64,000 bases of DNA from Candidatus Altimarinota bacterium (GCA_963664295.1 OY760935.1:96001-160000), one strand, 5' to 3'; counted from the first letter of the stretch, positions 1 to 64,000 are shown. Translations and numbers: made by a program. The notes: a model not told the origin generated them from the letters alone.

Positions 1-31
1 GGAAAATAGGCAAGCTTTTTATTTTAGAAAT

Positions 32-304
32 ATGGCACATAAGAAAGCAGGTGGATCCACCAAGAACGGCCGCGATTCCAATTCCAAGCGCCTTGGAATG
101 AAATTATACGCAGGTCAAGCAGTAAAATCAGGCAATATTATCGTAAGACAAAGAGGAACAAAGTTTTTTCCAGGCAAAAACACACGCCTAGGAAAAGATT
201 ATACAATCTTTGCCACTGCTGATGGAGTTATAAATTTTTCAGAAAAAAGATTAAAAAAATTTAATTCTCAAATTCACAGAGATATTTTTATCAATGTAGA
301 GTAA
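32..304 (+). CDS. rpmA: 50S ribosomal protein L27
   Basis: Diagnostic N-terminus [22 protein letters not shown] and [10 protein letters not shown]; 90 aa. Confidence 0.99.
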
Positions 305-313
305 TTTAAATTA

Positions 314-967
314 ATGAAAAAAATATTTTTTGTCACAATAGTAAGCTTATCCATGTTGGTTGGGCTTATTTTTATAATTACTGCCAGTAAACACAGAGAC
401 CCAAATCTTGCTGTAGTGTCAGTAATTACAGAAACAGAGGCAGGATTTGATTTTCAAAAATATTTCACAGATCCATTGTCTGAAGGAAAAACAGAAGCAA
501 ACATACGCAGAGGAAAAGGGTTTTTTATCAATAAAGATGGATTAGTGCTTACAAATGCTCATGTGGTTTTTGGAGGCGACAAAATACAGGTAAAAATAAA
601 TAATTCTCAATATTATCCAGCAGAATTAGTAAAAGTTGATCATGAAAAAGACTTAGCCTTTATTAAAATAGATTCAAAATATAGAACACCATATTTAAAA
701 ATAGCCCAGCAGGAAGTTTTGGAAAATGAAGAAATATATACAATAGATCAAAGTGGAAAAATTTTAAAAACCAATAAAGACATAGAAATAGGCACAAAAA
801 GTTTTCAAAATACAGTTTTTACAGATTTGCAATTTGATATAGGAGACTCTGGTATGCCGATTTTTAATAATCAAAAAAAAGTGGTTGCCATTAACATGGG
901 AATTACTAGGGGATTAGGGCATAGCATTGCAACACCAATTAGCAATTTAAGTATTGACGAAAAATAG
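314..967 (+). CDS. Membrane-anchored trypsin-like serine protease (S1C/HtrA-like, no PDZ domain)
   Basis: N-terminal TM segment; GKGFFI, LTNAHVV (His), DLA (Asp) and GDSGMP (Ser) triad motifs; protein ends right after the protease domain. Confidence 0.85.
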   Translation: MKKIFFVTIVSLSMLVGLIFIITASKHRDPNLAVVSVITETEAGFDFQKYFTDPLSEGKTEANIRRGKGFFINKDGLVLTNAHVVFGGDKIQVKINNSQYYPAELVKVDHEKDLAFIKIDSKYRTPYLKIAQQEVLENEEIYTIDQSGKILKTNKDIEIGTKSFQNTVFTDLQFDIGDSGMPIFNNQKKVVAINMGITRGLGHSIATPISNLSIDEK

Positions 968-982
968 CTTGTTCGAGATAAT
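954..982 (+). promoter_or_regulatory. Putative sigma70 promoter for the tRNA-Leu array
   Basis: TTGACG-N17-GATAAT immediately upstream of the first tRNA-derived repeat unit. Confidence 0.45.
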
Positions 983-992
983 AAGCCACGCT

Positions 993-1465
993 TTTGAGAT
1001 GGTGGAATTGGTAGACGCGAAAAAGCTTAAGCGGGCCAAGTGGCTAAGCAAAAACCACAGAAAGAAAAAATAGCGAATAAAATCCTAGATTAGAATTAAA
1101 ATAAATGTACGGGCGGGTGGTGGAATTGGTAGACGCGAAAAAGCTTAAGCGGGCCAAGTGGCTAAGCAAAAACCACAGAAAGAAAAAATAGCGAATAAAA
1201 TCCTAGATTAGAATTAAAATAAATGTACGGGCGGGTGGCGGAATTGGTAGACGCGAAAAAGCTTAAGCGGGCCAAGTGGCTAAGTAAAAACCACAGAAAG
1301 AAAAAATCGTGAATAAAATCCTAGATTAGAATTAAAATAAATGTACGGGCGGGTGGCGGAATTGGTAGACGCGAAAAAGCTTAAGCGGGCCAAGTGGCTA
1401 AGTAAAAACCACAGAAAGAAAAAATCGTGAATAAAAATCCCAGTTAAAAATAAAGTTAACAATAC
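993..1465 (+). repeat. Tandem array of four 118-119 bp units, each beginning with the 5' end of tRNA-Leu
   Basis: Units start at about 993, 1111, 1229 and 1347, each with (GGGCGGG)TGGYGGAATTGGTAGACGCG (acceptor 5' strand plus D arm), then a degenerate anticodon/variable region and an A-rich tail. The intact tRNA starts at 1466. Confidence 0.95.
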
Positions 1466-1554
<89 letters not shown>

Positions 1555-1556
1555 TT

Positions 1557-1910
1557 TTTATCGGGGGCTTGCGTCGCCCCCCTCAGTGGCAAAGCCACTG
1601 AGCCTCCCCCCTCTCGCTCACTTCATTCGCCTTTGGCGAATTATGTTCGCTATTTTTTTAGCAAAAATTATGACCCAGAGTGGAGCAAGCTAGAGTAAAT
1701 ATGGCACGATTTATCGGGGGCTTGCGTCGCCCCCCTCAGTGGCAAAGCCACTGAGCCTCCCCCCTCTCGCTCACTTCATTCGCCTTTGGCGAATTATGTT
1801 CGCTATTTTTTTAGCAAAAATTATGACCCAGAGTGGAGCAAGCTAGAGTAAATATGGCACGATTTATCGGGGGCTTGCGTCGCCCCCCTCAGTGGCAAAG
1901 CCACTGAGCC
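1557..1910 (+). repeat. About 2.3 tandem copies of a 153-bp palindrome-rich unit directly after tRNA-Leu
   Basis: TCGGGGGCTTGCGTCGCCCCCC starts at 1561, 1714 and 1867. Internal hairpins: CTCAGTGGC-AAA-GCCACTGAG and TTCGCC-TTT-GGCGAA. Confidence 0.95.
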
Positions 1911-1953
1911 TTCTTCTTGCTTCGCTACATTTTACTGTTGGCGTTAAATCAAC

Positions 1954-4197
1954 TTATTGCTCTAGATAATCTAATAAGTGCTCTGTGGCAATTATTTTTC
2001 TTATAGTATCCATTGCTTCTTGAGGTTTATTTTTTAGAAAAGCAACTTTTGTGATTAACGTATTTAGAATTTCTTTTTCTATGTAGCCCAAAGTGCGATC
2101 ATGTGTTTCAGGGGTTTTTGGTGAAGTGCTAATTTTACATACTGCTAATCCAGCGTCGTCATCAAATGGTCTGAGTTTTTCAATAAGTTTTTCCACAATT
2201 TCTTTTGAGCTATAGTCTTCATTTTCTTGTCCTGGATGACCAACAATTGTTTTTAGGTGTTCTAATACGCCTTCTGGCGGATATGATCGTAAAGTGCAAA
2301 ATCCATCAGTATAACTAAGCATTATGTCACCTGGTTTTACTAACCTTATAATGCTATTTTTAAAATGATAAGGATTTGGAACTGGAGGTGGCATTTTTCT
2401 ATGATCTTGTTCATCACTTCTAAGATTAAGATAATTCATATTATTTTGAGTGTCATCATCATTATCAGTCAGTAGACATGGTGCTGGTTGTGAGTTACAA
2501 GACATAAAAGCCATTTGATGTTTTTCTTTTTTTGCTAATTGAGTATGCGGATTAACGCCAGATATAGGCGGAAAGACAAATATAGGGCTAAATGTGGTTT
2601 TTTGTTCATCTTCTTCTATTGATTTGGTAATACGATGGTAATATAGTTTTGCACTTTTATAAAAATCTTGAAATTGATTATAGAATTGATTACCAAAGAC
2701 TATTTTGGCAAGTTCTTTTATGATTTCACTTTCTTCTTTTACAGTATCCATATTCTTCAGAAAACTATTTGGATCAAAAGGTAATAAATTTTGCTCTTTT
2801 TTAAGCATGCTTATGAGGAAATATAAGCCTTTATCTTGAACAATATCTCTGTCTTTGACAGACTCTTCTACATCAGAAGTTAAATCTTTGCCACTCATTA
2901 TTTCTTCGCAAATATCAACAGCGACATCATGACCATGTCTTATCTCCATTGTGTCACCACCACTTACTCCAGGAAGGTCTCCAAGAGTAGTCATGACTAT
3001 TCTTTTGCTTGGATCTTTTATACAAGGCACATTTGCGCTAAAAACCCAATCACCACTTGTGCTTTTGTTTCGCCTGTAAAAACTCCATTCATCTTGACGA
3101 CCTGAATTGTCGAGTGGGCGATAAGTTACTTCTCTTTCTTTTGTATCTATTTTCTCTTTCTTTCTTATTCTTTCTTCCTCTTCGGCAATTTTTTTGCCAA
3201 AAAAAGCAGTAGAATAATTTTCTGGCACCTCTTTTTCTTCAAGTTTTCCCTCTTGTAGCATTGCAAATTTTTCTTGTGTTTTTTTTTCTAATTCTTCGGG
3301 CGAAAGGGGAGTATATGCTTGCGCTGAATTTTTTTCCAATTCTTCTTGTCTGAATACAACAAATTTTAAAAAATTTATCATACTTTGAGCATTGTTTATT
3401 TCAAGGTTTTCTATTTTTTTATAAAATACTTCTAAGGTGCTGTTTTTTGTTTTTTTGCTTAAAGTTGGTAAAGTTGTACCACTTGGATTTGATTGAGCAG
3501 GTAAACATTTAGATTTTATAAAATTTGCTAAGTTTTCTGGCAAATGTTCATCTAGTATTTGTTTAATTAGTTCTATTGCGTCTCCGAGTGTTAGATTTTC
3601 AATTATCTCATTTGTTTTGTCATCTATTTTATCAACAGGAGCTTGTGGTTCTTCTTCGACTTGAGCAATTTGTTCTTTTTTTGATTTATCGTCTGTTTGT
3701 TCAGCTGTTTCATTAACTACTTTATTAACTGAGTTGGCAACTCCTGCTCTTGTTTTTTTTATTTCTTCTATCGCGTTCATAAATTCTGCACGACCTTTTT
3801 CTATTGCTTTTTTGAGTATTGGATCTAGTTTTTCTCTTATTAAAAGTTGTTTTATAATGGCTAAGTGTGTTTTTAGTAGAGGTTTTAATGGCGGTTTTGG
3901 TTTTGTATCTTGTGTTGTTGCGGTTGGATTTGCTATGGTTTTCACAGGTTGTTCAGTGATGTCTTTTTGTTTTGCTTTTTCCTGGTTGTCCGCCTTCTCA
4001 ACTACATTATTAACCCCTGCTTTTATTCTTTTCATTTCTTCTATTGCACTCATAAACTCTGCATGACCTGTGTCAATAGCACTTTTTAACATTGGGTCTA
4101 AGCCATCTCTTTCCAAAAGTTGCTTTGTGACAGCTAAATGTGCTTTCAAAAGAGTTTTGAGTGCCGGACGAGCTTGTTTTTTATTTGGATTGCTCAT
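1954..4197 (-). CDS. Hypothetical protein with duplicated N-terminal helical module and C-terminal degenerate PP2C/SpoIIE-like phosphatase domain
   Basis: 747-aa ORF. C-terminal SGDW, LGDLPG, LVKPGDIMLSYTDGF and DDDAGLAVCKI resemble PP2C motifs (GD, DG, xGDxLxxxTDG, DDxTxxvv). Confidence 0.6.
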   Translation of the reverse strand: MSNPNKKQARPALKTLLKAHLAVTKQLLERDGLDPMLKSAIDTGHAEFMSAIEEMKRIKAGVNNVVEKADNQEKAKQKDITEQPVKTIANPTATTQDTKPKPPLKPLLKTHLAIIKQLLIREKLDPILKKAIEKGRAEFMNAIEEIKKTRAGVANSVNKVVNETAEQTDDKSKKEQIAQVEEEPQAPVDKIDDKTNEIIENLTLGDAIELIKQILDEHLPENLANFIKSKCLPAQSNPSGTTLPTLSKKTKNSTLEVFYKKIENLEINNAQSMINFLKFVVFRQEELEKNSAQAYTPLSPEELEKKTQEKFAMLQEGKLEEKEVPENYSTAFFGKKIAEEEERIRKKEKIDTKEREVTYRPLDNSGRQDEWSFYRRNKSTSGDWVFSANVPCIKDPSKRIVMTTLGDLPGVSGGDTMEIRHGHDVAVDICEEIMSGKDLTSDVEESVKDRDIVQDKGLYFLISMLKKEQNLLPFDPNSFLKNMDTVKEESEIIKELAKIVFGNQFYNQFQDFYKSAKLYYHRITKSIEEDEQKTTFSPIFVFPPISGVNPHTQLAKKEKHQMAFMSCNSQPAPCLLTDNDDDTQNNMNYLNLRSDEQDHRKMPPPVPNPYHFKNSIIRLVKPGDIMLSYTDGFCTLRSYPPEGVLEHLKTIVGHPGQENEDYSSKEIVEKLIEKLRPFDDDAGLAVCKISTSPKTPETHDRTLGYIEKEILNTLITKVAFLKNKPQEAMDTIRKIIATEHLLDYLEQ

Positions 4198-4895
4198 TTT
4201 TTATTAAGAGCTCTGAATAGTAATCACTAAGTAGTGCTTTAGTTTCACTGCTTAGCTCATTTTTTTCTATAATTTCACCTAAAGCCAATAGGTATTTTTT
4301 CATAAGTACACTAGTAGGACTTTGTTCAGCTTGCTCATCAATTTGTTCTTCGCTTAATTCAATAAGTAGATTGTTTATTTTTTCTACTTCACCCACTGCG
4401 CTGGAACCATCTGAGTCATTTACTGAGCAGTTTATTAAAAAAGACTTATCGGCTTGTTCAGTGATACTCACTTCTGTTTTTATATTATTTAAACTTTCTG
4501 TTGCATGTGTCATTTTTTTTGTCATATAAACTATTATTTCGCCATACAGCATATCTCCAATAGTGTCTAAAATTTTTCTCGTTTTTTCATCAAGATCTTT
4601 TTTTAGAATTAGTTTTTTAGTGTCTCTTATGAGATCAGCAATTTGATGCATAATAGGCGGTAATTCTGCTCTTGTTTCAATATTTTTAGGCCTGGGTTCG
4701 CCATTTGCTTGTTCAACTACATTATTAACCCCTGCTTTTATTCTTTTCATTTCTTCTATTGCACTCATAAACTCTGCATGACCTGTGTCAATAGCACTTT
4801 TTAACATTGGGTCTAAGCCATCTCTTTCCAAAAGTTGCTTTGTGACAGCTAAATGTGCTTTCAAAAGAGTTTTGAGTGCCGGACGAGCTTGTTTT
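3998..4895 (-). repeat. 183-bp identical direct repeat (3998-4180 and 4713-4895) encoding the shared N-terminus of two adjacent genes
   Basis: Sequences identical at offset 715. Both proteins read KQARPALKTLLKAHLAVTKQLLERDGLDPMLKSAIDTGHAEFMSAIEEMKRIKAGVNNVVE. Confidence 0.95.
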
Positions 4896-4912
4896 CTGTT
4901 TGGATTATCCAT
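4181..4912 (-). CDS. Hypothetical helical protein sharing its N-terminal ~67 aa with the downstream gene
   Basis: 243-aa ORF overlapping the start of the next gene, with a promoter upstream. Confidence 0.75.
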   Translation of the reverse strand: MDNPNRKQARPALKTLLKAHLAVTKQLLERDGLDPMLKSAIDTGHAEFMSAIEEMKRIKAGVNNVVEQANGEPRPKNIETRAELPPIMHQIADLIRDTKKLILKKDLDEKTRKILDTIGDMLYGEIIVYMTKKMTHATESLNNIKTEVSITEQADKSFLINCSVNDSDGSSAVGEVEKINNLLIELSEEQIDEQAEQSPTSVLMKKYLLALGEIIEKNELSSETKALLSDYYSELLIKNEQSK

Positions 4913-4948
4913 TTTGTATTATTGTATTAAAATTAAGTTATTCATATT

Positions 4949-4977
4949 ATTATAAACTTTTTTTGTTATAAAGTCAA
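4949..4977 (-). promoter_or_regulatory. sigma70 promoter
   Basis: Minus strand TTGACT-N17-TATAAT, 36 nt upstream of the ATG at 4912. Confidence 0.7.
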
Positions 4978-5054
4978 AATGTAGATATTTATTATCTTCA
5001 CTAATTTATTTTTATAAAAAAAATTGCTATATTGAAAATAATTATTGTTTAACA

Positions 5055-6188
5055 GTGAAAAAAACAGAAAATCATAATCAAATTAAGGATATTCAAAAGT
5101 ATTTTTTAATTGGAGTGCTTTTAATTTCGCTTTTTTTATTATTTTCTTTTATTAAAGAATTTTTTGGTACTTTGCTAGTTGCAGCTACTACTGTGACAGC
5201 AATTTATCCTGTTCATAAGTTTTTATCGAAAAAAATTAAAATTAAGCCCACTTTTTCTGCTTTATTAAGCCTGTTTTTATTAGTGGTAATTATTCTTATT
5301 CCTTTGACTATGTTTTTGGCCTCAGTAGTTAATCAGGCTTCTGATGCTTATTATTCTGTTAGTGTAAAAATTAACAACTTAATTGATGCTGATTTTGATC
5401 AATTTGCCTTACTGGAGAGTGTAAATCATTGGCTTTTTAATACATTTGGTGTGACAGAGATTTCTATGGATGATATTTTTGCAACTATTAGCGATTTTAT
5501 TGGGTCTGTGAGTAGTTTTTTGATTAAAAATGCTGGCAATGTTTTAAAGCAATTTTCTTTTTTTCTTTTACACATAATTATTTTTCTTTTGGCTTTGTTT
5601 TATTTTATTCGTGATGGAGATAAGATTATTAAATACACTCGTTCTTTAATTCCTTTGTCTGATAATTATAAAAATGAACTTTTTAGTAAAATGTATCAAC
5701 TGATGCATTCAATTGTTTTTGGTCTTTTTGGCGCGGCTGTGGTCCAAGGATTTTTGGTTGGATTAGGACTTTCCCTGGTTGGCGTGCATAATGCGGCTTT
5801 TTGGGGTGCAGTTGCAGCGATTATGTCACCTATTCCTTATATTGGCACTGCGGTTATTTGGGTTCCGGTTGTGCTTTCTTTGTTTATTGAGGGCAGAATT
5901 GGTGCTGGCTTGTTTCTTTTGCCCTGGTGTATGGTGATTGTGGGTTTTTCTGATAATGTTATTAAGCCTTATATTATTGGCTCTGCTGCTACTTTACATC
6001 CTTTTGCTGTTATGTTGGTGATTTTGGGTGGTACTTTTGCTTTTGGCTTTAAGGGGCTTATTTTTGGCCCTTTTATTCTTGCTATCACACTTGCTTTTTT
6101 ACATATTTATCAGTTGGAATATAGCGATGTTTTAATTAAAAAAAAGGCAATAAAAAAAGTTAGAAAATTAAATAAAACTAAAAAATAA
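5055..6188 (+). CDS. AI-2E (UPF0118/PerM) family transporter
   Basis: Multi-TM protein with FYFIRDG, IPYIG, DNVIKP and LHP...GG...FG..GLIFGP motifs. Confidence 0.93.
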   Translation: MKKTENHNQIKDIQKYFLIGVLLISLFLLFSFIKEFFGTLLVAATTVTAIYPVHKFLSKKIKIKPTFSALLSLFLLVVIILIPLTMFLASVVNQASDAYYSVSVKINNLIDADFDQFALLESVNHWLFNTFGVTEISMDDIFATISDFIGSVSSFLIKNAGNVLKQFSFFLLHIIIFLLALFYFIRDGDKIIKYTRSLIPLSDNYKNELFSKMYQLMHSIVFGLFGAAVVQGFLVGLGLSLVGVHNAAFWGAVAAIMSPIPYIGTAVIWVPVVLSLFIEGRIGAGLFLLPWCMVIVGFSDNVIKPYIIGSAATLHPFAVMLVILGGTFAFGFKGLIFGPFILAITLAFLHIYQLEYSDVLIKKKAIKKVRKLNKTKK

Positions 6189-6267
6189 TTAAATTTATTG
6201 TGTGAAAAGTTTAATTACAATATTAAGTAAGAATTATTGCTTGATGTTGTTTTTTGTAGCACAAAGC

Positions 6268-6322
6268 GAAAATGCTTCCCCATTAGTGCCGCCAAGCAAA
6301 AAATATTCGGAGAAACATTTTC
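6268..6322 (+). ncRNA. Candidate structured RNA motif, copy 1
   Basis: Stem GAAAATG(C)TTCCCC/GGAGAAACATTTTC enclosing AGTGCCGCCAAGCAAA..ATATTC; repeated at 6460. Confidence 0.45.
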
Positions 6323-6401
6323 ATTTTATTTTATCATAAAATTTTATAAGAAGTAAAGTGTTTTTTCCTATTATTTTTATATATAAAAAACAGATTTACT
6401 C

Positions 6402-6430
6402 TTGACAAATATTCTTTTTTATTATACAAT
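6402..6430 (+). promoter_or_regulatory. sigma70 promoter
   Basis: TTGACA-N17-TACAAT. Confidence 0.8.
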
Positions 6431-6459
6431 ATATAACGAAGATAACAAAAAAATATGTT

Positions 6460-6516
6460 AAAAATGCTTTCTCCCTTAAACAGTGCCGCCAAGCAAATAT
6501 TCGGAGAGACATTTTT
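6460..6516 (+). ncRNA. Candidate structured RNA motif, copy 2 (sRNA or 5' leader element)
   Basis: Stem AAAAATG(C)TTTCTCC/GGAGAGACATTTTT enclosing CAGTGCCGCCAAGCAAATATTC, about 30 nt after the promoter and ending in a T run. Confidence 0.5.
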
Positions 6517-6694
6517 TTATAATTTAACCCCATTTTAAACAAAAATTAAAATTCGGAAATTAAAAGTAAGTATTAATTTAGGCTGAAAAAGTAGTTTTTA
6601 CTCATTTTTTATTTAGTAAAAACAATCTAATCGGTTTTTAAAGAGCTTGCTTTACACAGAAGTCTTGGTGGCAAAAAATTTAACCCAAAAAAAA

Positions 6695-7342
6695 ATGACC
6701 GCCAAGCTTTTTTTAGTGATTATCGGACTTCTTCCGTTCTATATCCTGATCTTAAAAACCATTGAAAGTAAATCAGGATCTTCTTTCAAGCAACTGAGTA
6801 AGTTTTTTTACTGTGGAATTTTTGTCACGGTGCCGTTTACGATTTTTTATAAATTAGGGCTTAATGCTGGGATAATGCATACTTATTTTGGTGTGCTGGG
6901 GACTATTTTTTTGCTGGCATTGCTTGAAGAATTTTTGAAGTTTTATATTTTTTACTATTTAAATGACAAGGAGCATTCGCGACTTTATTTCTACCTTGTG
7001 CTTGCTTTGGGTTTTGCTTATGCAGAGAATGTGTTTTATTTTTTGGAGTCTTATGATTATTTTTTCTATAACTTAGTTGGTCTTTTTGCTGTGTTTTTTA
7101 GACTTATTCTTGGCAGTTTTGCGCATGCTACTTTTACTGCAATTCATGGACTTATTTTTAGTTTTAAGGTTAGAAGCTATTTGGGTCTTATTTTAGCCAC
7201 TTCTGTGCATTTTATTTTTAATTTTTTCTGCTCAGAAGGATTGGCAATGTTTTTACCTTTGCTTTTGTTGATGAACACTTTATTGATTATTAAATTATTG
7301 AAATATTCAAAATTAAGGAAAATTTGTTTTGTTGAACATTAA
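6695..7342 (+). CDS. PrsW-family glutamic intramembrane protease
   Basis: LLEEFLK, LGFAYAEN, HATFT and H..FN motifs in a multi-TM protein. ATG at 6695 preferred over TTG at 6647. Confidence 0.85.
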   Translation: MTAKLFLVIIGLLPFYILILKTIESKSGSSFKQLSKFFYCGIFVTVPFTIFYKLGLNAGIMHTYFGVLGTIFLLALLEEFLKFYIFYYLNDKEHSRLYFYLVLALGFAYAENVFYFLESYDYFFYNLVGLFAVFFRLILGSFAHATFTAIHGLIFSFKVRSYLGLILATSVHFIFNFFCSEGLAMFLPLLLLMNTLLIIKLLKYSKLRKICFVEH

Positions 7343-7423
7343 AATTGGCTGATTATTCTTGATTTTTCTGCTTTTTTTTGTTAAAATATTTAGATAAAAA
7401 TTGCTAGCAAGAATTAAATTTCA

Positions 7424-10400
7424 ATGAAAAACAAAAAACAAAAAACAAAAAAAAATGGATTTTTTTCTAATTTAGGCACTAAATTTATTGTTTTAGCTTT
7501 TGTTTTTCAATGTATTTTTCCTTCTTCAGCAATTGCAGAAAAAGTTGTTGATGATTTTTCAGAAACAGCAAAAACAACAGAGCAGGATTTTGAGGTAGCG
7601 ACAGAGGATGAGGTAAATATAACAGAAGAAACAGTAAACACAGAGGAAAATTCAGCAGAAAACCAAGAAATACTAGAGAATGAAGAGGTGGAAGAAGTAG
7701 GAACTCAACAAGAATTAGAGAAATTAGAGCCAGAAGAAACAAAAGAAAATGAACTTGAGATAGAAATTAAAGATGCAGTAGTAGCTCCGGAAGAAATTAA
7801 AGAAGAAGTAAAAGAAGAAAGTAATCAAGAAGAAAATTTAAATAATCAAGAAGACCAATTTTTAAAAGAAAATACTGCAAATCAACAAAAAGCTTCCTTG
7901 TTGGACAGTATTTTTCCTGAAGAAGAAGATGAGCCCAAAGAGGAGTTTTCAGAGTTTGGAGACGAAGAAGAGAATGATAAAAACAAAGAAAATAGTAATA
8001 ATGTTGATGAAGAAACAGTAAGTACTCCAGAAATTGAAGCATTAGCAAATGTGCAACCTGATTTGAAAAAAAATAGCAAAGAAGAAAGGAAAGAAGCAAT
8101 GGAAGATAAAATTGTCGAAAAATTAATAGAAAGAGAATTTACAGAAAAAGACTTGCTAATATCAGCAAAAGAAAATGGCATTGAAAGTATTAAAAATGAA
8201 AATCCTGAAAAAGCTCCTGAGCTTATTGAGGAATTAAAAGAAGAAGGTGTTATTGCTACAATTATTGACAATAACGGCATAGAAAGAGAATTAAATTCTG
8301 AATTAAAAATAAAAGAAGAAAAAAATCATTTTAATACTAAAAATACTGCTTATGAAACAGAAATACCATTAGAAGCAAGTGATTTAATGGTTATTGCAGA
8401 AGATGAAGAGCTTGCAGGAAAGTTAATTGACTCAAAAGAAAAAAAAGTTATTCAGCAAGATTTTACTCCTGAGACAAGAGAGGAAATACGCTATTTGATG
8501 CGAGATGTTAATAAATCTAATGCTATTCAAGATGGTAATAAAGTTTTGTATCAAGATATTTGGGAAGAATCTGATTTATTGGTAACTACTTTAAATCAAG
8601 GAATAAAAGAAGATATTATTTTAAAAAACTCTAATGCACCATTAGAATTTGATTATGTGATTGAAACTGTTGGCTTAGAGCTTGTTGTTAAGGGGGATGG
8701 TGGACTTTCTTTTGTGGACAGAAAAGGGCAAGAAAAATTTTACACTCCACCGCCAAATATAACTGATGTTAATGGGTTTAAATCTTCTAATAGTATTCGT
8801 TATGAGTTGGGCTGGGGACAGCAGAGACCTCAAACCTCAGAAGAAAATACAGAAGAAACTCAAGAAGAAGTAGTTCCAGCAGAAATTGAAACACCAACAG
8901 AAGAAAACCCAGTTGAACAAGTAGAACAAGAAACTCAAGAAGAGCAAGTAGAACAAGAGGAGGTAATTAGTGGCGAAGAAGAATTTTTTGCTCCAGAACC
9001 TAAAGATCCAGAAACTTCTCAAGCCTCAGAAGAAAATACAGAAGAAACTCAAGAAGAAGTAGTTCCAGCAGAAACTGAAACACCAACAGAAGAAACCCTA
9101 GTTGAACAAGTAGAACAAGAAACTCAAGAAGAGCAAGTAGAACAAGAGGAGGTAATTAGTGGCGAAGAAGAATTTTTTGCTCCAGAACCTAAAGATCCAG
9201 AAACTTCTCAAACCTCAGAAGAAAATACAGAAGAAACTCAAGAAGAAGTAGTTCCAGCAGAAATTGAAACACCAACAGAAGAAAACCCAGTTGAACAAGT
9301 AGAACAAGAGGCAACTCCTGAAAGCGAACAAGTAGAACAAGAGGCAACTCCTGAAAGCGAACAAGTAGAACAAGAGGCTCAAGAAGAAGATATTGCTGAA
9401 GAAATTGTTTCTTTTGGTGATTTTTTTGTTCCTGAAAAAAGAAAGGCACATTTCGCATCTTATTCTGAAGGGATAGTAAGAATGAAAAAACAAATTTTTG
9501 ATCCTGAAAATTATGAAAAAATAATTAAAAAAACTTACGAAAGTGTTCAGGAGGAAGTGAGAAATTTTTCTCTTATTAGAAATGAGCACTTATTTGCATC
9601 AAGTGAACAAGATGCAGACTTGTTTGATTTTTTGGTCGCAGAAGCAGGCGCAGAAATATCAGAGGAAGAAATGCTTCAAGCGGAGTCTGCCGAAACAACA
9701 GAAGAGCAAGCAGGGGAGTCTGTGGATACAACTACTGAAACAACAGAGGTATTTATTGAAGAAGATTTTACAGTAGAAGTAGAAGAAGTTTTAGATGATA
9801 CCGCAGAAACAGAATTAGAAGGCAATAATCAAGAAAATAATGATGAAAACTTATTATCACAAGATGAGAATATTGATAGTACCAATTTAAATGATGGGCA
9901 AAATAATGAACAAGATTTATCGTTAGAACAAGAAGGTCAAGCTGAACAAGATGAAGATAATCAGGGAAATGTTCAAGAAAGCAATCTTGATAATCAGGAT
10001 ATTATTCCTGAGCAAGAACAAGTTGAGGAAGTTGATAGTCAGGAAGACGATTTTGATCAAGAAGAAGAAAGCGCGGAAACAGACTTATCTGATCAAGATG
10101 ATGCTAACAGTCAAACAGGTGAAGAAATTGTGAGCGATACTTTGGAAAATTTAGAAACAGAAGAGCAAATAAGTACAGAAGAAACAACACAAGAAGAAGC
10201 AAATGAAACAGAGCAAGAAAATATACAAGATTTTAACGAAGAAGAAGAAAACACTAATCAAACTGAAGATCAATTGCAAAGTGCTCAAGAAGATCAAATT
10301 TCTTCAGCAGAGGAAGAATTTTTTGCTCCTGAGGTGTCAGTGCAAGATTCTAATTTTGATATAAGAAAATTTGAAATCGAACAATTTAAAAATTCATATG

Positions 10401-13400
10401 AAGATTATCAAGAAATAGAAACCCAAAATGGTATTTTGCGCAGATATAAAATAAAATTAAAAATAGAAACAAAAAAAGAAATAGAGCAAGATCAAAATGC
10501 AGTGACATTAAAAAATGGACTTACATTGAGTTATCCTCTTGATGTTGATCCAACTTTTTATGTTGTTACATTTGATTCAATAGAAAAAGAGACTATTGCA
10601 ATGGGACAAGCTTCAATTTATGCTAATTTATATAATGATAATAAAGATTACTGGAACTTAAAATCACCTTCTAGGGTTTTTAAAGACAGTGCTGGTCATT
10701 TTTTTGTTGTTGATCAGCAAAATCATAGAGTAAAAATATGGAATAGTGAGCCTACATCTTATAATGACAAACCAGACATTATTTTAGGTCAATTTGATGA
10801 ATATGCAACTAGTAGTACAAGTGTTACTGCTGGTAGTTTTTATCAGCCTTATGGTATTGCTAGTGATGGAACTAGATTGGCTATTACTGATAATGGTCGT
10901 CATCGTGTTTTAATTTGGAATACTTTTCCAACTGAAAACAATCAAGATGCTGATTTGGTAATTGGACAAACTAGTTTAACTGCTTCTGGGTCAAACAATG
11001 GTGGTCGTGACGCAGGCTCTCTTTATTATCCTTCGGGAGTTTTTATGACTAATAATAAATTATTAGTTGCTGACACCAATAATCATCGTGTTTTAATTTG
11101 GAACACTTTTCCAACTGAAAATAACCAAGATGCTGATATAGTTCTTGGTCAGCCTGATTTTACTGGTGGATCTGCTAACAATGGTGGTCGTGACGCAGGC
11201 TCTCTTTATTATCCTAATGGTGTTTGGACAGATGAAACCAAATTGATGATTGCTGATTATTATAATCATCGTGTTTTAATTTGGAATACTTTTCCAACTG
11301 AAAATAATCAGGACTCTGATGTAGTTATTGGTCAAACTGATTTTACATCTAGCTCTTCATCAAGTGCTGTTAATGGTCTTTATAGGCCAAGATGTGTTTA
11401 TTTTGATGGATCAAAATTATTTATAACCAGTACAAGTGCGCATAAAGTTTTTATATATAATAGCATACCTAGTGCAAATGGAGTGTCAGCAGACATTACT
11501 GTTGGAACAGGTAGTGCTAGTGCGACTCAAGATCGATTAAATAACCCTGGAGGAGTTTTTTCTGATGGCACTAAGCTTTTTGTTGCTGATACCAACAATC
11601 ATCGTATTATGGTTTGGAACTCAATTCCAACCACAGACAGTGAAAATGCTGACTTGGTAATTGGTCAAACTGATTTTACTTCCAATATCACAAGCTTACC
11701 AATGGACGGAAGTGAACTTAGTAGTCCAGGTTATGTTTTTAAAGACATTAATGGTCGTGTTTTTGTGGCAGACACAAGTAATAACCGTGTTCTTATTTGG
11801 GATCAACAACCCACTGACTTTAATGTTCCTGCTGATGTAGTTGTTGGTCAAAGTAATATGACTTCCAACAGTTATTCTTGTTCTAGTACTAGACTCAGAT
11901 ATCCTCAAGAAGTTTACAGTGATGGCACTAAGCTTTTTGTTCTTGATACAGACAACAATCGTATTCTTATTTGGAACTCAATCCCAACTAGCAATGGTCA
12001 AGCTGCTGATGTGGTTGTTGGTCAGGATGATTTTACTACTAACAGTGTAAATGCTGGAGAAGGATGGTCATCAAATAATAAAGGTTTTAACGAGCCTTAT
12101 GGTTTTGCTGTTCATGATGGAAAATTGTTAGTTGCTGATAAAGAAAACCACAGGGTTCTTGTGTGGAACTCAATCCCAACAAGCAATGGTCAAGTTGCTG
12201 ATTTAGTAATAGGTCAGGACGATTTTGGATACAATAAATCAAATCGTTTTAGCAGTTTAACAACAGCTCCAGGTCATGTTTTTAAAGATGTTAATGGTCA
12301 TTTTTATTTAGCTGACAGTAGTTATAATAGAGTTTTAATTTGGTTTACTGAACCTTTGAACGACACCACTGTTCCTGATCTTGTTCTCGGTCAACCTAAT
12401 TTTATTGAAACTACTGGTAATAATGGTGGTTATTCAAAAGGCCTTAGTGATCCTTATGCTGTTTATAATGATGGAGTGAGACTTTTTGTTGCAGATACTG
12501 GCAATAATAGGGTTTTAATTTGGAACTCAATGCCAACTGAAAATCATCAGGCACCTGATCTTGTTCTTGGTCAGCCAGATATGACCACTAATTCAGCAAA
12601 TTATGGTGGAATAAGCGCAAGTACTTTTTATCGTCCTACAGGTGTTTATAGTGATGGAAATAAAGTTTATGTTTATGATCGTGTAAATAATAGGGTTTTA
12701 ATTTGGAATTCAATCCCAACTAGCAATGGTCAAGCTGCTGATCTTGTCTTAGGTCAAAACGATATGACTTGTACTACCAACAATAATAATGGTAGCTGTT
12801 CAGGTGGTAGCGTTGCTGATAATAATTTTTATTTTTATACAAATAATAACACTCATCAACCTATTGCTGGTGATGATACTTATTTTTATGTTTCTGACAC
12901 ATATAATCATCGTGTTTTAGTTTGGAATAAGGCTAATATTACAACAAATATGCAATCTGCGGATTTTGTTGTTGGTCAAGATGATTTTACAAGTTCATCT
13001 TATGTTCAAAATAATAAAAATGGTTTATATAGACCAAATGCTTTGGCTGTAAGTGATAGTAAATTATTTATAGCATGTGATGACGGAACTTTAAGAATTT
13101 ATAATCCAAAACCAACCACAAATACCAAGGTGGCAAATGTTATTGCTACTAATGGTTTTTATACTGTTTTTGCTAATAATCAAAAATTATATTTACCAGG
13201 TGCGCGCAAAGTTTGGAGCACAATACCAACTATTGACACAAGTGTGCATTCTTTTAGTTATTATTTTTCAAAGGCACCTAATGCTATCACTGCAAATGCT
13301 TTTGACACACCTTATAGTGTTGATGTTAGCTCTGACGGGAAAATGATGGTTGCTGATTATGAAAATAGTCGTGTTTTGATTTGGAATCAAATTCCAAATG

Positions 13401-16400
13401 ATAATACTACCTCTGCTGATGTTGTGGTTGGTCAGATGTTTTTTGATAAAAAAACCACTGGTTCTGATGCTGATAGCTTAAATAAGCCAGTTGACGCCTT
13501 TACTGATGATGAACGTTTTTATGTTGTTGATCGTAATAATGGACGAGTTCTTATTTGGAACCAAGTTCCAGAAGAAAATAATGCATCCGCTGATTTTGTT
13601 GTAGGTCAACCAGATTTGATTACCACGGGGCATAATACAGGAGGAATTGGTGAAAATTCTTTATATAATCCTGCTGGAGCTTTTTCTGATGGCGAAACTA
13701 TGTTTATTGCTGATCAGTCAAACCATAGAATACTTGTTAAGCCTATAGACTTTATTGCTGATTATCAAATATCAGCTGATATGGTAATAGGTCAGCCAAG
13801 TTATTACACAAATGATATAGATCATGTTGAAATTCAAAATTTATATCAACCAACTAGTGTATTTAAAGACAGTGTAGGAAGATTTTATGTTGTTGACACT
13901 AAATTTAACAGAATAAAAATTTGGAACACAGAGCCAGCAGATAACTCAGTAGAACCTGATTTAGTATTAGGTCAGTTGTATCATTATCGCACAACAGAAA
14001 ATGATGGAGGAGCTGGCATTGGAACAATGAATCAGCCATTTGATGCTTATAGTGATGGCGACAGGCTTGTTGTTTCTGATGGAAACAATAATCGTGTTCT
14101 TATTTGGAATGAATTTCCAACAAATGAAGACAAAAATCCTGACTTAGTCCTTGGTCAAACAGATTTTAGTGGTACTTATGGCAATATGGCAACTACTATT
14201 ACTAATAAAGGATTAAATGCCCCGAGAGGTGTTTTGATTGTAAATGGAAAATTGGTTGTTGCTGACTCAAGCAATAATCGTGTTTTGATTTGGAATGAAT
14301 TTCCAACAGAAACCGGTCAGCCTGCTGATGTTATTCTTGGTCAGCCAGAGATTGGCGTAGTTACTGCTAATAATGGTGGCATAAGTGCAAGTTCGATGAA
14401 TGGACCTACAGGTCTTTGGAGTGATGGCACCAAGTTGTTCGTTGCTGATATGGGCAATAATCGTGTTCTTGTTTGGAATGAATTTCCAACAGAAATTGGT
14501 GAACCAGCTGATTATGTAATTGGTCAGGCTGATTTTGTTTCTAATGTTTCTAGTAATTCTGCTAGTGGTCTTGCTAATCCTTATGATATTGAGAGTGATG
14601 GCACTAGATTGTTTATTTCACTTCGACCTTATAATGTTATTTTTGTTTATAATACAATTCCAACAGCAACTGGTGCTACTGCTGATTATGTGATTGGACA
14701 ATCAGGATTTGGCTCTAATTCAAGTACTCTTGATGCAAGTCATTTGTATTATCCAAATGAATTTTTTGTTGATAGCAGTAAAGTTTATGTTGCAGATAAT
14801 TATCATCATCGTATTATGATTTGGAATAGTATTCCAACTACTAGCGGAGTGAGTGCAGATAAGGTTATAGGGCCTGATGATTTTACTAGTACAGCAGAAA
14901 ATGTAAGAGATGGTATTGGGCTTAGGGATCCTTATGATGTCCATGTAGACCTAAATGGAAAAATGTTTGTTGTTGATAATAACAACAACCGTGTGCTTAT
15001 TTGGAATTCTGTGCCAACTGACAATAAAACGCCTGCTGATGTTGTGCTGGGGCAATCTAACATGAGCACCAATGGTTATGCCAGTGGCTCAACAGGATTG
15101 CGTAATCCTCAAAGTGTTTATAGTGATGGAACTAAGTTGTTTGTCGCTGATTATGGCAATAACCGTGTTTTAATTTGGAACTCAATACCAACTAGCAATG
15201 GTCAAAGTGCTGATGTAGTTGTTGGTCAAACTAATTTTACCAACACTGGAGGATCAGATAGTTATACAACCGATAGTGATAAACTTACTCGCCCAACAGC
15301 AGTACAGGTTTATAATGGTAAATTATTAGTTGCCGACAAAGAAAGCCAGCGCGTTCTTATTTGGAATTCAATACCAACTACAAATGGTCAAGATGCTGAT
15401 GTTGTAATAGGTCAGCCAAATATGACTGTGAAAGAATATAATTTTCCAGAAACATATCATACGAGTGGCGATGAGCTTAGTGATCTAACAAAAGACTCTA
15501 GCGGAAAATATTACTTTTTAGATAGAGGTTATAATCGTGTTTTGATTTTTAATTCAAAGCCAAGTTCGCGAAATCAAGTGCCCGATGTTGTTGTAGGTCA
15601 GCCTAATAAGTACTTAATTCATGCAAACTCAGGAGGATCACTTACTGCCTCAACATTGAAATTACCTTGTGGTTTGGCAGTTTATGGTACGAAATTAATA
15701 GTTGCTGATTCAGACAATAATCGTGTTTTGATTTGGAACACAATTCCAACTACAGATGGTCAATCCGCAGATGTTGTGCTTGGACAAGCAAGTTTTACAT
15801 CAAGTAGTTCAAATTATGGTGGTCGTTCGGCTTCTAGTTTAGCTAATCCTAAAGATGTGGCTGTGACAGCTGATGGCAAGTTGCTTGTTGCTGATCAAGG
15901 CAATCATCGTGTTTTGATTTGGAACACTATTCCAACAGCAAATAATGCCTCTGCAGATGTGGTTATGGGGCAATCAGACTTTACAAGCAATACAACAAAC
16001 GGGTCGGACTTAATTCATTTATATGTTCCTAGATCAATTACTATAGAAGGGGACGAAATTTTAGTTGCAGGAAATAAATCAATGATTTGGAGTTCTTTAC
16101 CAACAACTAATGGTGAATCAGCTTATTATTATGGAGGAAATTATGATAAATTATTAGTAAAGGGTGATTGGCTTTATTATACTTATAACAATATCTATAA
16201 AACTGCTTGGCCATTGGGTGCAAGTCCAAGTTGGGAGCTCGTTGGTTCAGCCTATACTGACAACATGGAAGATCTTGGTGATGGTGATTATTTCTATACT
16301 TTTAGTGATTACTGGGAAGAATGGGAAATCCCTTGCGATGCTTGTGAAGATAATTATAGTACGGATATTACTTGGGGTTATCATAAAGAGAAACGAGATG

Positions 16401-19400
16401 ACACTCTTTATAACCCAGAAGACCTTTATGTAGATGGTAATGGCAAGTTATATATTGTTGATAGTCTTAATTATCGCATATTAGTTTATAATTCCATTCC
16501 TACTAGTAATGGTGCTAGTGCTGATTTAGTTTTTGGTGATAGTAATTATACATTGACACCAAAAGCAGTTTTTGCGAGAGATGATGGCAGAGTGTATGTT
16601 TCTGATAATTACGACAGAATACAATATTGGGATAGTGTATCTAGTGTTTTGGATATGCCAGATAAAACTTTTGGCCAAAGAGAATTAAACGGAAAAGAAG
16701 GTACTGATACAGGGCCCCATACGCTAACAGGGGCTATCTATGGCATTTATGGTGATGACAACGGTCTTTATGTTGCTGATAAAGATGATAATCGTGTTTT
16801 AATATTCAAGCATTCAGGAGCGCCTTCAGTTAATAACTTAATGCAATATGAAAATAATGGCACAACAGAAATACCAACAGGTGAGTCAACATATAGCGGA
16901 GAAACAAATAATATAGTTATTAAGGCTGACTTAAACAATCCTCTTAATGAAATTGATCAATCGCAAGTAAAAATGTTTGTGGAAGTTCAGAGATTAGAAG
17001 ATGATTTTGTTAGCTCTGGTTCCGAAATATATGATATTGCTCTGATGGCTAATGACCCTGAAAATGGCAACAAAGTGACCAGCGGAACAGGCATATATCA
17101 AAGCACTTGGTCTGCATTAGGGGATTATAGCTCAACTGCTTATGAGTCTGTAATCAATATTACTGATTTGGATAAAAGGCTTTATAAATGGCGAGCAATA
17201 GCATATAACGGTAGTCAATATTCATATTGGCAAAGAAAAGGTTCTTGTCAGAGTTTTGTTATTGCTTCTGCAACTGCTCCAGTTTTTGTTTCTGCGGATC
17301 AGTTCAAGACAGACGCAGTGACTAATATTCCAAACACAGAATATACAAATGAAACAGCAGTAAGACTAAAAGCATCTGGTACTGACGCGGACTCAGATTC
17401 ATCATTAATATTTTATTTTGAGTTAAGAAAAAATACTGATTCTTTCAGCTCTCCCGCTATTCCAAATATGTGTGATGCTTGTCCAAGTGGAACAGGTTTT
17501 GATAATTGTGCATCAAAAATTTGGTATGTGACATTAGATGAAGGGGATTATACAACTACTCCAGGAGAAGGCATTGTTCATATTCTTGGACTTAGTAATG
17601 ACGAATATAAATGGCAAGTAAATGTTTCAGATGGAGGTAATTTTGCTGGCTGGGAAGCCTACAACACAACTACTCCTAATTTTGAAGTAGATTATTTAGT
17701 GCCAGTGTTTACAATCACAGATGATGTTCATGCAACTTGGAACACAACAGACACAATTGCTGTCTCTGTTGTTGACCAAGGCCCATCAGACATAGATGAA
17801 ACATATTGGACATATTCAGAAGATGAATTCTGTAATTCAGAAGATGTGTTTGCTAATACAGGAACCAGTGTTGATGTTGCTGATTATCAGAAATATGTTT
17901 GCTTTAAATCATTTGATAACGCGGGTAATTTTGCTTACTCATCAGTAATTGGTCCTTTGAAATGGGACATTACAGGTCCAACTTTTACAATCACAGATGA
18001 TATAAATTCAACTTGGAATACTTCTGATACAGTTGAAGTTAGTGTTGCTGATCCAAACACACCATTTGGCCCTGATGGTTCGGGCATAGGAGCAACAACG
18101 AATTGGGGATTTTCTTCTAATGCAATTTGTAATGCAAGTGATAATTATGGCAATAGTGGTACTTCAACTGGCGCAATAACAACTGACCACACAGATTATG
18201 TTTGTTTTACCAATACGGATCAACTTGGAAACATTGGTTATTCTGAAGCAATAGGACCATTAAGAGTAGGAACAGAAAAGCCAACTTTTACTATTACAGA
18301 TGGAGTGAGTCATTTTTGGAATACAGAAGACACAATTGCAGTTAATGTCACTGCTTCAGTAGGTGGCGACCCAGGCACAACTTATTGGGGATTTTCATCA
18401 GATCCTGGCTGTGATGACACAGACACTTATCCAAACACTGGTAGCTCTTTACTTGTTAATTCAGGTCCACACACAGATTATATTTGTTTTACTAATACAG
18501 ATACACTTGCTCGTACAGGTTATTCTGCTCCGATTGGTCCTTTAAAATGGGATACTGCAAAGCCGGTAGTGACTTCTTTAAGTGTTAGCCCAAGCTCTGT
18601 TAACCCAGGTGGCATAGGTAATATTACTACTGATGTTTCGGATGCTGATTCAGGAATTAATACATGTAAAGCATGGCTTTCTGATTTTCCTGGTTTACCA
18701 GCATTATTGCTTCATTCTAACAATGATAATGCCTCTACCACCTTTAATGATTCTTCAGAAAATGACTATACACTTAATTTACATGGCAACATAAAACATT
18801 CTATTTTACAGAAAAAATTTGGTAAAAGCTCAATCTTTTTTGATGGTAATTCATACTTAAGTATTGATAATAATGATGAGTGGGATTTTGGAACAAACGA
18901 TTTTACAATTGATTTTTGGATTTACCCGCAATCAAATGGAGCATCAGAACATAATGGTATACTTTCTAGTATAGACACTAGTAATCAAGGTTGGTCTTTT
19001 GAGCTAGATGATTCTGAGAATATAAGATTTTTTGCTAGAGATAGCGGAGGAACAATGTTTATAACACTAGAAGGTTCAACATCGCTAAGCTTAAACACTT
19101 GGCATCATGTTGCCTTAATTAGAAATGGTGATGATTTTAACTTATATGTAAATGGACAAAGTGTTGATTCTGATACAAAAATAAACGCAATTGACAATTT
19201 AGATAATGAACTTTGGATTGGAAAAAGAAATAATTATCACAATTTTAGTGGTTATCTTGATGAAATACGCGTAATAAAAGGAGTTGCTCGCTGGACAGAA
19301 AATTTTTCTGGTAATTTACCAAGCACAATTCATGCAGATGAAATATTTTTAGCTAATCTTGGCACTGATTGTGATGGCCCTGCTAGTTTTCCAACAGAAA

Positions 19401-21628
19401 TTGGTGATTACTACTTAATAGTACGTCCTGAAGATGTTGCAGGAAATGGACACATAGAAACAATTTCTGTTTCTGTAAGCCTTAATTCTAATCCTGCTCC
19501 GCCAACTTCATTGCAAGTTGAAGACCAAGGCGGAGAATCTGTTCCTGTTTCATCATTAACTCCAAGTTTTACAGCAGTGTTTAATGATAATGGTGGTGAT
19601 ACAACAAGTAATTATCGCATTCAAGTTGATGATAATAGCGACTTTTCAAGCCCTGTTTGGGATAGTGGCGCTGATACTGCCACAGCAATTACAACTTGTG
19701 CTGATTTACAAAATATCAACAATGATTTAACAGCAGATTATTATTTAGCAAATAATATCGATTGTGCAGATACTAGCTCTTGGAATAGTAATTCAGGATT
19801 TTTACCAATTGGTACACAATCAACTCCGTTTACAGGCACTTTTGATGGTCAAGGCTATGAAATACAAAATTTATTTATAGATAGAAGTGCAAGTAATAAT
19901 ATTGCTGTGTTTAGCTATATTGATAGCGCGAGAATATCGAATTTGTCTCTCACAAGCTTAGATATAACAGGCAATAACACAACAGCTGGATTAGTTGCCA
20001 ACATGAATAATTCTATTATTAGTGATTGCTCATCAGCAGGTTCAATTACAGGTAATGACACAGTTGGTGGCTTAATTGGTATTACAACAGGTGTTTCAAA
20101 AATATTAAAATCATTTGCCAATACAACATTAAATGCACATGACACAGCTGGCGGATTAGTGGGAAATAATAATGCAAAAATATTAAAATCATACGCCACA
20201 GGCTCAATCACAGCCAATGACAATGTAGGTGGTTTAGTAGGTGAAAGCAGTGGTGAAGGCAGGATCTTTTATTCCTATTCCGAAGCTACAATAAACGCTA
20301 ATTCCAATGTAGGTGGTTTAGCAGGATACAATCATACAGATAGCGAAATAGTAGATTCATACTCAAAAAGCAACATCACAGCCACCAGTTATGCTGGCGG
20401 AATAATAGGCAAAAATGAAAATGGCAGAATAAGCAGATCTTATGCCTCTGGTTCAATGTCAGGGTCTAATTTAAGTGGATTAGTAGCAAATAGTTTATTT
20501 ACAGAAATTTATGATTCTTATTGGGACACAGAAACAAGTGGACAAGCAAGTAATTCAAGTGGCGGAGATGGAAAAACAACAACGCAAATGTATCAACAAG
20601 CCACTTTTACAAATTGGGATTTTGCAGATACATGGACAATAAACGAAGGACTCGGTTATCCATATTTAAAATGGCAAGACGAAACAGGTGGCTTTAGTGG
20701 TACAGCAGGTACAAGAACTTCAGAAATAACTTATTCAGGACCAGATCTTGAAGATGGCACAACTTATTACTATCGTGTTAAGTTTTATGACCAGACAGGC
20801 GCAGAAGGTGATTGGAGCACAGAAACAGCAAGTTTTGATGTAGGTTTTGATTTTGATTCACTTTATAAACGCCAAGGAAATCATCAATTAACAGAAAAAA
20901 ACGCATTAACTGAAGAAGATATTAAAGTAGAACTAAAAACAGCCTATGGCGATCCAGCAGAAGCAGGAGATGGCGTAATAGATTTTCAAATAATTCAAAC
21001 ACCACAAAGCCCAGCAAGTGAAGGGTATGAATTACAAATGGGCACATCTGGACAAAATCCAACAGTAATTGACCCAAGTCACATTACAGTTGAAACAGAT
21101 GCAGAAGGAAAAGCCAGTGTAAAACTAAAAATGGGCGATAGAGCAGGAGATTATTTAATTAGATCAAAATATAATGACGGAACAAAAGATATTATTCAAG
21201 AATTCACAATAACTCAGCCAGAAAATTTTGAGCTCAATATGGACGCAACCAATATGAGTATGGCAAATGACTCATATAAACAATTAAGTGAATCAACTGT
21301 AAATATAACAACACAAACAAACGCTTCTAGCTATAAAGTATTAGTTCGACCAACAACTTGGCTCGAAAATCAATCAGCAACACACACTATTCAAAATTGG
21401 GACTCAGGCTCAAGCACAGGATTTGGTTGGAAAATAGACACAGATCCAACATTAAGTAGCTTTGAAGAACCACCTGCCTATACAGAAGTATATCATTGTC
21501 AAAGTACTGATAATTGTCAGGAATTAAAAAATATAACAATAGACCTAGGAACAGCAACAGATTTCAGCATACCAGCAGGTATATACACAGATGTTTTAGA
21601 TGTAAAAATAGAAGAAGTGCAATATTAA
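7424..21628 (+). CDS. Giant secreted surface protein (4734 aa): signal peptide, acidic stalk, ~36 NHL blades, Ig-like domains, LamG, GLUG-type domain, FN3-like domain
   Basis: Basic-hydrophobic-AxA signal; E/Q-rich region; repeated P..V..DG..L.VAD..N.RVLIWN..P....AD.V.GQ; LamG motifs FTIDFWI, WHHVAL.R, GYLDEIR; GLUG-type VGGL.G repeats; YYYRVK...G.WS. Confidence 0.93.
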   Translation: MKNKKQKTKKNGFFSNLGTKFIVLAFVFQCIFPSSAIAEKVVDDFSETAKTTEQDFEVATEDEVNITEETVNTEENSAENQEILENEEVEEVGTQQELEKLEPEETKENELEIEIKDAVVAPEEIKEEVKEESNQEENLNNQEDQFLKENTANQQKASLLDSIFPEEEDEPKEEFSEFGDEEENDKNKENSNNVDEETVSTPEIEALANVQPDLKKNSKEERKEAMEDKIVEKLIEREFTEKDLLISAKENGIESIKNENPEKAPELIEELKEEGVIATIIDNNGIERELNSELKIKEEKNHFNTKNTAYETEIPLEASDLMVIAEDEELAGKLIDSKEKKVIQQDFTPETREEIRYLMRDVNKSNAIQDGNKVLYQDIWEESDLLVTTLNQGIKEDIILKNSNAPLEFDYVIETVGLELVVKGDGGLSFVDRKGQEKFYTPPPNITDVNGFKSSNSIRYELGWGQQRPQTSEENTEETQEEVVPAEIETPTEENPVEQVEQETQEEQVEQEEVISGEEEFFAPEPKDPETSQASEENTEETQEEVVPAETETPTEETLVEQVEQETQEEQVEQEEVISGEEEFFAPEPKDPETSQTSEENTEETQEEVVPAEIETPTEENPVEQVEQEATPESEQVEQEATPESEQVEQEAQEEDIAEEIVSFGDFFVPEKRKAHFASYSEGIVRMKKQIFDPENYEKIIKKTYESVQEEVRNFSLIRNEHLFASSEQDADLFDFLVAEAGAEISEEEMLQAESAETTEEQAGESVDTTTETTEVFIEEDFTVEVEEVLDDTAETELEGNNQENNDENLLSQDENIDSTNLNDGQNNEQDLSLEQEGQAEQDEDNQGNVQESNLDNQDIIPEQEQVEEVDSQEDDFDQEEESAETDLSDQDDANSQTGEEIVSDTLENLETEEQISTEETTQEEANETEQENIQDFNEEEENTNQTEDQLQSAQEDQISSAEEEFFAPEVSVQDSNFDIRKFEIEQFKNSYEDYQEIETQNGILRRYKIKLKIETKKEIEQDQNAVTLKNGLTLSYPLDVDPTFYVVTFDSIEKETIAMGQASIYANLYNDNKDYWNLKSPSRVFKDSAGHFFVVDQQNHRVKIWNSEPTSYNDKPDIILGQFDEYATSSTSVTAGSFYQPYGIASDGTRLAITDNGRHRVLIWNTFPTENNQDADLVIGQTSLTASGSNNGGRDAGSLYYPSGVFMTNNKLLVADTNNHRVLIWNTFPTENNQDADIVLGQPDFTGGSANNGGRDAGSLYYPNGVWTDETKLMIADYYNHRVLIWNTFPTENNQDSDVVIGQTDFTSSSSSSAVNGLYRPRCVYFDGSKLFITSTSAHKVFIYNSIPSANGVSADITVGTGSASATQDRLNNPGGVFSDGTKLFVADTNNHRIMVWNSIPTTDSENADLVIGQTDFTSNITSLPMDGSELSSPGYVFKDINGRVFVADTSNNRVLIWDQQPTDFNVPADVVVGQSNMTSNSYSCSSTRLRYPQEVYSDGTKLFVLDTDNNRILIWNSIPTSNGQAADVVVGQDDFTTNSVNAGEGWSSNNKGFNEPYGFAVHDGKLLVADKENHRVLVWNSIPTSNGQVADLVIGQDDFGYNKSNRFSSLTTAPGHVFKDVNGHFYLADSSYNRVLIWFTEPLNDTTVPDLVLGQPNFIETTGNNGGYSKGLSDPYAVYNDGVRLFVADTGNNRVLIWNSMPTENHQAPDLVLGQPDMTTNSANYGGISASTFYRPTGVYSDGNKVYVYDRVNNRVLIWNSIPTSNGQAADLVLGQNDMTCTTNNNNGSCSGGSVADNNFYFYTNNNTHQPIAGDDTYFYVSDTYNHRVLVWNKANITTNMQSADFVVGQDDFTSSSYVQNNKNGLYRPNALAVSDSKLFIACDDGTLRIYNPKPTTNTKVANVIATNGFYTVFANNQKLYLPGARKVWSTIPTIDTSVHSFSYYFSKAPNAITANAFDTPYSVDVSSDGKMMVADYENSRVLIWNQIPNDNTTSADVVVGQMFFDKKTTGSDADSLNKPVDAFTDDERFYVVDRNNGRVLIWNQVPEENNASADFVVGQPDLITTGHNTGGIGENSLYNPAGAFSDGETMFIADQSNHRILVKPIDFIADYQISADMVIGQPSYYTNDIDHVEIQNLYQPTSVFKDSVGRFYVVDTKFNRIKIWNTEPADNSVEPDLVLGQLYHYRTTENDGGAGIGTMNQPFDAYSDGDRLVVSDGNNNRVLIWNEFPTNEDKNPDLVLGQTDFSGTYGNMATTITNKGLNAPRGVLIVNGKLVVADSSNNRVLIWNEFPTETGQPADVILGQPEIGVVTANNGGISASSMNGPTGLWSDGTKLFVADMGNNRVLVWNEFPTEIGEPADYVIGQADFVSNVSSNSASGLANPYDIESDGTRLFISLRPYNVIFVYNTIPTATGATADYVIGQSGFGSNSSTLDASHLYYPNEFFVDSSKVYVADNYHHRIMIWNSIPTTSGVSADKVIGPDDFTSTAENVRDGIGLRDPYDVHVDLNGKMFVVDNNNNRVLIWNSVPTDNKTPADVVLGQSNMSTNGYASGSTGLRNPQSVYSDGTKLFVADYGNNRVLIWNSIPTSNGQSADVVVGQTNFTNTGGSDSYTTDSDKLTRPTAVQVYNGKLLVADKESQRVLIWNSIPTTNGQDADVVIGQPNMTVKEYNFPETYHTSGDELSDLTKDSSGKYYFLDRGYNRVLIFNSKPSSRNQVPDVVVGQPNKYLIHANSGGSLTASTLKLPCGLAVYGTKLIVADSDNNRVLIWNTIPTTDGQSADVVLGQASFTSSSSNYGGRSASSLANPKDVAVTADGKLLVADQGNHRVLIWNTIPTANNASADVVMGQSDFTSNTTNGSDLIHLYVPRSITIEGDEILVAGNKSMIWSSLPTTNGESAYYYGGNYDKLLVKGDWLYYTYNNIYKTAWPLGASPSWELVGSAYTDNMEDLGDGDYFYTFSDYWEEWEIPCDACEDNYSTDITWGYHKEKRDDTLYNPEDLYVDGNGKLYIVDSLNYRILVYNSIPTSNGASADLVFGDSNYTLTPKAVFARDDGRVYVSDNYDRIQYWDSVSSVLDMPDKTFGQRELNGKEGTDTGPHTLTGAIYGIYGDDNGLYVADKDDNRVLIFKHSGAPSVNNLMQYENNGTTEIPTGESTYSGETNNIVIKADLNNPLNEIDQSQVKMFVEVQRLEDDFVSSGSEIYDIALMANDPENGNKVTSGTGIYQSTWSALGDYSSTAYESVINITDLDKRLYKWRAIAYNGSQYSYWQRKGSCQSFVIASATAPVFVSADQFKTDAVTNIPNTEYTNETAVRLKASGTDADSDSSLIFYFELRKNTDSFSSPAIPNMCDACPSGTGFDNCASKIWYVTLDEGDYTTTPGEGIVHILGLSNDEYKWQVNVSDGGNFAGWEAYNTTTPNFEVDYLVPVFTITDDVHATWNTTDTIAVSVVDQGPSDIDETYWTYSEDEFCNSEDVFANTGTSVDVADYQKYVCFKSFDNAGNFAYSSVIGPLKWDITGPTFTITDDINSTWNTSDTVEVSVADPNTPFGPDGSGIGATTNWGFSSNAICNASDNYGNSGTSTGAITTDHTDYVCFTNTDQLGNIGYSEAIGPLRVGTEKPTFTITDGVSHFWNTEDTIAVNVTASVGGDPGTTYWGFSSDPGCDDTDTYPNTGSSLLVNSGPHTDYICFTNTDTLARTGYSAPIGPLKWDTAKPVVTSLSVSPSSVNPGGIGNITTDVSDADSGINTCKAWLSDFPGLPALLLHSNNDNASTTFNDSSENDYTLNLHGNIKHSILQKKFGKSSIFFDGNSYLSIDNNDEWDFGTNDFTIDFWIYPQSNGASEHNGILSSIDTSNQGWSFELDDSENIRFFARDSGGTMFITLEGSTSLSLNTWHHVALIRNGDDFNLYVNGQSVDSDTKINAIDNLDNELWIGKRNNYHNFSGYLDEIRVIKGVARWTENFSGNLPSTIHADEIFLANLGTDCDGPASFPTEIGDYYLIVRPEDVAGNGHIETISVSVSLNSNPAPPTSLQVEDQGGESVPVSSLTPSFTAVFNDNGGDTTSNYRIQVDDNSDFSSPVWDSGADTATAITTCADLQNINNDLTADYYLANNIDCADTSSWNSNSGFLPIGTQSTPFTGTFDGQGYEIQNLFIDRSASNNIAVFSYIDSARISNLSLTSLDITGNNTTAGLVANMNNSIISDCSSAGSITGNDTVGGLIGITTGVSKILKSFANTTLNAHDTAGGLVGNNNAKILKSYATGSITANDNVGGLVGESSGEGRIFYSYSEATINANSNVGGLAGYNHTDSEIVDSYSKSNITATSYAGGIIGKNENGRISRSYASGSMSGSNLSGLVANSLFTEIYDSYWDTETSGQASNSSGGDGKTTTQMYQQATFTNWDFADTWTINEGLGYPYLKWQDETGGFSGTAGTRTSEITYSGPDLEDGTTYYYRVKFYDQTGAEGDWSTETASFDVGFDFDSLYKRQGNHQLTEKNALTEEDIKVELKTAYGDPAEAGDGVIDFQIIQTPQSPASEGYELQMGTSGQNPTVIDPSHITVETDAEGKASVKLKMGDRAGDYLIRSKYNDGTKDIIQEFTITQPENFELNMDATNMSMANDSYKQLSESTVNITTQTNASSYKVLVRPTTWLENQSATHTIQNWDSGSSTGFGWKIDTDPTLSSFEEPPAYTEVYHCQSTDNCQELKNITIDLGTATDFSIPAGIYTDVLDVKIEEVQY
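8829..9380 (+). repeat. Intragenic tandem repeats: ~2.5 x 189 bp followed by ~2.5 x 33 bp
   Basis: CTCAARCCTCAGAAGAAAATAC starts at 8829, 9018 and 9207 (63-aa unit); then EQVEQEATPES repeats. Confidence 0.92.
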
Positions 21629-21745
21629 ATAAGCTTGCTAGCAATTTTTATCATAAGCAAGACAAAAGAGAGCCAAAAAGCTCTTTTTTGCTATAATAAA
21701 AACATTATTGTATAAAAAATTTATACAATAAATACTAGAAAACCC

Positions 21746-21773
21746 TTGACAAATAATTATATTAAAGTAAAAT
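21746..21773 (+). promoter_or_regulatory. sigma70-like promoter
   Basis: TTGACA-N16-TAAAAT upstream of the orphan gene. Confidence 0.6.
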
Positions 21774-21792
21774 GCTTTCCTTTTTAAAAAAT

Positions 21793-22137
21793 ATGAAGAA
21801 AATAGACGCAAAATTTCTTTTAAACCCAGGAGAAAATCAACAACAAATTTTAACCACAGTAGTTGACACAGATTCATGTAATAGCAAAGTTGTTTCAGCA
21901 GACCTAGAGACCGGTGATTTAAAAACCACTCCAGGAACCTGTCCTATGCTTGCAGAAGAAAATGGAGCTATGGGTGATACTTGTGGCTTAACTAATGCTA
22001 TTAATCAATTTCTTAATACAAGCGAAACTGATGATTTAAGCGCAAGACTCGCAATGGTAAGAGAGGAGAAATTTTTAAATTGTCCCTTGTTTGCAACCTT
22101 GGAAATCATAGAACAAGTAAAAAAGATTAATATTTAA
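21793..22137 (+). CDS. Hypothetical protein with four Cys
   Basis: ORF with its own promoter. ATG 21793 chosen because ATG 21772 overlaps the -10 box. Confidence 0.65.
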   Translation: MKKIDAKFLLNPGENQQQILTTVVDTDSCNSKVVSADLETGDLKTTPGTCPMLAEENGAMGDTCGLTNAINQFLNTSETDDLSARLAMVREEKFLNCPLFATLEIIEQVKKINI

Positions 22138-22799
22138 TGCACAAAGGATATTGCCATACCATCAAAGCCATTACCACTTGCGTTGGTAATAATTGTTGAA
22201 GAAATCCCTTTTTGTTCTGAAAGCATTTTATTAAAAGCTTGAACTCCCAAAACTTTTTCATCAGCAGATTGCTTGTCAAGTACCTTACCATTTCTAATAA
22301 CATTATCCGATACAATCAAAGCTCCAGATCTTGAATGCTGAAGTGCCCATTTAAAATATTTTATATAGGATGGCTTATGTGCATCCATAAAAAACATATC
22401 AAAAGACCCTATTTTTTCTTGGTCTAATTTTGATAATACCTCCAAAGCTTCACCAATTTTTATTTCAACCTTATCTTCTAATTTTGCATTTTTAATATTT
22501 TTTTGAGCAATTTCAGCATATTTAGGGTCAATTTCTATTGTAGTTACTTTTCCGTCTTTAGGAAGAGCTCTTGCAAGCCAAATTGTGCTATATCCACCTA
22601 ATGTACCAATTTCAAGAATTTTTTTTGCATTACATAAATAAGCTAATATTTGAAGAAATTTTCCTTGATTAGGAAAAATGCTATGTTGTGGCATATTTGC
22701 CCTATCTAAAGACTTAACTGTAGAGTGTAAGACTTTATCTTCTGGAGCTAATAGATCAGCAATATAACTATCGATTTTTTTGAATAATTGATTATTCAT
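22134..22799 (-). CDS. Class I SAM-dependent O-methyltransferase (caffeoyl-CoA/COMT-like, Methyltransf_3)
   Basis: QGKFL, ILEIGTLGGYSTIWLA, FDMFFMDAHK and GALIVSDNV motifs. Confidence 0.93.
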   Translation of the reverse strand: MNNQLFKKIDSYIADLLAPEDKVLHSTVKSLDRANMPQHSIFPNQGKFLQILAYLCNAKKILEIGTLGGYSTIWLARALPKDGKVTTIEIDPKYAEIAQKNIKNAKLEDKVEIKIGEALEVLSKLDQEKIGSFDMFFMDAHKPSYIKYFKWALQHSRSGALIVSDNVIRNGKVLDKQSADEKVLGVQAFNKMLSEQKGISSTIITNASGNGFDGMAISFVH

Positions 22800-22869
22800 T
22801 TAGTTTAAAATTCTTAATTTGATTATATCAAAACATAAAAAATAACATATTGAATTCGCCTTGAGCCTT

Positions 22870-23285
22870 TTTGACCTCTTAATTGTCAACGGGGTCATTG
22901 GTTCGCATAAGTTTTCATAATTAAAACAACCTCATTCCTACGGCATGAGAACATTTTAATGGTGGAGCATATCGGACTCGCCCTCCGCTCCAAGTTTTCG
23001 TTTATAACGAAAAGCTTTCCACTTCGGGACACCGTTGACTCTTGATTATATGGGGTCATCGATTCGAGCTCAAATAAGCCTAATTAAAAAAATAACATGC
23101 TTTTAGCATGTTCTTTTTTTAATGGTGGAGCATATCGGACTCGCCCTCCGCTCCAAGTTTTCGTTTATAACGAAAAGCTTTCCACTTCGGGACACCGTTG
23201 ACTCTTGATTATATGGGGTCATCGATTCGAGCTCAAATAAGCCTAATTAAAAAAATAACATGCTTTTAGCATGTTCTTTTTTTAA
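22870..23285 (-). repeat. Array downstream of tRNA-Ala: two 163-bp units, each ending in a copy of the tRNA 3' end, plus a degenerate third unit
   Basis: TGGTGGAGCATATCGGACTCG (complement of the tRNA 3' 21 nt) at 22960, 23123 and 23286. Inverted tRNA pieces GGGGTCATYGRTTCG at 22891, 23052 and 23215. Confidence 0.93.
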
Positions 23286-23362
23286 TGGTGGAGCATATCG
23301 GACTCGAACCGATGACCCCCTGCTTGCAAAGCAGGTGCTCTAGCCAGCTGAGCTAATGCCCC
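23286..23362 (-). tRNA. tRNA-Ala(TGC)
   Basis: Reverse complement GGGGCATTAGCTCAGCTGGCTAGAGCACCTGCTTTGCAAGCAGGGGGTCATCGGTTCGAGTCCGATATGCTCCACCA; G3:U70 pair; anticodon TGC. Confidence 0.98.
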
Positions 23363-23409
23363 ACATTTATTGCTAGACTTGAAACATTTTATACAAATTT
23401 TTTCTTAAA

Positions 23410-23652
23410 TCAAGGAAAAATTCTCCCCAAAGTTGCCTGCATAACGCCAGAAATTTGACCAGTAACACTCAAAAGCACAATTACAAACAAAATCATAGCA
23501 ATCAAGACCACAGCAGTATAAGACCCTCCCATACCAAGAAAGCGCTCTGCCCAGCCCCATTTTCCAGTAAATTCAATAATCTGTTTGCGCCATTTAATCA
23601 TCAAAAAAGTCAATCCACCACTAGCCAATAGCCAAATAACCTTACTAAACAT
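23410..23652 (-). CDS. Small two-TM membrane protein
   Basis: 80 aa, two hydrophobic segments flanking GKWGWAERFLGMGGSY, a pattern I associate with small conserved CPR proteins. Confidence 0.7.
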   Translation of the reverse strand: MFSKVIWLLASGGLTFLMIKWRKQIIEFTGKWGWAERFLGMGGSYTAVVLIAMILFVIVLLSVTGQISGVMQATLGRIFP

Positions 23653-23816
23653 AGAAAAAATAAATTATTTCCATTATTTTGACACATTTTGTGTTGGCTT
23701 ACAAATCACTTTCCAAAGTTTAGAAAATATGGCAAAGATACACTACAAATCTTGCTTTTTTGGCTATTTTATGAGACAATATTATGAATTATTTTCGCCA
23801 AGCTTAAAACAAAAAA

Positions 23817-26273
23817 ATGAAAACAATAATCAAAAAAACGGCTTTAATGTTTATATTATCACTATTTTTTGTTCCGCAATCACTTGCAAACAGCACTATT
23901 AATGTAAAAGTTAATGATACTATTGCAGGTTATGCGACTGTTTTGAAAACTTCTTATACAGAGCCGGACAAAGAAGTGATTTTTAGAATTACAAAGCCAG
24001 ACAACAGTGTTGTGGAAATTCAGGCTATGACCAATGAAATTGGTGTTGCTGAAGTTGATTTCACTAGTTTTCACACTAGAAAATCAGGTCAGTATGAAGT
24101 TGTTGCTTTTTTAGCAAATGAAAGCGATTATAATGCGCCAGTGAGCACTTTTGAAGTTTTTTCTGGTGATTTATCGCACACTACTTCTTCTGTTTATGTA
24201 GATCCACCTTCAATTTCTGCTGATGGTGTTGAAAAAGCTTTAATTAAAGTTTCCTTGCGTGATAAATATAATAATCCAGTTGAAAAACATAATTTAATGC
24301 TTGTTTCTTCTCGTCCTGGTGATGAAATTATTGAAGTAGATAATAAAAAAGCTGATAAGAATGGCAATGTTTATTTTCAAATTTCCTCAAAAGAAGCTGG
24401 TATTTCATATATTACTGTTTTGGATCAAATTACTGGTCAGGTTTTAGAAGATCGTGAAAAAATTGTTTTTTATGAACCAGATAATAACTATGGACAAGGT
24501 GGTAATTGGTTTGAAGCTAATATTTTTGGAGGTATTGACTCAGATGAGGGTAATGGCGATATAAGTGCCAATATAACTGATAGTGATGAGCTTTTTGGCC
24601 CTATTGACCATTTTGAAATTGATTTTCCAAACAAAGTGGAAGTTGGTAGTGATCAAAATTTTCTTACTATTATTGCTAAAGATAGTGATGGCAATGTTGT
24701 AAAGAGCTACACAGGAACAATAATTATCTCTACTCCTAATGATGAGAATGCAATTTTGCCTGGTGATGGCAGATATACCTATCAAGCTCGCGATCAAGGG
24801 GAAAGAACTTTTGATCTTGCTCTGATTTTTTCAAAATCCGGCAGGCAAATGATAGAGGTTTATGATTTTGATCCTGATACTGGAGAGATTTCTGAATTGA
24901 TTAAGGGTGAAAAAATTGTAGAAGTGACAGATGAAACAACAGGTCCTGTCACAAATCCAGATCCTTCAACAGAATTAGTAATTAAAAAGCCAGCAGATGG
25001 CTCTAGGTCTAACAGTTCTACGGTTGTTGTAGTGGGAAAAGGTAGGGCAAATACAAATTTAAAAATATTTATAGATGATGTAAAAGTTGCTGATGTAGAG
25101 GTTGATGCTGATGGTCTTTTTACAAAAGAGGTAAAAAATGTTAGCGATGGTCATCATTTAATTTTTGTAAAAGAAGCAGAAGGGTCACAGGAATCTTCTG
25201 CATCAATTGATTTTGAAGTTGATACAACTCCGCCATCATTAGATGAGCTTATTATTAAACCAGAGGGTGGTATAGAAGTTGATCAAGTTTTTGATATTGA
25301 GGTTTATTCTAGTCCAGATTTACCAAAAGTTGAATTTCAAGCAGGGGCAGTGCGCGAGACTTTAATAGAAGATGAAACAGAAAAAGGAAAATACACACTC
25401 AGAATTCCAGCACCAGCAGACCCAGGCGAATATCCAATCACAATTACATTAGTTGATGATCTTCAAAACACAGGTAAATATACAAATTCAGGTATACTTT
25501 CGGTTTTGCCAGCAGAAAATAAAACTCCAATTACAATAATTGGTTTCGAGGTTGCAGAAATAGGTGAAGATAGGGTGAAATTAAGCTGGGAAAGAATAGA
25601 AAATCTCACAGAAAATGCGCTTCAGCTTCAATTAAGTTATGGTACAAATAAATTTTATTTAAAAGATACAAAAACAATTGCCTTAGATTTAACAGAAACA
25701 GAAGTAAAATCTCTTGATGTAGATACAAACTACTTTTTCATGCTTTCTGTTCTAGATTCTTTTGGTGAAACTTTGTCAGAAAGCGGAATAATAAACGCAA
25801 AAACAACAGATGATGGACTTATTACCAATCCAGAGCCTCTTCATCCTTCAGCAAATGAACTTGTTGCTACTCCAGGCAATGGTCAGGTTTTTTTGCGCTG
25901 GACAAACACAAGTCCAAGTTTTTATGAATTAAAAGTTAACATTAACAATACTCCTTATTTTGAAACATTAAATTTTTCAGGAACTACAAGTAGTGCCAAT
26001 ATAACTAATTTAATAAATGGTCAAAAATATGTATTCACCATTAAGGCAAAAGACAGCACAGGTTCTTATTTAGACACAGAATATCCAATTGCAACAGCAA
26101 CTCCAGAATGGGATGGCACAGCACCACAAAACAATAACCCAATTATTCAAAACTACAATCCTCCACAAAATCAAGACACAGGACCACTTTCTGAAAAAAT
26201 TATATTTTCTTCAATATTAATTATTATTGCTGGTTTTTTATTTAGAAAAGCTTTTCTTATATATAAAAATTAA
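23817..26273 (+). CDS. Secreted multi-Ig/FN3-domain surface protein with C-terminal membrane anchor
   Basis: Signal peptide; invasin-like SISADG..A.IKVSLRDKYNNPV; Ig-like VDTTPP; FN3 ATPGNGQVFLRW...NLINGQKYVFTIKA; C-terminal DTGP + TM + basic residues. Confidence 0.85.
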   Translation: MKTIIKKTALMFILSLFFVPQSLANSTINVKVNDTIAGYATVLKTSYTEPDKEVIFRITKPDNSVVEIQAMTNEIGVAEVDFTSFHTRKSGQYEVVAFLANESDYNAPVSTFEVFSGDLSHTTSSVYVDPPSISADGVEKALIKVSLRDKYNNPVEKHNLMLVSSRPGDEIIEVDNKKADKNGNVYFQISSKEAGISYITVLDQITGQVLEDREKIVFYEPDNNYGQGGNWFEANIFGGIDSDEGNGDISANITDSDELFGPIDHFEIDFPNKVEVGSDQNFLTIIAKDSDGNVVKSYTGTIIISTPNDENAILPGDGRYTYQARDQGERTFDLALIFSKSGRQMIEVYDFDPDTGEISELIKGEKIVEVTDETTGPVTNPDPSTELVIKKPADGSRSNSSTVVVVGKGRANTNLKIFIDDVKVADVEVDADGLFTKEVKNVSDGHHLIFVKEAEGSQESSASIDFEVDTTPPSLDELIIKPEGGIEVDQVFDIEVYSSPDLPKVEFQAGAVRETLIEDETEKGKYTLRIPAPADPGEYPITITLVDDLQNTGKYTNSGILSVLPAENKTPITIIGFEVAEIGEDRVKLSWERIENLTENALQLQLSYGTNKFYLKDTKTIALDLTETEVKSLDVDTNYFFMLSVLDSFGETLSESGIINAKTTDDGLITNPEPLHPSANELVATPGNGQVFLRWTNTSPSFYELKVNINNTPYFETLNFSGTTSSANITNLINGQKYVFTIKAKDSTGSYLDTEYPIATATPEWDGTAPQNNNPIIQNYNPPQNQDTGPLSEKIIFSSILIIIAGFLFRKAFLIYKN

Positions 26274-27586
26274 TGTCATTTAAAAAATGTTGTAAAAATG
26301 GCGTTACCTTGATGATAACGGCCTCAACAATTGAATTACTTGGTTGGGGCTTTTCTGATTGTTTTTTTTCTATTTTTGCTAATAATCTTCTTAATAATTT
26401 TTTTTATGTAGGAGTTCTTTATTCAGCTATTGCTACTGTTAATTTAATTTTTACTGTAGTTACTAGCAAAATGCTTTCAGAAATTTCTGCGCGCATGATG
26501 GCAGTTTTAGCCAGACTTCTTTACACAGTATGTGTGTTAATGTATTTTTTTGCCGGATTTTTTTATTCCATTATCCCTTTGTTTTTTGCTGTTTTGTTTA
26601 ATGGTATTGGTAGAGCAATGCGCAATACATCAGAGCAAGATTTTCTTATAGAACATTCTAATAATAAAAATGCTTCAACAATAATGGGCACTAATTTTGC
26701 TCTCAAAAACACAGCTTGGTATGCCTCCATGGCAATTAGTGGTTTTATTTTAATTTGGTTGGCAAATTTACTTGGAAAAACACCAGAAAATACAATTCAT
26801 TACCTTTTTCTTTTAGTTTTACCCTGTTTTGCAATAGAGGTCTTTTTACTTAAAAAAATTCACATTAAAAAAAGAATTTTTAATTTGTTTAATTTTAAAA
26901 AAGCAATTTTTGATAGCCATATTTTTACTAATTTTTTCAAAGGCACAAAAAATCTTCACCCTGTTTTAATTTTTGGGATTAGTTTAATTTTTATGCTGAG
27001 AGTATTACGAGATATGATTTTGCTTTTTGTTCCTTTATTGGCGATTAAGCTTAATTTAGAATTTTGGCAAATAGGCATACTTATTGGCTTGTTGCATGTT
27101 CCTTTTTTGTTTTCTTTTTTGTTTTCTTTTGTTGCCGATAAGGTAGATAGATTAAATTTAATTATTTTTGGACTATTATTTTCTCTTTTTCCGCTTGTGT
27201 TTTTGTCAAAAACATCTGCTCCTTTAATGATTGGTGCATTGTCTTCATTAATTTCTTTTTCGGTCGCCATTATACAACCTGCTGACTTAGGTATTATTGC
27301 GTCTTTGGCAGAAAAAAAAGATAGAGCTCATATTGCAGGATTGGAATTGTTTTTGGGACAAGCAGGGATTATTTTTGGTTCTATCGTTCTTGGCTTTGTT
27401 GCCGAGCAGTTTAGCTTGCAAACAGTGTTTTTAATTATGGCAGTAATTTCTTTTATTTTTGCCTTAATAGCAATTAAAATTAAAATACAAATTAATTGTC
27501 AAAACATCGGAAATAAACATAATAAAGTTAGCACAGAAATAACTCATCACCACATTGTTCATCATGCTTACCATGCAAATAAATAA
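26273..27586 (+). CDS. MFS transporter
   Basis: About 12 hydrophobic segments; ADKVDR motif-A-like loop; His-rich C-terminal tail. Confidence 0.85.
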   Translation: MSFKKCCKNGVTLMITASTIELLGWGFSDCFFSIFANNLLNNFFYVGVLYSAIATVNLIFTVVTSKMLSEISARMMAVLARLLYTVCVLMYFFAGFFYSIIPLFFAVLFNGIGRAMRNTSEQDFLIEHSNNKNASTIMGTNFALKNTAWYASMAISGFILIWLANLLGKTPENTIHYLFLLVLPCFAIEVFLLKKIHIKKRIFNLFNFKKAIFDSHIFTNFFKGTKNLHPVLIFGISLIFMLRVLRDMILLFVPLLAIKLNLEFWQIGILIGLLHVPFLFSFLFSFVADKVDRLNLIIFGLLFSLFPLVFLSKTSAPLMIGALSSLISFSVAIIQPADLGIIASLAEKKDRAHIAGLELFLGQAGIIFGSIVLGFVAEQFSLQTVFLIMAVISFIFALIAIKIKIQINCQNIGNKHNKVSTEITHHHIVHHAYHANK

Positions 27587-28610
27587 AATAATCACCATTG
27601 GCTCACTTACTTTTGATATTTTTGTCCGCCCATTAAGACAAGAAATAGTTCGCAGAGTCTCAGAAACAGACATAAAAGAGTCTATTTGTTTTCCTTTTGG
27701 GGAAAAAATAAGAGTAAAAAATGTTCATGAGTGTTTTGGAGGCGGAGCAGCCAACACAGGTATAGGATTTAGCAGATTAGGCATACAAACAAGCTGTATC
27801 GGTGCAATAGGTAATGACGAATGGGGACAATTAATAATCAACAACCTAAAAAAAGAAAAAATAAACACAGATCATATCCAAAAAGCCAAAGAGCAAACAG
27901 GTTTTTCCGTTATTTTGAATTCTTTTGAGGGTGATCGTACAGTTTTGGCTTATTCAGGCGCAAATCACGCTTTTGAAAAAATAGAACAAAAAATATTAGA
28001 AAATGCAGAAGGAATTCACCTTTGCCACCTTTCTGGCAAAGGAAAAAAGGTTTTTGAGGCAATAAAAAAACATTTTGAAAAAAATCCACAAAAATTTCTT
28101 TCCTGGAACCCAGGCAAAGAACAGCTGGAAAAAGGTCTAGATTATTTCAAAAGTTTTTTACCAGTTGTAGATATTCTTTTTCTCAATCGCGAGGAAGCAG
28201 AGGAATTATCAGGCTTAAAATCAAAAAGAGGATCAAAATTTGGTAAAAATATCTATGATTTATCAAAAATATTTAAGAAATTTTATCAAAAAGGATTTAA
28301 AAATATTCTAGTAATAACCGACGGACAAAGAGGAGCACAATGCTCTGATAGTAAAAGTATATATTTTTGTCCAATTGAAAACAGTAAGCCACGTGTTGAC
28401 ACTCTTGGTGCTGGTGATGCCTTTTGTAGTGGTTTTTCCTCTGCGTATATCAAAGCCAATGATTTGCCAATTTGTTTAAAATATGGCACTATTAACTCAG
28501 CAAGCGTGGTTTCTGAATTTGGAGCCCAAAAAGGCTTGCTTAAAAAACAAAAATTGGGTACAATAAGTGCCTTTAAGAAATTAAAAACCGAAAAAATAAT
28601 TTTAAAATAA
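27573..28610 (+). CDS. PfkB-family carbohydrate kinase
   Basis: GGGAANTGIGFSRLG, IGAIGNDEWG, NREEA and VDTLGAGDAFCSGF signatures. Confidence 0.95.
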   Translation: MQINKIITIGSLTFDIFVRPLRQEIVRRVSETDIKESICFPFGEKIRVKNVHECFGGGAANTGIGFSRLGIQTSCIGAIGNDEWGQLIINNLKKEKINTDHIQKAKEQTGFSVILNSFEGDRTVLAYSGANHAFEKIEQKILENAEGIHLCHLSGKGKKVFEAIKKHFEKNPQKFLSWNPGKEQLEKGLDYFKSFLPVVDILFLNREEAEELSGLKSKRGSKFGKNIYDLSKIFKKFYQKGFKNILVITDGQRGAQCSDSKSIYFCPIENSKPRVDTLGAGDAFCSGFSSAYIKANDLPICLKYGTINSASVVSEFGAQKGLLKKQKLGTISAFKKLKTEKIILK

Positions 28611-28631
28611 ACTAATTTAACCACAAACAAA

Positions 28632-29207
28632 ATGTCAGATATGTCAAAAATTGCACTAATTAGAGAAATGTTAGATAGTGCAGAAAAATCAATCAGGAGC
28701 GCAAGAAGAATGCTTGCGGATTCTTTTGGAGAAACTGCAACAGACGAAATATTAATGGCTCATAAAACTCAAGGTTTAGCACCTCCGCACACAGAAGAGG
28801 AGGGGAGAATTATTGAGGGTATTTTTGATGGCGAAAAAATGCTTGATCAAGATGCAAATCATTATCCTGTTCCTGCAAATTATGCTTCAAAATCAAAATT
28901 AGTTGTTGGTGACAAATTAAAATTAACAATTACCGACAATGGTAAATTTATTTTTAAACAAATTGGGCCTGCTGAGAGAAAGTCTTTTGTTGGTCCTTTA
29001 ACTTATGAAGATGGTCAATATAAGGTTCTCGCTGATGGTAAAGCATATAAGGTTCTTTTAGCTTCTGTCACTTTTTTTAGAGCAGAAGTTGGAGACGAGG
29101 TCACTATTTTAGTGCCTGCTGAAGGAGAAGTGGAATGGGCTGCCATTGAAGCTGTTTTGCCTAAAGTTGAAGACAAAAACGGCATTAAAGCTGATTTTGA
29201 TCTCTAA
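28632..29207 (+). CDS. Conserved hypothetical protein (CPR-type)
   Basis: IEGIFDGEKM...YPVPANYASKSKLVVGDKLKLTI...FIFKQI motif, recalled from CPR genomes; function unknown. Confidence 0.75.
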   Translation: MSDMSKIALIREMLDSAEKSIRSARRMLADSFGETATDEILMAHKTQGLAPPHTEEEGRIIEGIFDGEKMLDQDANHYPVPANYASKSKLVVGDKLKLTITDNGKFIFKQIGPAERKSFVGPLTYEDGQYKVLADGKAYKVLLASVTFFRAEVGDEVTILVPAEGEVEWAAIEAVLPKVEDKNGIKADFDL

Positions 29208-29272
29208 AATAAAAATAGATTGACTTTTGAGTGAAAAAAAAGCACCCTTAGTCACTCGTATTAAAAACAAAA

Positions 29273-32200
29273 ATGAATCGTTTATTTGAATTTTTCGTTA
29301 ATCGCTGGAGGGTAACTTACTTACTCATAATATCCTCAATTATATTCGGCGCTGTTTCTCTTGCGGATTTACCACAAGAATCTGAACCAGAAGTAGAAAT
29401 TCCTATGGCTGTTGTCACAGTTTCTTATCCTGGTGCTGCGCCTTCGGATATGGAAAATTTAGTCACTCGCAAAGTAGAAGATAAAATAGACACATTAGAT
29501 AATATTGAAGAGATTACCTCTAATACAAGACTGGGTCTTACTAACATTACAGTAGAGTTTGAGGCAGACGCTGACATAGACGAAAGTATTCGTGACCTAA
29601 AAGATAAAATGGACGAAGTAAAAGCTGATTTACCTGATAATGCAGAAGATCCTGTAGTGATGGAGATAAGAATGTCAGACTCTGCGATTATTACTTTTTC
29701 ATTAGCAGGAAAAGGTATCTCAGAAGAAAGACTATCAGACTTTGCTGAAGACATTGAAACTAATCTTGAGCGTATTAGTGGTGTCTCAAAGGTGGAATTA
29801 TTAGGTCAGAGAGATAAAGAAATACAAGTTTTATTAGATCGCCAGAAGATAGAGTCTTTGGGATTATCAGCTGGTCAAATAGTACAAAAAATTCAAACTG
29901 CCCATCTTGATTTTCCAATAGGTGAGGCAATAATAGATGGTATCAACATATCATTAAGACTTGATGGAGAGTTTGAAGGGGCAGAAGATTTAAAAAAATT
30001 ACCTTTAATAACAACAGAACAAGGCACAGTTTTTTTGGAAGATGTGGCATCAATAAAAGAAACAAGAGAAAAAGAAACATCAATATCCATGCTTGCTCTT
30101 AATAATCAAGAAGCTGAAAAAACAATTTCTTTACAGGTTTTTAAGAAAACCGGAGGAAATATTATTGATATTACAGATAACGCAAAAGCAGAAATAGAAA
30201 GAATGAAAAAAGAAGAAGAGTTGCCAAGCTCTTTAGAGGTTGAGGTTTCCAATGATAACTCAAAATTTATTAGAGATGATTTAGATAGACTTGTTAATAA
30301 CGCTTTTCAGACCATTATTATAGTCACTCTTTTTATTTGGCTAGCAATGGGCTGGCGCGAAGCTATTATTGCAGGTTTAACCATACCGTTAACTTTTTTA
30401 TTAACCTTTTTTGTTTTAAGTCTTCTTGATCAAACTCTAAATTCAATGACCTTATTTGCCCTAGTTCTTTCTTTGGGTCTTATTGTTGATAACACAATTG
30501 TAATTACAGAAGGTATTTTTGATAATTTGCGTATCAAAAAATTGCCAGCAAAAGAGGCAGCATTAAATTCTGCTAGAACTTTTTGGTCGCCAATCACAAG
30601 TGGCACATTAACAACAGTGTCCGCTTTTGTGCCAATGCTTTTAGTGTCAGGTATTTTAGGCGAATATCTTAGTATTATTCCAATTACAGTTGGCTCAACC
30701 CTTATGTGGTCTTTGGTTGTTGCTTTGTTTTTTGTTCCTACTGTGGCAACAAGTATATTCAAAAACCTTAAAACACATTCTTTTAAAGAAGCATTTTTTA
30801 TTCATAAATTAAAAGAAATTTTAAGAAAAATATTAAACACACTACTTAAACATAAATGGAAAAGAAGATCGCTGTATTTAACCATGGCTAGCTTATTGGC
30901 AGGAGTTTTTGCCCTTGTTGGGGCTGGGCTTGTCTTGCCAGATATGTTTCCTTCTTATGATGCTGATTATTTTAATATTAATATTGAAATGCCCCCGGGT
31001 ACAAAATTAGAAAGAACCTATGAAGAAGCTTTGCAAGTTGAAGAAATTGTTAAAGATACTCCTTATTTAGATAATTATTTTTTTGCCATTGGCGCAGGAG
31101 CAATAGCTTCTACAGACATGATGAGCGCAGGTGGTTCATCAAGCGCAAATGAAGCCTCTTTTACGGTGAATTTAATACCAGCAAAAGAAAGAGACACAGC
31201 ATCATACGAAATAGCAAATCAAATTCGCGAACAAATTCAAGAAATCAAAACACCAGGCAAGATTACCCTTGAAGAGCTTCAGGCAGGTCCTCCGTCTGGA
31301 AAAGATGTGGAAGTGAGAATTTTTGGTGATAACTTAGAAGAAATGGAGGTTTTTGCAAAAAAAGTCAAAAAAGAACTAGAAAACACAGAAGGAGCCATTG
31401 AGGTTGAAGATGATATTTCTCTTTCTTCTGGCGAATTTGTATTTAGTTTTAATAGAGAAAGAATGGATTATTTTGGACTAAGTGCCTCAGATGTTGCAAA
31501 TGAAATACGCACCGCAGTATTTGGCACAGAAGCCGCAGACATAGCCCGTGGTGACGATGATATTAAAATCAATGTTTCTGTTGATTGGCAAAATAAAGAT
31601 GAAATTCCTACAACAATAGAAGAAATTGAAAATCTTAAGCTAATAACACCAAAAGGTGAAAAAATTAGCATTGGTGATATTGCAGATATTAGCATTGAAC
31701 AAGGATTTTCTGTAATACGTCGCCAAGATAAAAAGAAAATTGTGCGTATTCAGTCCGATATTAAAGTTGGTGAAAATGCAACAGTAGTCTTAGGTAGACT
31801 TGAAAAAAGAGTTAAGGAAAATTTAATAGTGCCAAATGATATGGAAATTGAATACGGTGGTTCAACAGAAGATATAGACGAATCTTTTGGTGATCTTTTT
31901 AATTCCATGATTGTTGCTGTGATTTTAATAGCTTTTATACTTATCTTACAATTTCAATCTTTTAGTCAGCCATTTATTATTTTATTTGCTCTACCTTTAT
32001 CCTTAATTGGTGTTATTGGTGGATTTTTTCTTATTGGTTGGTCAATTTCTTTTCCAACGTTTATTGGTATTGTTTCTTTGTCAGGTATCGTGATCAACGA
32101 TGCAATTGTGTTGATTGATCGAATTAGAGAAAACAGAAAGGAAGACATGCCCTTAAGAGAGTCAATTATAGATGCCGCACTCTCAAGAATGAAGCCTATA

Positions 32201-32419
32201 TTTTTAACCTCATTAACAACTATTTTTGGTATTTTACCTTTAGCTTTAAGCGATCAAACTTGGGGTGGCTTAGGCTTTGCAATTGTCTTTGGTCTTGCTT
32301 TTTCAACAATTCTTACCTTAATAGTAATTCCAAATCTTTATTACACATTTGAACACAGGGCAGAGGAAAGAAGATTAGCTAAAATACACCTTAGACAAAT
32401 GCAAGAATTAAATAAATAA
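29273..32419 (+). CDS. RND efflux transporter permease (AcrB/AcrD/AcrF family)
   Basis: 1048 aa; YPGAAP, LGLIVDNTIV, GIVINDAIVLID and R.KPIFLTSLTTIFGILPLA motifs. Confidence 0.96.
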   Translation: MNRLFEFFVNRWRVTYLLIISSIIFGAVSLADLPQESEPEVEIPMAVVTVSYPGAAPSDMENLVTRKVEDKIDTLDNIEEITSNTRLGLTNITVEFEADADIDESIRDLKDKMDEVKADLPDNAEDPVVMEIRMSDSAIITFSLAGKGISEERLSDFAEDIETNLERISGVSKVELLGQRDKEIQVLLDRQKIESLGLSAGQIVQKIQTAHLDFPIGEAIIDGINISLRLDGEFEGAEDLKKLPLITTEQGTVFLEDVASIKETREKETSISMLALNNQEAEKTISLQVFKKTGGNIIDITDNAKAEIERMKKEEELPSSLEVEVSNDNSKFIRDDLDRLVNNAFQTIIIVTLFIWLAMGWREAIIAGLTIPLTFLLTFFVLSLLDQTLNSMTLFALVLSLGLIVDNTIVITEGIFDNLRIKKLPAKEAALNSARTFWSPITSGTLTTVSAFVPMLLVSGILGEYLSIIPITVGSTLMWSLVVALFFVPTVATSIFKNLKTHSFKEAFFIHKLKEILRKILNTLLKHKWKRRSLYLTMASLLAGVFALVGAGLVLPDMFPSYDADYFNINIEMPPGTKLERTYEEALQVEEIVKDTPYLDNYFFAIGAGAIASTDMMSAGGSSSANEASFTVNLIPAKERDTASYEIANQIREQIQEIKTPGKITLEELQAGPPSGKDVEVRIFGDNLEEMEVFAKKVKKELENTEGAIEVEDDISLSSGEFVFSFNRERMDYFGLSASDVANEIRTAVFGTEAADIARGDDDIKINVSVDWQNKDEIPTTIEEIENLKLITPKGEKISIGDIADISIEQGFSVIRRQDKKKIVRIQSDIKVGENATVVLGRLEKRVKENLIVPNDMEIEYGGSTEDIDESFGDLFNSMIVAVILIAFILILQFQSFSQPFIILFALPLSLIGVIGGFFLIGWSISFPTFIGIVSLSGIVINDAIVLIDRIRENRKEDMPLRESIIDAALSRMKPIFLTSLTTIFGILPLALSDQTWGGLGFAIVFGLAFSTILTLIVIPNLYYTFEHRAEERRLAKIHLRQMQELNK

Positions 32420-32420
32420 T

Positions 32421-33110
32421 TTAATTTATTAAGTTTTTTTCTATTTTTTTAATTTCTTCAATGGTCAGTTGTCCAGGAGCTGTTTTTTCGCTTGCCTCAA
32501 TAGGCGCAAAAGTAAATTCACCATTAAAATAAACAGGAATTAAAAATCTACTTGGCTTACCAATATCACTCATTAAAATTGTGATGTGTTTAATTTTTTT
32601 ACGATCAAGATTTTCTGCAAGACGCAGAATTGTAATTAAATCTTTTTTATCCTTTGGTGTGCAGGCTATTTTTACAATATCCGCTCCTTTTTTGAGCATG
32701 TTTTTTACAAGATTAAGCAAGGCAGGAAGAGGAGGGGTATTATTCCAATAATGATGAGAAATAATTAACTGAGATTTGCCTTTTTTGTTTACTAATTCAG
32801 CAATTACCTGATCAGAACTTTCAAAAGCAATATCAATATATTCTGCACCCAATTCTACTGTTTTTAGTAAAATGTCCACTTTTTCCCTGTCTGTTCCTCT
32901 AAAAGCACCTTTTTCTTTTTCGTTTTTGAGATTAAAAACCAAAGGAAGTTTTTTGTTTTTAAAAATTGTTTCCAAATCGAGGTTTTTAATTTCACTAAGC
33001 CAGATTTCTTGTAAATCAGCGCCTTTTTCAGCACTTTTTTGCATTTTTTCAAGTACTTTATCCGTTGTTTTTTCTGTTATTGGAACGCAGATTTTAATTT
33101 TTTTCATCAC
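32421..33110 (-). CDS. aroD: Type I 3-dehydroquinate dehydratase
   Basis: ICVPI, GADL.E, EKGAFRG, YIDI, IISHH.W..TP, GADIVKIA (Schiff-base Lys), M...GK.SR and TAPGQ motifs. Confidence 0.88.
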   Translation of the reverse strand: MMKKIKICVPITEKTTDKVLEKMQKSAEKGADLQEIWLSEIKNLDLETIFKNKKLPLVFNLKNEKEKGAFRGTDREKVDILLKTVELGAEYIDIAFESSDQVIAELVNKKGKSQLIISHHYWNNTPPLPALLNLVKNMLKKGADIVKIACTPKDKKDLITILRLAENLDRKKIKHITILMSDIGKPSRFLIPVYFNGEFTFAPIEASEKTAPGQLTIEEIKKIEKNLIN

Positions 33111-33213
33111 AAAATAATTATCATTAAAATACTAACTTTTTTATATCTAAAAGGCAATTAAAACCTTGTATTCAAGGCTTTTTTATGAGATAATTGATAG
33201 ATAGAAAATACAA

Positions 33214-34854
33214 ATGAAAGTTCCAGGAATACTTCAAAAAACAAACATTAGAAATAAGCGCTCTTTGCTTATATATGTATCTGCGTTCTTTTTTATGTTC
33301 GCTTATACTATCTTAGCATTTTCAATAGCTAGCTTTTTAATGCATAGGTTTCCGGAAAATCCCAATGCAATCATGTTCGTAGGTATGATTTTAGGAATAT
33401 CTAGTTTTTTAGCCATTTTTGTTGACTCTTTTTGGGCTTATTTGCAAAAAATAAAACCACCAAGAGTGTTAACACTATGGGCATTAGTAGGCTTAATTTT
33501 TACAGTCTCAATTTTCTTTTTTGCAAATTTGGGTGAGATGTTTTATCCGCTTAAATGGGCAATTTTTACTTTTATGGCTGCTTTTTTATATGGCTGGAGC
33601 ATGGATTTATATGATGTCACAGTAGTGACAACCATAATCTCACGTTCAGACAACAGCAAGCTTGCTCAAAGTATTTCTCAAAAAAAAGTAGCAGAAGCAT
33701 TGGGTATGGTCTCTGGCATTTTAATAGCTAGTTTTTTGGTTAGTTTTGGCAGTGAATCTTTTACACAATTTGTACTTTTAATTTTTCTTATCTTTGTTTT
33801 TGTGTTTTTCTATCATCATTTTGACAAAGAAGAATACGAATCAGAAAAACTTGAATTTGCTGAATACACATTTGTTGATTGGAAAACAATTTTTGCCAAT
33901 ATCTCTGACAAAGAAAGAGTAAATCAAGAACTTGCGCAAACTCCTGATAAACTGAAAAATTCAGTAGTAGAGTTAGCAGAAAAAACAGGCACAGCATTAA
34001 AAAATTTGCCAGGAGAAGCATATGATTTAGGGAAAGATGTACTCGAGGCTTCTCGTAGACAACTTGTAGAAATATTAGCTAAAGAAGGTGAAATAATCCA
34101 AAGAGAGGGCGTAGAAAGGGGTAAATTTTCTTTTCCTGAGATGGTTTCCGAAATTAAAAGTAATTTTGGTGATTTTATTAAAATTTTTAATTTTAAAAAC
34201 TTAAGCATTCCTCTTTTATGGGTTTGCGCTTGTGTAATGTTATTTTCCTTTTGGGACACAATGGTAGTCACTTATCAGCCATTATTTTTGCAAGAATTTG
34301 GCAGAAATAACGCAATAGTTAGTGCAATTAGCGGTTTTTTGATTATTTTATTTATCTTTCCAGTTTTTGCTCTCCAAGTACCATTTTCTATGTTGGCAGA
34401 CAGGGTAGGTAGAGAAAAAATGGTTATTTTAGGTTTGATAATTTCTGGCACAGCAGTAATTGTGCTCAGCACAACAACCAGTCTTTGGATATTAATTATT
34501 GCTGGTATATGTGGAGGAGCAGGTTATGCAGCCGCTTTTGCGCCTGCTCAGGCTATGTTTGTTGATGAATTCAATAAAGCTCGTGGCATTGATGGAGATA
34601 AAAATTCCGAAAAAAGCGCTGGATCGCTAAGATTGACTCTCAATACAGGTAATATTTTTGGTCAATTTCTAGGAGGAGCTGTTTTTGCTTCTTTTGGTTT
34701 TGCCGGAGGATTTTTAGTATTTGGTCTTATTTTTGCTGTTTTATCAGTCACTTCTTTGGTTTTTTATTTTAAAATAAGACCGCAAAAAGAAGAAAAATCA
34801 AACTTAAATACCGAAATAAAAACAAAATCAGAAACTGAAGCCATAGAAAATTAA
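33214..34854 (+). CDS. MFS transporter with a long central cytoplasmic insertion
   Basis: Two 6-TM halves (LADRVGR motif A in the second) separated by ~125 charged helical residues. Confidence 0.82.
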   Translation: MKVPGILQKTNIRNKRSLLIYVSAFFFMFAYTILAFSIASFLMHRFPENPNAIMFVGMILGISSFLAIFVDSFWAYLQKIKPPRVLTLWALVGLIFTVSIFFFANLGEMFYPLKWAIFTFMAAFLYGWSMDLYDVTVVTTIISRSDNSKLAQSISQKKVAEALGMVSGILIASFLVSFGSESFTQFVLLIFLIFVFVFFYHHFDKEEYESEKLEFAEYTFVDWKTIFANISDKERVNQELAQTPDKLKNSVVELAEKTGTALKNLPGEAYDLGKDVLEASRRQLVEILAKEGEIIQREGVERGKFSFPEMVSEIKSNFGDFIKIFNFKNLSIPLLWVCACVMLFSFWDTMVVTYQPLFLQEFGRNNAIVSAISGFLIILFIFPVFALQVPFSMLADRVGREKMVILGLIISGTAVIVLSTTTSLWILIIAGICGGAGYAAAFAPAQAMFVDEFNKARGIDGDKNSEKSAGSLRLTLNTGNIFGQFLGGAVFASFGFAGGFLVFGLIFAVLSVTSLVFYFKIRPQKEEKSNLNTEIKTKSETEAIEN

Positions 34855-34856
34855 AA

Positions 34857-34897
34857 AAAAACACACCAATACAAATTAAGTATATTAGTGTGTTTTT
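34857..34897. terminator. Bidirectional intrinsic terminator
   Basis: AAAAACACAC-CAATA...TATTA-GTGTGTTTTT between convergent genes. Confidence 0.65.
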
Positions 34898-34915
34898 AAG
34901 CGTGAATTAAAAAAA

Positions 34916-35335
34916 TTACTCACCAAGAGACATTTGAAGGTCTCTTTCATGCTCTTCTTCGTCAGCAAGAATTTGGCGCAAAACCTGAGTTAGGCCATAT
35001 AAACCAAGCTCTTCAGATTGTTTAACTCTTTCTGAATAATTTTTGATTGCTGCTCTTTCGCCAGCAATATCCTGTTCAAGCATTTCGCGAGAGTCAGTAG
35101 ATGTCCAGCGCTTAGAAACATCAACAGAAGGTACACCACCCAAATAAGCAACTTGCTCAGAAAGTAAAATGGCATGACCCATTTCTTCATTGGCATGCAC
35201 AACAAGTTCTTTTTGGATAGATTGATATTCAGCACCAGTAATAACAGAAGCATGCTGAACATATTGAATAGCAGCTCCGTATTCATCTTCAATGTCCTTA
35301 TTAAGGAGATTGATCAATTCTTCTTTTGTAATCAT
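34916..35335 (-). CDS. Ferritin-like (bacterioferritin-type) protein
   Basis: EYGAAIQY, EEMGHA, YLGGVP, E..AI..Y and DEEEHE di-iron ligand motifs. Confidence 0.9.
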   Translation of the reverse strand: MITKEELINLLNKDIEDEYGAAIQYVQHASVITGAEYQSIQKELVVHANEEMGHAILLSEQVAYLGGVPSVDVSKRWTSTDSREMLEQDIAGERAAIKNYSERVKQSEELGLYGLTQVLRQILADEEEHERDLQMSLGE

Positions 35336-35406
35336 GTTTTTTTAAAAAAGGCAAAAATTATTTTCTCTTTCTTAAGAAGAAAATTCAAGTACTTATATAT
35401 TTTCTA

Positions 35407-35434
35407 TTGACAAAATATTTAAATATGTTAAAAT
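35407..35434 (+). promoter_or_regulatory. sigma70-like promoter
   Basis: TTGACA-N16-TAAAAT with an extended -10 TG. Confidence 0.65.
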
Positions 35435-35456
35435 ATTATCCTTTTTAAAAATAACC

Positions 35457-35864
35457 ATGAAAAAGGCATTACAACCAGCTTATCATGAAAATGGTCAGCC
35501 AGTACAATACCGACAAGAATCAGATTTTTCTCTTGAAAAAAGCATAAGACTTTCTGCTACAGAAGTCAGCAATGATGTTCTTGATTCAGGCGTCTTAATT
35601 GACACAATTTCATCTGATACGGATATTCAACGTCATCAGGAAAGAATTATGCAAATTACAGCAGAAGCAGATGCAATGCGCAATGCTGGCACATTAGAAG
35701 TGAGCAATAAAGAACTATTTGCAGATTTGATTTCTGCAAGAGAAGTTTTAGCAAAAACAGATCCTATTAAATTTGCACAAGCAAAAGCGCAAGCAGATGT
35801 ATTAAGTCGCATTCTAGAGCCAATTGAAGGAGAGAGAGAAGTAGAGTCAAGAATTATACACTAA
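35457..35864 (+). CDS. Hypothetical protein
   Basis: 135-aa ORF with its own promoter; no recognisable motif. Confidence 0.7.
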   Translation: MKKALQPAYHENGQPVQYRQESDFSLEKSIRLSATEVSNDVLDSGVLIDTISSDTDIQRHQERIMQITAEADAMRNAGTLEVSNKELFADLISAREVLAKTDPIKFAQAKAQADVLSRILEPIEGEREVESRIIH

Positions 35865-35880
35865 AAAAATATTAAAAAAT

Positions 35881-35925
35881 TTGACAAAATAAATCATAAG
35901 AGTATTATGGGAAATGTCCCATAAT
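35881..35925 (+). promoter_or_regulatory. Promoter with overlapping palindromic operator
   Basis: TTGACA-N16-TATTAT, overlapped by the perfect inverted repeat ATTATGGGA-AATG-TCCCATAAT (35904-35925) just before the DUF134 gene. Confidence 0.7.
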
Positions 35926-35933
35926 ACTCTTTT

Positions 35934-36389
35934 ATGCCTAGACAAAGAAAAAGAAGACACATCAGAGGCTGTATAAGATCAAATTTTTTCAAACCACAAG
36001 CAGTGCCAATCTCAAAATTGGAAATAATCACCTTAGAAATTGATGAAGTAGAAGCAATAAGATTAACAGAATATGAAAAAATGCCCCTACGCGAAGCATC
36101 AGAGCAAATGCAAATTTCAAAATCCACATTACATAGAATATTAGAACAAGCTCAATTTAAGGTAGCAGACGCACTTATTAACGGCAAGGCGATAAAAATC
36201 GCCAATAAAAATATTTTTTCAAATTTTACCCCCAATAACATGCCAAACAAAGACGGCACAGGACCAGACGGAAAAGGTCCAAGAACCGGCAGAGGAATGG
36301 GCACTTGCCCACCTGTCGAAGGGCAATCTTCAGGCCAAGCTCCAAGAAGAGGCTGTGGCAGAAGACCAAGACAAAATAGAGGGGAATAA
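35934..36389 (+). CDS. DUF134 (UPF0251) HTH DNA-binding protein with C-terminal DUF5320-like Gly/Arg peptide
   Basis: MPR..KRR, FKP..VP, E.EAIRL, A.EQM.ISKST..RIL..A..KVADAL.NGKAIKI, followed by MPNKDGTGP.GKGP.TGRGMG.C. Confidence 0.88.
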   Translation: MPRQRKRRHIRGCIRSNFFKPQAVPISKLEIITLEIDEVEAIRLTEYEKMPLREASEQMQISKSTLHRILEQAQFKVADALINGKAIKIANKNIFSNFTPNNMPNKDGTGPDGKGPRTGRGMGTCPPVEGQSSGQAPRRGCGRRPRQNRGE

Positions 36390-36403
36390 CCCCCTCTATT
36401 TTT
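36373..36403. terminator. Bidirectional intrinsic terminator
   Basis: AAAATAGAGGGG-loop-CCCCTCTATTTT between convergent genes. Confidence 0.75.
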
Positions 36404-36414
36404 ATGCGGAATAA

Positions 36415-36849
36415 TTATTCACTAAGCTCAACTTTTTCAAGCCAAGACAAAGGCAAAGACATAACACAATCTTCCTCTTGATCTAGTGGTTTTAAGACAG
36501 CATTAACACTAGAAGAAAAATTTTGCGTATATGTTGCTAAAATTGTTTTTAAATTAGTAATTATATGAATTTTCCCTTCTAGTAAGTCTTGAAGTTGTGT
36601 AATAATTTTTAAAGTTTCATCTCTTGATTGAATATTTGTTTGTAGGCTATTTTGCACTAAGTCATCTGAATTTTGTCGACGACCCATGTTTTCGAGTTCT
36701 TCTAGGAATTCTAATGTTTTATTAAGCCTTTTTCTTAATTCTTCAACTTCTTGCTTAATAAAATGTTTGCCTTCTTCATTAGCCAAACAAACTTTGTCAC
36801 CAATTTGTAACTTGCTAGATTTTTCTTGAGGATGATCTATTTTTTGCAT
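36415..36849 (-). CDS. Hypothetical protein with coiled coil
   Basis: 144-aa ORF; LQIGDKV.L at the N-terminus and LP..WLEKV at the C-terminus flank a heptad-rich segment. Confidence 0.65.
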   Translation of the reverse strand: MQKIDHPQEKSSKLQIGDKVCLANEEGKHFIKQEVEELRKRLNKTLEFLEELENMGRRQNSDDLVQNSLQTNIQSRDETLKIITQLQDLLEGKIHIITNLKTILATYTQNFSSSVNAVLKPLDQEEDCVMSLPLSWLEKVELSE

Positions 36850-36902
36850 TTTTTAGCTTAAAAAGTATATAATCATGCTAAAATTTATTAAATTTGTCAA
36901 AT

Positions 36903-37508
36903 TTAAAATACAAAAAGCATATTTAAGCTACTATAAGTAGCCTTAATAGCGAAAACAATTAAAAGTAAAGCAAAAAACTTAAAAACATAAGGTACAAATT
37001 TTTCCTTAGTAAGCAAAGGGCGAAATCGAGCAAAAACAAAAGCCCAAAATAAATTTGCCAAAAGCCAACCGAGCTGAAAGAAAAACAAAAAAATTAAATA
37101 ACCAAAAGTATATTTTTCAGTGAGCAAAAAAGCCTGCGGAACACCAACAGTAAGCCAAAAAATCCACAAAGGACCATTAAAAACAGTAATTAAAATAATT
37201 TTATTAAGAGTAAAAATACTTTTTTGATTATTTTCAATTTTTTTAATTCGCCAAACCTGACTAGCCAGCCAAACAAGAACAGCCGAACCAGCAAGAGAAA
37301 GTAAATAAAAAAACTCAGCAGGTATATTTAAGTTAAAAATCACAGCAAAAATACCAAAAGCCAAAACACTTTCAGTAAGCATAGCAATAAAAATAATACG
37401 CAAGCTTTTTTTAAAGCCACCTGCCAAAACTTCTGTAAAAACAGAAGTTAAAATAGGGCCAGGAATAGACCCGCCAACAATGCCTAGTCCAACAGGAGTT
37501 AAAATCAT
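36903..37508 (-). CDS. LysE/RhtB-family translocator
   Basis: IPGP near the N-terminus, G...LVWLA and N.P.WIFWLTVG motifs; about 6 TM segments. Confidence 0.82.
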   Translation of the reverse strand: MILTPVGLGIVGGSIPGPILTSVFTEVLAGGFKKSLRIIFIAMLTESVLAFGIFAVIFNLNIPAEFFYLLSLAGSAVLVWLASQVWRIKKIENNQKSIFTLNKIILITVFNGPLWIFWLTVGVPQAFLLTEKYTFGYLIFLFFFQLGWLLANLFWAFVFARFRPLLTKEKFVPYVFKFFALLLIVFAIKATYSSLNMLFVF

Positions 37509-37553
37509 AAAATTATTCTAACAATTTTATTGTAGTTTACATAAAAATTTTAC

Positions 37554-37603
37554 TTGACATTTATGTTATATATATCTAACATAATGTTAGATTTAATTAA
37601 CAT
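37554..37603 (+). promoter_or_regulatory. Promoter with two tandem ATGTTA-N8-TAACAT operators
   Basis: TTGACA-N17-TAACAT; palindromes at 37563-37582 and 37584-37603 upstream of the DUF2178-XRE operon. Confidence 0.75.
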
Positions 37604-37606
37604 AAT

Positions 37607-37996
37607 ATGAAAAAATTATCACAAAGAAAATATATACTTTATAGACTATTACTTATAATAACTCTTAGTGTAACAGTTGGTGCGTTTGTTTCTGTTGGGA
37701 ATTATATAATTCCCTTAGTTTCTTTCTGTGTAGTTATGTTGGCCATGTGGAGACTGAAAAAGAACACAGCAATACAATTCACGGACGAACGAGTGGAAAA
37801 AATCGGAGGTATAGCCGCAAGATACACATTATCTATCTTGCTTTTGTTTTTAGTTTTTATAGGTATTCCTTTAATTGCTTTAGGGAAAAATAGTCCAACT
37901 TTTTATTTTGTGGGCAATTTGGTAAATTTTATCGCAATGGGATCCTTGCTTTGTTACGCATTTATTTTTCATTTTTTAAATAAAAAAGGAGAATGA
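37607..37996 (+). CDS. DUF2178-like membrane protein
   Basis: Four TM segments with central DER..KI...AA..T motif; ATGA overlap with the XRE gene. Confidence 0.8.
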
Positions 37997-38187
37997 AAAC
38001 CAAGCTTAGAGAATATCGTGTGCAAAAAAATCTCACCCAAGCAGAATTAGCAGAAGCTATTGGCGTACGACGAGAAACCATTGTTTTTTTAGAGCAAGGA
38101 AAATATAACCCTTCTTTACGTCTTGCATATGATCTTGCAAAATTTTTTAATGTAGCAATAGAAGATTTATTCCAATTTGGAGATTAA
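37993..38187 (+). CDS. XRE-family (Cro/CI-type HTH) transcriptional regulator
   Basis: [35 protein letters not shown]....EDLF. Confidence 0.95.
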
Positions 38188-38192
38188 ATAAC

Positions 38193-38567
38193 TTATTCCA
38201 AAATAACTTTTTTAGACAAGTTTTTAAGTTGCAGTTTGTATTCACCTTTTTTTAGATTACAGATTTTGCCTTTTAATCCATGCATTCCTAGGCTATCCAT
38301 GCAGTCAGTTGGATTTTTAATTTTAATTTTTATTAAATTATCACTAAATTCCGCGTCATATTCATAAGTACAATTTTGTTCCTGCCTGTTTATTTCAAAA
38401 ACAATACAATTTTCTTCTATAGAAGTATTAAAAAAAGTTTCATTATTATCAAAATGTGCAAACTCATATTCAAAACTAGGAGTTTTTGATTTTTTAGTTA
38501 TTTTTGTGCCTCCTCCACAGGCTGATAAAAACAATACTAGTGTTAGTAAAATAATTTTTTTATGCAT
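38193..38567 (-). CDS. Putative lipoprotein
   Basis: Start at MHKKIILLTLVLFLSA-C (lipobox); four further Cys; beta-rich sequence. Confidence 0.72.
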   Translation of the reverse strand: MHKKIILLTLVLFLSACGGGTKITKKSKTPSFEYEFAHFDNNETFFNTSIEENCIVFEINRQEQNCTYEYDAEFSDNLIKIKIKNPTDCMDSLGMHGLKGKICNLKKGEYKLQLKNLSKKVILE

Positions 38568-38583
38568 GAGCTTTAAAAATATA

Positions 38584-38988
38584 TTATTTGAATAATTTTT
38601 TCGTTTGTGTTGAAAAATCTGCAAAGTCAAAAGTGACAACAGCTATCCAAAAAAGCGCTAAAGATAGCCTAAAAACAAAAACATTACCGATCATTAAAAC
38701 AAGAAGTATATCGAGTATAATAAACAACATTCCAACCACAAGCATTGAGAAAAAAGTAGTCACATGACCCCACCACAAAGATTGCTTGTCTATTATGTTT
38801 TTATAACTATAAATAAAATTCGATGTGATTGGTGCTATGACAATTAAGCCCACAAACAATAAAAGAGTATCCAGTCTTTCAGTTGGCATTTTTGACACCT
38901 CTTTTGCAGTAATAAGGTAAAACAAAATCAGTAAAACATGTATCAAAATATTTTTTATTACTATATTTTTAATGCTTATTTTTTCCAT
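38584..38988 (-). CDS. Hypothetical four-TM membrane protein
   Basis: 134 aa with four hydrophobic segments. Confidence 0.7.
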   Translation of the reverse strand: MEKISIKNIVIKNILIHVLLILFYLITAKEVSKMPTERLDTLLLFVGLIVIAPITSNFIYSYKNIIDKQSLWWGHVTTFFSMLVVGMLFIILDILLVLMIGNVFVFRLSLALFWIAVVTFDFADFSTQTKKLFK

Positions 38989-39052
38989 TTATTGCAAAAA
39001 CTTGATATTAAAACTATATCAGGGGTTTCGAGAGTGGACAAGGGGGGGATAA

Positions 39053-39334
39053 TTATTGATATGTTTTAATAAACTCATTTATTTTATATGATTCTATATT
39101 GGCTTTTTTTGCAACTTTATATTGCTGGTTGTCTTCAGTAAGAAGTATGCCTTTTTCTTGATGAGCTAAACAGACATAAATATAATCAGGTGGCTTTAGG
39201 TAGTCAATTTTGCTTTTTAAGCTATTTATCCAAAAAGCTTCATCTATTGAAAAAAATTTAGGCTCTAGGGCATTTTGTTTGGTTATATTTTGATTTAGGT
39301 TAAATATATTATTTACAAATAATTTCCCCTCCAC
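39053..39334 (-). pseudogene. 5'-truncated PIN-domain (VapC-like) gene remnant
   Basis: C-terminal PIN motif D.IYVCLA..EKGILLTED.Q...AK is present, but the N-terminal xxDT/SxV motif is missing. The 5' end runs into the tRNA-Lys repeat array. Confidence 0.6.
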
Positions 39335-40189
39335 TCCGCGCCCTCGTTATTCACTAGGTCGCTCCGCTCTGGGTCGTAATTCTCGCTAAGCACTTGGCGG
39401 GTGAGGTGGGGATCGAGTTTTTTGTTTCGGGTTTTGCTTCGCAAAAGCCCTCCACTGCAGACCGCACCCACGGGCTAATTAGATGGGCTCCCAACTCATA
39501 ATTAAAAACAATTTAAATACAACAAATAGCGAACGCTAGTGAGCGAGAGGGGTGAATTGGGCGGGCGTGTACCGCCCAAGAGGGGCGACGCTAGCCCCTT
39601 ATAATTGGCGGGTGAGGTGGGGATCGAGTTTTTTGTTTCGGGTTTTGCTTCGCAAAAGCCCTCCACTGCAGACCGCACCCACGGGCTAATTAGATGGCCG
39701 TGTGCTCGCTCCCAACTCAAAAAATATTTTCCAGCCAGCTTTGCTGACTAAAAAATATTTGGCGGGTGAGGTGGGGATCGAACCCACGGCCAATGGCTTA
39801 AGAGGCCACTGCTCTTAATTTATACCCAGCACAGCCCTAACGGGCTGTCCCGAGCTGGATATAATCCAGCTCTTACCTACGCCTCGCATCTGCTTGGTCG
39901 GTACATGCCCGCCCAAGCAGATGCTCGCGATCGCACCTTACGGTGCTCGGTAGAGCAGTGTCCTTAAGTTATCAGCCGAAGACTTAAATCCATTCACATT
40001 AAAAACCATTCCTGCTTTGCAGGACTGCTTTTTAATGGCGGGTGAGGTGGGGATCGAGTCTTTTGTTTCGGGTTTTGCTTCGCAAAAGCCCTCCACTGCA
40101 GACCGCACCCACGGGCTAATTAGATGGCCGTGTGCTCGCTCCCAACTCAAAAAATATTTTCCAGCCAGCTTTGCTGACTAAAAAATATT
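39330..40189 (-). repeat. Complex array downstream of tRNA-Lys with four extra copies of the tRNA 3' end
   Basis: TGGCGGGTGAGGTGGGGATCGA at 39395, 39606, 39760 and 40036 (gene at 40190). A 154-bp unit is repeated, and 39606-39815 is duplicated at 40036-40245. Confidence 0.95.
39760..39815 (-). pseudogene. 5'-truncated tRNA-Lys(CTT) copy
   Basis: Identical to the 3' 56 nt of the tRNA at 40190 (anticodon arm, T arm, CCA) but lacking the 5' 19 nt. Confidence 0.85.
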
Positions 40190-40264
40190 TGGCGGGTGAG
40201 GTGGGGATCGAACCCACGGCCAATGGCTTAAGAGGCCACTGCTCTACCACTGAGCTACTCACCC
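40190..40264 (-). tRNA. tRNA-Lys(CTT)
   Basis: Reverse complement GGGTGAGTAGCTCAGTGGTAGAGCAGTGGCCTCTTAAGCCATTGGCCGTGGGTTCGATCCCCACCTCACCCGCCA; anticodon CTT. Confidence 0.98.
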
Positions 40265-40324
40265 AAGAGTAAAAAGACGAATTTTATTTTACCTTAATTC
40301 ATTTTTTTGTGTAGTATTTTTTTT

Positions 40325-41782
40325 GTGAATAGAAAAAAATTAATAATTTTGGCGCTTTTGAGTTTTATTTTTGGTGTTGGTGTAGCAGAAACCATGCTTT
40401 TATTTGCGCTTAATCCATATTACGCACTTATTTTTGCATTTTTGCCACTAGTTAATCCTAAAAAATTTGCTTTTTTGAGTATTTTTATTGCTTTGGGTGT
40501 TTTGCGCTCTGTGGTTTCTGTTCCAGATATCACCCCGGATCAAATTGCATACTATGCGCAATCCCATGAGCAAGCGGAAAAAGTAAATTTTATTGGCACT
40601 GTAATTGAACAGCCAGAAAAGCGCCCAGGCAAAACTCGCTTAATTATTGAAGCGGAAAAACTGGGAGACAAAGAGGTGAATGGCAAGGTTGTGGTTAATG
40701 TTTTGCAACTTCCAGAGTTTGAATATGGCGACAAGATCAGGTTTTATGGAAAATTAGAAATACCGCCTGAATTTGAGGATTTTTCTTACAAAAATTATTT
40801 GGCAAAGGATAAAATTTTTGTTTATTCGCCTTGGTCTAGTGCTGATCTTGTTTCTAAAAATAATGGCAATTTTGTGCAAGGTTTTCTGTATAAAATTAGG
40901 TCGAGCTTGGAAAACAATATTGAAAAAATTATTCCTAGGCCAGAGTCTGGTTTTGCGCAGGGGATTTTGTTTGGCACTTGTAGTAATATTTCCGAGCAAA
41001 CTATGGAGGATTTTAACAGGACTGGCTTGACGCATCTGCTTGCGCTTTCTGGTTTTAATATTACGATTATTATCATCGCACTTTTTTGGGTGCTTAAGTT
41101 TTTGCCAAAAAAATATGCTTTGGTGATTACTATTTTTGCTGTGATTGCTTTTGTTTTGATGACTGGTGCTTCGGCCAGTGTTGTACGGGCATCGATCATG
41201 GGTCTTGCTGGGCTTTTGGCCTTGCATTCTGGTCGGGAAATTGGTTCTTATTTTGCGCTTGTTTTTGCGAGTTTTTTGATGGTGCTTTGGAATTCAAAAA
41301 CTCTACTTTTTGATGTTTCTTTTCAGCTTTCTGTGGCTGGTGTTTTGGGGATTATTATTTTTGTGCCTGTTTTAGAAAAATCGCAATTTTTTAAAAAATT
41401 GCCTGAAACTCTGGGTTTTAAGCATGCTATTAGTGCAACTTTGGGTGCGCAAATTGCTGTTGCTCCGCTTTCAATTTTTTATTTTGAAACTTTTTCTCTT
41501 GTTGCTCCTTTGGCAAATCCTCTGATTGCTCCGCTTATTCCTTTGGCCATGTTGCTTGCTTTTGTGACTGCTTTATTGGCTTATTTTTCTACTTTTTTAG
41601 CCACTGTTGCTGGCTTTATTGCTTATTTTGTTTTGAAACTTGGTCTTTTGGTTGCTGATTTTTTTGCTGATTTTTCTTTTGCGCAAGTTGAGATTAAAAG
41701 TTCTTTTATTTTGCTGTTCTTTTGGCTGTTTTTGGCTGTTTTAGTCTTTTTTGCTTTCCGCAAATACCCGCAAAGGTTGTAA
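40325..41782 (+). CDS. comEC: ComEC/Rec2 competence protein (DUF4131 + Competence domain, no beta-lactamase domain)
   Basis: TGLTHLLALSGFNI, GASASVVRASIM and DVSFQLS motifs. GTG at 40325 preferred as start. Confidence 0.93.
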   Translation: MNRKKLIILALLSFIFGVGVAETMLLFALNPYYALIFAFLPLVNPKKFAFLSIFIALGVLRSVVSVPDITPDQIAYYAQSHEQAEKVNFIGTVIEQPEKRPGKTRLIIEAEKLGDKEVNGKVVVNVLQLPEFEYGDKIRFYGKLEIPPEFEDFSYKNYLAKDKIFVYSPWSSADLVSKNNGNFVQGFLYKIRSSLENNIEKIIPRPESGFAQGILFGTCSNISEQTMEDFNRTGLTHLLALSGFNITIIIIALFWVLKFLPKKYALVITIFAVIAFVLMTGASASVVRASIMGLAGLLALHSGREIGSYFALVFASFLMVLWNSKTLLFDVSFQLSVAGVLGIIIFVPVLEKSQFFKKLPETLGFKHAISATLGAQIAVAPLSIFYFETFSLVAPLANPLIAPLIPLAMLLAFVTALLAYFSTFLATVAGFIAYFVLKLGLLVADFFADFSFAQVEIKSSFILLFFWLFLAVLVFFAFRKYPQRL

Positions 41783-42595
41783 AAAGCCATTTTTAATTTC
41801 GCCAACACAGACAATTTCGTTGTCCAAAAATACACTTCTGAGTCCGCCTCCTTGGGTGGGAATTTTTTTTCCTTGTCTTAGGGCTTCTGCTTCTTTTTGG
41901 TTTATTTTTATGCTTGGAAAATTAAAATGTTCTGGTGAAAGGGGGATTATATTTTTTTCTGTTATTTTTTCAGGATCTACTGATTTACTGATTGAAAAAT
42001 TGCCTATTTTTTCTCGAAATAAACTTTTGCAATAAGCACCTGTTTCCAGGGTTTTTCCTAGATCGCGGGCAAGTGAGCGCACATAAAACCCACTTCCGGA
42101 GTGGATTTTAATAAGTAATAACGGATATTTATAATCAATTATTTCTAAGTTTATTATTTCTACTGTTTTTGGTTTTATTTCTATTTTTTCTCCTGCTCGC
42201 ATACGATCGCAGGCTCTTTTGCCTTGAATTTTTACTGCGGAATAGCGTGGAGGAGTTTGTAATATTCTTCCTTGAAATTGCTGGAGAGCAATTTTTATTT
42301 CTTCTAATTCTGGTTTTTTATCGGATTTTTTGCTGACTTCCCCGTCTATGTCATGTGTATCGGAAGTTGATCCTAGCTCTATTTCTGCAATATATATTTT
42401 GTCTTCTTTGCTTAGCCAGTTTAGTGCTTTTGTTCCTTCGTTTATTCCCAAAACCAAGAGCCCCTCTGCAAAAGGATCAAGCGTGCCAGCATGGCCCACT
42501 TTTTTTGTGTTTAATGCTTTTTTTGCCATGCGCACAACATCAAACGAGCTTACGCCTTGAGGTTTTTTTGCGAGTAAAATTCCACCATTTTTCAT
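41741..42595 (-). CDS. truB: tRNA pseudouridine(55) synthase
   Basis: KP.GVSSFDVV, KVGHAGTLDPFAEGLL, QTPPRYSAVK and SG.YVRSLARDLG motifs. Start MKNGG at 42595. Confidence 0.97.
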   Translation of the reverse strand: MKNGGILLAKKPQGVSSFDVVRMAKKALNTKKVGHAGTLDPFAEGLLVLGINEGTKALNWLSKEDKIYIAEIELGSTSDTHDIDGEVSKKSDKKPELEEIKIALQQFQGRILQTPPRYSAVKIQGKRACDRMRAGEKIEIKPKTVEIINLEIIDYKYPLLLIKIHSGSGFYVRSLARDLGKTLETGAYCKSLFREKIGNFSISKSVDPEKITEKNIIPLSPEHFNFPSIKINQKEAEALRQGKKIPTQGGGLRSVFLDNEIVCVGEIKNGFLQPLRVFAESKKD

Positions 42596-43472
42596 GATTT
42601 TGAGTAGTAAAATAAACACCAATAAAAATTATAATAAATCCAACTATTTGCTCTATTGTTGGTATTTCTTGCAGAAAAATAAAAGCCAAAAAAATACTAA
42701 AAGCAGGATATGAAGCACCAAGTACAAGTGCTTTTGAGACATCAATTCGCTTAATTGCTTCCATGAAAAGTATTTTTGATAAACCAAAAGCAACTATTCC
42801 GTTTGTTAGTATTAAAAAAATATTATTTTGACTAAAGGTTGTGTGAATATTTATTTTTTCTGTAAATAAACTAGCTGTAATTAAAATAATTCCACCAATT
42901 AAATTCCTAAAACAAACATGTGAAACTGAAGAGATTAATTTTATTGCTTTTTGTTGAAAAAAATTACCAAAAGGGGCAAAACAACACGCTAAAACAATAA
43001 TCCAATCCCAGACATTAAATAAACCTGAGAAGTTTTTAAGTAAAATCAATAAAACACCTGTTAAAACCAATATTGCACCAATTATTCTGTTTTTTGTGAT
43101 TTTCTCAAAACCAAGAAGACCAAAAAATAAAAAAGTAAAAAGAACCTCACTTTGTCCAAGGATAGACATATTTCCTGGACTGGTTTTTTGACCAGCAATA
43201 AAAATTAAAGGAAAAACAACAAGAACAATAAAAAAAGTAGCACTAAGCATATAGGGGAGTGCTTTTTTATTTATAAAATCTTTTATTTTTCCTCGTAGAA
43301 TTACAAAAAATAATAAAAATAATCCTGCTATGATTAAACTAGTTCCTGCAAAAAACAAAGGAGGTAAAATATTATTAGAAGTATTTATAAGCAAGGGAAA
43401 AATAGCCCAAGTAAGAACTTCGAAAAACATTATTATTTCTCCTTCTCTTTCTTTGTTTAGCTTAGTTGTCAA
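42540..43472 (-). CDS. DMT/EamA family transporter
   Basis: Ten TM segments in two EamA-like halves (EKITKNRIIG..L...G; LQEIPT..QIVG..II..GV). Overlaps the truB start. Confidence 0.88.
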   Translation of the reverse strand: MTTKLNKEREGEIIMFFEVLTWAIFPLLINTSNNILPPLFFAGTSLIIAGLFLLFFVILRGKIKDFINKKALPYMLSATFFIVLVVFPLIFIAGQKTSPGNMSILGQSEVLFTFLFFGLLGFEKITKNRIIGAILVLTGVLLILLKNFSGLFNVWDWIIVLACCFAPFGNFFQQKAIKLISSVSHVCFRNLIGGIILITASLFTEKINIHTTFSQNNIFLILTNGIVAFGLSKILFMEAIKRIDVSKALVLGASYPAFSIFLAFIFLQEIPTIEQIVGFIIIFIGVYFTTQNHEKWWNFTRKKTSRRKLV

Positions 43473-44781
43473 CTTTCTTTTTTAATAAGTCTAATTTTCC
43501 TTGAATTGATCCTTGAAAAATGTTGGCAATAACTGCTTTGTCGTTCCATGTTTCTTCTTTTCCTCTCATATTTCTGGTTTCCAACGCGCCCATGCCAGAA
43601 ACAATTACAGTATCATTAGGGCCAGCAATCTGCAGAGCGGATTCTATTGCTATTTTGCGATCAGGAATTTCAAAAAAAGTGTCATCTTCTCTGTCATTCA
43701 GATTTTTTTCTTTGAATATACCTGCCTTAATTTCATCTCGAATTTGGTAAGGATCCTCGGTATATGTTTCATCATCAGTCAATATGATAATATCTGCATA
43801 TTTTGAGGCAATTTCTCCTATTATTGGTCTTTTTTCTTTGTCGTGATCGCCAGCGCAACCAAAAACAGAAATAAGTTTTCCGCCTGTGCGTTGGTTTAAA
43901 TAACTCAAAACTTCTTTAAAAGCTTTTGGTGTTAGTGCAAAATCAATAAAAATTTGAAAATCTTGCCCAAAATCAATGTTTTCTAGTCGTCCTGGTACTT
44001 TATTAAAACTACTTAAGGCTTGGGCGGTAGTACCTTTAAGTACTCCAATGCTTGCACAGGCGGAAATTCCAGCCAAAGCATTTTCTGCATTGAAATAACC
44101 AAAAATTGGAATAAAAAATTCTTTATCTTCAAGTGTAAATTTAATACCATTTTCTTGATCTTGAAAATTGGCTCCTTGATAATATGCAGAGTTTTTAAAT
44201 GAATAAGTTTTTACTTTTATATTTTTAGTTTCAAGTTCATTTTTCCAATCACTAACAAAAGGCTCATCAGCATTCAAGATTGCAGTTCCACCTTTGTTCA
44301 AATATTTTGTGAACAATAGTTTTTTGGCTTTAATAAGACCTTCCATGCTTTTGTGGTAGTCTAGGTGTTCATGGGAAATATTAGTAAGCACAGCAATATC
44401 AAAATCAATTCCAAAAACTCTTTTTTGACTAAGAGCATGGGAAGAAACTTCAATTACCACGCTATCATAACCATCTTTAACGCACTGGCGTAAAAATTTT
44501 TGCATGACAAATGGCGAAACAGTAGTTCTTTTGGTTGTGTTTTGCCAAGAATTATCTCCTCGCGAAAAACTAACGCTAGATATTTTAGCAACTTTTCTGC
44601 CTGAAAATTTTAGAATATGAAAAATCATTTCTGTTGTAGTTGTTTTTCCATCTGTGCCAGTCACACCCACTACAGTTATTTTTTTTGCAGGAAAACCATA
44701 AGCAAAAGCACCAATAATCGCCTTTAGGGCTGAATACCATCTACGGAGAAAAAAGTTATCAGGAAGAAGTTTTCTAATCAT
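43462..44781 (-). CDS. murE: UDP-N-acetylmuramoyl-L-alanyl-D-glutamate--amino acid ligase (MurE, N-terminal domain absent)
   Basis: VGVTGTDGKTTT, EVSSHALSQ.RV, TNISHEHLDYH, VPGRLE and VFGCAGD.D..KRP motifs. Confidence 0.9.
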   Translation of the reverse strand: MIRKLLPDNFFLRRWYSALKAIIGAFAYGFPAKKITVVGVTGTDGKTTTTEMIFHILKFSGRKVAKISSVSFSRGDNSWQNTTKRTTVSPFVMQKFLRQCVKDGYDSVVIEVSSHALSQKRVFGIDFDIAVLTNISHEHLDYHKSMEGLIKAKKLLFTKYLNKGGTAILNADEPFVSDWKNELETKNIKVKTYSFKNSAYYQGANFQDQENGIKFTLEDKEFFIPIFGYFNAENALAGISACASIGVLKGTTAQALSSFNKVPGRLENIDFGQDFQIFIDFALTPKAFKEVLSYLNQRTGGKLISVFGCAGDHDKEKRPIIGEIASKYADIIILTDDETYTEDPYQIRDEIKAGIFKEKNLNDREDDTFFEIPDRKIAIESALQIAGPNDTVIVSGMGALETRNMRGKEETWNDKAVIANIFQGSIQGKLDLLKKKVDN

Positions 44782-44800
44782 ATTGTTTTGAAAAACATTT

Positions 44801-45163
44801 TTATTCTTTCATGTTTTTGGCTTGTTCACAATCTTTTTCAATTGCTTTTATTAAGTCTTTGATGCTTTTGAATTTTTGTATTTCTCTAATTTTTGTGCCA
44901 ACAAGAAGATTTACAACAGTGTTTTTGTTTATTTCTTGATTAAAGTCAAAAAGATGAATTTCATAAGTTTTTTTCTTGTTTCCAAAAGTTTTACTAGTGC
45001 CAACAAAAACAACTCCTTGATGAGTTTTATTGCTTATTTCAAGTGCTCCTTTAAAAACACCTGTTATTTTTAATTCTTTTTCTAATTTTAAATTTATTGT
45101 TGGAAAACCGATTTTTTTACCTCTGCCTTTTCCTGTAATTGTTTTTGCGGAGTATTTTTTCAT
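44801..45163 (-). CDS. Stand-alone riboflavin kinase (C-terminal RibF domain)
   Basis: GKGRGKKIGFPTINL, EIHLFDF and IR..QKF....L...I..D motifs; no FAD synthetase domain. Confidence 0.88.
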   Translation of the reverse strand: MKKYSAKTITGKGRGKKIGFPTINLKLEKELKITGVFKGALEISNKTHQGVVFVGTSKTFGNKKKTYEIHLFDFNQEINKNTVVNLLVGTKIREIQKFKSIKDLIKAIEKDCEQAKNMKE

Positions 45164-46275
45164 TTATTTTCAATTTCTTTAAGCTTATCAATAGCAAAAT
45201 TATCAGTCATGCCAGCAATAAAATCTTTTATGCCAATTTCGTTTTTTTCAAATCCTTCTGGTAGTTGATCTAAATTATCTAAATAATAAAAAAATAATCT
45301 TTTTATTGTATGAGCGCCTTTTTCGCACTGACTTGCTACTAGATTATTGTGATAAAATCTGTCCATTAAAAGTTGTCTTAAGTAGCTATTTTCTTCTGCT
45401 AATTCCTTGGAAAAACTAATTATTCTTTTGCTTGCATTACGCACATCATCTGCACTTTTTGGGCTTAATTCACCAATATTTTGAGAGCTTTTTTGAAAAA
45501 CATCATGGATCATTATTTTAATTAAGGCAGAAACAACTGCAGAGATAAAGTTTTCTTCAGATAAATTGCCTGATACTTGTTCTTGTGCTTTGCGCCAAAG
45601 GCTAAGTTTATTTAAATCATCAAGCTCAAGTAAGCCACTTCTAAGTCCATCATCAATATCATGATTTTGAAAAGCAATTTCATCAGCCAAATCAACAATT
45701 TGTGCTTCTAAAAAAGGTTGTTCGGATAGTTTATGCTTGCTTTTGTCGTATGGTGTGCGGTGCTTCCATAGGCCCTCACGAACTTCATGGGTTAAGTTTA
45801 AGCCTAAAAAATTAGCAGATTTTTTTTCCAATTTTTCAACAATACGGCGTGATTGCGCATTGTGCTCAAAATCAAGACCAAAGCGGTGCATTAGCTCGTT
45901 CATAGCATCTTCGCCGGCGTGACCAAAAGGGGTGTGTCCAAGATCATGTGCAAGAGCAATACACTCAGTTAAATCTTCGTTTACTCTTAGTCCTCTGGCA
46001 ATAGCACAGGCAATTTGTGCAACTTCCAAAGAGTGGGTTAGTCTTGAGCGAAAATGATCACCATAGTGTGACACAAAAACCTGAGTTTTTCCTTTTAATC
46101 TGCGAAAGGCTTTGCAATGAAGCACCCTGTCTCGATCTCTTTGAAAATCCAGTCTATACAAATCGTGGTTTTCGTCATAATCTCTGCCTTTTGATTTAGC
46201 ATTAAAAATTGCATATGGTGCTAATCTTTTTAATTCCTCTTGCTCCAGTTCTTCTCTTGTTGCAATGATATTCAT
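45160..46275 (-). CDS. dgt: Deoxyguanosinetriphosphate triphosphohydrolase
   Basis: FQRDRDRV, FRRLKGKTQVF, RLTHSLEV, AHDLGHTPFGHAGE and D.IAGMTD motifs. Confidence 0.96.
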   Translation of the reverse strand: MNIIATREELEQEELKRLAPYAIFNAKSKGRDYDENHDLYRLDFQRDRDRVLHCKAFRRLKGKTQVFVSHYGDHFRSRLTHSLEVAQIACAIARGLRVNEDLTECIALAHDLGHTPFGHAGEDAMNELMHRFGLDFEHNAQSRRIVEKLEKKSANFLGLNLTHEVREGLWKHRTPYDKSKHKLSEQPFLEAQIVDLADEIAFQNHDIDDGLRSGLLELDDLNKLSLWRKAQEQVSGNLSEENFISAVVSALIKIMIHDVFQKSSQNIGELSPKSADDVRNASKRIISFSKELAEENSYLRQLLMDRFYHNNLVASQCEKGAHTIKRLFFYYLDNLDQLPEGFEKNEIGIKDFIAGMTDNFAIDKLKEIENK

Positions 46276-47063
46276 GATTTTTTAGTTATATATGGAAATT
46301 TTTCACACATTTCTTTTGCTGTGAAATTAGTTTTTTCTTTTTTTAATTCTTCGCCGGTTTTGCCCCAAAAATAAGCTCCAATTTGGCAAGCTTCAAAATT
46401 ATTTACTCCTTGGGCAATTAAGCCACCAACAATTCCGCTTAGTGCATCACCTGTGCCACCAACAGTCATTTCTGCGCAACCTGTTGTGTTTTCTACATAT
46501 TTATCTCTTTCTGTTATCCAGTCAATTTTTCCTTTTTTTAAAATTGTTATTCCGTATTGTTTAGACATTTTTTGCACATTTTCTTTTCTTGCCTGTGCCT
46601 TAAAAATTCTTTCAAACTCTATTTCGTGAGGAGTTATTGCAAAATTTTCCTTTTTTTTACTTTGAAGAATTTCCGGAATTAGTCCTTCAGCGTCAATAAC
46701 GCCTGGAAGTCGGATTTGATCAAGAAAATATTCAATTGCTTGAATTATTTTTTTATCATGTCCAATGCCATTGCCAATTACAAATCCATCACACATTTTA
46801 TGTGCAAAATTAAGCAAAAATGGCACATCAGCAGAGGTAAAAACAGGGTTTTGAAATTCATGAACAATAAAATTTTCACTTGCTTGTCTTGCTATTGGTG
46901 CATTTTTTTTTGGCATAGCGAGGAAAATAAGGTCGCAACCACTGGCTTGTGCTCCTAAACCTGCTAATATTGGTGCTCCGTGATAAAGTTCATTGCCTCC
47001 GATGATTAAGATTTTGCCATTTTCTCCTTTGTGTGAGTCCTGATTTCTTTGTGGGTATTTCAT
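46272..47063 (-). CDS. nnrD: ADP-dependent NAD(P)H-hydrate dehydratase
   Basis: SHKGENGKILIIGG..Y.GAP, IGNGIG, VIDA, TPH..EF.R and GGTGDALSG motifs. Confidence 0.93.
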   Translation of the reverse strand: MKYPQRNQDSHKGENGKILIIGGNELYHGAPILAGLGAQASGCDLIFLAMPKKNAPIARQASENFIVHEFQNPVFTSADVPFLLNFAHKMCDGFVIGNGIGHDKKIIQAIEYFLDQIRLPGVIDAEGLIPEILQSKKKENFAITPHEIEFERIFKAQARKENVQKMSKQYGITILKKGKIDWITERDKYVENTTGCAEMTVGGTGDALSGIVGGLIAQGVNNFEACQIGAYFWGKTGEELKKEKTNFTAKEMCEKFPYITKKS

Positions 47064-47127
47064 TTTTGTTGCATGAATAAGCTAATTTTAATGAATTTTT
47101 CTTTTTTTCTCAATTATATTTTATTTT

Positions 47128-47163
47128 TGTATTACTGTACCGGTACACTAATACAGTAATACA
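47128..47163. promoter_or_regulatory. Perfect 12-bp inverted repeat (operator-like)
   Basis: TGTATTACTGTA-N12-TACAGTAATACA upstream of nnrD. Confidence 0.4.
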
Positions 47164-47228
47164 TTTTTAATGTTGATTATTTGGCTTTATATAGGGCAAT
47201 GAATTTTTTTTAATTGTTTTTATTTTTT

Positions 47229-47782
47229 TGTTATTGCAAGGGATTTGCTTAGGCGGACGACGAAGCAGGTTATTTTTTTGTCTTAAGTGTTTTTTTGTCA
47301 CTTTGAGCCCTCTTTCTCTGTCATCCTGAGTGAGCCTGTACTCTGTCATTCTGCCCCTTTTTTTTCTGTCATCCTGAATCCACCCAGGCGGACGCAAGCG
47401 CTCGATTCAGGATCTCCCGTAGTCATTACTGTTGAATTACCTAAGGCAGGACTTGAGCAAATGGACAAGGAGATTCTTCGCTCCATTTCATTCCGCTCAG
47501 AATGACAGCAAGGGTGGATTGTCGCATCCTCCGTTTTTGGCTTCATCCTCACGACACCTCCCGAGATTGCGGATCAAGCCCACAATGACAGCAAGGGTGG
47601 ATTGTCGCATCATCCGCTTTTGGCTTCATCCTCACGACACCTCCCGAGATTGCGGGTCAAGCCCGCAATGACACCCCAAAAAAATCCACAATGACACCTT
47701 CTGCCTCCCGAGATTGCGGATCAAGCCCACAATGACACCCCAAAAAGCCCGCAATGACATCCTAAAAAAATCCACAATAACA
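47229..47782. repeat. Cluster of TGTCA/TGACA-tagged REP-like palindromes, including an 83-bp tandem duplication
   Basis: Left units start with TGTCA(T)..G (47296, 47319, 47344, 47367). Right units read GAGATT...AATGACA (47470, 47563, 47646, 47710). 47501-47583 is repeated at 47584. Confidence 0.85.
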
Positions 47783-47885
47783 GAGTAGAGCGAATTATTA
47801 GTTATAGTAAGTAGATTTTTTTATGCTTTTTTGCGAAAAATTAACAAGCAGTGGTATAGTAGGCATAAATTATAAATTGATAATA

Positions 47886-48626
47886 ATGCCAGAAGACAAG
47901 GCAATAAAAGGCAAAATACATTCTTTTGAATCTTTTGGCACGCTTGATGGCCCAGGAATAAGATTAGTTGTTTTTATGTCTGGCTGTCCGCTTAGGTGTA
48001 AATATTGTCACAATATTGATGTTGTCTTAGATAAAAATTCACCAAGTTATATTCCTGAAGAAATAATTAAAAAAATATTAAAAAATAAGCCTTATCTTGA
48101 TGCTAGTGGAGGTGGAGTGACTTTATCCGGTGGTGATCCTGTTTTTCAGCCTGAATTTTTGAAGGAATTTTTAAAATTATGCAAAGAAAATAATGTTCAC
48201 ACAGCAGTGGATACATCCCTTTATACAAGCAAAAAGCTGATTGACGATATTTTGCCATATACAGATTTGTTTATGGTTAGCTTAAAGCATTTTGACACTA
48301 AAAAACACAGATGGCTAACCGGAGTTCCAAATGAACAAATCCTTGAAAATATTCATTATTTGAGCGAAAAAAAAGCCAGAATATGGCTTCGTTATCTTGT
48401 TTTACCTGGCATTACTGATACAGCAGAAAATTTACAAGCTCTAATTAGTTTTTGTAAAAAAATTAATTTTGAGCTCATTGAAATTTTAGCCTATCACAAA
48501 ATGGGCGTAAGCAAGTGGCAAGACTTAGGCTTGCAATACGAGCTTAATGATGTGCCTATCCCAAAAAAGGAAGAAATTGAAAAAATTAAAGACTTGATTC
48601 AGAAGGAAGGCTTTCAGATTGTCTAG
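47886..48626 (+). CDS. pflA: Pyruvate formate-lyase activating enzyme (radical SAM)
   Basis: GKIHSFESFGTLDGPGIR.VVF..GCPLRCKYCHN, GGGVTLSGGDP and HTAVDTS motifs. Confidence 0.93.
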   Translation: MPEDKAIKGKIHSFESFGTLDGPGIRLVVFMSGCPLRCKYCHNIDVVLDKNSPSYIPEEIIKKILKNKPYLDASGGGVTLSGGDPVFQPEFLKEFLKLCKENNVHTAVDTSLYTSKKLIDDILPYTDLFMVSLKHFDTKKHRWLTGVPNEQILENIHYLSEKKARIWLRYLVLPGITDTAENLQALISFCKKINFELIEILAYHKMGVSKWQDLGLQYELNDVPIPKKEEIEKIKDLIQKEGFQIV

Positions 48627-49368
48627 TTTGCATATCTTCTAGCGCCCAAGAAATCACACCTAAACAACCTTCTGAAAATGATTTGGCGTTTTCGCATAAT
48701 TTACCCGCATCAGTATTATCTTTGATTGAGTTTTTATAGTCAGTTATTGTTTGTAAATGAGAAAGTAATGAGGCAATTTTTAGCTCCACTTCTGATAAGG
48801 TTTCGTTTTTTTGCATTTTTTTCTTTATTGTATCAATTTCTAAGTCATCACTTGATAATTCACTAATGGCTGTCTTAAGTTTTTTTTCTAAAAAATCTAG
48901 GAGTTTTTTATATTCTTGGAAAAATGTCTCTTTTGCTCTTGTTAATAATTTTTCATGGACTTTGATAGTAGTAGTATTTTCTTCATTTCCTTCTTCTTGT
49001 TCAAATTCAAATATCACTCTTTCAGTTTCTCTTATTTGCAAATAAGCCCTATATAAATCGTTATAAATTTTTACATTTTGTAGCTCATGATCTAATCCCT
49101 CTTCATAGCGGGTTTGTAATATTCTTAAAATCCTACTAATTCCTGCTTGCATACCCCCAATTTCAAAAAATAAAACATTTAAAGCAGTTGGTTTTTCTTC
49201 TGAAAAATCTACTCCTGTTAATTTAGAGATTTTCATTTTTAATTCACTTGTTGCTTTATCAAGGATTTGCTCTAGCTGAGGGGTGTCTTTGGCTTTTTGT
49301 TGTTCCGCCATTTCTTTTGCTGTTGCCATTAAGTCTTTTTTATCTTTTAGTGATCCTATTTGAGACAT
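48586..49368 (-). CDS. Hypothetical helical protein
   Basis: 260-aa ORF in a co-directional orphan cluster. Confidence 0.7.
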   Translation of the reverse strand: MSQIGSLKDKKDLMATAKEMAEQQKAKDTPQLEQILDKATSELKMKISKLTGVDFSEEKPTALNVLFFEIGGMQAGISRILRILQTRYEEGLDHELQNVKIYNDLYRAYLQIRETERVIFEFEQEEGNEENTTTIKVHEKLLTRAKETFFQEYKKLLDFLEKKLKTAISELSSDDLEIDTIKKKMQKNETLSEVELKIASLLSHLQTITDYKNSIKDNTDAGKLCENAKSFSEGCLGVISWALEDMQTRQSESLPSESSL

Positions 49369-49385
49369 ATTTTTTTGATAAAATT

Positions 49386-49964
49386 TTAATCTAAACTTCT
49401 TTGCTCAGTAAGTCCGGCAAGTATCATAATTTTTGGCTGAATTTCTTTGAGTATTGCAAGGAAAACTTTTAATTCAGTTATGGCTTTTTCTTTGTCTTCC
49501 CCGTTTTTCATATAGGCTGTATTAACTAAATGAATTAGTGCAGTATCAAAAGCACTTGACGTATCAGAAGCCTCTTTTGTTCTTTGTTTTAATATTTTTA
49601 AAGCAGGGTCATCTTGATCTATGTCTACTGAATCTAAAATTTGTATTATTTTATCTGCTGTTAATATTTCACCAGGATAGCTTGCTTTCATAATAGCAGA
49701 CATTATTTTTTGTGTATCTTGAGGTCCATTTTCCTTTGCATGTTCCGTCGCTATATTTTGACCAAACATTAAGATGTCTCTTTGGTTTGTGCTTAGGGGG
49801 TTTTTTCTTTGTTCTATGTGTAGTATTGATTGGCAGGTTTTCGCTCTTGTTTGAACAATGTTTACTGCAAGTTTTTCTGGTAAAGTTTCTTTGTTTTTTT
49901 CTGCTTTTCTAAGGGCATTTTCTAGAATTTGTTTATAGTCTTTGCTAAGTGTAAGGGGTGTCAT
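49386..49964 (-). CDS. Hypothetical protein, paralog of 49979-50644
   Basis: Shares A..HA..N.P, GE.LT...I, D.A..HL and ELKV.L.I with its neighbour. Confidence 0.72.
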   Translation of the reverse strand: MTPLTLSKDYKQILENALRKAEKNKETLPEKLAVNIVQTRAKTCQSILHIEQRKNPLSTNQRDILMFGQNIATEHAKENGPQDTQKIMSAIMKASYPGEILTADKIIQILDSVDIDQDDPALKILKQRTKEASDTSSAFDTALIHLVNTAYMKNGEDKEKAITELKVFLAILKEIQPKIMILAGLTEQRSLD

Positions 49965-49978
49965 TTTTGTTTAAAAAA

Positions 49979-50644
49979 TTATTTTTTAAGTGTGTTAATT
50001 ATCTTTATTGTTTCTTGGGCTTCATAATTAGCCTGTTGAATAATCGAAAGAATTACTTTTAATTCATATAGTATAACACTGTCCTCTGGTGAATTGTTGT
50101 CATCTAGACCTATTGTGCCTGCTAAGTGCAACATGGCTACATCAAGAAAATTTGCATCACTACTTGGTGTCAATTTTTGCAATTCTTCTTTAATAGTCAT
50201 AACGCCAGGATCAGCTGGGTTAAAGTTTTGTTCTGATAATTGTTTTAATATACTGCCAATTGTTAATTTTTCACCACGGTTTTTTGTTTTCATTAACCAT
50301 GTAATCAGCTCTCTGGTTTTTTCGGGAGCATTGTATTGGGCGTGTGCTGTTGCTAGAGACTCTGCCAAACTAAGTAATGATAAATATAGTATTTGGTGAT
50401 GACTTTTCTGTGCTTCATTAACTATTTTTGCCATTTTTATCCTATTTTGATCAATTAGTTCTATTATTTTTACTGGTGATTTTTCAGGATTTTTGCTTGC
50501 TTCTTCTTCTGCTGATTGATCAATTGCTTTTTTTAAATGAACTTGTTCTGTTGATGGACATTCTTCATGGTGCATTAAGCGCTTTAATGCTAGTATGGGC
50601 ATTTTTTGAGACTTATCCGCAATTGGTGTATTAAGGGGTTTCAT
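49979..50644 (-). CDS. Hypothetical protein, paralog of 49386-49964
   Basis: 221-aa ORF with the same shared motifs. Confidence 0.72.
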   Translation of the reverse strand: MKPLNTPIADKSQKMPILALKRLMHHEECPSTEQVHLKKAIDQSAEEEASKNPEKSPVKIIELIDQNRIKMAKIVNEAQKSHHQILYLSLLSLAESLATAHAQYNAPEKTRELITWLMKTKNRGEKLTIGSILKQLSEQNFNPADPGVMTIKEELQKLTPSSDANFLDVAMLHLAGTIGLDDNNSPEDSVILYELKVILSIIQQANYEAQETIKIINTLKK

Positions 50645-50762
50645 TTTAGGGGAAATTTATAGTACTAAAATCTAGAACATTATTAGTAATATTGTCAATA
50701 TACTTTTTTTATGATTTTTGCCGTGATTTTTTTTGTGTTTTGTGGCATAATAAATAAAAAAC

Positions 50763-52856
50763 ATGGAAAAACTTTTTGAGCCAAAATCAATCGTACTAAT
50801 TGGGGCTTCTGCTACTCCTGGCAAGTTGGGTTTTGATATTCTTGAAAATTTGGTTGAGTCTGATTATAAAGGTAAGATTTACCCTCTTAATCCAAAAGGT
50901 GGGGAGATTTTAGGTAAAAAAGTTTACAAAAAAATTGTGGATTTACCAAAAAATATTGATTTAGCTGTTGTTGCTGTTCCTGCTCAGTTTGTTGGTCAAG
51001 TTGTAGAAGAATGTGGACAAAAAAACATAAAAAATATTGTGATTATTTCTGCTGGATTTAAAGAAGTTGGCGGAGAAGGTGCAGAAAGAGAAGAGGAATT
51101 AAAAAAATTGATAGAAAAATATGATTTAAATTTAATTGGACCAAATTGTTTAGGAATATTAAATACTCATATTGACCTTAATGCTTCTTTTGCTGAGGGT
51201 ATGCCAAAAAAAGGCAAGATTGCTTTACTTTCGCAGTCTGGAGCAATGGCTGTGGCAATTGCAGACTGGGCATATGGTGAAAATATTGGTTTTAGCAAAA
51301 TAGTTTCCATGGGAAATAAAGCAGGAGTTGATGAAAATAAGCTTTTAGAATACCTTGAAAACGATAAGGAAACCGAGGTTATTATGATGTATTTGGAAAG
51401 TTTTGTAGATGGAGAAGAGTTTATGAAACAAGCACAAAAATTAGCACAAAAAAAACCAATAATAGTACTTAAGTCAGGCGTTTCTGATGCTGGTTCAAGT
51501 GCAGTAGCTTCACACACAGGAGCATTGGCAGGCTCAGATAAGGCAACAGAAACAGCATTAAGGCAATCTGGCATTATTCGTGCTAATTGTATTGAGTCCT
51601 TTTTTGATTATGCTCGTGTTTTTAGTATGCAGAAATTGCCAAAAGGCAATAAAGTAGCCATTATTACCAATGCGGGAGGTCCAGGCGTAATAACAACAGA
51701 CACAATCGAGCAATCAGATTTTCTAGAAATTGCTGAATTAGCAGAAAAGACAAAAAAACAACTCAAAAAAGACTTGCCAACTACAGCAAATACACACAAT
51801 CCAGTTGATGTTATTGGTGATGCTTTAGCAGATAGATATGAAAAAGCTTTAAGCTCTGTTTTGACTGACGACGGTGTGGACATGGTGATCACAATTCTCA
51901 CACCGCAGATAATGACAGAAAAAGAAAAGACAGCACGAATTTTGGCAAATTTTAATGATTTGTATCCAGATAAGCCACTTTTTGCCTCTTTTATTGGTGG
52001 AAAAAATATTGAATATGCTTCAGAAAAATTAGCAGAATACGGAGTGCCAAATTTTGTTTATCCATCGCGGGCAATAGGTGCAATGGAGGCAATGGTAAAG
52101 TTAAAAAATTGGCGTGAACAGAAAAAAGTTTGCACAATTAAAATTCAAAACAAAGCACCAGTTGACTTAAGAGAAAAAGTAAAAAAAGCCATAAAAACTG
52201 GAGATAGAGCTCTGCCACAAAAATTAGTATCAGAAATTTTTATTCATTATGGAATTTCTGTGCCACAAATAAAATTAGCAAAAAATGCTAAGCAAGCAGT
52301 GGAAGAAGCTGATAAAATAGGTTATCCGGTTGTTATGAAAATTTGTTCTGATGATGTTTTACATAAAACTGATGCTGGTGGTGTGCGCTTGAGCGTGAAA
52401 AATGCCCAAGAAGTTAAGGAAGCATACGAACAAATTATGAAAAATGTTTTAGGAAAGTTTCCAAAAGCCCATATTAAAGGAATTTTGGTGCAAAAAATGT
52501 ATCATGTGGGCAGGGAGGTTATTGTTGGCATGAAGCGAGATCCTGTTTTTGGCCCTTTGATTATGTTTGGTCTTGGTGGGATTTATGTTGAGGTGATGAA
52601 AGATGTTTCTTTTCGAGTTGCTCCTTTTTCGGAATGTGATGCTTTGGAGATGATCGAAGAAATCAGGGCAGTGAAATTGCTCAAGGGTGTGCGCGGGCAA
52701 GCTCCTGCTGATATCAAAAAACTTTCTGAAGCTGTTTTGGCTGTTAGTCGCTTTGCTTTGGATTTTCCGGAAATTAAGGAAATGGACATCAATCCTTTGA
52801 TGGTTTTTGATGAGGGCGAGGGCGCTGTGGCTTTGGATTCAAGGGTTTTGGTTTAG
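50763..52856 (+). CDS. Acetate--CoA ligase (ADP-forming), fused alpha/beta
   Basis: LFEPKSIVLIGAS, IGPNCLG, SQSGA, ASHTGALAG (phospho-His), NPVD, HKTDAGGV and EMDINPL motifs. Confidence 0.95.
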   Translation: MEKLFEPKSIVLIGASATPGKLGFDILENLVESDYKGKIYPLNPKGGEILGKKVYKKIVDLPKNIDLAVVAVPAQFVGQVVEECGQKNIKNIVIISAGFKEVGGEGAEREEELKKLIEKYDLNLIGPNCLGILNTHIDLNASFAEGMPKKGKIALLSQSGAMAVAIADWAYGENIGFSKIVSMGNKAGVDENKLLEYLENDKETEVIMMYLESFVDGEEFMKQAQKLAQKKPIIVLKSGVSDAGSSAVASHTGALAGSDKATETALRQSGIIRANCIESFFDYARVFSMQKLPKGNKVAIITNAGGPGVITTDTIEQSDFLEIAELAEKTKKQLKKDLPTTANTHNPVDVIGDALADRYEKALSSVLTDDGVDMVITILTPQIMTEKEKTARILANFNDLYPDKPLFASFIGGKNIEYASEKLAEYGVPNFVYPSRAIGAMEAMVKLKNWREQKKVCTIKIQNKAPVDLREKVKKAIKTGDRALPQKLVSEIFIHYGISVPQIKLAKNAKQAVEEADKIGYPVVMKICSDDVLHKTDAGGVRLSVKNAQEVKEAYEQIMKNVLGKFPKAHIKGILVQKMYHVGREVIVGMKRDPVFGPLIMFGLGGIYVEVMKDVSFRVAPFSECDALEMIEEIRAVKLLKGVRGQAPADIKKLSEAVLAVSRFALDFPEIKEMDINPLMVFDEGEGAVALDSRVLV

Positions 52857-52873
52857 GTTGGACTTAAATTAAA

Positions 52874-52910
52874 AATAAAATCCTCTAATTTTATAATAGA
52901 GGATTTTATT
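52874..52910. terminator. Bidirectional terminator
   Basis: AATAAAATCCTCTA-N9-TAGAGGATTTTATT between convergent genes. Confidence 0.7.
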
Positions 52911-52936
52911 AAAATACAGTAATAATTTTAATGTTT

Positions 52937-53362
52937 TTAAATTTCAGGATTTTCGTTAATTTCTATATTGCCAATATTTGTTTCTTCAAGAAGATTGTTG
53001 TCTGTTGAAAATGTTCGTATTACCAAAGGACCATTACATGCCGATAAATCAACGTTGTTAAAAATATAATCATTGTCATGTGGATGATCTTTTGTAAAAA
53101 CTACTGATTGACCACTAGGAAAGACAAATTCAACTTGAACTACTTCAGCAGGAGTGTCCACAGTAAAATGTGCAGCTTCTCCAGTATGTAGTTCGTTAGG
53201 AATGTTTATCGGATTAATGGCTGCTACATCCATTTCCTTCATAAGACTGTCTACATACTTTTTTTCTTCTTCATTTACAGCTTCTATATCAAAGTCATTA
53301 TCCGAAGGATCAACTTCAGAAGTATGAGGAATAAAGTTTTTTGATTCTTCCATATTATTCAT
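52937..53362 (-). CDS. Hypothetical acidic protein
   Basis: 141-aa ORF with a beta-rich C-terminal half, downstream of hydA. Confidence 0.65.
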   Translation of the reverse strand: MNNMEESKNFIPHTSEVDPSDNDFDIEAVNEEEKKYVDSLMKEMDVAAINPINIPNELHTGEAAHFTVDTPAEVVQVEFVFPSGQSVVFTKDHPHDNDYIFNNVDLSACNGPLVIRTFSTDNNLLEETNIGNIEINENPEI

Positions 53363-53410
53363 ATTATTTTTTAAAATTTTTTTATATTATAAATTATTTT
53401 ATATTTCTTG

Positions 53411-55114
53411 TCAAGAAAACTTTTCCTTCTTGCTGTAATCTGTATATAGCAAAGAATTACGCTTTTTCTTGCTTTGTTTTTTTGCGTATTCCATAAACTC
53501 CAGTGCTACTGGGTTTTCATGTGCCTGACGCATTTTTAAATTACGGTCAATTTGATATAAACCTGCTATTCTTTTTTTCACAATTTCACTAGTGGAGGGG
53601 ATTGGTTGACCACCACCGCCAATGCAACCGCCAGGGCAAGCCATTACCTCAATGTAATCATAGGCTTTTGGGTCTTTTTTTAATTCATCGATTATTTTGC
53701 GAACGTTTTTTGCAGTGGCAACAACAGCTACTTTTAGCTTTAGTTTGCCAATTTTTATTTCTGCTTTTTTTACTCCTTTCATTCCACGAACTTCTTTTAG
53801 ATCCAAATTTTTCATTGGTTTTCCTGTGATCATGAAATGGGCTGTTCTTAGCGCTGATTCCATCACTCCGCCTGATGCACCATAAATAGCGGCCGCACCA
53901 GAATATGTGCCATATGTGTCCACTTCAGATTCTTTTAATTTTGTTGGATTGATTTTGTGTTTTCTTAGTAAATTGGCCAGTTCGCGAGTTGTGAGCACAT
54001 AATCAACAGGTTTTAAGCCATTTATGAATAATTTTTCATGTTGCGCTTCATATTTTTTTGATGTGCAAGGCATTACAGAAACCACCACAATTTTTTTTGG
54101 ATTTATGCCTTCTTTTTCTGCCCACCAGGTTTTATATGCTCCGCCAGAATGAATTTGTGGAGAGCGGGAAGTGGTTAAGTTTGGAATTAGCTCTGGATGA
54201 TAGAATTCTAAAAATTTTACCCAACCTGGACAACAAGAGGTAAACATTGGCATTGTTCCACCTTTAACTATTCTTTCTATTAGCTCTTCAGCTTCGACCA
54301 TTGTGGTTATATCTGCGCCCATGTTGACATCAAAAACTTTGTCAAAGCCAAGCTCTCGATAGGCACTATATAATTTTTTGGTTAAATCTTTGCCATATTC
54401 TTCGCCAAATTCTTCTCCTATGCTTGCACGCACTGATGGTGCTGTTTGCACGATTACTATTTTATTTTTATTTTTTAAAGCTTTTTCAACTTGTTCGATA
54501 TGGCTTTGTTCTCGTATTGCGCCAACAGGGCAGTGTACTGTGCATTGTCCGCAATAAATACAATCTACTTTTGGGTCTTTGTTGTAATCTATGCGGGTTT
54601 TTGAGTCGTGTCCGGATAATTGCAAAAAACAAGTACCGAGTTTTTCACACATTTCCACACATTTATTGCAATTTATGCAAAGCGCTGGATCAAACTCCGC
54701 GGCAGTTCCTAGTTTGTGAATTTTTCTTTTTGGATTATCTCTTTGATATTTTTTGCCTGTTATGCCGTATTTTTTCATTATTTCCCAGGTTTCGCAATAT
54801 AGACCTCTTGTGCACTTTGGACATTTTTCTCTATGACCTGCAAGGAGTAATTCCATGTTTTCTTTGCGGAGTTTTTTTACTTTTACTGTGTCTAGTTTTA
54901 TTTTTAATCCATCTTCTGCTTTTAGTGTGCAGGAAGTTGTTATGCTTTTTTCGGTTTCAACTAAACAAGTTCGACAGCTTGCTCCGGTTGGTAAGTCATC
55001 ATGATGGCAAAAATGTGGTATATCTAAGCCATTTCTGAGTGCAACTTGCAAAACACTTTCATCTGTTTTTGCTTGATATGCTTTGCCATTTATGTAAATT
55101 GTTATTTTTTTCAT
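53411..55114 (-). CDS. hydA: [FeFe]-hydrogenase catalytic subunit, group A (2Fe-2S, His-ligated 4Fe-4S, 2x4Fe-4S, H-domain)
   Basis: H-cluster motifs FTSCCPGW, VMPCTSKKYEA and IEVMACPGGCIGGGGQP. Accessory clusters IPHFC...CRTC...TSC, H...CPKC....C, CINCNKC...C and CIYCGQC...CP. Confidence 0.96.
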   Translation of the reverse strand: MKKITIYINGKAYQAKTDESVLQVALRNGLDIPHFCHHDDLPTGASCRTCLVETEKSITTSCTLKAEDGLKIKLDTVKVKKLRKENMELLLAGHREKCPKCTRGLYCETWEIMKKYGITGKKYQRDNPKRKIHKLGTAAEFDPALCINCNKCVEMCEKLGTCFLQLSGHDSKTRIDYNKDPKVDCIYCGQCTVHCPVGAIREQSHIEQVEKALKNKNKIVIVQTAPSVRASIGEEFGEEYGKDLTKKLYSAYRELGFDKVFDVNMGADITTMVEAEELIERIVKGGTMPMFTSCCPGWVKFLEFYHPELIPNLTTSRSPQIHSGGAYKTWWAEKEGINPKKIVVVSVMPCTSKKYEAQHEKLFINGLKPVDYVLTTRELANLLRKHKINPTKLKESEVDTYGTYSGAAAIYGASGGVMESALRTAHFMITGKPMKNLDLKEVRGMKGVKKAEIKIGKLKLKVAVVATAKNVRKIIDELKKDPKAYDYIEVMACPGGCIGGGGQPIPSTSEIVKKRIAGLYQIDRNLKMRQAHENPVALEFMEYAKKQSKKKRNSLLYTDYSKKEKFS

Positions 55115-56112
55115 ATTTTTTTCTTGAGTACATTTTTAAGATAACTTTTTACTGGCACAGCTACAGACTGACCAAGTGCGCAAAAAGATGTTTGCTCCAG
55201 TGTTTCCACTATTTCCATGATTTTTTTCCAAGGAATTTGCTTATTTTCTGTAATTAATTTGTATAGCTGATAAGTGCCTTCTCTGCAGGGTGTGCATTTG
55301 CCACAAGACTGTAAATTGTAGAAATCAAACCATCTTTCCAGTACTTTGCGGGCTGGTGTTGATTTTTTGTAAATTTCTATTGAGCCTGCACCAGATACTT
55401 TGTGTTTTTTGAGTTGATTTTGATTGTAAACAACTCCGCTTGCACCTCCGCCAATTTGCACAAAAAATTCAAAATTTGGCAGGTTGTTTGTGTGTTTTAA
55501 TATTTTATATATGCTCCAATCTGCTGGCAGGTGATATACTCCTGGGCTTTTTACTTCGCCGTAAAGGCAGTAAAAACGTCTATTTTCAAATTCATTATTT
55601 GCTACTCGGGCAACATTGAACAATGTTTCTACATTGTGTACAAGAGTTGGTTTACCAAAAAGACCATGATTTGCCGGGTAGGGTGGTTTTATGCGTGGTT
55701 CTACTCTTTTTCCTTCTATTGCATTTATTAATGCGGTTTCTTCACCACCTATATATGAAGGAATTTCTTTGTAAATTTTTATTTCATAACCAAGTTTTTT
55801 GTATTTTTCAATTAAGCTAGTGACTGTTTTTTTTGTGCGGTGATAATAGGTTTCATTAAAATTAAAATAAGCTTTTTTTGTGCCTAAAAAATCCATTGCT
55901 ATTTTTAGTCCCTCAAAAACTTTTTCTGGATAATGTTCTATAATGAAAATGTCTTTAAAAAGACCTGTTTCGCCTTCAGAAGCATTGCAGACAACATACT
56001 TTGTTTTGCCTTTTGCTTTTTTAACAAATTGCCATTTTAAATAAGTTGGAAAGCCTGCGCCTCCTCTTCCTACTAGTCCTGCTTTTTGTATTTGTTTTAA
56101 GATTTTTTTCAT
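55111..56112 (-). CDS. NuoF/HydB-like NADH/FMN-binding subunit (minimal form)
   Basis: GLVGRGGAGFPT..KW, CNASEGE.G.FKD, YIGGEETALI.AIEG.R..PR.KPPYP and SCGKCTPCREG...C motifs; 333 aa. Confidence 0.92.
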   Translation of the reverse strand: MKKILKQIQKAGLVGRGGAGFPTYLKWQFVKKAKGKTKYVVCNASEGETGLFKDIFIIEHYPEKVFEGLKIAMDFLGTKKAYFNFNETYYHRTKKTVTSLIEKYKKLGYEIKIYKEIPSYIGGEETALINAIEGKRVEPRIKPPYPANHGLFGKPTLVHNVETLFNVARVANNEFENRRFYCLYGEVKSPGVYHLPADWSIYKILKHTNNLPNFEFFVQIGGGASGVVYNQNQLKKHKVSGAGSIEIYKKSTPARKVLERWFDFYNLQSCGKCTPCREGTYQLYKLITENKQIPWKKIMEIVETLEQTSFCALGQSVAVPVKSYLKNVLKKKI

Positions 56113-56609
56113 TTTTTTGTTGTTTTTATTATTGCAAAGGCGATTAATCCGCCTACTATTGCCGTTATAAATTGGGGCCAGCTCATCATTATGCTTAATT
56201 TTCCTATTAGCTTATCACTTAACATTGTGCTCATTAAAAATTGCACTGTTAAAAACAGAAAAATAAATTTCAAGAAAGCACTGGTAATAAGTGCAAAATA
56301 ATTATTTATTGGTTTTAAATAATAAAATCCAAGCACAAAAATAGCATTGGAAATAATAATAAAAGGCACCATTGGTGCAAGAGGCAAGGGAAGTAGTCCT
56401 GCTGACAATGCTACTGTGCTGGGAATTAAGCTTAAGACAAGTGCTTCACTAAGGCCAACTGTAAGCAAAGTTAGTATTAACAATCCATTAACCAAAGGAC
56501 CTGTAAGCCACTGGGTGTGTAAAAATACAGGTACAATACTAATTATTACTAAATAGCTTATAAATAAAATTATTTTTGTTTTTGGAAAAGAAATTATTTT
56601 GGTTTTCAT
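56109..56609 (-). CDS. ECF transporter S-component-like membrane protein
   Basis: 166 aa, 5-6 TM segments; Q..TGPLVN..L, PFI..SN and PQF.TA..GG pattern typical of ECF S components. ATGA overlap with the next gene. Confidence 0.7.
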   Translation of the reverse strand: MKTKIISFPKTKIILFISYLVIISIVPVFLHTQWLTGPLVNGLLILTLLTVGLSEALVLSLIPSTVALSAGLLPLPLAPMVPFIIISNAIFVLGFYYLKPINNYFALITSAFLKFIFLFLTVQFLMSTMLSDKLIGKLSIMMSWPQFITAIVGGLIAFAIIKTTKK

Positions 56610-56631
56610 ATTAAATTAAGAATATTTTATC

Positions 56632-57633
56632 TTATTCTTCTGTTGTTATTAGCTGAGCTTGTTCAAGAAGAATGTCTCCTTGTTCTTTGATTTTTTTACC
56701 TAGAGGTTGAGTAGAAGGGTCATCAGCATAAGCTTCGCCAGCTAGGGTTTTTGCTGTTTCCACATGTTGAGCTAGTGCCTCTGTGTCGCCAGTTAAGCCA
56801 GCTTGATAAGCATAGCAAAGCTCTTGGAAACCAAGTGATATTTTATTTGCTGCTTTTGTTAGTCCTTGATCAGGCGCAGCTTCGACAGCTCTTTCAGAAA
56901 AATACACTGCCTCATTGGCCTCTTTTAAGGCTTCTTCAATATCATTTTCATTTAAAGCAACCAGAATGTTTATTAAATGAGATTCTGTAATGTTAAGCAT
57001 TTTTTGTGCATCGCCACCTCTGTTAATAATTAGTAATTTATAGATAATTTCTGCGCATTCACCTCTTGTTAAAGCTTTTTCAGGTTCTAATCTGTTGTCT
57101 AAAGTAGGGGAAATAATGCCAACAATTTTAGCATAGCTCATATAAGGCAAAAACCATTGGCCAGCAGAAGTATCCGCAGAAACACCTTCTGTTAGATTTT
57201 GATGCTTTGTTAGGTCTATTTCAAAGCTTTCTAAAAGCATTTTGAGAAATTCAGCTTTTTTAACTTGTTGAGTTGGGGTGAATTTTCCTGTGTCACCTTG
57301 CCCTTTGACTATTCCTATTTCTTTGGCTTTTTTTGTGTAGCGAGCAAACCAATCAGAAGTATTTACATCTGGAAAACCTGTTTCTTTTAATTCTTCTTCT
57401 TCGTTTATTTCTATTTTTGCGCTTAACAATATCATTTTTAAGGCGGCTGCTCTGTTTACTGAATCTTCTGGGCGAAAAGTGCCATCTGGATTGCCATTAA
57501 CTATGCCAAGATTTTTTAATGATTCTATAGCTGCATAATTTTCATGAGTTTCTGGTACATCAGAGAAAGAAGCACCCAAAGTTATTGGCATAAATAAGGC
57601 GAGTGATATGATTATTACTAAGAATTTTTTCAT
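56632..57633 (-). CDS. S-layer homology (SLH) domain protein
   Basis: Signal peptide and three SLH repeats (FSDVP..H....AI..L...GIVNG.PDGTFRPE..VNRA; FPDV...WF; LTRGE.A), then a helical C-terminus. Confidence 0.92.
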   Translation of the reverse strand: MKKFLVIIISLALFMPITLGASFSDVPETHENYAAIESLKNLGIVNGNPDGTFRPEDSVNRAAALKMILLSAKIEINEEEELKETGFPDVNTSDWFARYTKKAKEIGIVKGQGDTGKFTPTQQVKKAEFLKMLLESFEIDLTKHQNLTEGVSADTSAGQWFLPYMSYAKIVGIISPTLDNRLEPEKALTRGECAEIIYKLLIINRGGDAQKMLNITESHLINILVALNENDIEEALKEANEAVYFSERAVEAAPDQGLTKAANKISLGFQELCYAYQAGLTGDTEALAQHVETAKTLAGEAYADDPSTQPLGKKIKEQGDILLEQAQLITTEE

Positions 57634-57707
57634 AATTATGATTTAAAGTTTGTATTTTTTAAAAATTTTACAGTAATTTGTCAAAAAGACAAAATTATTT
57701 TTTAGTT

Positions 57708-60059
57708 TTAATAAGTTCTTAATCTTTCCCAATGAGCTGATCCAGAAGTATTTTCTATGTTAACATAAATTCTATCATTACTTGTGTTTACCCAAATTGT
57801 GCCTACTGCATAGCCATCATCAATATCATCATTAGAGTCTGGATTACTTGTGTCAAGGTGTTGCGACGCTCCCAAACTGGTATTTGAGCTATTGTCACTT
57901 ATCCACTCTGTGGTGTTTTCAAATTTATTATTACTAATTAAGGTTCGATCAGATGAAGAGTCAATATCTATGCCAATATCCCAAGAATATGTGCCACCAG
58001 TAATCATATTATTGGCAAAAATATTATCATCATTATTACCTTCTGTATAAAAAGCAGTTGCATCTGATGTGTCTGAAGCACCTTTCACCACATTTCCTTG
58101 GAAGATATTTCTGTGTACTTCTGTATCGCTATCTGAGCTTCCTATGGTAAAGCCTCTATTAAAGCCACTTCCACTATTTGCTGTGCCATCAATTGTGTTT
58201 GAAGAAAAGTTTGAATCAGTCACTTGTCTTGAGGCAGGTCCGCCAAATCCTTCAATTACTATTCCTTGAGAATTTGAGCTTAATGATCCGCTAACCACAT
58301 TGGCGGTCATGTTTACTCTGCTTGAATCACCAATAAAAATTCCATAACTTGTCCATGTGCCTGCGCCCATTCGTGAAAATCGATTATTGTATAGTGAACT
58401 GTCTTCTACGCCTACAAAAACCGCTACTGTTTCGCGTACATAATCAACATTATTACTTTCTATTAAAGCATTTCTGATTGTATTTCCATTTGTCCAAACT
58501 CCACTTCCTGAACCATAGCCATCACCACCGCTAACATGAATTCCATCTGTAAAATAACTACTCACAGTGCTGTCACCAAAAATACGACAATTTTTTATTA
58601 CTGGTCTTAATAAATCTTCACTAGTTCCATCTAAGAATTGAATTCCTATGCGGGCTGAATCACCACTTCCTGATTGTCCTGAAGTTTTTATTACTGTGAT
58701 GTTGTATAGCTGTATATCTTTTCCACCTGTTGCTCTGATGCCGTGGATACTTGGGCCATCTACTTCTAATTTAAAATCTTTAAGAATTACATTATCTACT
58801 GGAGTGGAGCCGTCAGCTGATCCTATTTGAATTGCTGATGTAGTTGTGCTTGATCCAGAAAAACTGCTTAAAACTTTGATCACAGAAGAGTCGCCATAGC
58901 CAATAATTTCAATATTGTCATGATTTATATTGACTGTTTCTTCAATTTCGTGAGTTCCAGGCAGTAGCGTGATTATTCCTCCACTTGGTAAACTATTGAT
59001 CAATGCTTGTAAATTCATTTCTGGATAAGCGAAGATTGTACTACTTGGATAAGTTGTGATGTTGCCAGTAGTGACGGCATTAACTGAACCTGAAAGTGCA
59101 ATATCCCAATCACTAAAATTTAGAGAGCCATTTCCACCTTGTGCTCCAATAAAAAAAGTTGAACCAGAATTAAAATTTGTACTTGCTTGTGCAGGTACTA
59201 TGTTTGCTGTTCCGGAAATTGAAGAAGAAGGGCTAACAAAACGAGTAATTACTGTTGGAGCTGGTGTTAATGAGCTATTCATTAAAAATTTATCATCTTC
59301 AGTAATAAAATTTACCCATTTAAAAAGCAAGGCGCTGTTTGTGCCTGTGCCGTCTTTGACATTAATTCCATAATCACTACTTAAGCTTGAATCAGCTTCA
59401 ATAATCATATTGTCAAATTGTGTGTTTTTGGCGATTATTTGACCATTATTTACAATTAGTATTTTTGTGTCTGTTTCACTTGCGCCAATAAGATTAATAT
59501 TTTCCAGATCCACACTTGTTGTGATTTGGTGAATTTCTGGAGTAAGCAAAATAATTCCACCTGTTAATCCATTTAGGTAAGTAGCTGCTTCAGCAATTGT
59601 TGCGTAGTTTCCACCTGAACCTACTGTCACCACCTTACTAGTTGCAGTTGTTGTTGTGGCAATAACTGCCCAATTGTAAACACTGGCACTTTCTTCAATA
59701 CAAATAAAACCATTTTTTGAACTTGTATTGTAGTATTGCCTACCTACATTGTTTATGTCGCAAGTTGGTGCTGAGCTATTATTTTCTAGGCGAAAATTAA
59801 TAATTTCATTGCCATTGAAATTTAGGTCGTTACTGATGGTGAAATATGAATTAGCTTCATCCCAAAGCAAAAATTCATTTAAAGAAGATCCAAATTGAAG
59901 TTTCATGTCACCGGTTGCATCTTCTTCATTGATTAAAAGAGTGTTTTGTTCAATGCCATAATCAATGTCACCACTAAACAAAATAAGCTCTTCAGCAAGG
60001 GATATTGGGAGAAGTAAAAATATGCTTATTATGATGCCGAAAAGCCTTTTTATAATCAT
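57708..60059 (-). CDS. Secreted fibre/spike-like protein with right-handed beta-helix
   Basis: Signal peptide; shared N-module LQFG..LNE.L.WD.A; YATIAEA...GG.I.L.P and LQALINSLPSGG.I.LLPG beta-helix caps; C-terminal P...DD..GY.VG..W.NT. Confidence 0.8.
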   Translation of the reverse strand: MIIKRLFGIIISIFLLLPISLAEELILFSGDIDYGIEQNTLLINEEDATGDMKLQFGSSLNEFLLWDEANSYFTISNDLNFNGNEIINFRLENNSSAPTCDINNVGRQYYNTSSKNGFICIEESASVYNWAVIATTTTATSKVVTVGSGGNYATIAEAATYLNGLTGGIILLTPEIHQITTSVDLENINLIGASETDTKILIVNNGQIIAKNTQFDNMIIEADSSLSSDYGINVKDGTGTNSALLFKWVNFITEDDKFLMNSSLTPAPTVITRFVSPSSSISGTANIVPAQASTNFNSGSTFFIGAQGGNGSLNFSDWDIALSGSVNAVTTGNITTYPSSTIFAYPEMNLQALINSLPSGGIITLLPGTHEIEETVNINHDNIEIIGYGDSSVIKVLSSFSGSSTTTSAIQIGSADGSTPVDNVILKDFKLEVDGPSIHGIRATGGKDIQLYNITVIKTSGQSGSGDSARIGIQFLDGTSEDLLRPVIKNCRIFGDSTVSSYFTDGIHVSGGDGYGSGSGVWTNGNTIRNALIESNNVDYVRETVAVFVGVEDSSLYNNRFSRMGAGTWTSYGIFIGDSSRVNMTANVVSGSLSSNSQGIVIEGFGGPASRQVTDSNFSSNTIDGTANSGSGFNRGFTIGSSDSDTEVHRNIFQGNVVKGASDTSDATAFYTEGNNDDNIFANNMITGGTYSWDIGIDIDSSSDRTLISNNKFENTTEWISDNSSNTSLGASQHLDTSNPDSNDDIDDGYAVGTIWVNTSNDRIYVNIENTSGSAHWERLRTY

Positions 60060-60132
60060 TAGGGAATTTAAGTGATACTATTCATATAATTATATCACTT
60101 TGAGAGTTTTTTTTCAATGTTTTATCGCTTTA

Positions 60133-61467
60133 TTAAGGCTTTTTTTCTGTTATTACCCAAGATTGATTAGCAATCATATCTGAACTATAAGCTGAGCCCT
60201 CTCTCATGCATAAAATTTCATAATATTCATCATCAGAGCTGGTTTCGATAATAAAATTTGCTGTATTTGTTGCAAATTCATCAGTTGTATTTCTTGAGTA
60301 TGAATATGAATCAGAAGGGGTGACTTTTGTTGTGCCATTTAATCTTGCCCAACAATGTACATTTTTTCTTCCGCTTGTCTGGCTTTCATGAGAAATACTA
60401 TAAGAAATAGTATAAACACCTGCTTCATCAAGATATATTCTGCTATTGTTTGTTGATGTGTTGTGTGTTATTCCGCTGTCTTTTAGGCTTTCTTGGTTCC
60501 AGGGAATAGTTGTGGCAGTATCTGTGTTAACATCTGTTCCGCCGGTGCTATCATAAAACTGCGCCATTATTCTTGTTATTTCTGACCCCGATGAACTACC
60601 AGAAGAAACTCCTTGTTTCATTTGGGTTATTGTTAGTGTTGTTTCATTTATGATTTCATTTGATGTTGTGCGCATAACCTGTAAGGTAATGTAATCATTT
60701 GTGCTTAATTCTGCCAAAAATACTGCTGTTGTAGGACCATATTCATTTCCATAGTTGCGATTTACTAAATATGAGCCATTTAGCACTGTTGAATCATTTG
60801 CTCTTACTCTTGTTTCTAATTGATGTGTACTTGAATTATTTGCATTTACTTGATAAGAAATAAGATAAAGTCCGCTTTCTTTAATATCAATCCTATCCGT
60901 ATTGCTAGTATTGTGCTCAAGAATGGTGTCATCTGTTTCTATGTCTGTTGTGTCTAGCTCAAGATCATACCAAGTGCTTGTTGAAGACATTGTATAATCT
61001 GTTGTGCGACGAGCTTGTACTGCTGGTTGATCACTTGCTGTGACTGTGCCACCTCCGCCATTTATTGTTTCCCAACTTGTGCCATTGCAAACATAAGTAT
61101 TATTGTCTGCGGTGTTAAAATAAATTCTTCCTTGCGAACTACTGTCGCAAGTTGGCGCAGTAGCAAGGTTTTCAATATTAAAATTTAATAATTCATTTCC
61201 GCCTAAGTTAAGGTCATTACTAAGAGTAAAATAAGAATTTGCATTATCCCAAACAAGATACTCATTAAGAGTTTGTCCAAATTGTAATTTGGTGTTTTCT
61301 GTTGAATTTTCTGCATTGATAATTAAAATATTTTGATCAATTTCATATTCTTCATCACCAGTATAAAGCGCAATTTCGCTTGCGTTAGCAAAATTGTGCA
61401 GAAATACGCATATTATAGCCATTATTGAGATTTTTTGTTTTAGGGGCATGAATAAAGTTTTGTTCAT
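60133..61467 (-). CDS. Secreted fibre-like protein with two C1q/TNF-like C-terminal domains
   Basis: Same N-module as 57708-60059; two repeats of H....RI.I...G.Y.ISY....ELS..DY. Confidence 0.75.
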   Translation of the reverse strand: MNKTLFMPLKQKISIMAIICVFLHNFANASEIALYTGDEEYEIDQNILIINAENSTENTKLQFGQTLNEYLVWDNANSYFTLSNDLNLGGNELLNFNIENLATAPTCDSSSQGRIYFNTADNNTYVCNGTSWETINGGGGTVTASDQPAVQARRTTDYTMSSTSTWYDLELDTTDIETDDTILEHNTSNTDRIDIKESGLYLISYQVNANNSSTHQLETRVRANDSTVLNGSYLVNRNYGNEYGPTTAVFLAELSTNDYITLQVMRTTSNEIINETTLTITQMKQGVSSGSSSGSEITRIMAQFYDSTGGTDVNTDTATTIPWNQESLKDSGITHNTSTNNSRIYLDEAGVYTISYSISHESQTSGRKNVHCWARLNGTTKVTPSDSYSYSRNTTDEFATNTANFIIETSSDDEYYEILCMREGSAYSSDMIANQSWVITEKKP

Positions 61468-61523
61468 ACAATTATATCATTTGTAAGCCATTTTTTCAAT
61501 CATTTCTTAGTTTAGGAATATAA

Positions 61524-61554
61524 AAAAACACACTGACTTAGTCAGTGTGTTTTT
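61524..61554. terminator. Intrinsic terminator hairpin
   Basis: AAAAACACACTGACT-T-AGTCAGTGTGTTTTT just downstream of the 666-aa gene. Confidence 0.75.
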
Positions 61555-61576
61555 AGTCTCAATTTTTACTTTTATC

Positions 61577-63577
61577 TTATGAAGATTGAAGCGCTGTTGA
61601 GTTGTATCTTAGAACAATTTCCCCGATATATGGTGAGTAGTAAGTGCCTGCATTATAGCGTCCGTAACCTTTTACTGTGATGTAAACATAATCACCAGCA
61701 CTTGATGCACCGCCTGCAAAATCTTGTGCTAGTTCTGTCCAGGCTGTGTTGTATAGACCTGTTGAAGTCGCAATTGTTGTACCAGCTTCATCTTGAACTG
61801 TGATATCTAATTGTGTGTCTGATGTTGTTCCAGGGGCAGTATCATTTTTATAGAAGAAACTTAGATTGTTTCCAGAAGCTACGCTCCAGTCTTTGAAATC
61901 TTCAGGTAATTTTACTTTAAATCTTAGGGTTAAGTCTTGTTGTGCAGTACGGCGTGTTTTGAGGATATAATATTGGTGAGGATTTGCACCTGTTTCGCTA
62001 TCTGTGTATAGATTTGCTCTATTATTTGTGCCGTCTTCCTGAACAGTTAGGTCGTTCATAGAAACAAACATTGTTTGATCGTTTGTTCCTCCAGAAAGAG
62101 TGTCAATAGCTTGGTTCAAATCTTCCAAAGAGCCTGTGATTGTGTCGCCGTCTGTTAGGCTTAGTCCATCTGTGTAATCTCTATCACCAATAGCTACACT
62201 CAAATCTTCTACAGAGCCTGTGACAGTATCACCGTCTGTGACAACATTACCGTCTGTATAATCACGAGCTCCAATAGCAACATCAATGTTATCTACAGAA
62301 GTAGCTAGAGATTCACCACTTGTGATAATGTTTTCTTCTGTATATGCAGTTCTGTCGCCAATGGCAGCGTCAATATCTTCTGTCACTAGCTGTACATCTG
62401 TATTGTTTGAGTTATCAAAGTTATCAACTAAAGGTAGGTCTGCACCACTGATTTGTCCTGCGCCTGTGCCCCAGTCGATACTATCTTGATCAATTGAGTC
62501 ATCAATAATTACTTCACCATCAAGATTACCAGCAGCGTTTGTGATTGCAACATCGCCTGTTCCTGCTGTGATAGTACCATCAACATCGAGAGCACCTCCC
62601 ATTGTAGTATTAGAGTCAACATTAAGAGTGCCAGCGATATCAACATTACCGTTTGCATCAAAATTGCCATCTACTCTAGAATGACCAACTACGCGGAAAT
62701 TTTGATCAACTTGAGCATCGCCACCGATTGTAACATTGTCAGTCACATCAAGATCTGTGCCTACGCTCATAGTGCTATCTGAAGAGATGGTATTACCAGA
62801 AATGTCGCCAGTTGTGTCAATATTACCAGTTGCTGAAATTCCTCCTTGAATAGTTAGATCATCAGTAATTACAAAATTACCAGCAGAAGTATCCCAGTAA
62901 AGTTGTTCATTGATAGTATTTCCAAATGCCAAAGTGACATCAGCACCAGCAGGAAGATCATCAGTATCAATGACAAAAAGATTACTTTTTGTACCTGTGA
63001 TATTAGTATCACCTCCGCCAAGAGCTTGATCTAAGGCGTCAATAGAAGCTGTCACTGTTTCGCCGTCACTAACAAAGTTGTTTGAAGTATAGTCACGATT
63101 TCCAACTTCAGTATTGATAGTTTCCATGTTGTCCGCTAAAGAATTAGCTTCGTCAACATCTTGCAACATATAATAGTTGCCATTTGTATAATCTTGGTCA
63201 CCAACTTCAGTGTCCAATTCAGAAACATCAACACCATCTACTGTTTCACCAGCTTGCATGTTTACACTGCCTGTTAGATCAATATCGCCAGTAACACCTA
63301 GGTCACCAGTAACATTAACATCATCAGTGAAAACAAACTCACTTTGGTCAATATCCCAATATAATTGGTGAAGACCAGTTCCAAATTGGAGTGTGATGTT
63401 TTCTGTTGCCGCACTATCACCGTCATTGTCCAAAATAAGCAAGTTAGAGTTTTCCTCTTTTTGTTCATTGCTGTAGATTTGGATTTCGTCGGCCTGTGCT
63501 GTGGCTAATCCTTGAGACAAAACCATGGCAAATGCCAGGCTTGTGCTGAGGATTTTTCGTAATTTTTTGTGTTTCAT
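61577..63577 (-). CDS. Secreted acidic fibre-like protein with repeated stalk motifs
   Basis: Signal peptide; two copies of the SNL..D.D....TL.FG....L.WD...FV.TDD module; about 6 repeats of IG.RDY....V.DG.T.T.S...L; V.G.L.V.G beta repeats. Confidence 0.8.
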   Translation of the reverse strand: MKHKKLRKILSTSLAFAMVLSQGLATAQADEIQIYSNEQKEENSNLLILDNDGDSAATENITLQFGTGLHQLYWDIDQSEFVFTDDVNVTGDLGVTGDIDLTGSVNMQAGETVDGVDVSELDTEVGDQDYTNGNYYMLQDVDEANSLADNMETINTEVGNRDYTSNNFVSDGETVTASIDALDQALGGGDTNITGTKSNLFVIDTDDLPAGADVTLAFGNTINEQLYWDTSAGNFVITDDLTIQGGISATGNIDTTGDISGNTISSDSTMSVGTDLDVTDNVTIGGDAQVDQNFRVVGHSRVDGNFDANGNVDIAGTLNVDSNTTMGGALDVDGTITAGTGDVAITNAAGNLDGEVIIDDSIDQDSIDWGTGAGQISGADLPLVDNFDNSNNTDVQLVTEDIDAAIGDRTAYTEENIITSGESLATSVDNIDVAIGARDYTDGNVVTDGDTVTGSVEDLSVAIGDRDYTDGLSLTDGDTITGSLEDLNQAIDTLSGGTNDQTMFVSMNDLTVQEDGTNNRANLYTDSETGANPHQYYILKTRRTAQQDLTLRFKVKLPEDFKDWSVASGNNLSFFYKNDTAPGTTSDTQLDITVQDEAGTTIATSTGLYNTAWTELAQDFAGGASSAGDYVYITVKGYGRYNAGTYYSPYIGEIVLRYNSTALQSS

Positions 63578-63732
63578 TTTTGTGTTTTTAAATAGGGAAA
63601 TTTTTAAATTATCAGAAAATTATAACCCAAAAAAATAAAAAAGTCAAAGGTAAAAAAAATAAGCAAGAATAAAACACTATAAGTTGATTTTTGCAGTATT
63701 TTTTGATATTATATAAGGATATAAAACAAAAA

Positions 63733-64000
63733 TTGAAAAAACAAAAATTAGCTATATTTTTATTATTGGCTTTTGCCTTAACAAAAACCTGCTTTGCAAG
63801 TAGTAGTGCTGATTTTAAATTAGAATATGATTCGATAGACACTTCTTTTAGTGCTTTATATGGAGATGATTTTTATATAGACGGAGGAATGATTTCAATT
63901 CAACGCATTGGGTCTTCTGCTGACTTTAAAATAGAGCCTATTTTTTTAACTGACCCTGCTGGGCCTACTTGTGGCAATGGTGTTATAGATAGCGGTGAAA
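63733..64000 (+). CDS. Partial secreted protein with Cys-rich CGNG repeat (Myxococcus Cys-rich/DUF4215-like), runs off the window
   Basis: My translation from TTG 63733: MKKQKLAIFLLLAFALTKTCFASSSADFKLE...PTCGNGVIDSGE, with no stop before the window end. Confidence 0.7.
   Translation, partial: MKKQKLAIFLLLAFALTKTCFASSSADFKLEYDSIDTSFSALYGDDFYIDGGMISIQRIGSSADFKIEPIFLTDPAGPTCGNGVIDSGE

Follow-up and report, generated by a model that had tools for sequence, protein, structure and literature searches.

Protein-less cassettes with a Flavo-1-like core and target-derived arms behind tRNA genes of a Candidatus Altimarinota genome

Results

Tandem cassettes behind tRNA-Ala and tRNA-Lys

The window, a 64,000-nt stretch (C1:96001-160000) of a Candidatus Altimarinota genome, contains two intact host tRNA genes on the minus strand, tRNA-Ala(TGC) at 23286..23362 and tRNA-Lys(CTT) at 40190..40264, both identified with ARAGORN and Rfam. 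The genome, designated G000, is a single contig of 1.215 Mb with 33.5% G+C and a completeness of 100; G001 and G002 denote genomes of the same family, and the genomes of relatives span 0.4–2.1 Mb. Behind both tRNAs lie cassettes of 154–189 nt that encode no protein, and we found no genes between the units. Read on the tRNA strand, the parts follow the CCA end in a fixed order: a terminator-like hairpin (P1), an inverted copy of the V loop and T arm, an AT-rich turn, a degenerate sense copy of the V loop and 5' T stem (10–11 nt), an insert of about 50 nt, and an exact duplicate of the tRNA from the T-loop to CCA. An intact tRNA is thus followed by a displaced 3' fragment in the same orientation, a feature of tRNA-integrating islands.

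At the Ala locus all parts are on the minus strand. P1 of cassette 1 (23247..23285) starts right after CCA and has A/T-rich arms and a 3-nt loop. Next come the V loop and T arm of the host in antisense (23215..23246), with the acceptor-facing part decayed; the host's own tRNA tail outscores all 179 other tails against this copy. The AT-rich turn (23205-23214) and the degenerate sense copy (23194-23204), together 23194..23214, lead to the core (23144..23193), defined through Rfam and covariation, and to an exact 21-nt duplicate of the tRNA 3' end from position 56 to CCA (23123..23143). Cassette 2 (22960..23122, 163 nt) is a tandem copy with its core at 22981-23030 and its duplicate at 22960-22980. 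A third, differing remnant, traced by sequence (22866..22959), retains a P1 (22921-22959), an inverted V/T arm (22891-22906) and a decayed sense arm, and has neither core nor duplicate.

The Lys locus holds three T-loop cassettes and one sister cassette of another type, all on the minus strand. Cassette 1 (40036..40189, 154 nt) consists of P1 (40149-40189), inverted copy (40126-40148), turn (40117-40125), sense arm (40107-40116), core (40058-40106) and an exact 22-nt duplicate (40036-40057). Between it and the second T-loop cassette lies the sister (39760..40035, 276 nt), in which the order of parts is unchanged: P1 (39999-40035), an inverted copy that reaches the D arm (about 39945-39991), a multi-hairpin core and an exact 56-nt duplicate running from the D-loop to CCA (39760-39815). 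The inverted match of this D-loop cassette scored 40.5, compared with 31 for the best of 500 shuffles, and the cassette is predicted to fold into a rod (-131 kcal/mol as RNA). T-loop cassette 2 (39606..39759; core 39628-39676, duplicate 39606-39627) is followed by a palindromic trailer, X (39520..39605), which also occurs behind tRNA-Ser(GGA) and the tmRNA. The front part of T-loop cassette 3 (39395..39497; core 39417-39465, duplicate 39395-39416) is deleted, and a second palindromic trailer, Y (39317..39391), lies beyond it; Y also follows the final duplicate at each of tRNA-Gly(TCC), Phe and Gln(TTG).

The five cores of the T-loop type are the inserts of the preliminary description, and we found them at the positions given there, with the stem, bulge, compensatory differences and TCCACT flank that it had listed. 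TCCACT proved to be the complement of half a motif whose pairing partner lies on the other side of the hairpin. The hairpin had been taken for the entire element; it is merely the core of a larger cassette. A common split point in Ala and Lys holds to within one base, but the base is not identical: in Lys the 49 nt are inserted cleanly between T54 and T55 with no target duplication, whereas in Ala 50 nt replace T55, which is missing. The tRNA sequence said to resume past the insert is present, but it is short and degenerate and forms one arm of a hairpin whose partner arm is the inverted copy of the host V/T arm, a feature that the preliminary description had missed. Nor are the copies whole pseudo-tRNAs, as the D and anticodon arms are absent.

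In the predicted fold, the inverted copy pairs with the sense pieces and the insert is extruded at the T-loop, while P1 sits at the centre of the fold-back. The 3' duplicate begins at tRNA position 55–60 in 12 of 12 measurable cassettes, and the junctions (in the T-loop, once in the D-loop) fall at sites that are unpaired in the folded tRNA strand. Modelled as circles, the units are predicted to fold stably (z -3.3 to -10.3). The genome also has many simple tandem arrays of tRNA ends.

The core covaries and resembles the Flavo-1 motif

The conserved strand of the core is the tRNA-sense strand. It has two purine-rich internal loops and strong covariation, and its conserved fold comprises a 3-bp stem, a GNA/RNA loop, a GY/RC pair, a second GNA loop and a variable inner hairpin. 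Of 232 cells, 95.3% are paired compared with 78.6% in shuffled alignments, with 56 two-sided changes compared with 17; none of 500 shuffles reached as high a value, and slid controls gave 27–54%. A script count returned 125 of 128 paired cells. The rows were gathered with a model (R1) whose pairs were out of register, 12 of its 24 outside hits being dropped by eye as chance, and were therefore not selected for the corrected pairing. The R1 register itself gave 46% pairing, no better than shuffles, and was replaced by model R2. The folding energy of the isolated inserts is only modestly better than that of shuffles (z -1.0 to -1.9); the structure is supported by covariation and not by folding energy.

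The preliminary hairpin pattern (RRGTTTTSS-N3-9 followed by a second arm) gave six matches in the genome, all behind tRNAs, comprising the five inserts and one further copy behind tRNA-Lys(TTT); its exact form occurred in 0 of 40 relatives. A pairing-aware descriptor gave five matches, all within tRNA cassettes, and none in any of three genome shuffles. Among 149 genomes of the class, 15 contained R2 matches, 62 in all, of which 12 were training rows; many further covarying examples do exist. A phylum-wide sample yielded R2 matches in one of 120 other genomes, and the core is therefore mainly seen within the class.

The proposal that the hairpin specifically targets the T-loop did not hold beyond this genome: in other genomes the hairpin occurs mostly outside tRNA-derived sequence, the outcome that the preliminary description had named as refuting it. 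Of the 62 matches in the 15 other genomes, 21 are found no more than 300 nt from a tRNA (16 upstream and 5 downstream) and 41 are not, and reading of the flanks placed none inside a T-loop. Loop specificity is therefore a property of the cassette alone, and the core is a dispersed repeat prone to occur near tRNAs. The break of the sister Lys cassette in the D-loop and the intergenic position of the Bacteroidota matches described below also speak against such specificity. In some genomes the core behaves as a dispersed, high-copy repeat, with 18 matches in G491. In 20 of the 41 loci that lack a tRNA nearby, no RNA family was detected by Rfam next to the core. A GCG(G/T)TC(C/T)G-like stretch opens the free cores and TCCC closes their parent elements; the likeness of the two ends to a T arm may explain where the core docks. 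The single bulge had been regarded as a recognition mark, but it is C, T or G in this genome and is often absent elsewhere.

Sequence searches related the core to Flavo-1, the motif of Rfam family RF01705 (PMC2864571). The Ala insert aligns to model positions 13-65 with 29.9 bits, below the gathering cut-off of 42; the terminal flanks of the model (positions 1-12 and 66-76) are not in the core, and we found no Flavo-1 match for the Lys, Val and Met cores. The two purine-rich internal loops around the GY/RC pair and the covarying stems are present as in Flavo-1. Among the 185,579 genomes of genome_contigs, the exact hairpin pattern had three matches, one of which lies inside a gene and is due to chance; the other two are intergenic Bacteroidota elements that are true Flavo-1 copies (49.2 and 49.1 bits). 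The pattern had no match in viral_contigs.

Distribution, host matching and modularity

In G000, a full cassette lies behind 13 of 37 tRNAs by eye, about a third (12 by a fixed threshold), and two further tRNAs have a partial one. Presence among relatives is patchy: the same-family genomes G001 and G002 have a cassette at 0 of 31 and 0 of 33 tRNAs examined (in 30 tRNA loci per genome, taken from 40 and 41 matches), and the same layout occurs in G447, G027, G500 and G067. By threshold, cassettes lie at 1 of 33, 2 of 33 and 1 of 29 tRNAs in G447, G027 and G500, genomes chosen because one cassette had already been seen there, and a few more are visible by eye. A strict pattern that combined a tRNA end with an inverted T-loop had matches in 7 of 150 other genomes of the phylum, two of the matches being full cassettes and the others partial; it gave no match in the reversed control and none in G000 itself. 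Unrelated families whose sequences differ have their parts in the same order.

The inverted copy follows the tRNA behind which it stands. In 13 of 30 cassettes, where 1.5 would be expected, the host's own tail is among the best-fitting 5% of 180 tails, with 10 of 15 in G000 and 3 of 15 elsewhere, so that the match is weak outside G000. The excess resides in the V loop and T arm, and the acceptor part has none (0.50 compared with 0.50 in the control); an inverted copy running through to CCA was accordingly not supported overall.

Frame and core can be told apart where tRNAs or cores are shared. The near-identical tails of Lys(CTT) and Lys(TTT) have a cassette in common except for P1, and Gln(CTG) and Gln(TTG) share the frame and differ in the core. 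A second core of 66 nt is 94–100% identical in 7 copies at 6 tRNAs, whose last-18-nt tails are 44–94% identical; its motif was found in none of 400 other genomes of the phylum. These comparisons suggest that frames follow the tRNA and that cores may move between frames.

At the Gln(CTG) cassette, the junctions are bridged by contigs of the likely source sample, and the second core recurs, flanked by tRNA-Ser-type sequence, in contigs of a separate seawater sample; the cassettes are therefore not an assembly artefact. Contigs covering the Gln(CTG) cassette contained no cassette-skipping joint, although contigs drop rare variants. A core-to-T-loop junction pattern had 12 matches in metagenome_contigs, none of them a cassette and 11 in coding sequence.

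Small GIY-YIG genes are the best enzyme candidates

We searched the genome for enzymes that could act on the cassettes. The HUH transposase family PF01797 had no match, and no HUH-type gene was present among 48 proteins encoded beside cores, cassettes and the loci of the window. Reverse transcriptase (PF00078) was likewise absent from the genome. The only tyrosine recombinase gene (PF00589) encodes a 306-aa protein, Xer-like by our reading, far from any cassette.

Three small genes match the GIY-YIG family (PF01541). Two form a tandem pair ahead of tRNA-Pro, where a 5' tRNA stub terminating in the T-loop precedes each of them; the third sits between palindromes of another type. The nearest solved structures are those of UPF0213 proteins, and neither small GIY-YIG protein matched an NCBIfam family. 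Homologues of the 82-aa protein at tRNA-Pro occur in 65 of 121 genomes. Of the best 29, one per genome, 26 have a tRNA on their own strand no more than 600 nt away; many such homologues lie between partial tRNA copies, and two have a cassette behind the adjacent tRNA. A CCGCC-n-GGCGG hairpin accompanies 13 of these 29 loci compared with 4 of 60 control loci, and is also present in the Arg(GCG) cassette. Other comparisons showed no linkage: no cassette of this layout combines an intact nuclease gene with a 3' duplicate, none of the 62 free cores has a homologue of the Pro-locus type within 600 nt, and no small GIY-YIG gene is found at the cassettes of the window. G001 and G002 carry homologues beside tRNAs, yet cassettes are absent. 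Because small GIY-YIG genes are so common, their co-occurrence with cassettes says little. On this genomic context, the small tRNA-linked GIY-YIG proteins are the best candidate for the enzyme, if an unproven one.

Discussion

Most probably, each cassette is a non-autonomous, tRNA-tailored single-stranded DNA element that carries a Flavo-1-like core and depends for its movement on a nuclease acting in trans. For the specific form of this reading, in which folded single-stranded elements are nicked in tRNA loops by a GIY-YIG-type nuclease and pasted by host repair, we estimate a probability of about 40%. The cassette would spread as folded single-stranded DNA, a nuclease supplied in trans would nick the T-loop or D-loop of tRNA genes, and host repair would paste the cassette in through a fold-back template switch. 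As a nicking nuclease lacks strand-transfer activity, this pasting step is assumed. P1 would act as a terminator that keeps the host tRNA functional, cores would be exchanged between frames through their T-loop-like ends, and tandem copies would arise by unequal recombination. Of the preliminary interpretation, this retains a non-autonomous, structured element with a T-loop junction in this genome, consistent with the narrow range of junction positions; the size of the whole unit, the T-loop specificity of the hairpin, the link to HUH enzymes and the intron were not borne out.

The form of the hairpins bears on whether DNA or RNA is the working molecule. Of 30 triloop hairpins in cassettes, 19 are C-(G/A)NA-G on the tRNA-sense strand, compared with one on the other strand, although the copies are not independent. 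DNA mini-hairpins of the GCGNAGC type are described as very stable and a related hairpin of RNA as much less so (PMC13037366), and the one-sided distribution of DNA-stable triloops favours single-stranded DNA over RNA. Several observations count against our proposal, among them the lack of a cassette-skipping joint in the contigs over the Gln(CTG) cassette; an exact duplicate beside a decayed inverted copy fits poorly with a single recent event, and the G-A-rich internal loops together with the terminator fit RNA equally well.

The competing account that fares best, though we consider it unlikely, dispenses with a dedicated enzyme. Errors of replication or repair that fold back at the terminator hairpin would make the frame, and a Flavo-1-like repeat would be drawn in by microhomology. 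The place of P1 at the fold-back centre, the likeness of free-core ends to a T arm and the frequent tandem arrays of tRNA ends all agree with this account. It does not readily explain why the same order of parts appears in unrelated families with different sequences, why cassettes are absent from the examined tRNAs of G001 and G002, or why identical cores stand behind different tRNAs. Moreover, the shared T-loop stretch of 7+4 nt is short for general recombination.

Also improbable is that the cassettes are minimal integrative elements or attR remnants, mobilised by a tyrosine integrase whose crossover lies in the T-loop or at the T/acceptor junction. The intact tRNA with its displaced 3' fragment is the signature of an island, integration sites in the T-stem region were reported for 1836 of 3919 islands (PMC4383910), and tandem units that are predicted to form stable circles would fit repeated circle integration. 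This reading is opposed by the presence of a single, Xer-like PF00589 gene with no cassette near it and by junctions that vary from 55 to 60 and once lie in the D-loop. An inverted copy of the target has no place in the model, and to serve 13 different tRNAs, either a single integrase of very broad range or many integrases since lost would be required.

A bolder version of our single-stranded DNA proposal, which we offer as speculation of low probability, assigns a function to each module. The inverted tRNA copy would be a built-in guide that, by pairing with the strand of the host tRNA, sets the cut in the facing T-loop or D-loop, the Flavo-1-like core would be a protein-binding module, and a swap of arms would retarget the element; Flavo-1 itself might then be the docking site of a single-stranded DNA recombination enzyme found across phyla.

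We consider it doubtful that RNA is the working molecule, either because the core is a small transcribed RNA or because the antisense arm lets the cassette RNA direct its own insertion. Covarying G-A-rich internal loops in the predicted RNA fold would suit this view, as would a sigma-70-like site matching at 10 of 12 positions just before the Ala core; such a site is absent before the Lys cores, however, and 1.9 of them would be expected by chance in the Ala region. Flavo-1 was first presumed to be a small transcribed RNA and is filed as an sRNA in Rfam, which also agrees with an RNA role. On the other side, P1 with its T run separates the tRNA from the core, the genome has no reverse transcriptase, and the DNA-stable type dominates among the triloops.

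The preliminary description had pointed to hairpins, here taken as REP-like, moved by an HUH enzyme (IS200/IS605 TnpA or RAYT) or an integron integrase, which now appears very unlikely. The bulged hairpin, its strand polarity, the Lys insertion without target duplication and the dispersed high-copy cores of some genomes are what such a system would produce, but PF01797 is absent from this complete genome, the scanned neighbouring proteins include no gene of this kind, the lone tyrosine recombinase is remote from the cassettes, and the bulge is not conserved. An intron-like insert spliced from a tRNA can practically be set aside: despite the clean insertion in the Lys loop, the interrupted copies have no D or anticodon arm and a degenerate 5' flank, Ala has lost T55, removal of the insert would yield no full-length tRNA, and Rfam matched no intron or ribozyme family.

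These cassettes tie Flavo-1, an orphan Rfam motif that has had no function since 2010, to mobile-element-like units in another phylum. They also explain dead tRNA fragments in small genomes that are open to misreading as pseudogenes, introns or the ends of islands. The exact junctions, a single tRNA with two break positions and the empty alleles of relatives provide testable substrates, and if the target-matched arm guides insertion, the cassettes would constitute a very small programmable insertion system. In the literature searched, which included few subscription papers, we found no published description of this architecture.

Comparison with known systems

Flavo-1 elements and the cores described here share two purine-rich 3x3 internal loops around a GY/RC pair, followed by a T-run/A-run stem (PMC2864571). 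The cores differ in scoring below the cut-off, in having their flanks replaced by tRNA-derived arms, and in being built into tRNA cassettes of a host that is not Bacteroidota-like.

The closest parallel for the candidate nuclease is the related Ssn family (CDD cd10448), small GIY-YIG proteins described as cutting single-stranded DNA in a sequence-specific manner beside hairpin repeats, for which an IS-like origin has been proposed (PMC11893778). In both cases small stand-alone GIY-YIG genes are tied to strand-specific hairpin repeats, NTS/SRM in Ssn (PMC11893778). The published SRM consensus pattern has one match in the genome and none within 400 nt of a tRNA, the cassettes do not match it, and the word tRNA is absent from the main text of the Ssn paper (PMC11893778). 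In addition, the cassettes have target-matched arms, which Ssn repeats do not, and their cores do not lie beside a nuclease gene.

Islands and prophages that integrate at tRNAs through a tyrosine integrase likewise show an intact tRNA with a displaced 3' fragment, crossover in the T arm and tandem arrays (PMC4383910; Williams 2002 as cited there). The cassettes, in contrast, are 150–280 nt long and integrase-free, with an inner inverted copy of the target, a variable junction and exchangeable cores; neither kilobase length nor an integrase gene inside or overlapping them is found (154–276 nt, no gene).

REP, BIME and REPIN sequences and MITE-like repeats are also short, protein-less, palindromic, mosaic and tandem, and REP repeats have a conserved tetranucleotide at the foot of the hairpin. 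Here there is no RAYT, the arms are tailored to each host tRNA, and the features of MITEs are missing at the core, where the Lys insertion is clean and terminal inverted repeats do not extend beyond the closing stem of 3–4 bp. The part of PMC3184786 drawn on here contains no tRNA-targeted form of such repeats.

Tandem inversion duplications and fold-back triplications have a direct-inverted-direct order around hairpin turns, as do the cassettes, which differ in being tiny, in lying at tRNA ends in many lineages and in carrying a conserved foreign core. Unlike integron attC sites, the units have no gene array between them and no integron integrase near them, and unlike tRNAs with introns, the cassette copies lack the 5' half and Ala lacks T55. 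The cassette works like a tRNA parasite of the REP or island type, yet it does not belong to any of these named families.

Occurrence of the core outside the cassettes

The Flavo-1-like core, the folded insert of about 50 nt within the tRNA-associated cassettes, also occurs on its own. In five other genomes (G491, G476, G486, G456, and G003), it is combined with another hairpin and a conserved terminal segment into a free element of approximately 130 nt, whose positions are dispersed and lie between genes. A covariance-model search returned 18 matches to the core in G491.

In other genomes, the core is also located at a constant spacing ahead of tRNA 5' ends, in two arrangements. At eight loci (L170, L158, L165, L313, L324, L308, L344, and L345), it lies on the opposite strand, 17-19 nt before the tRNA 5' end. 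At five further loci (L153, L173, L299, L340, and L302), it is found on the same strand, 42-48 nt before tRNA-Leu; at two of these five, the start of the tRNA is duplicated over 14 nt.

Cassette features

Directly before each core of the tRNA-Ala(TGC) cassettes is a sigma-70-like site matching at 10 of 12 positions (window 23208-23236 and 23045-23073, minus strand). A similar AT-rich turn occurs in the cassettes of tRNA-Met, Lys, Val, and Pro. Elsewhere in the source genome G000, 5 kb from the Gly(TCC) cassette, its front half is present again without a tRNA (L020, C1:540376-540460), apparently copied along with a duplicated intergenic region.

Other repeats and window features

The surroundings of tRNA-Leu(GAG) (window 1000-1465 and 1557-1900) consist of 118-nt tandem units preceding the tRNA, each containing its first 27 nt, and of 153-nt palindromic trailers following it, which recur behind tRNA-Met and tRNA-Thr. 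In G000, the 3' halves of tRNA-Glu(CTC), Phe, and His form perfect 80-85-nt tandem arrays, and the 5' ends of fMet, Tyr, and Ser form arrays of 83-135 nt.

A 4734-aa ORF (window 7424-21628) probably encodes a large surface protein; its N-terminal region is acidic, and it contains numerous repeats of about 60 aa. A 209-nt direct repeat, 97% identical (3998-4206 and 4713-4921), is placed at the starts of two neighbouring minus-strand ORFs.

Small GIY-YIG genes

Upstream of tRNA-Pro(TGG) in G000 (L011, C1:482635-483400), two identical 82-aa GIY-YIG genes are arranged in tandem. Each is preceded by a 5' tRNA stub that ends in the T-loop and carries a CCGCC/GGCGG hairpin in place of the anticodon arm. 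A 95-aa GIY-YIG gene (L289, C1:622400-622900) is flanked by GTCAT...ATGAC palindromes, and similar palindromes are present at window 47557-47768. The layout of L289, a gene between palindromes, resembles that of Ssn, a family of small GIY-YIG nucleases tied to hairpin repeats.
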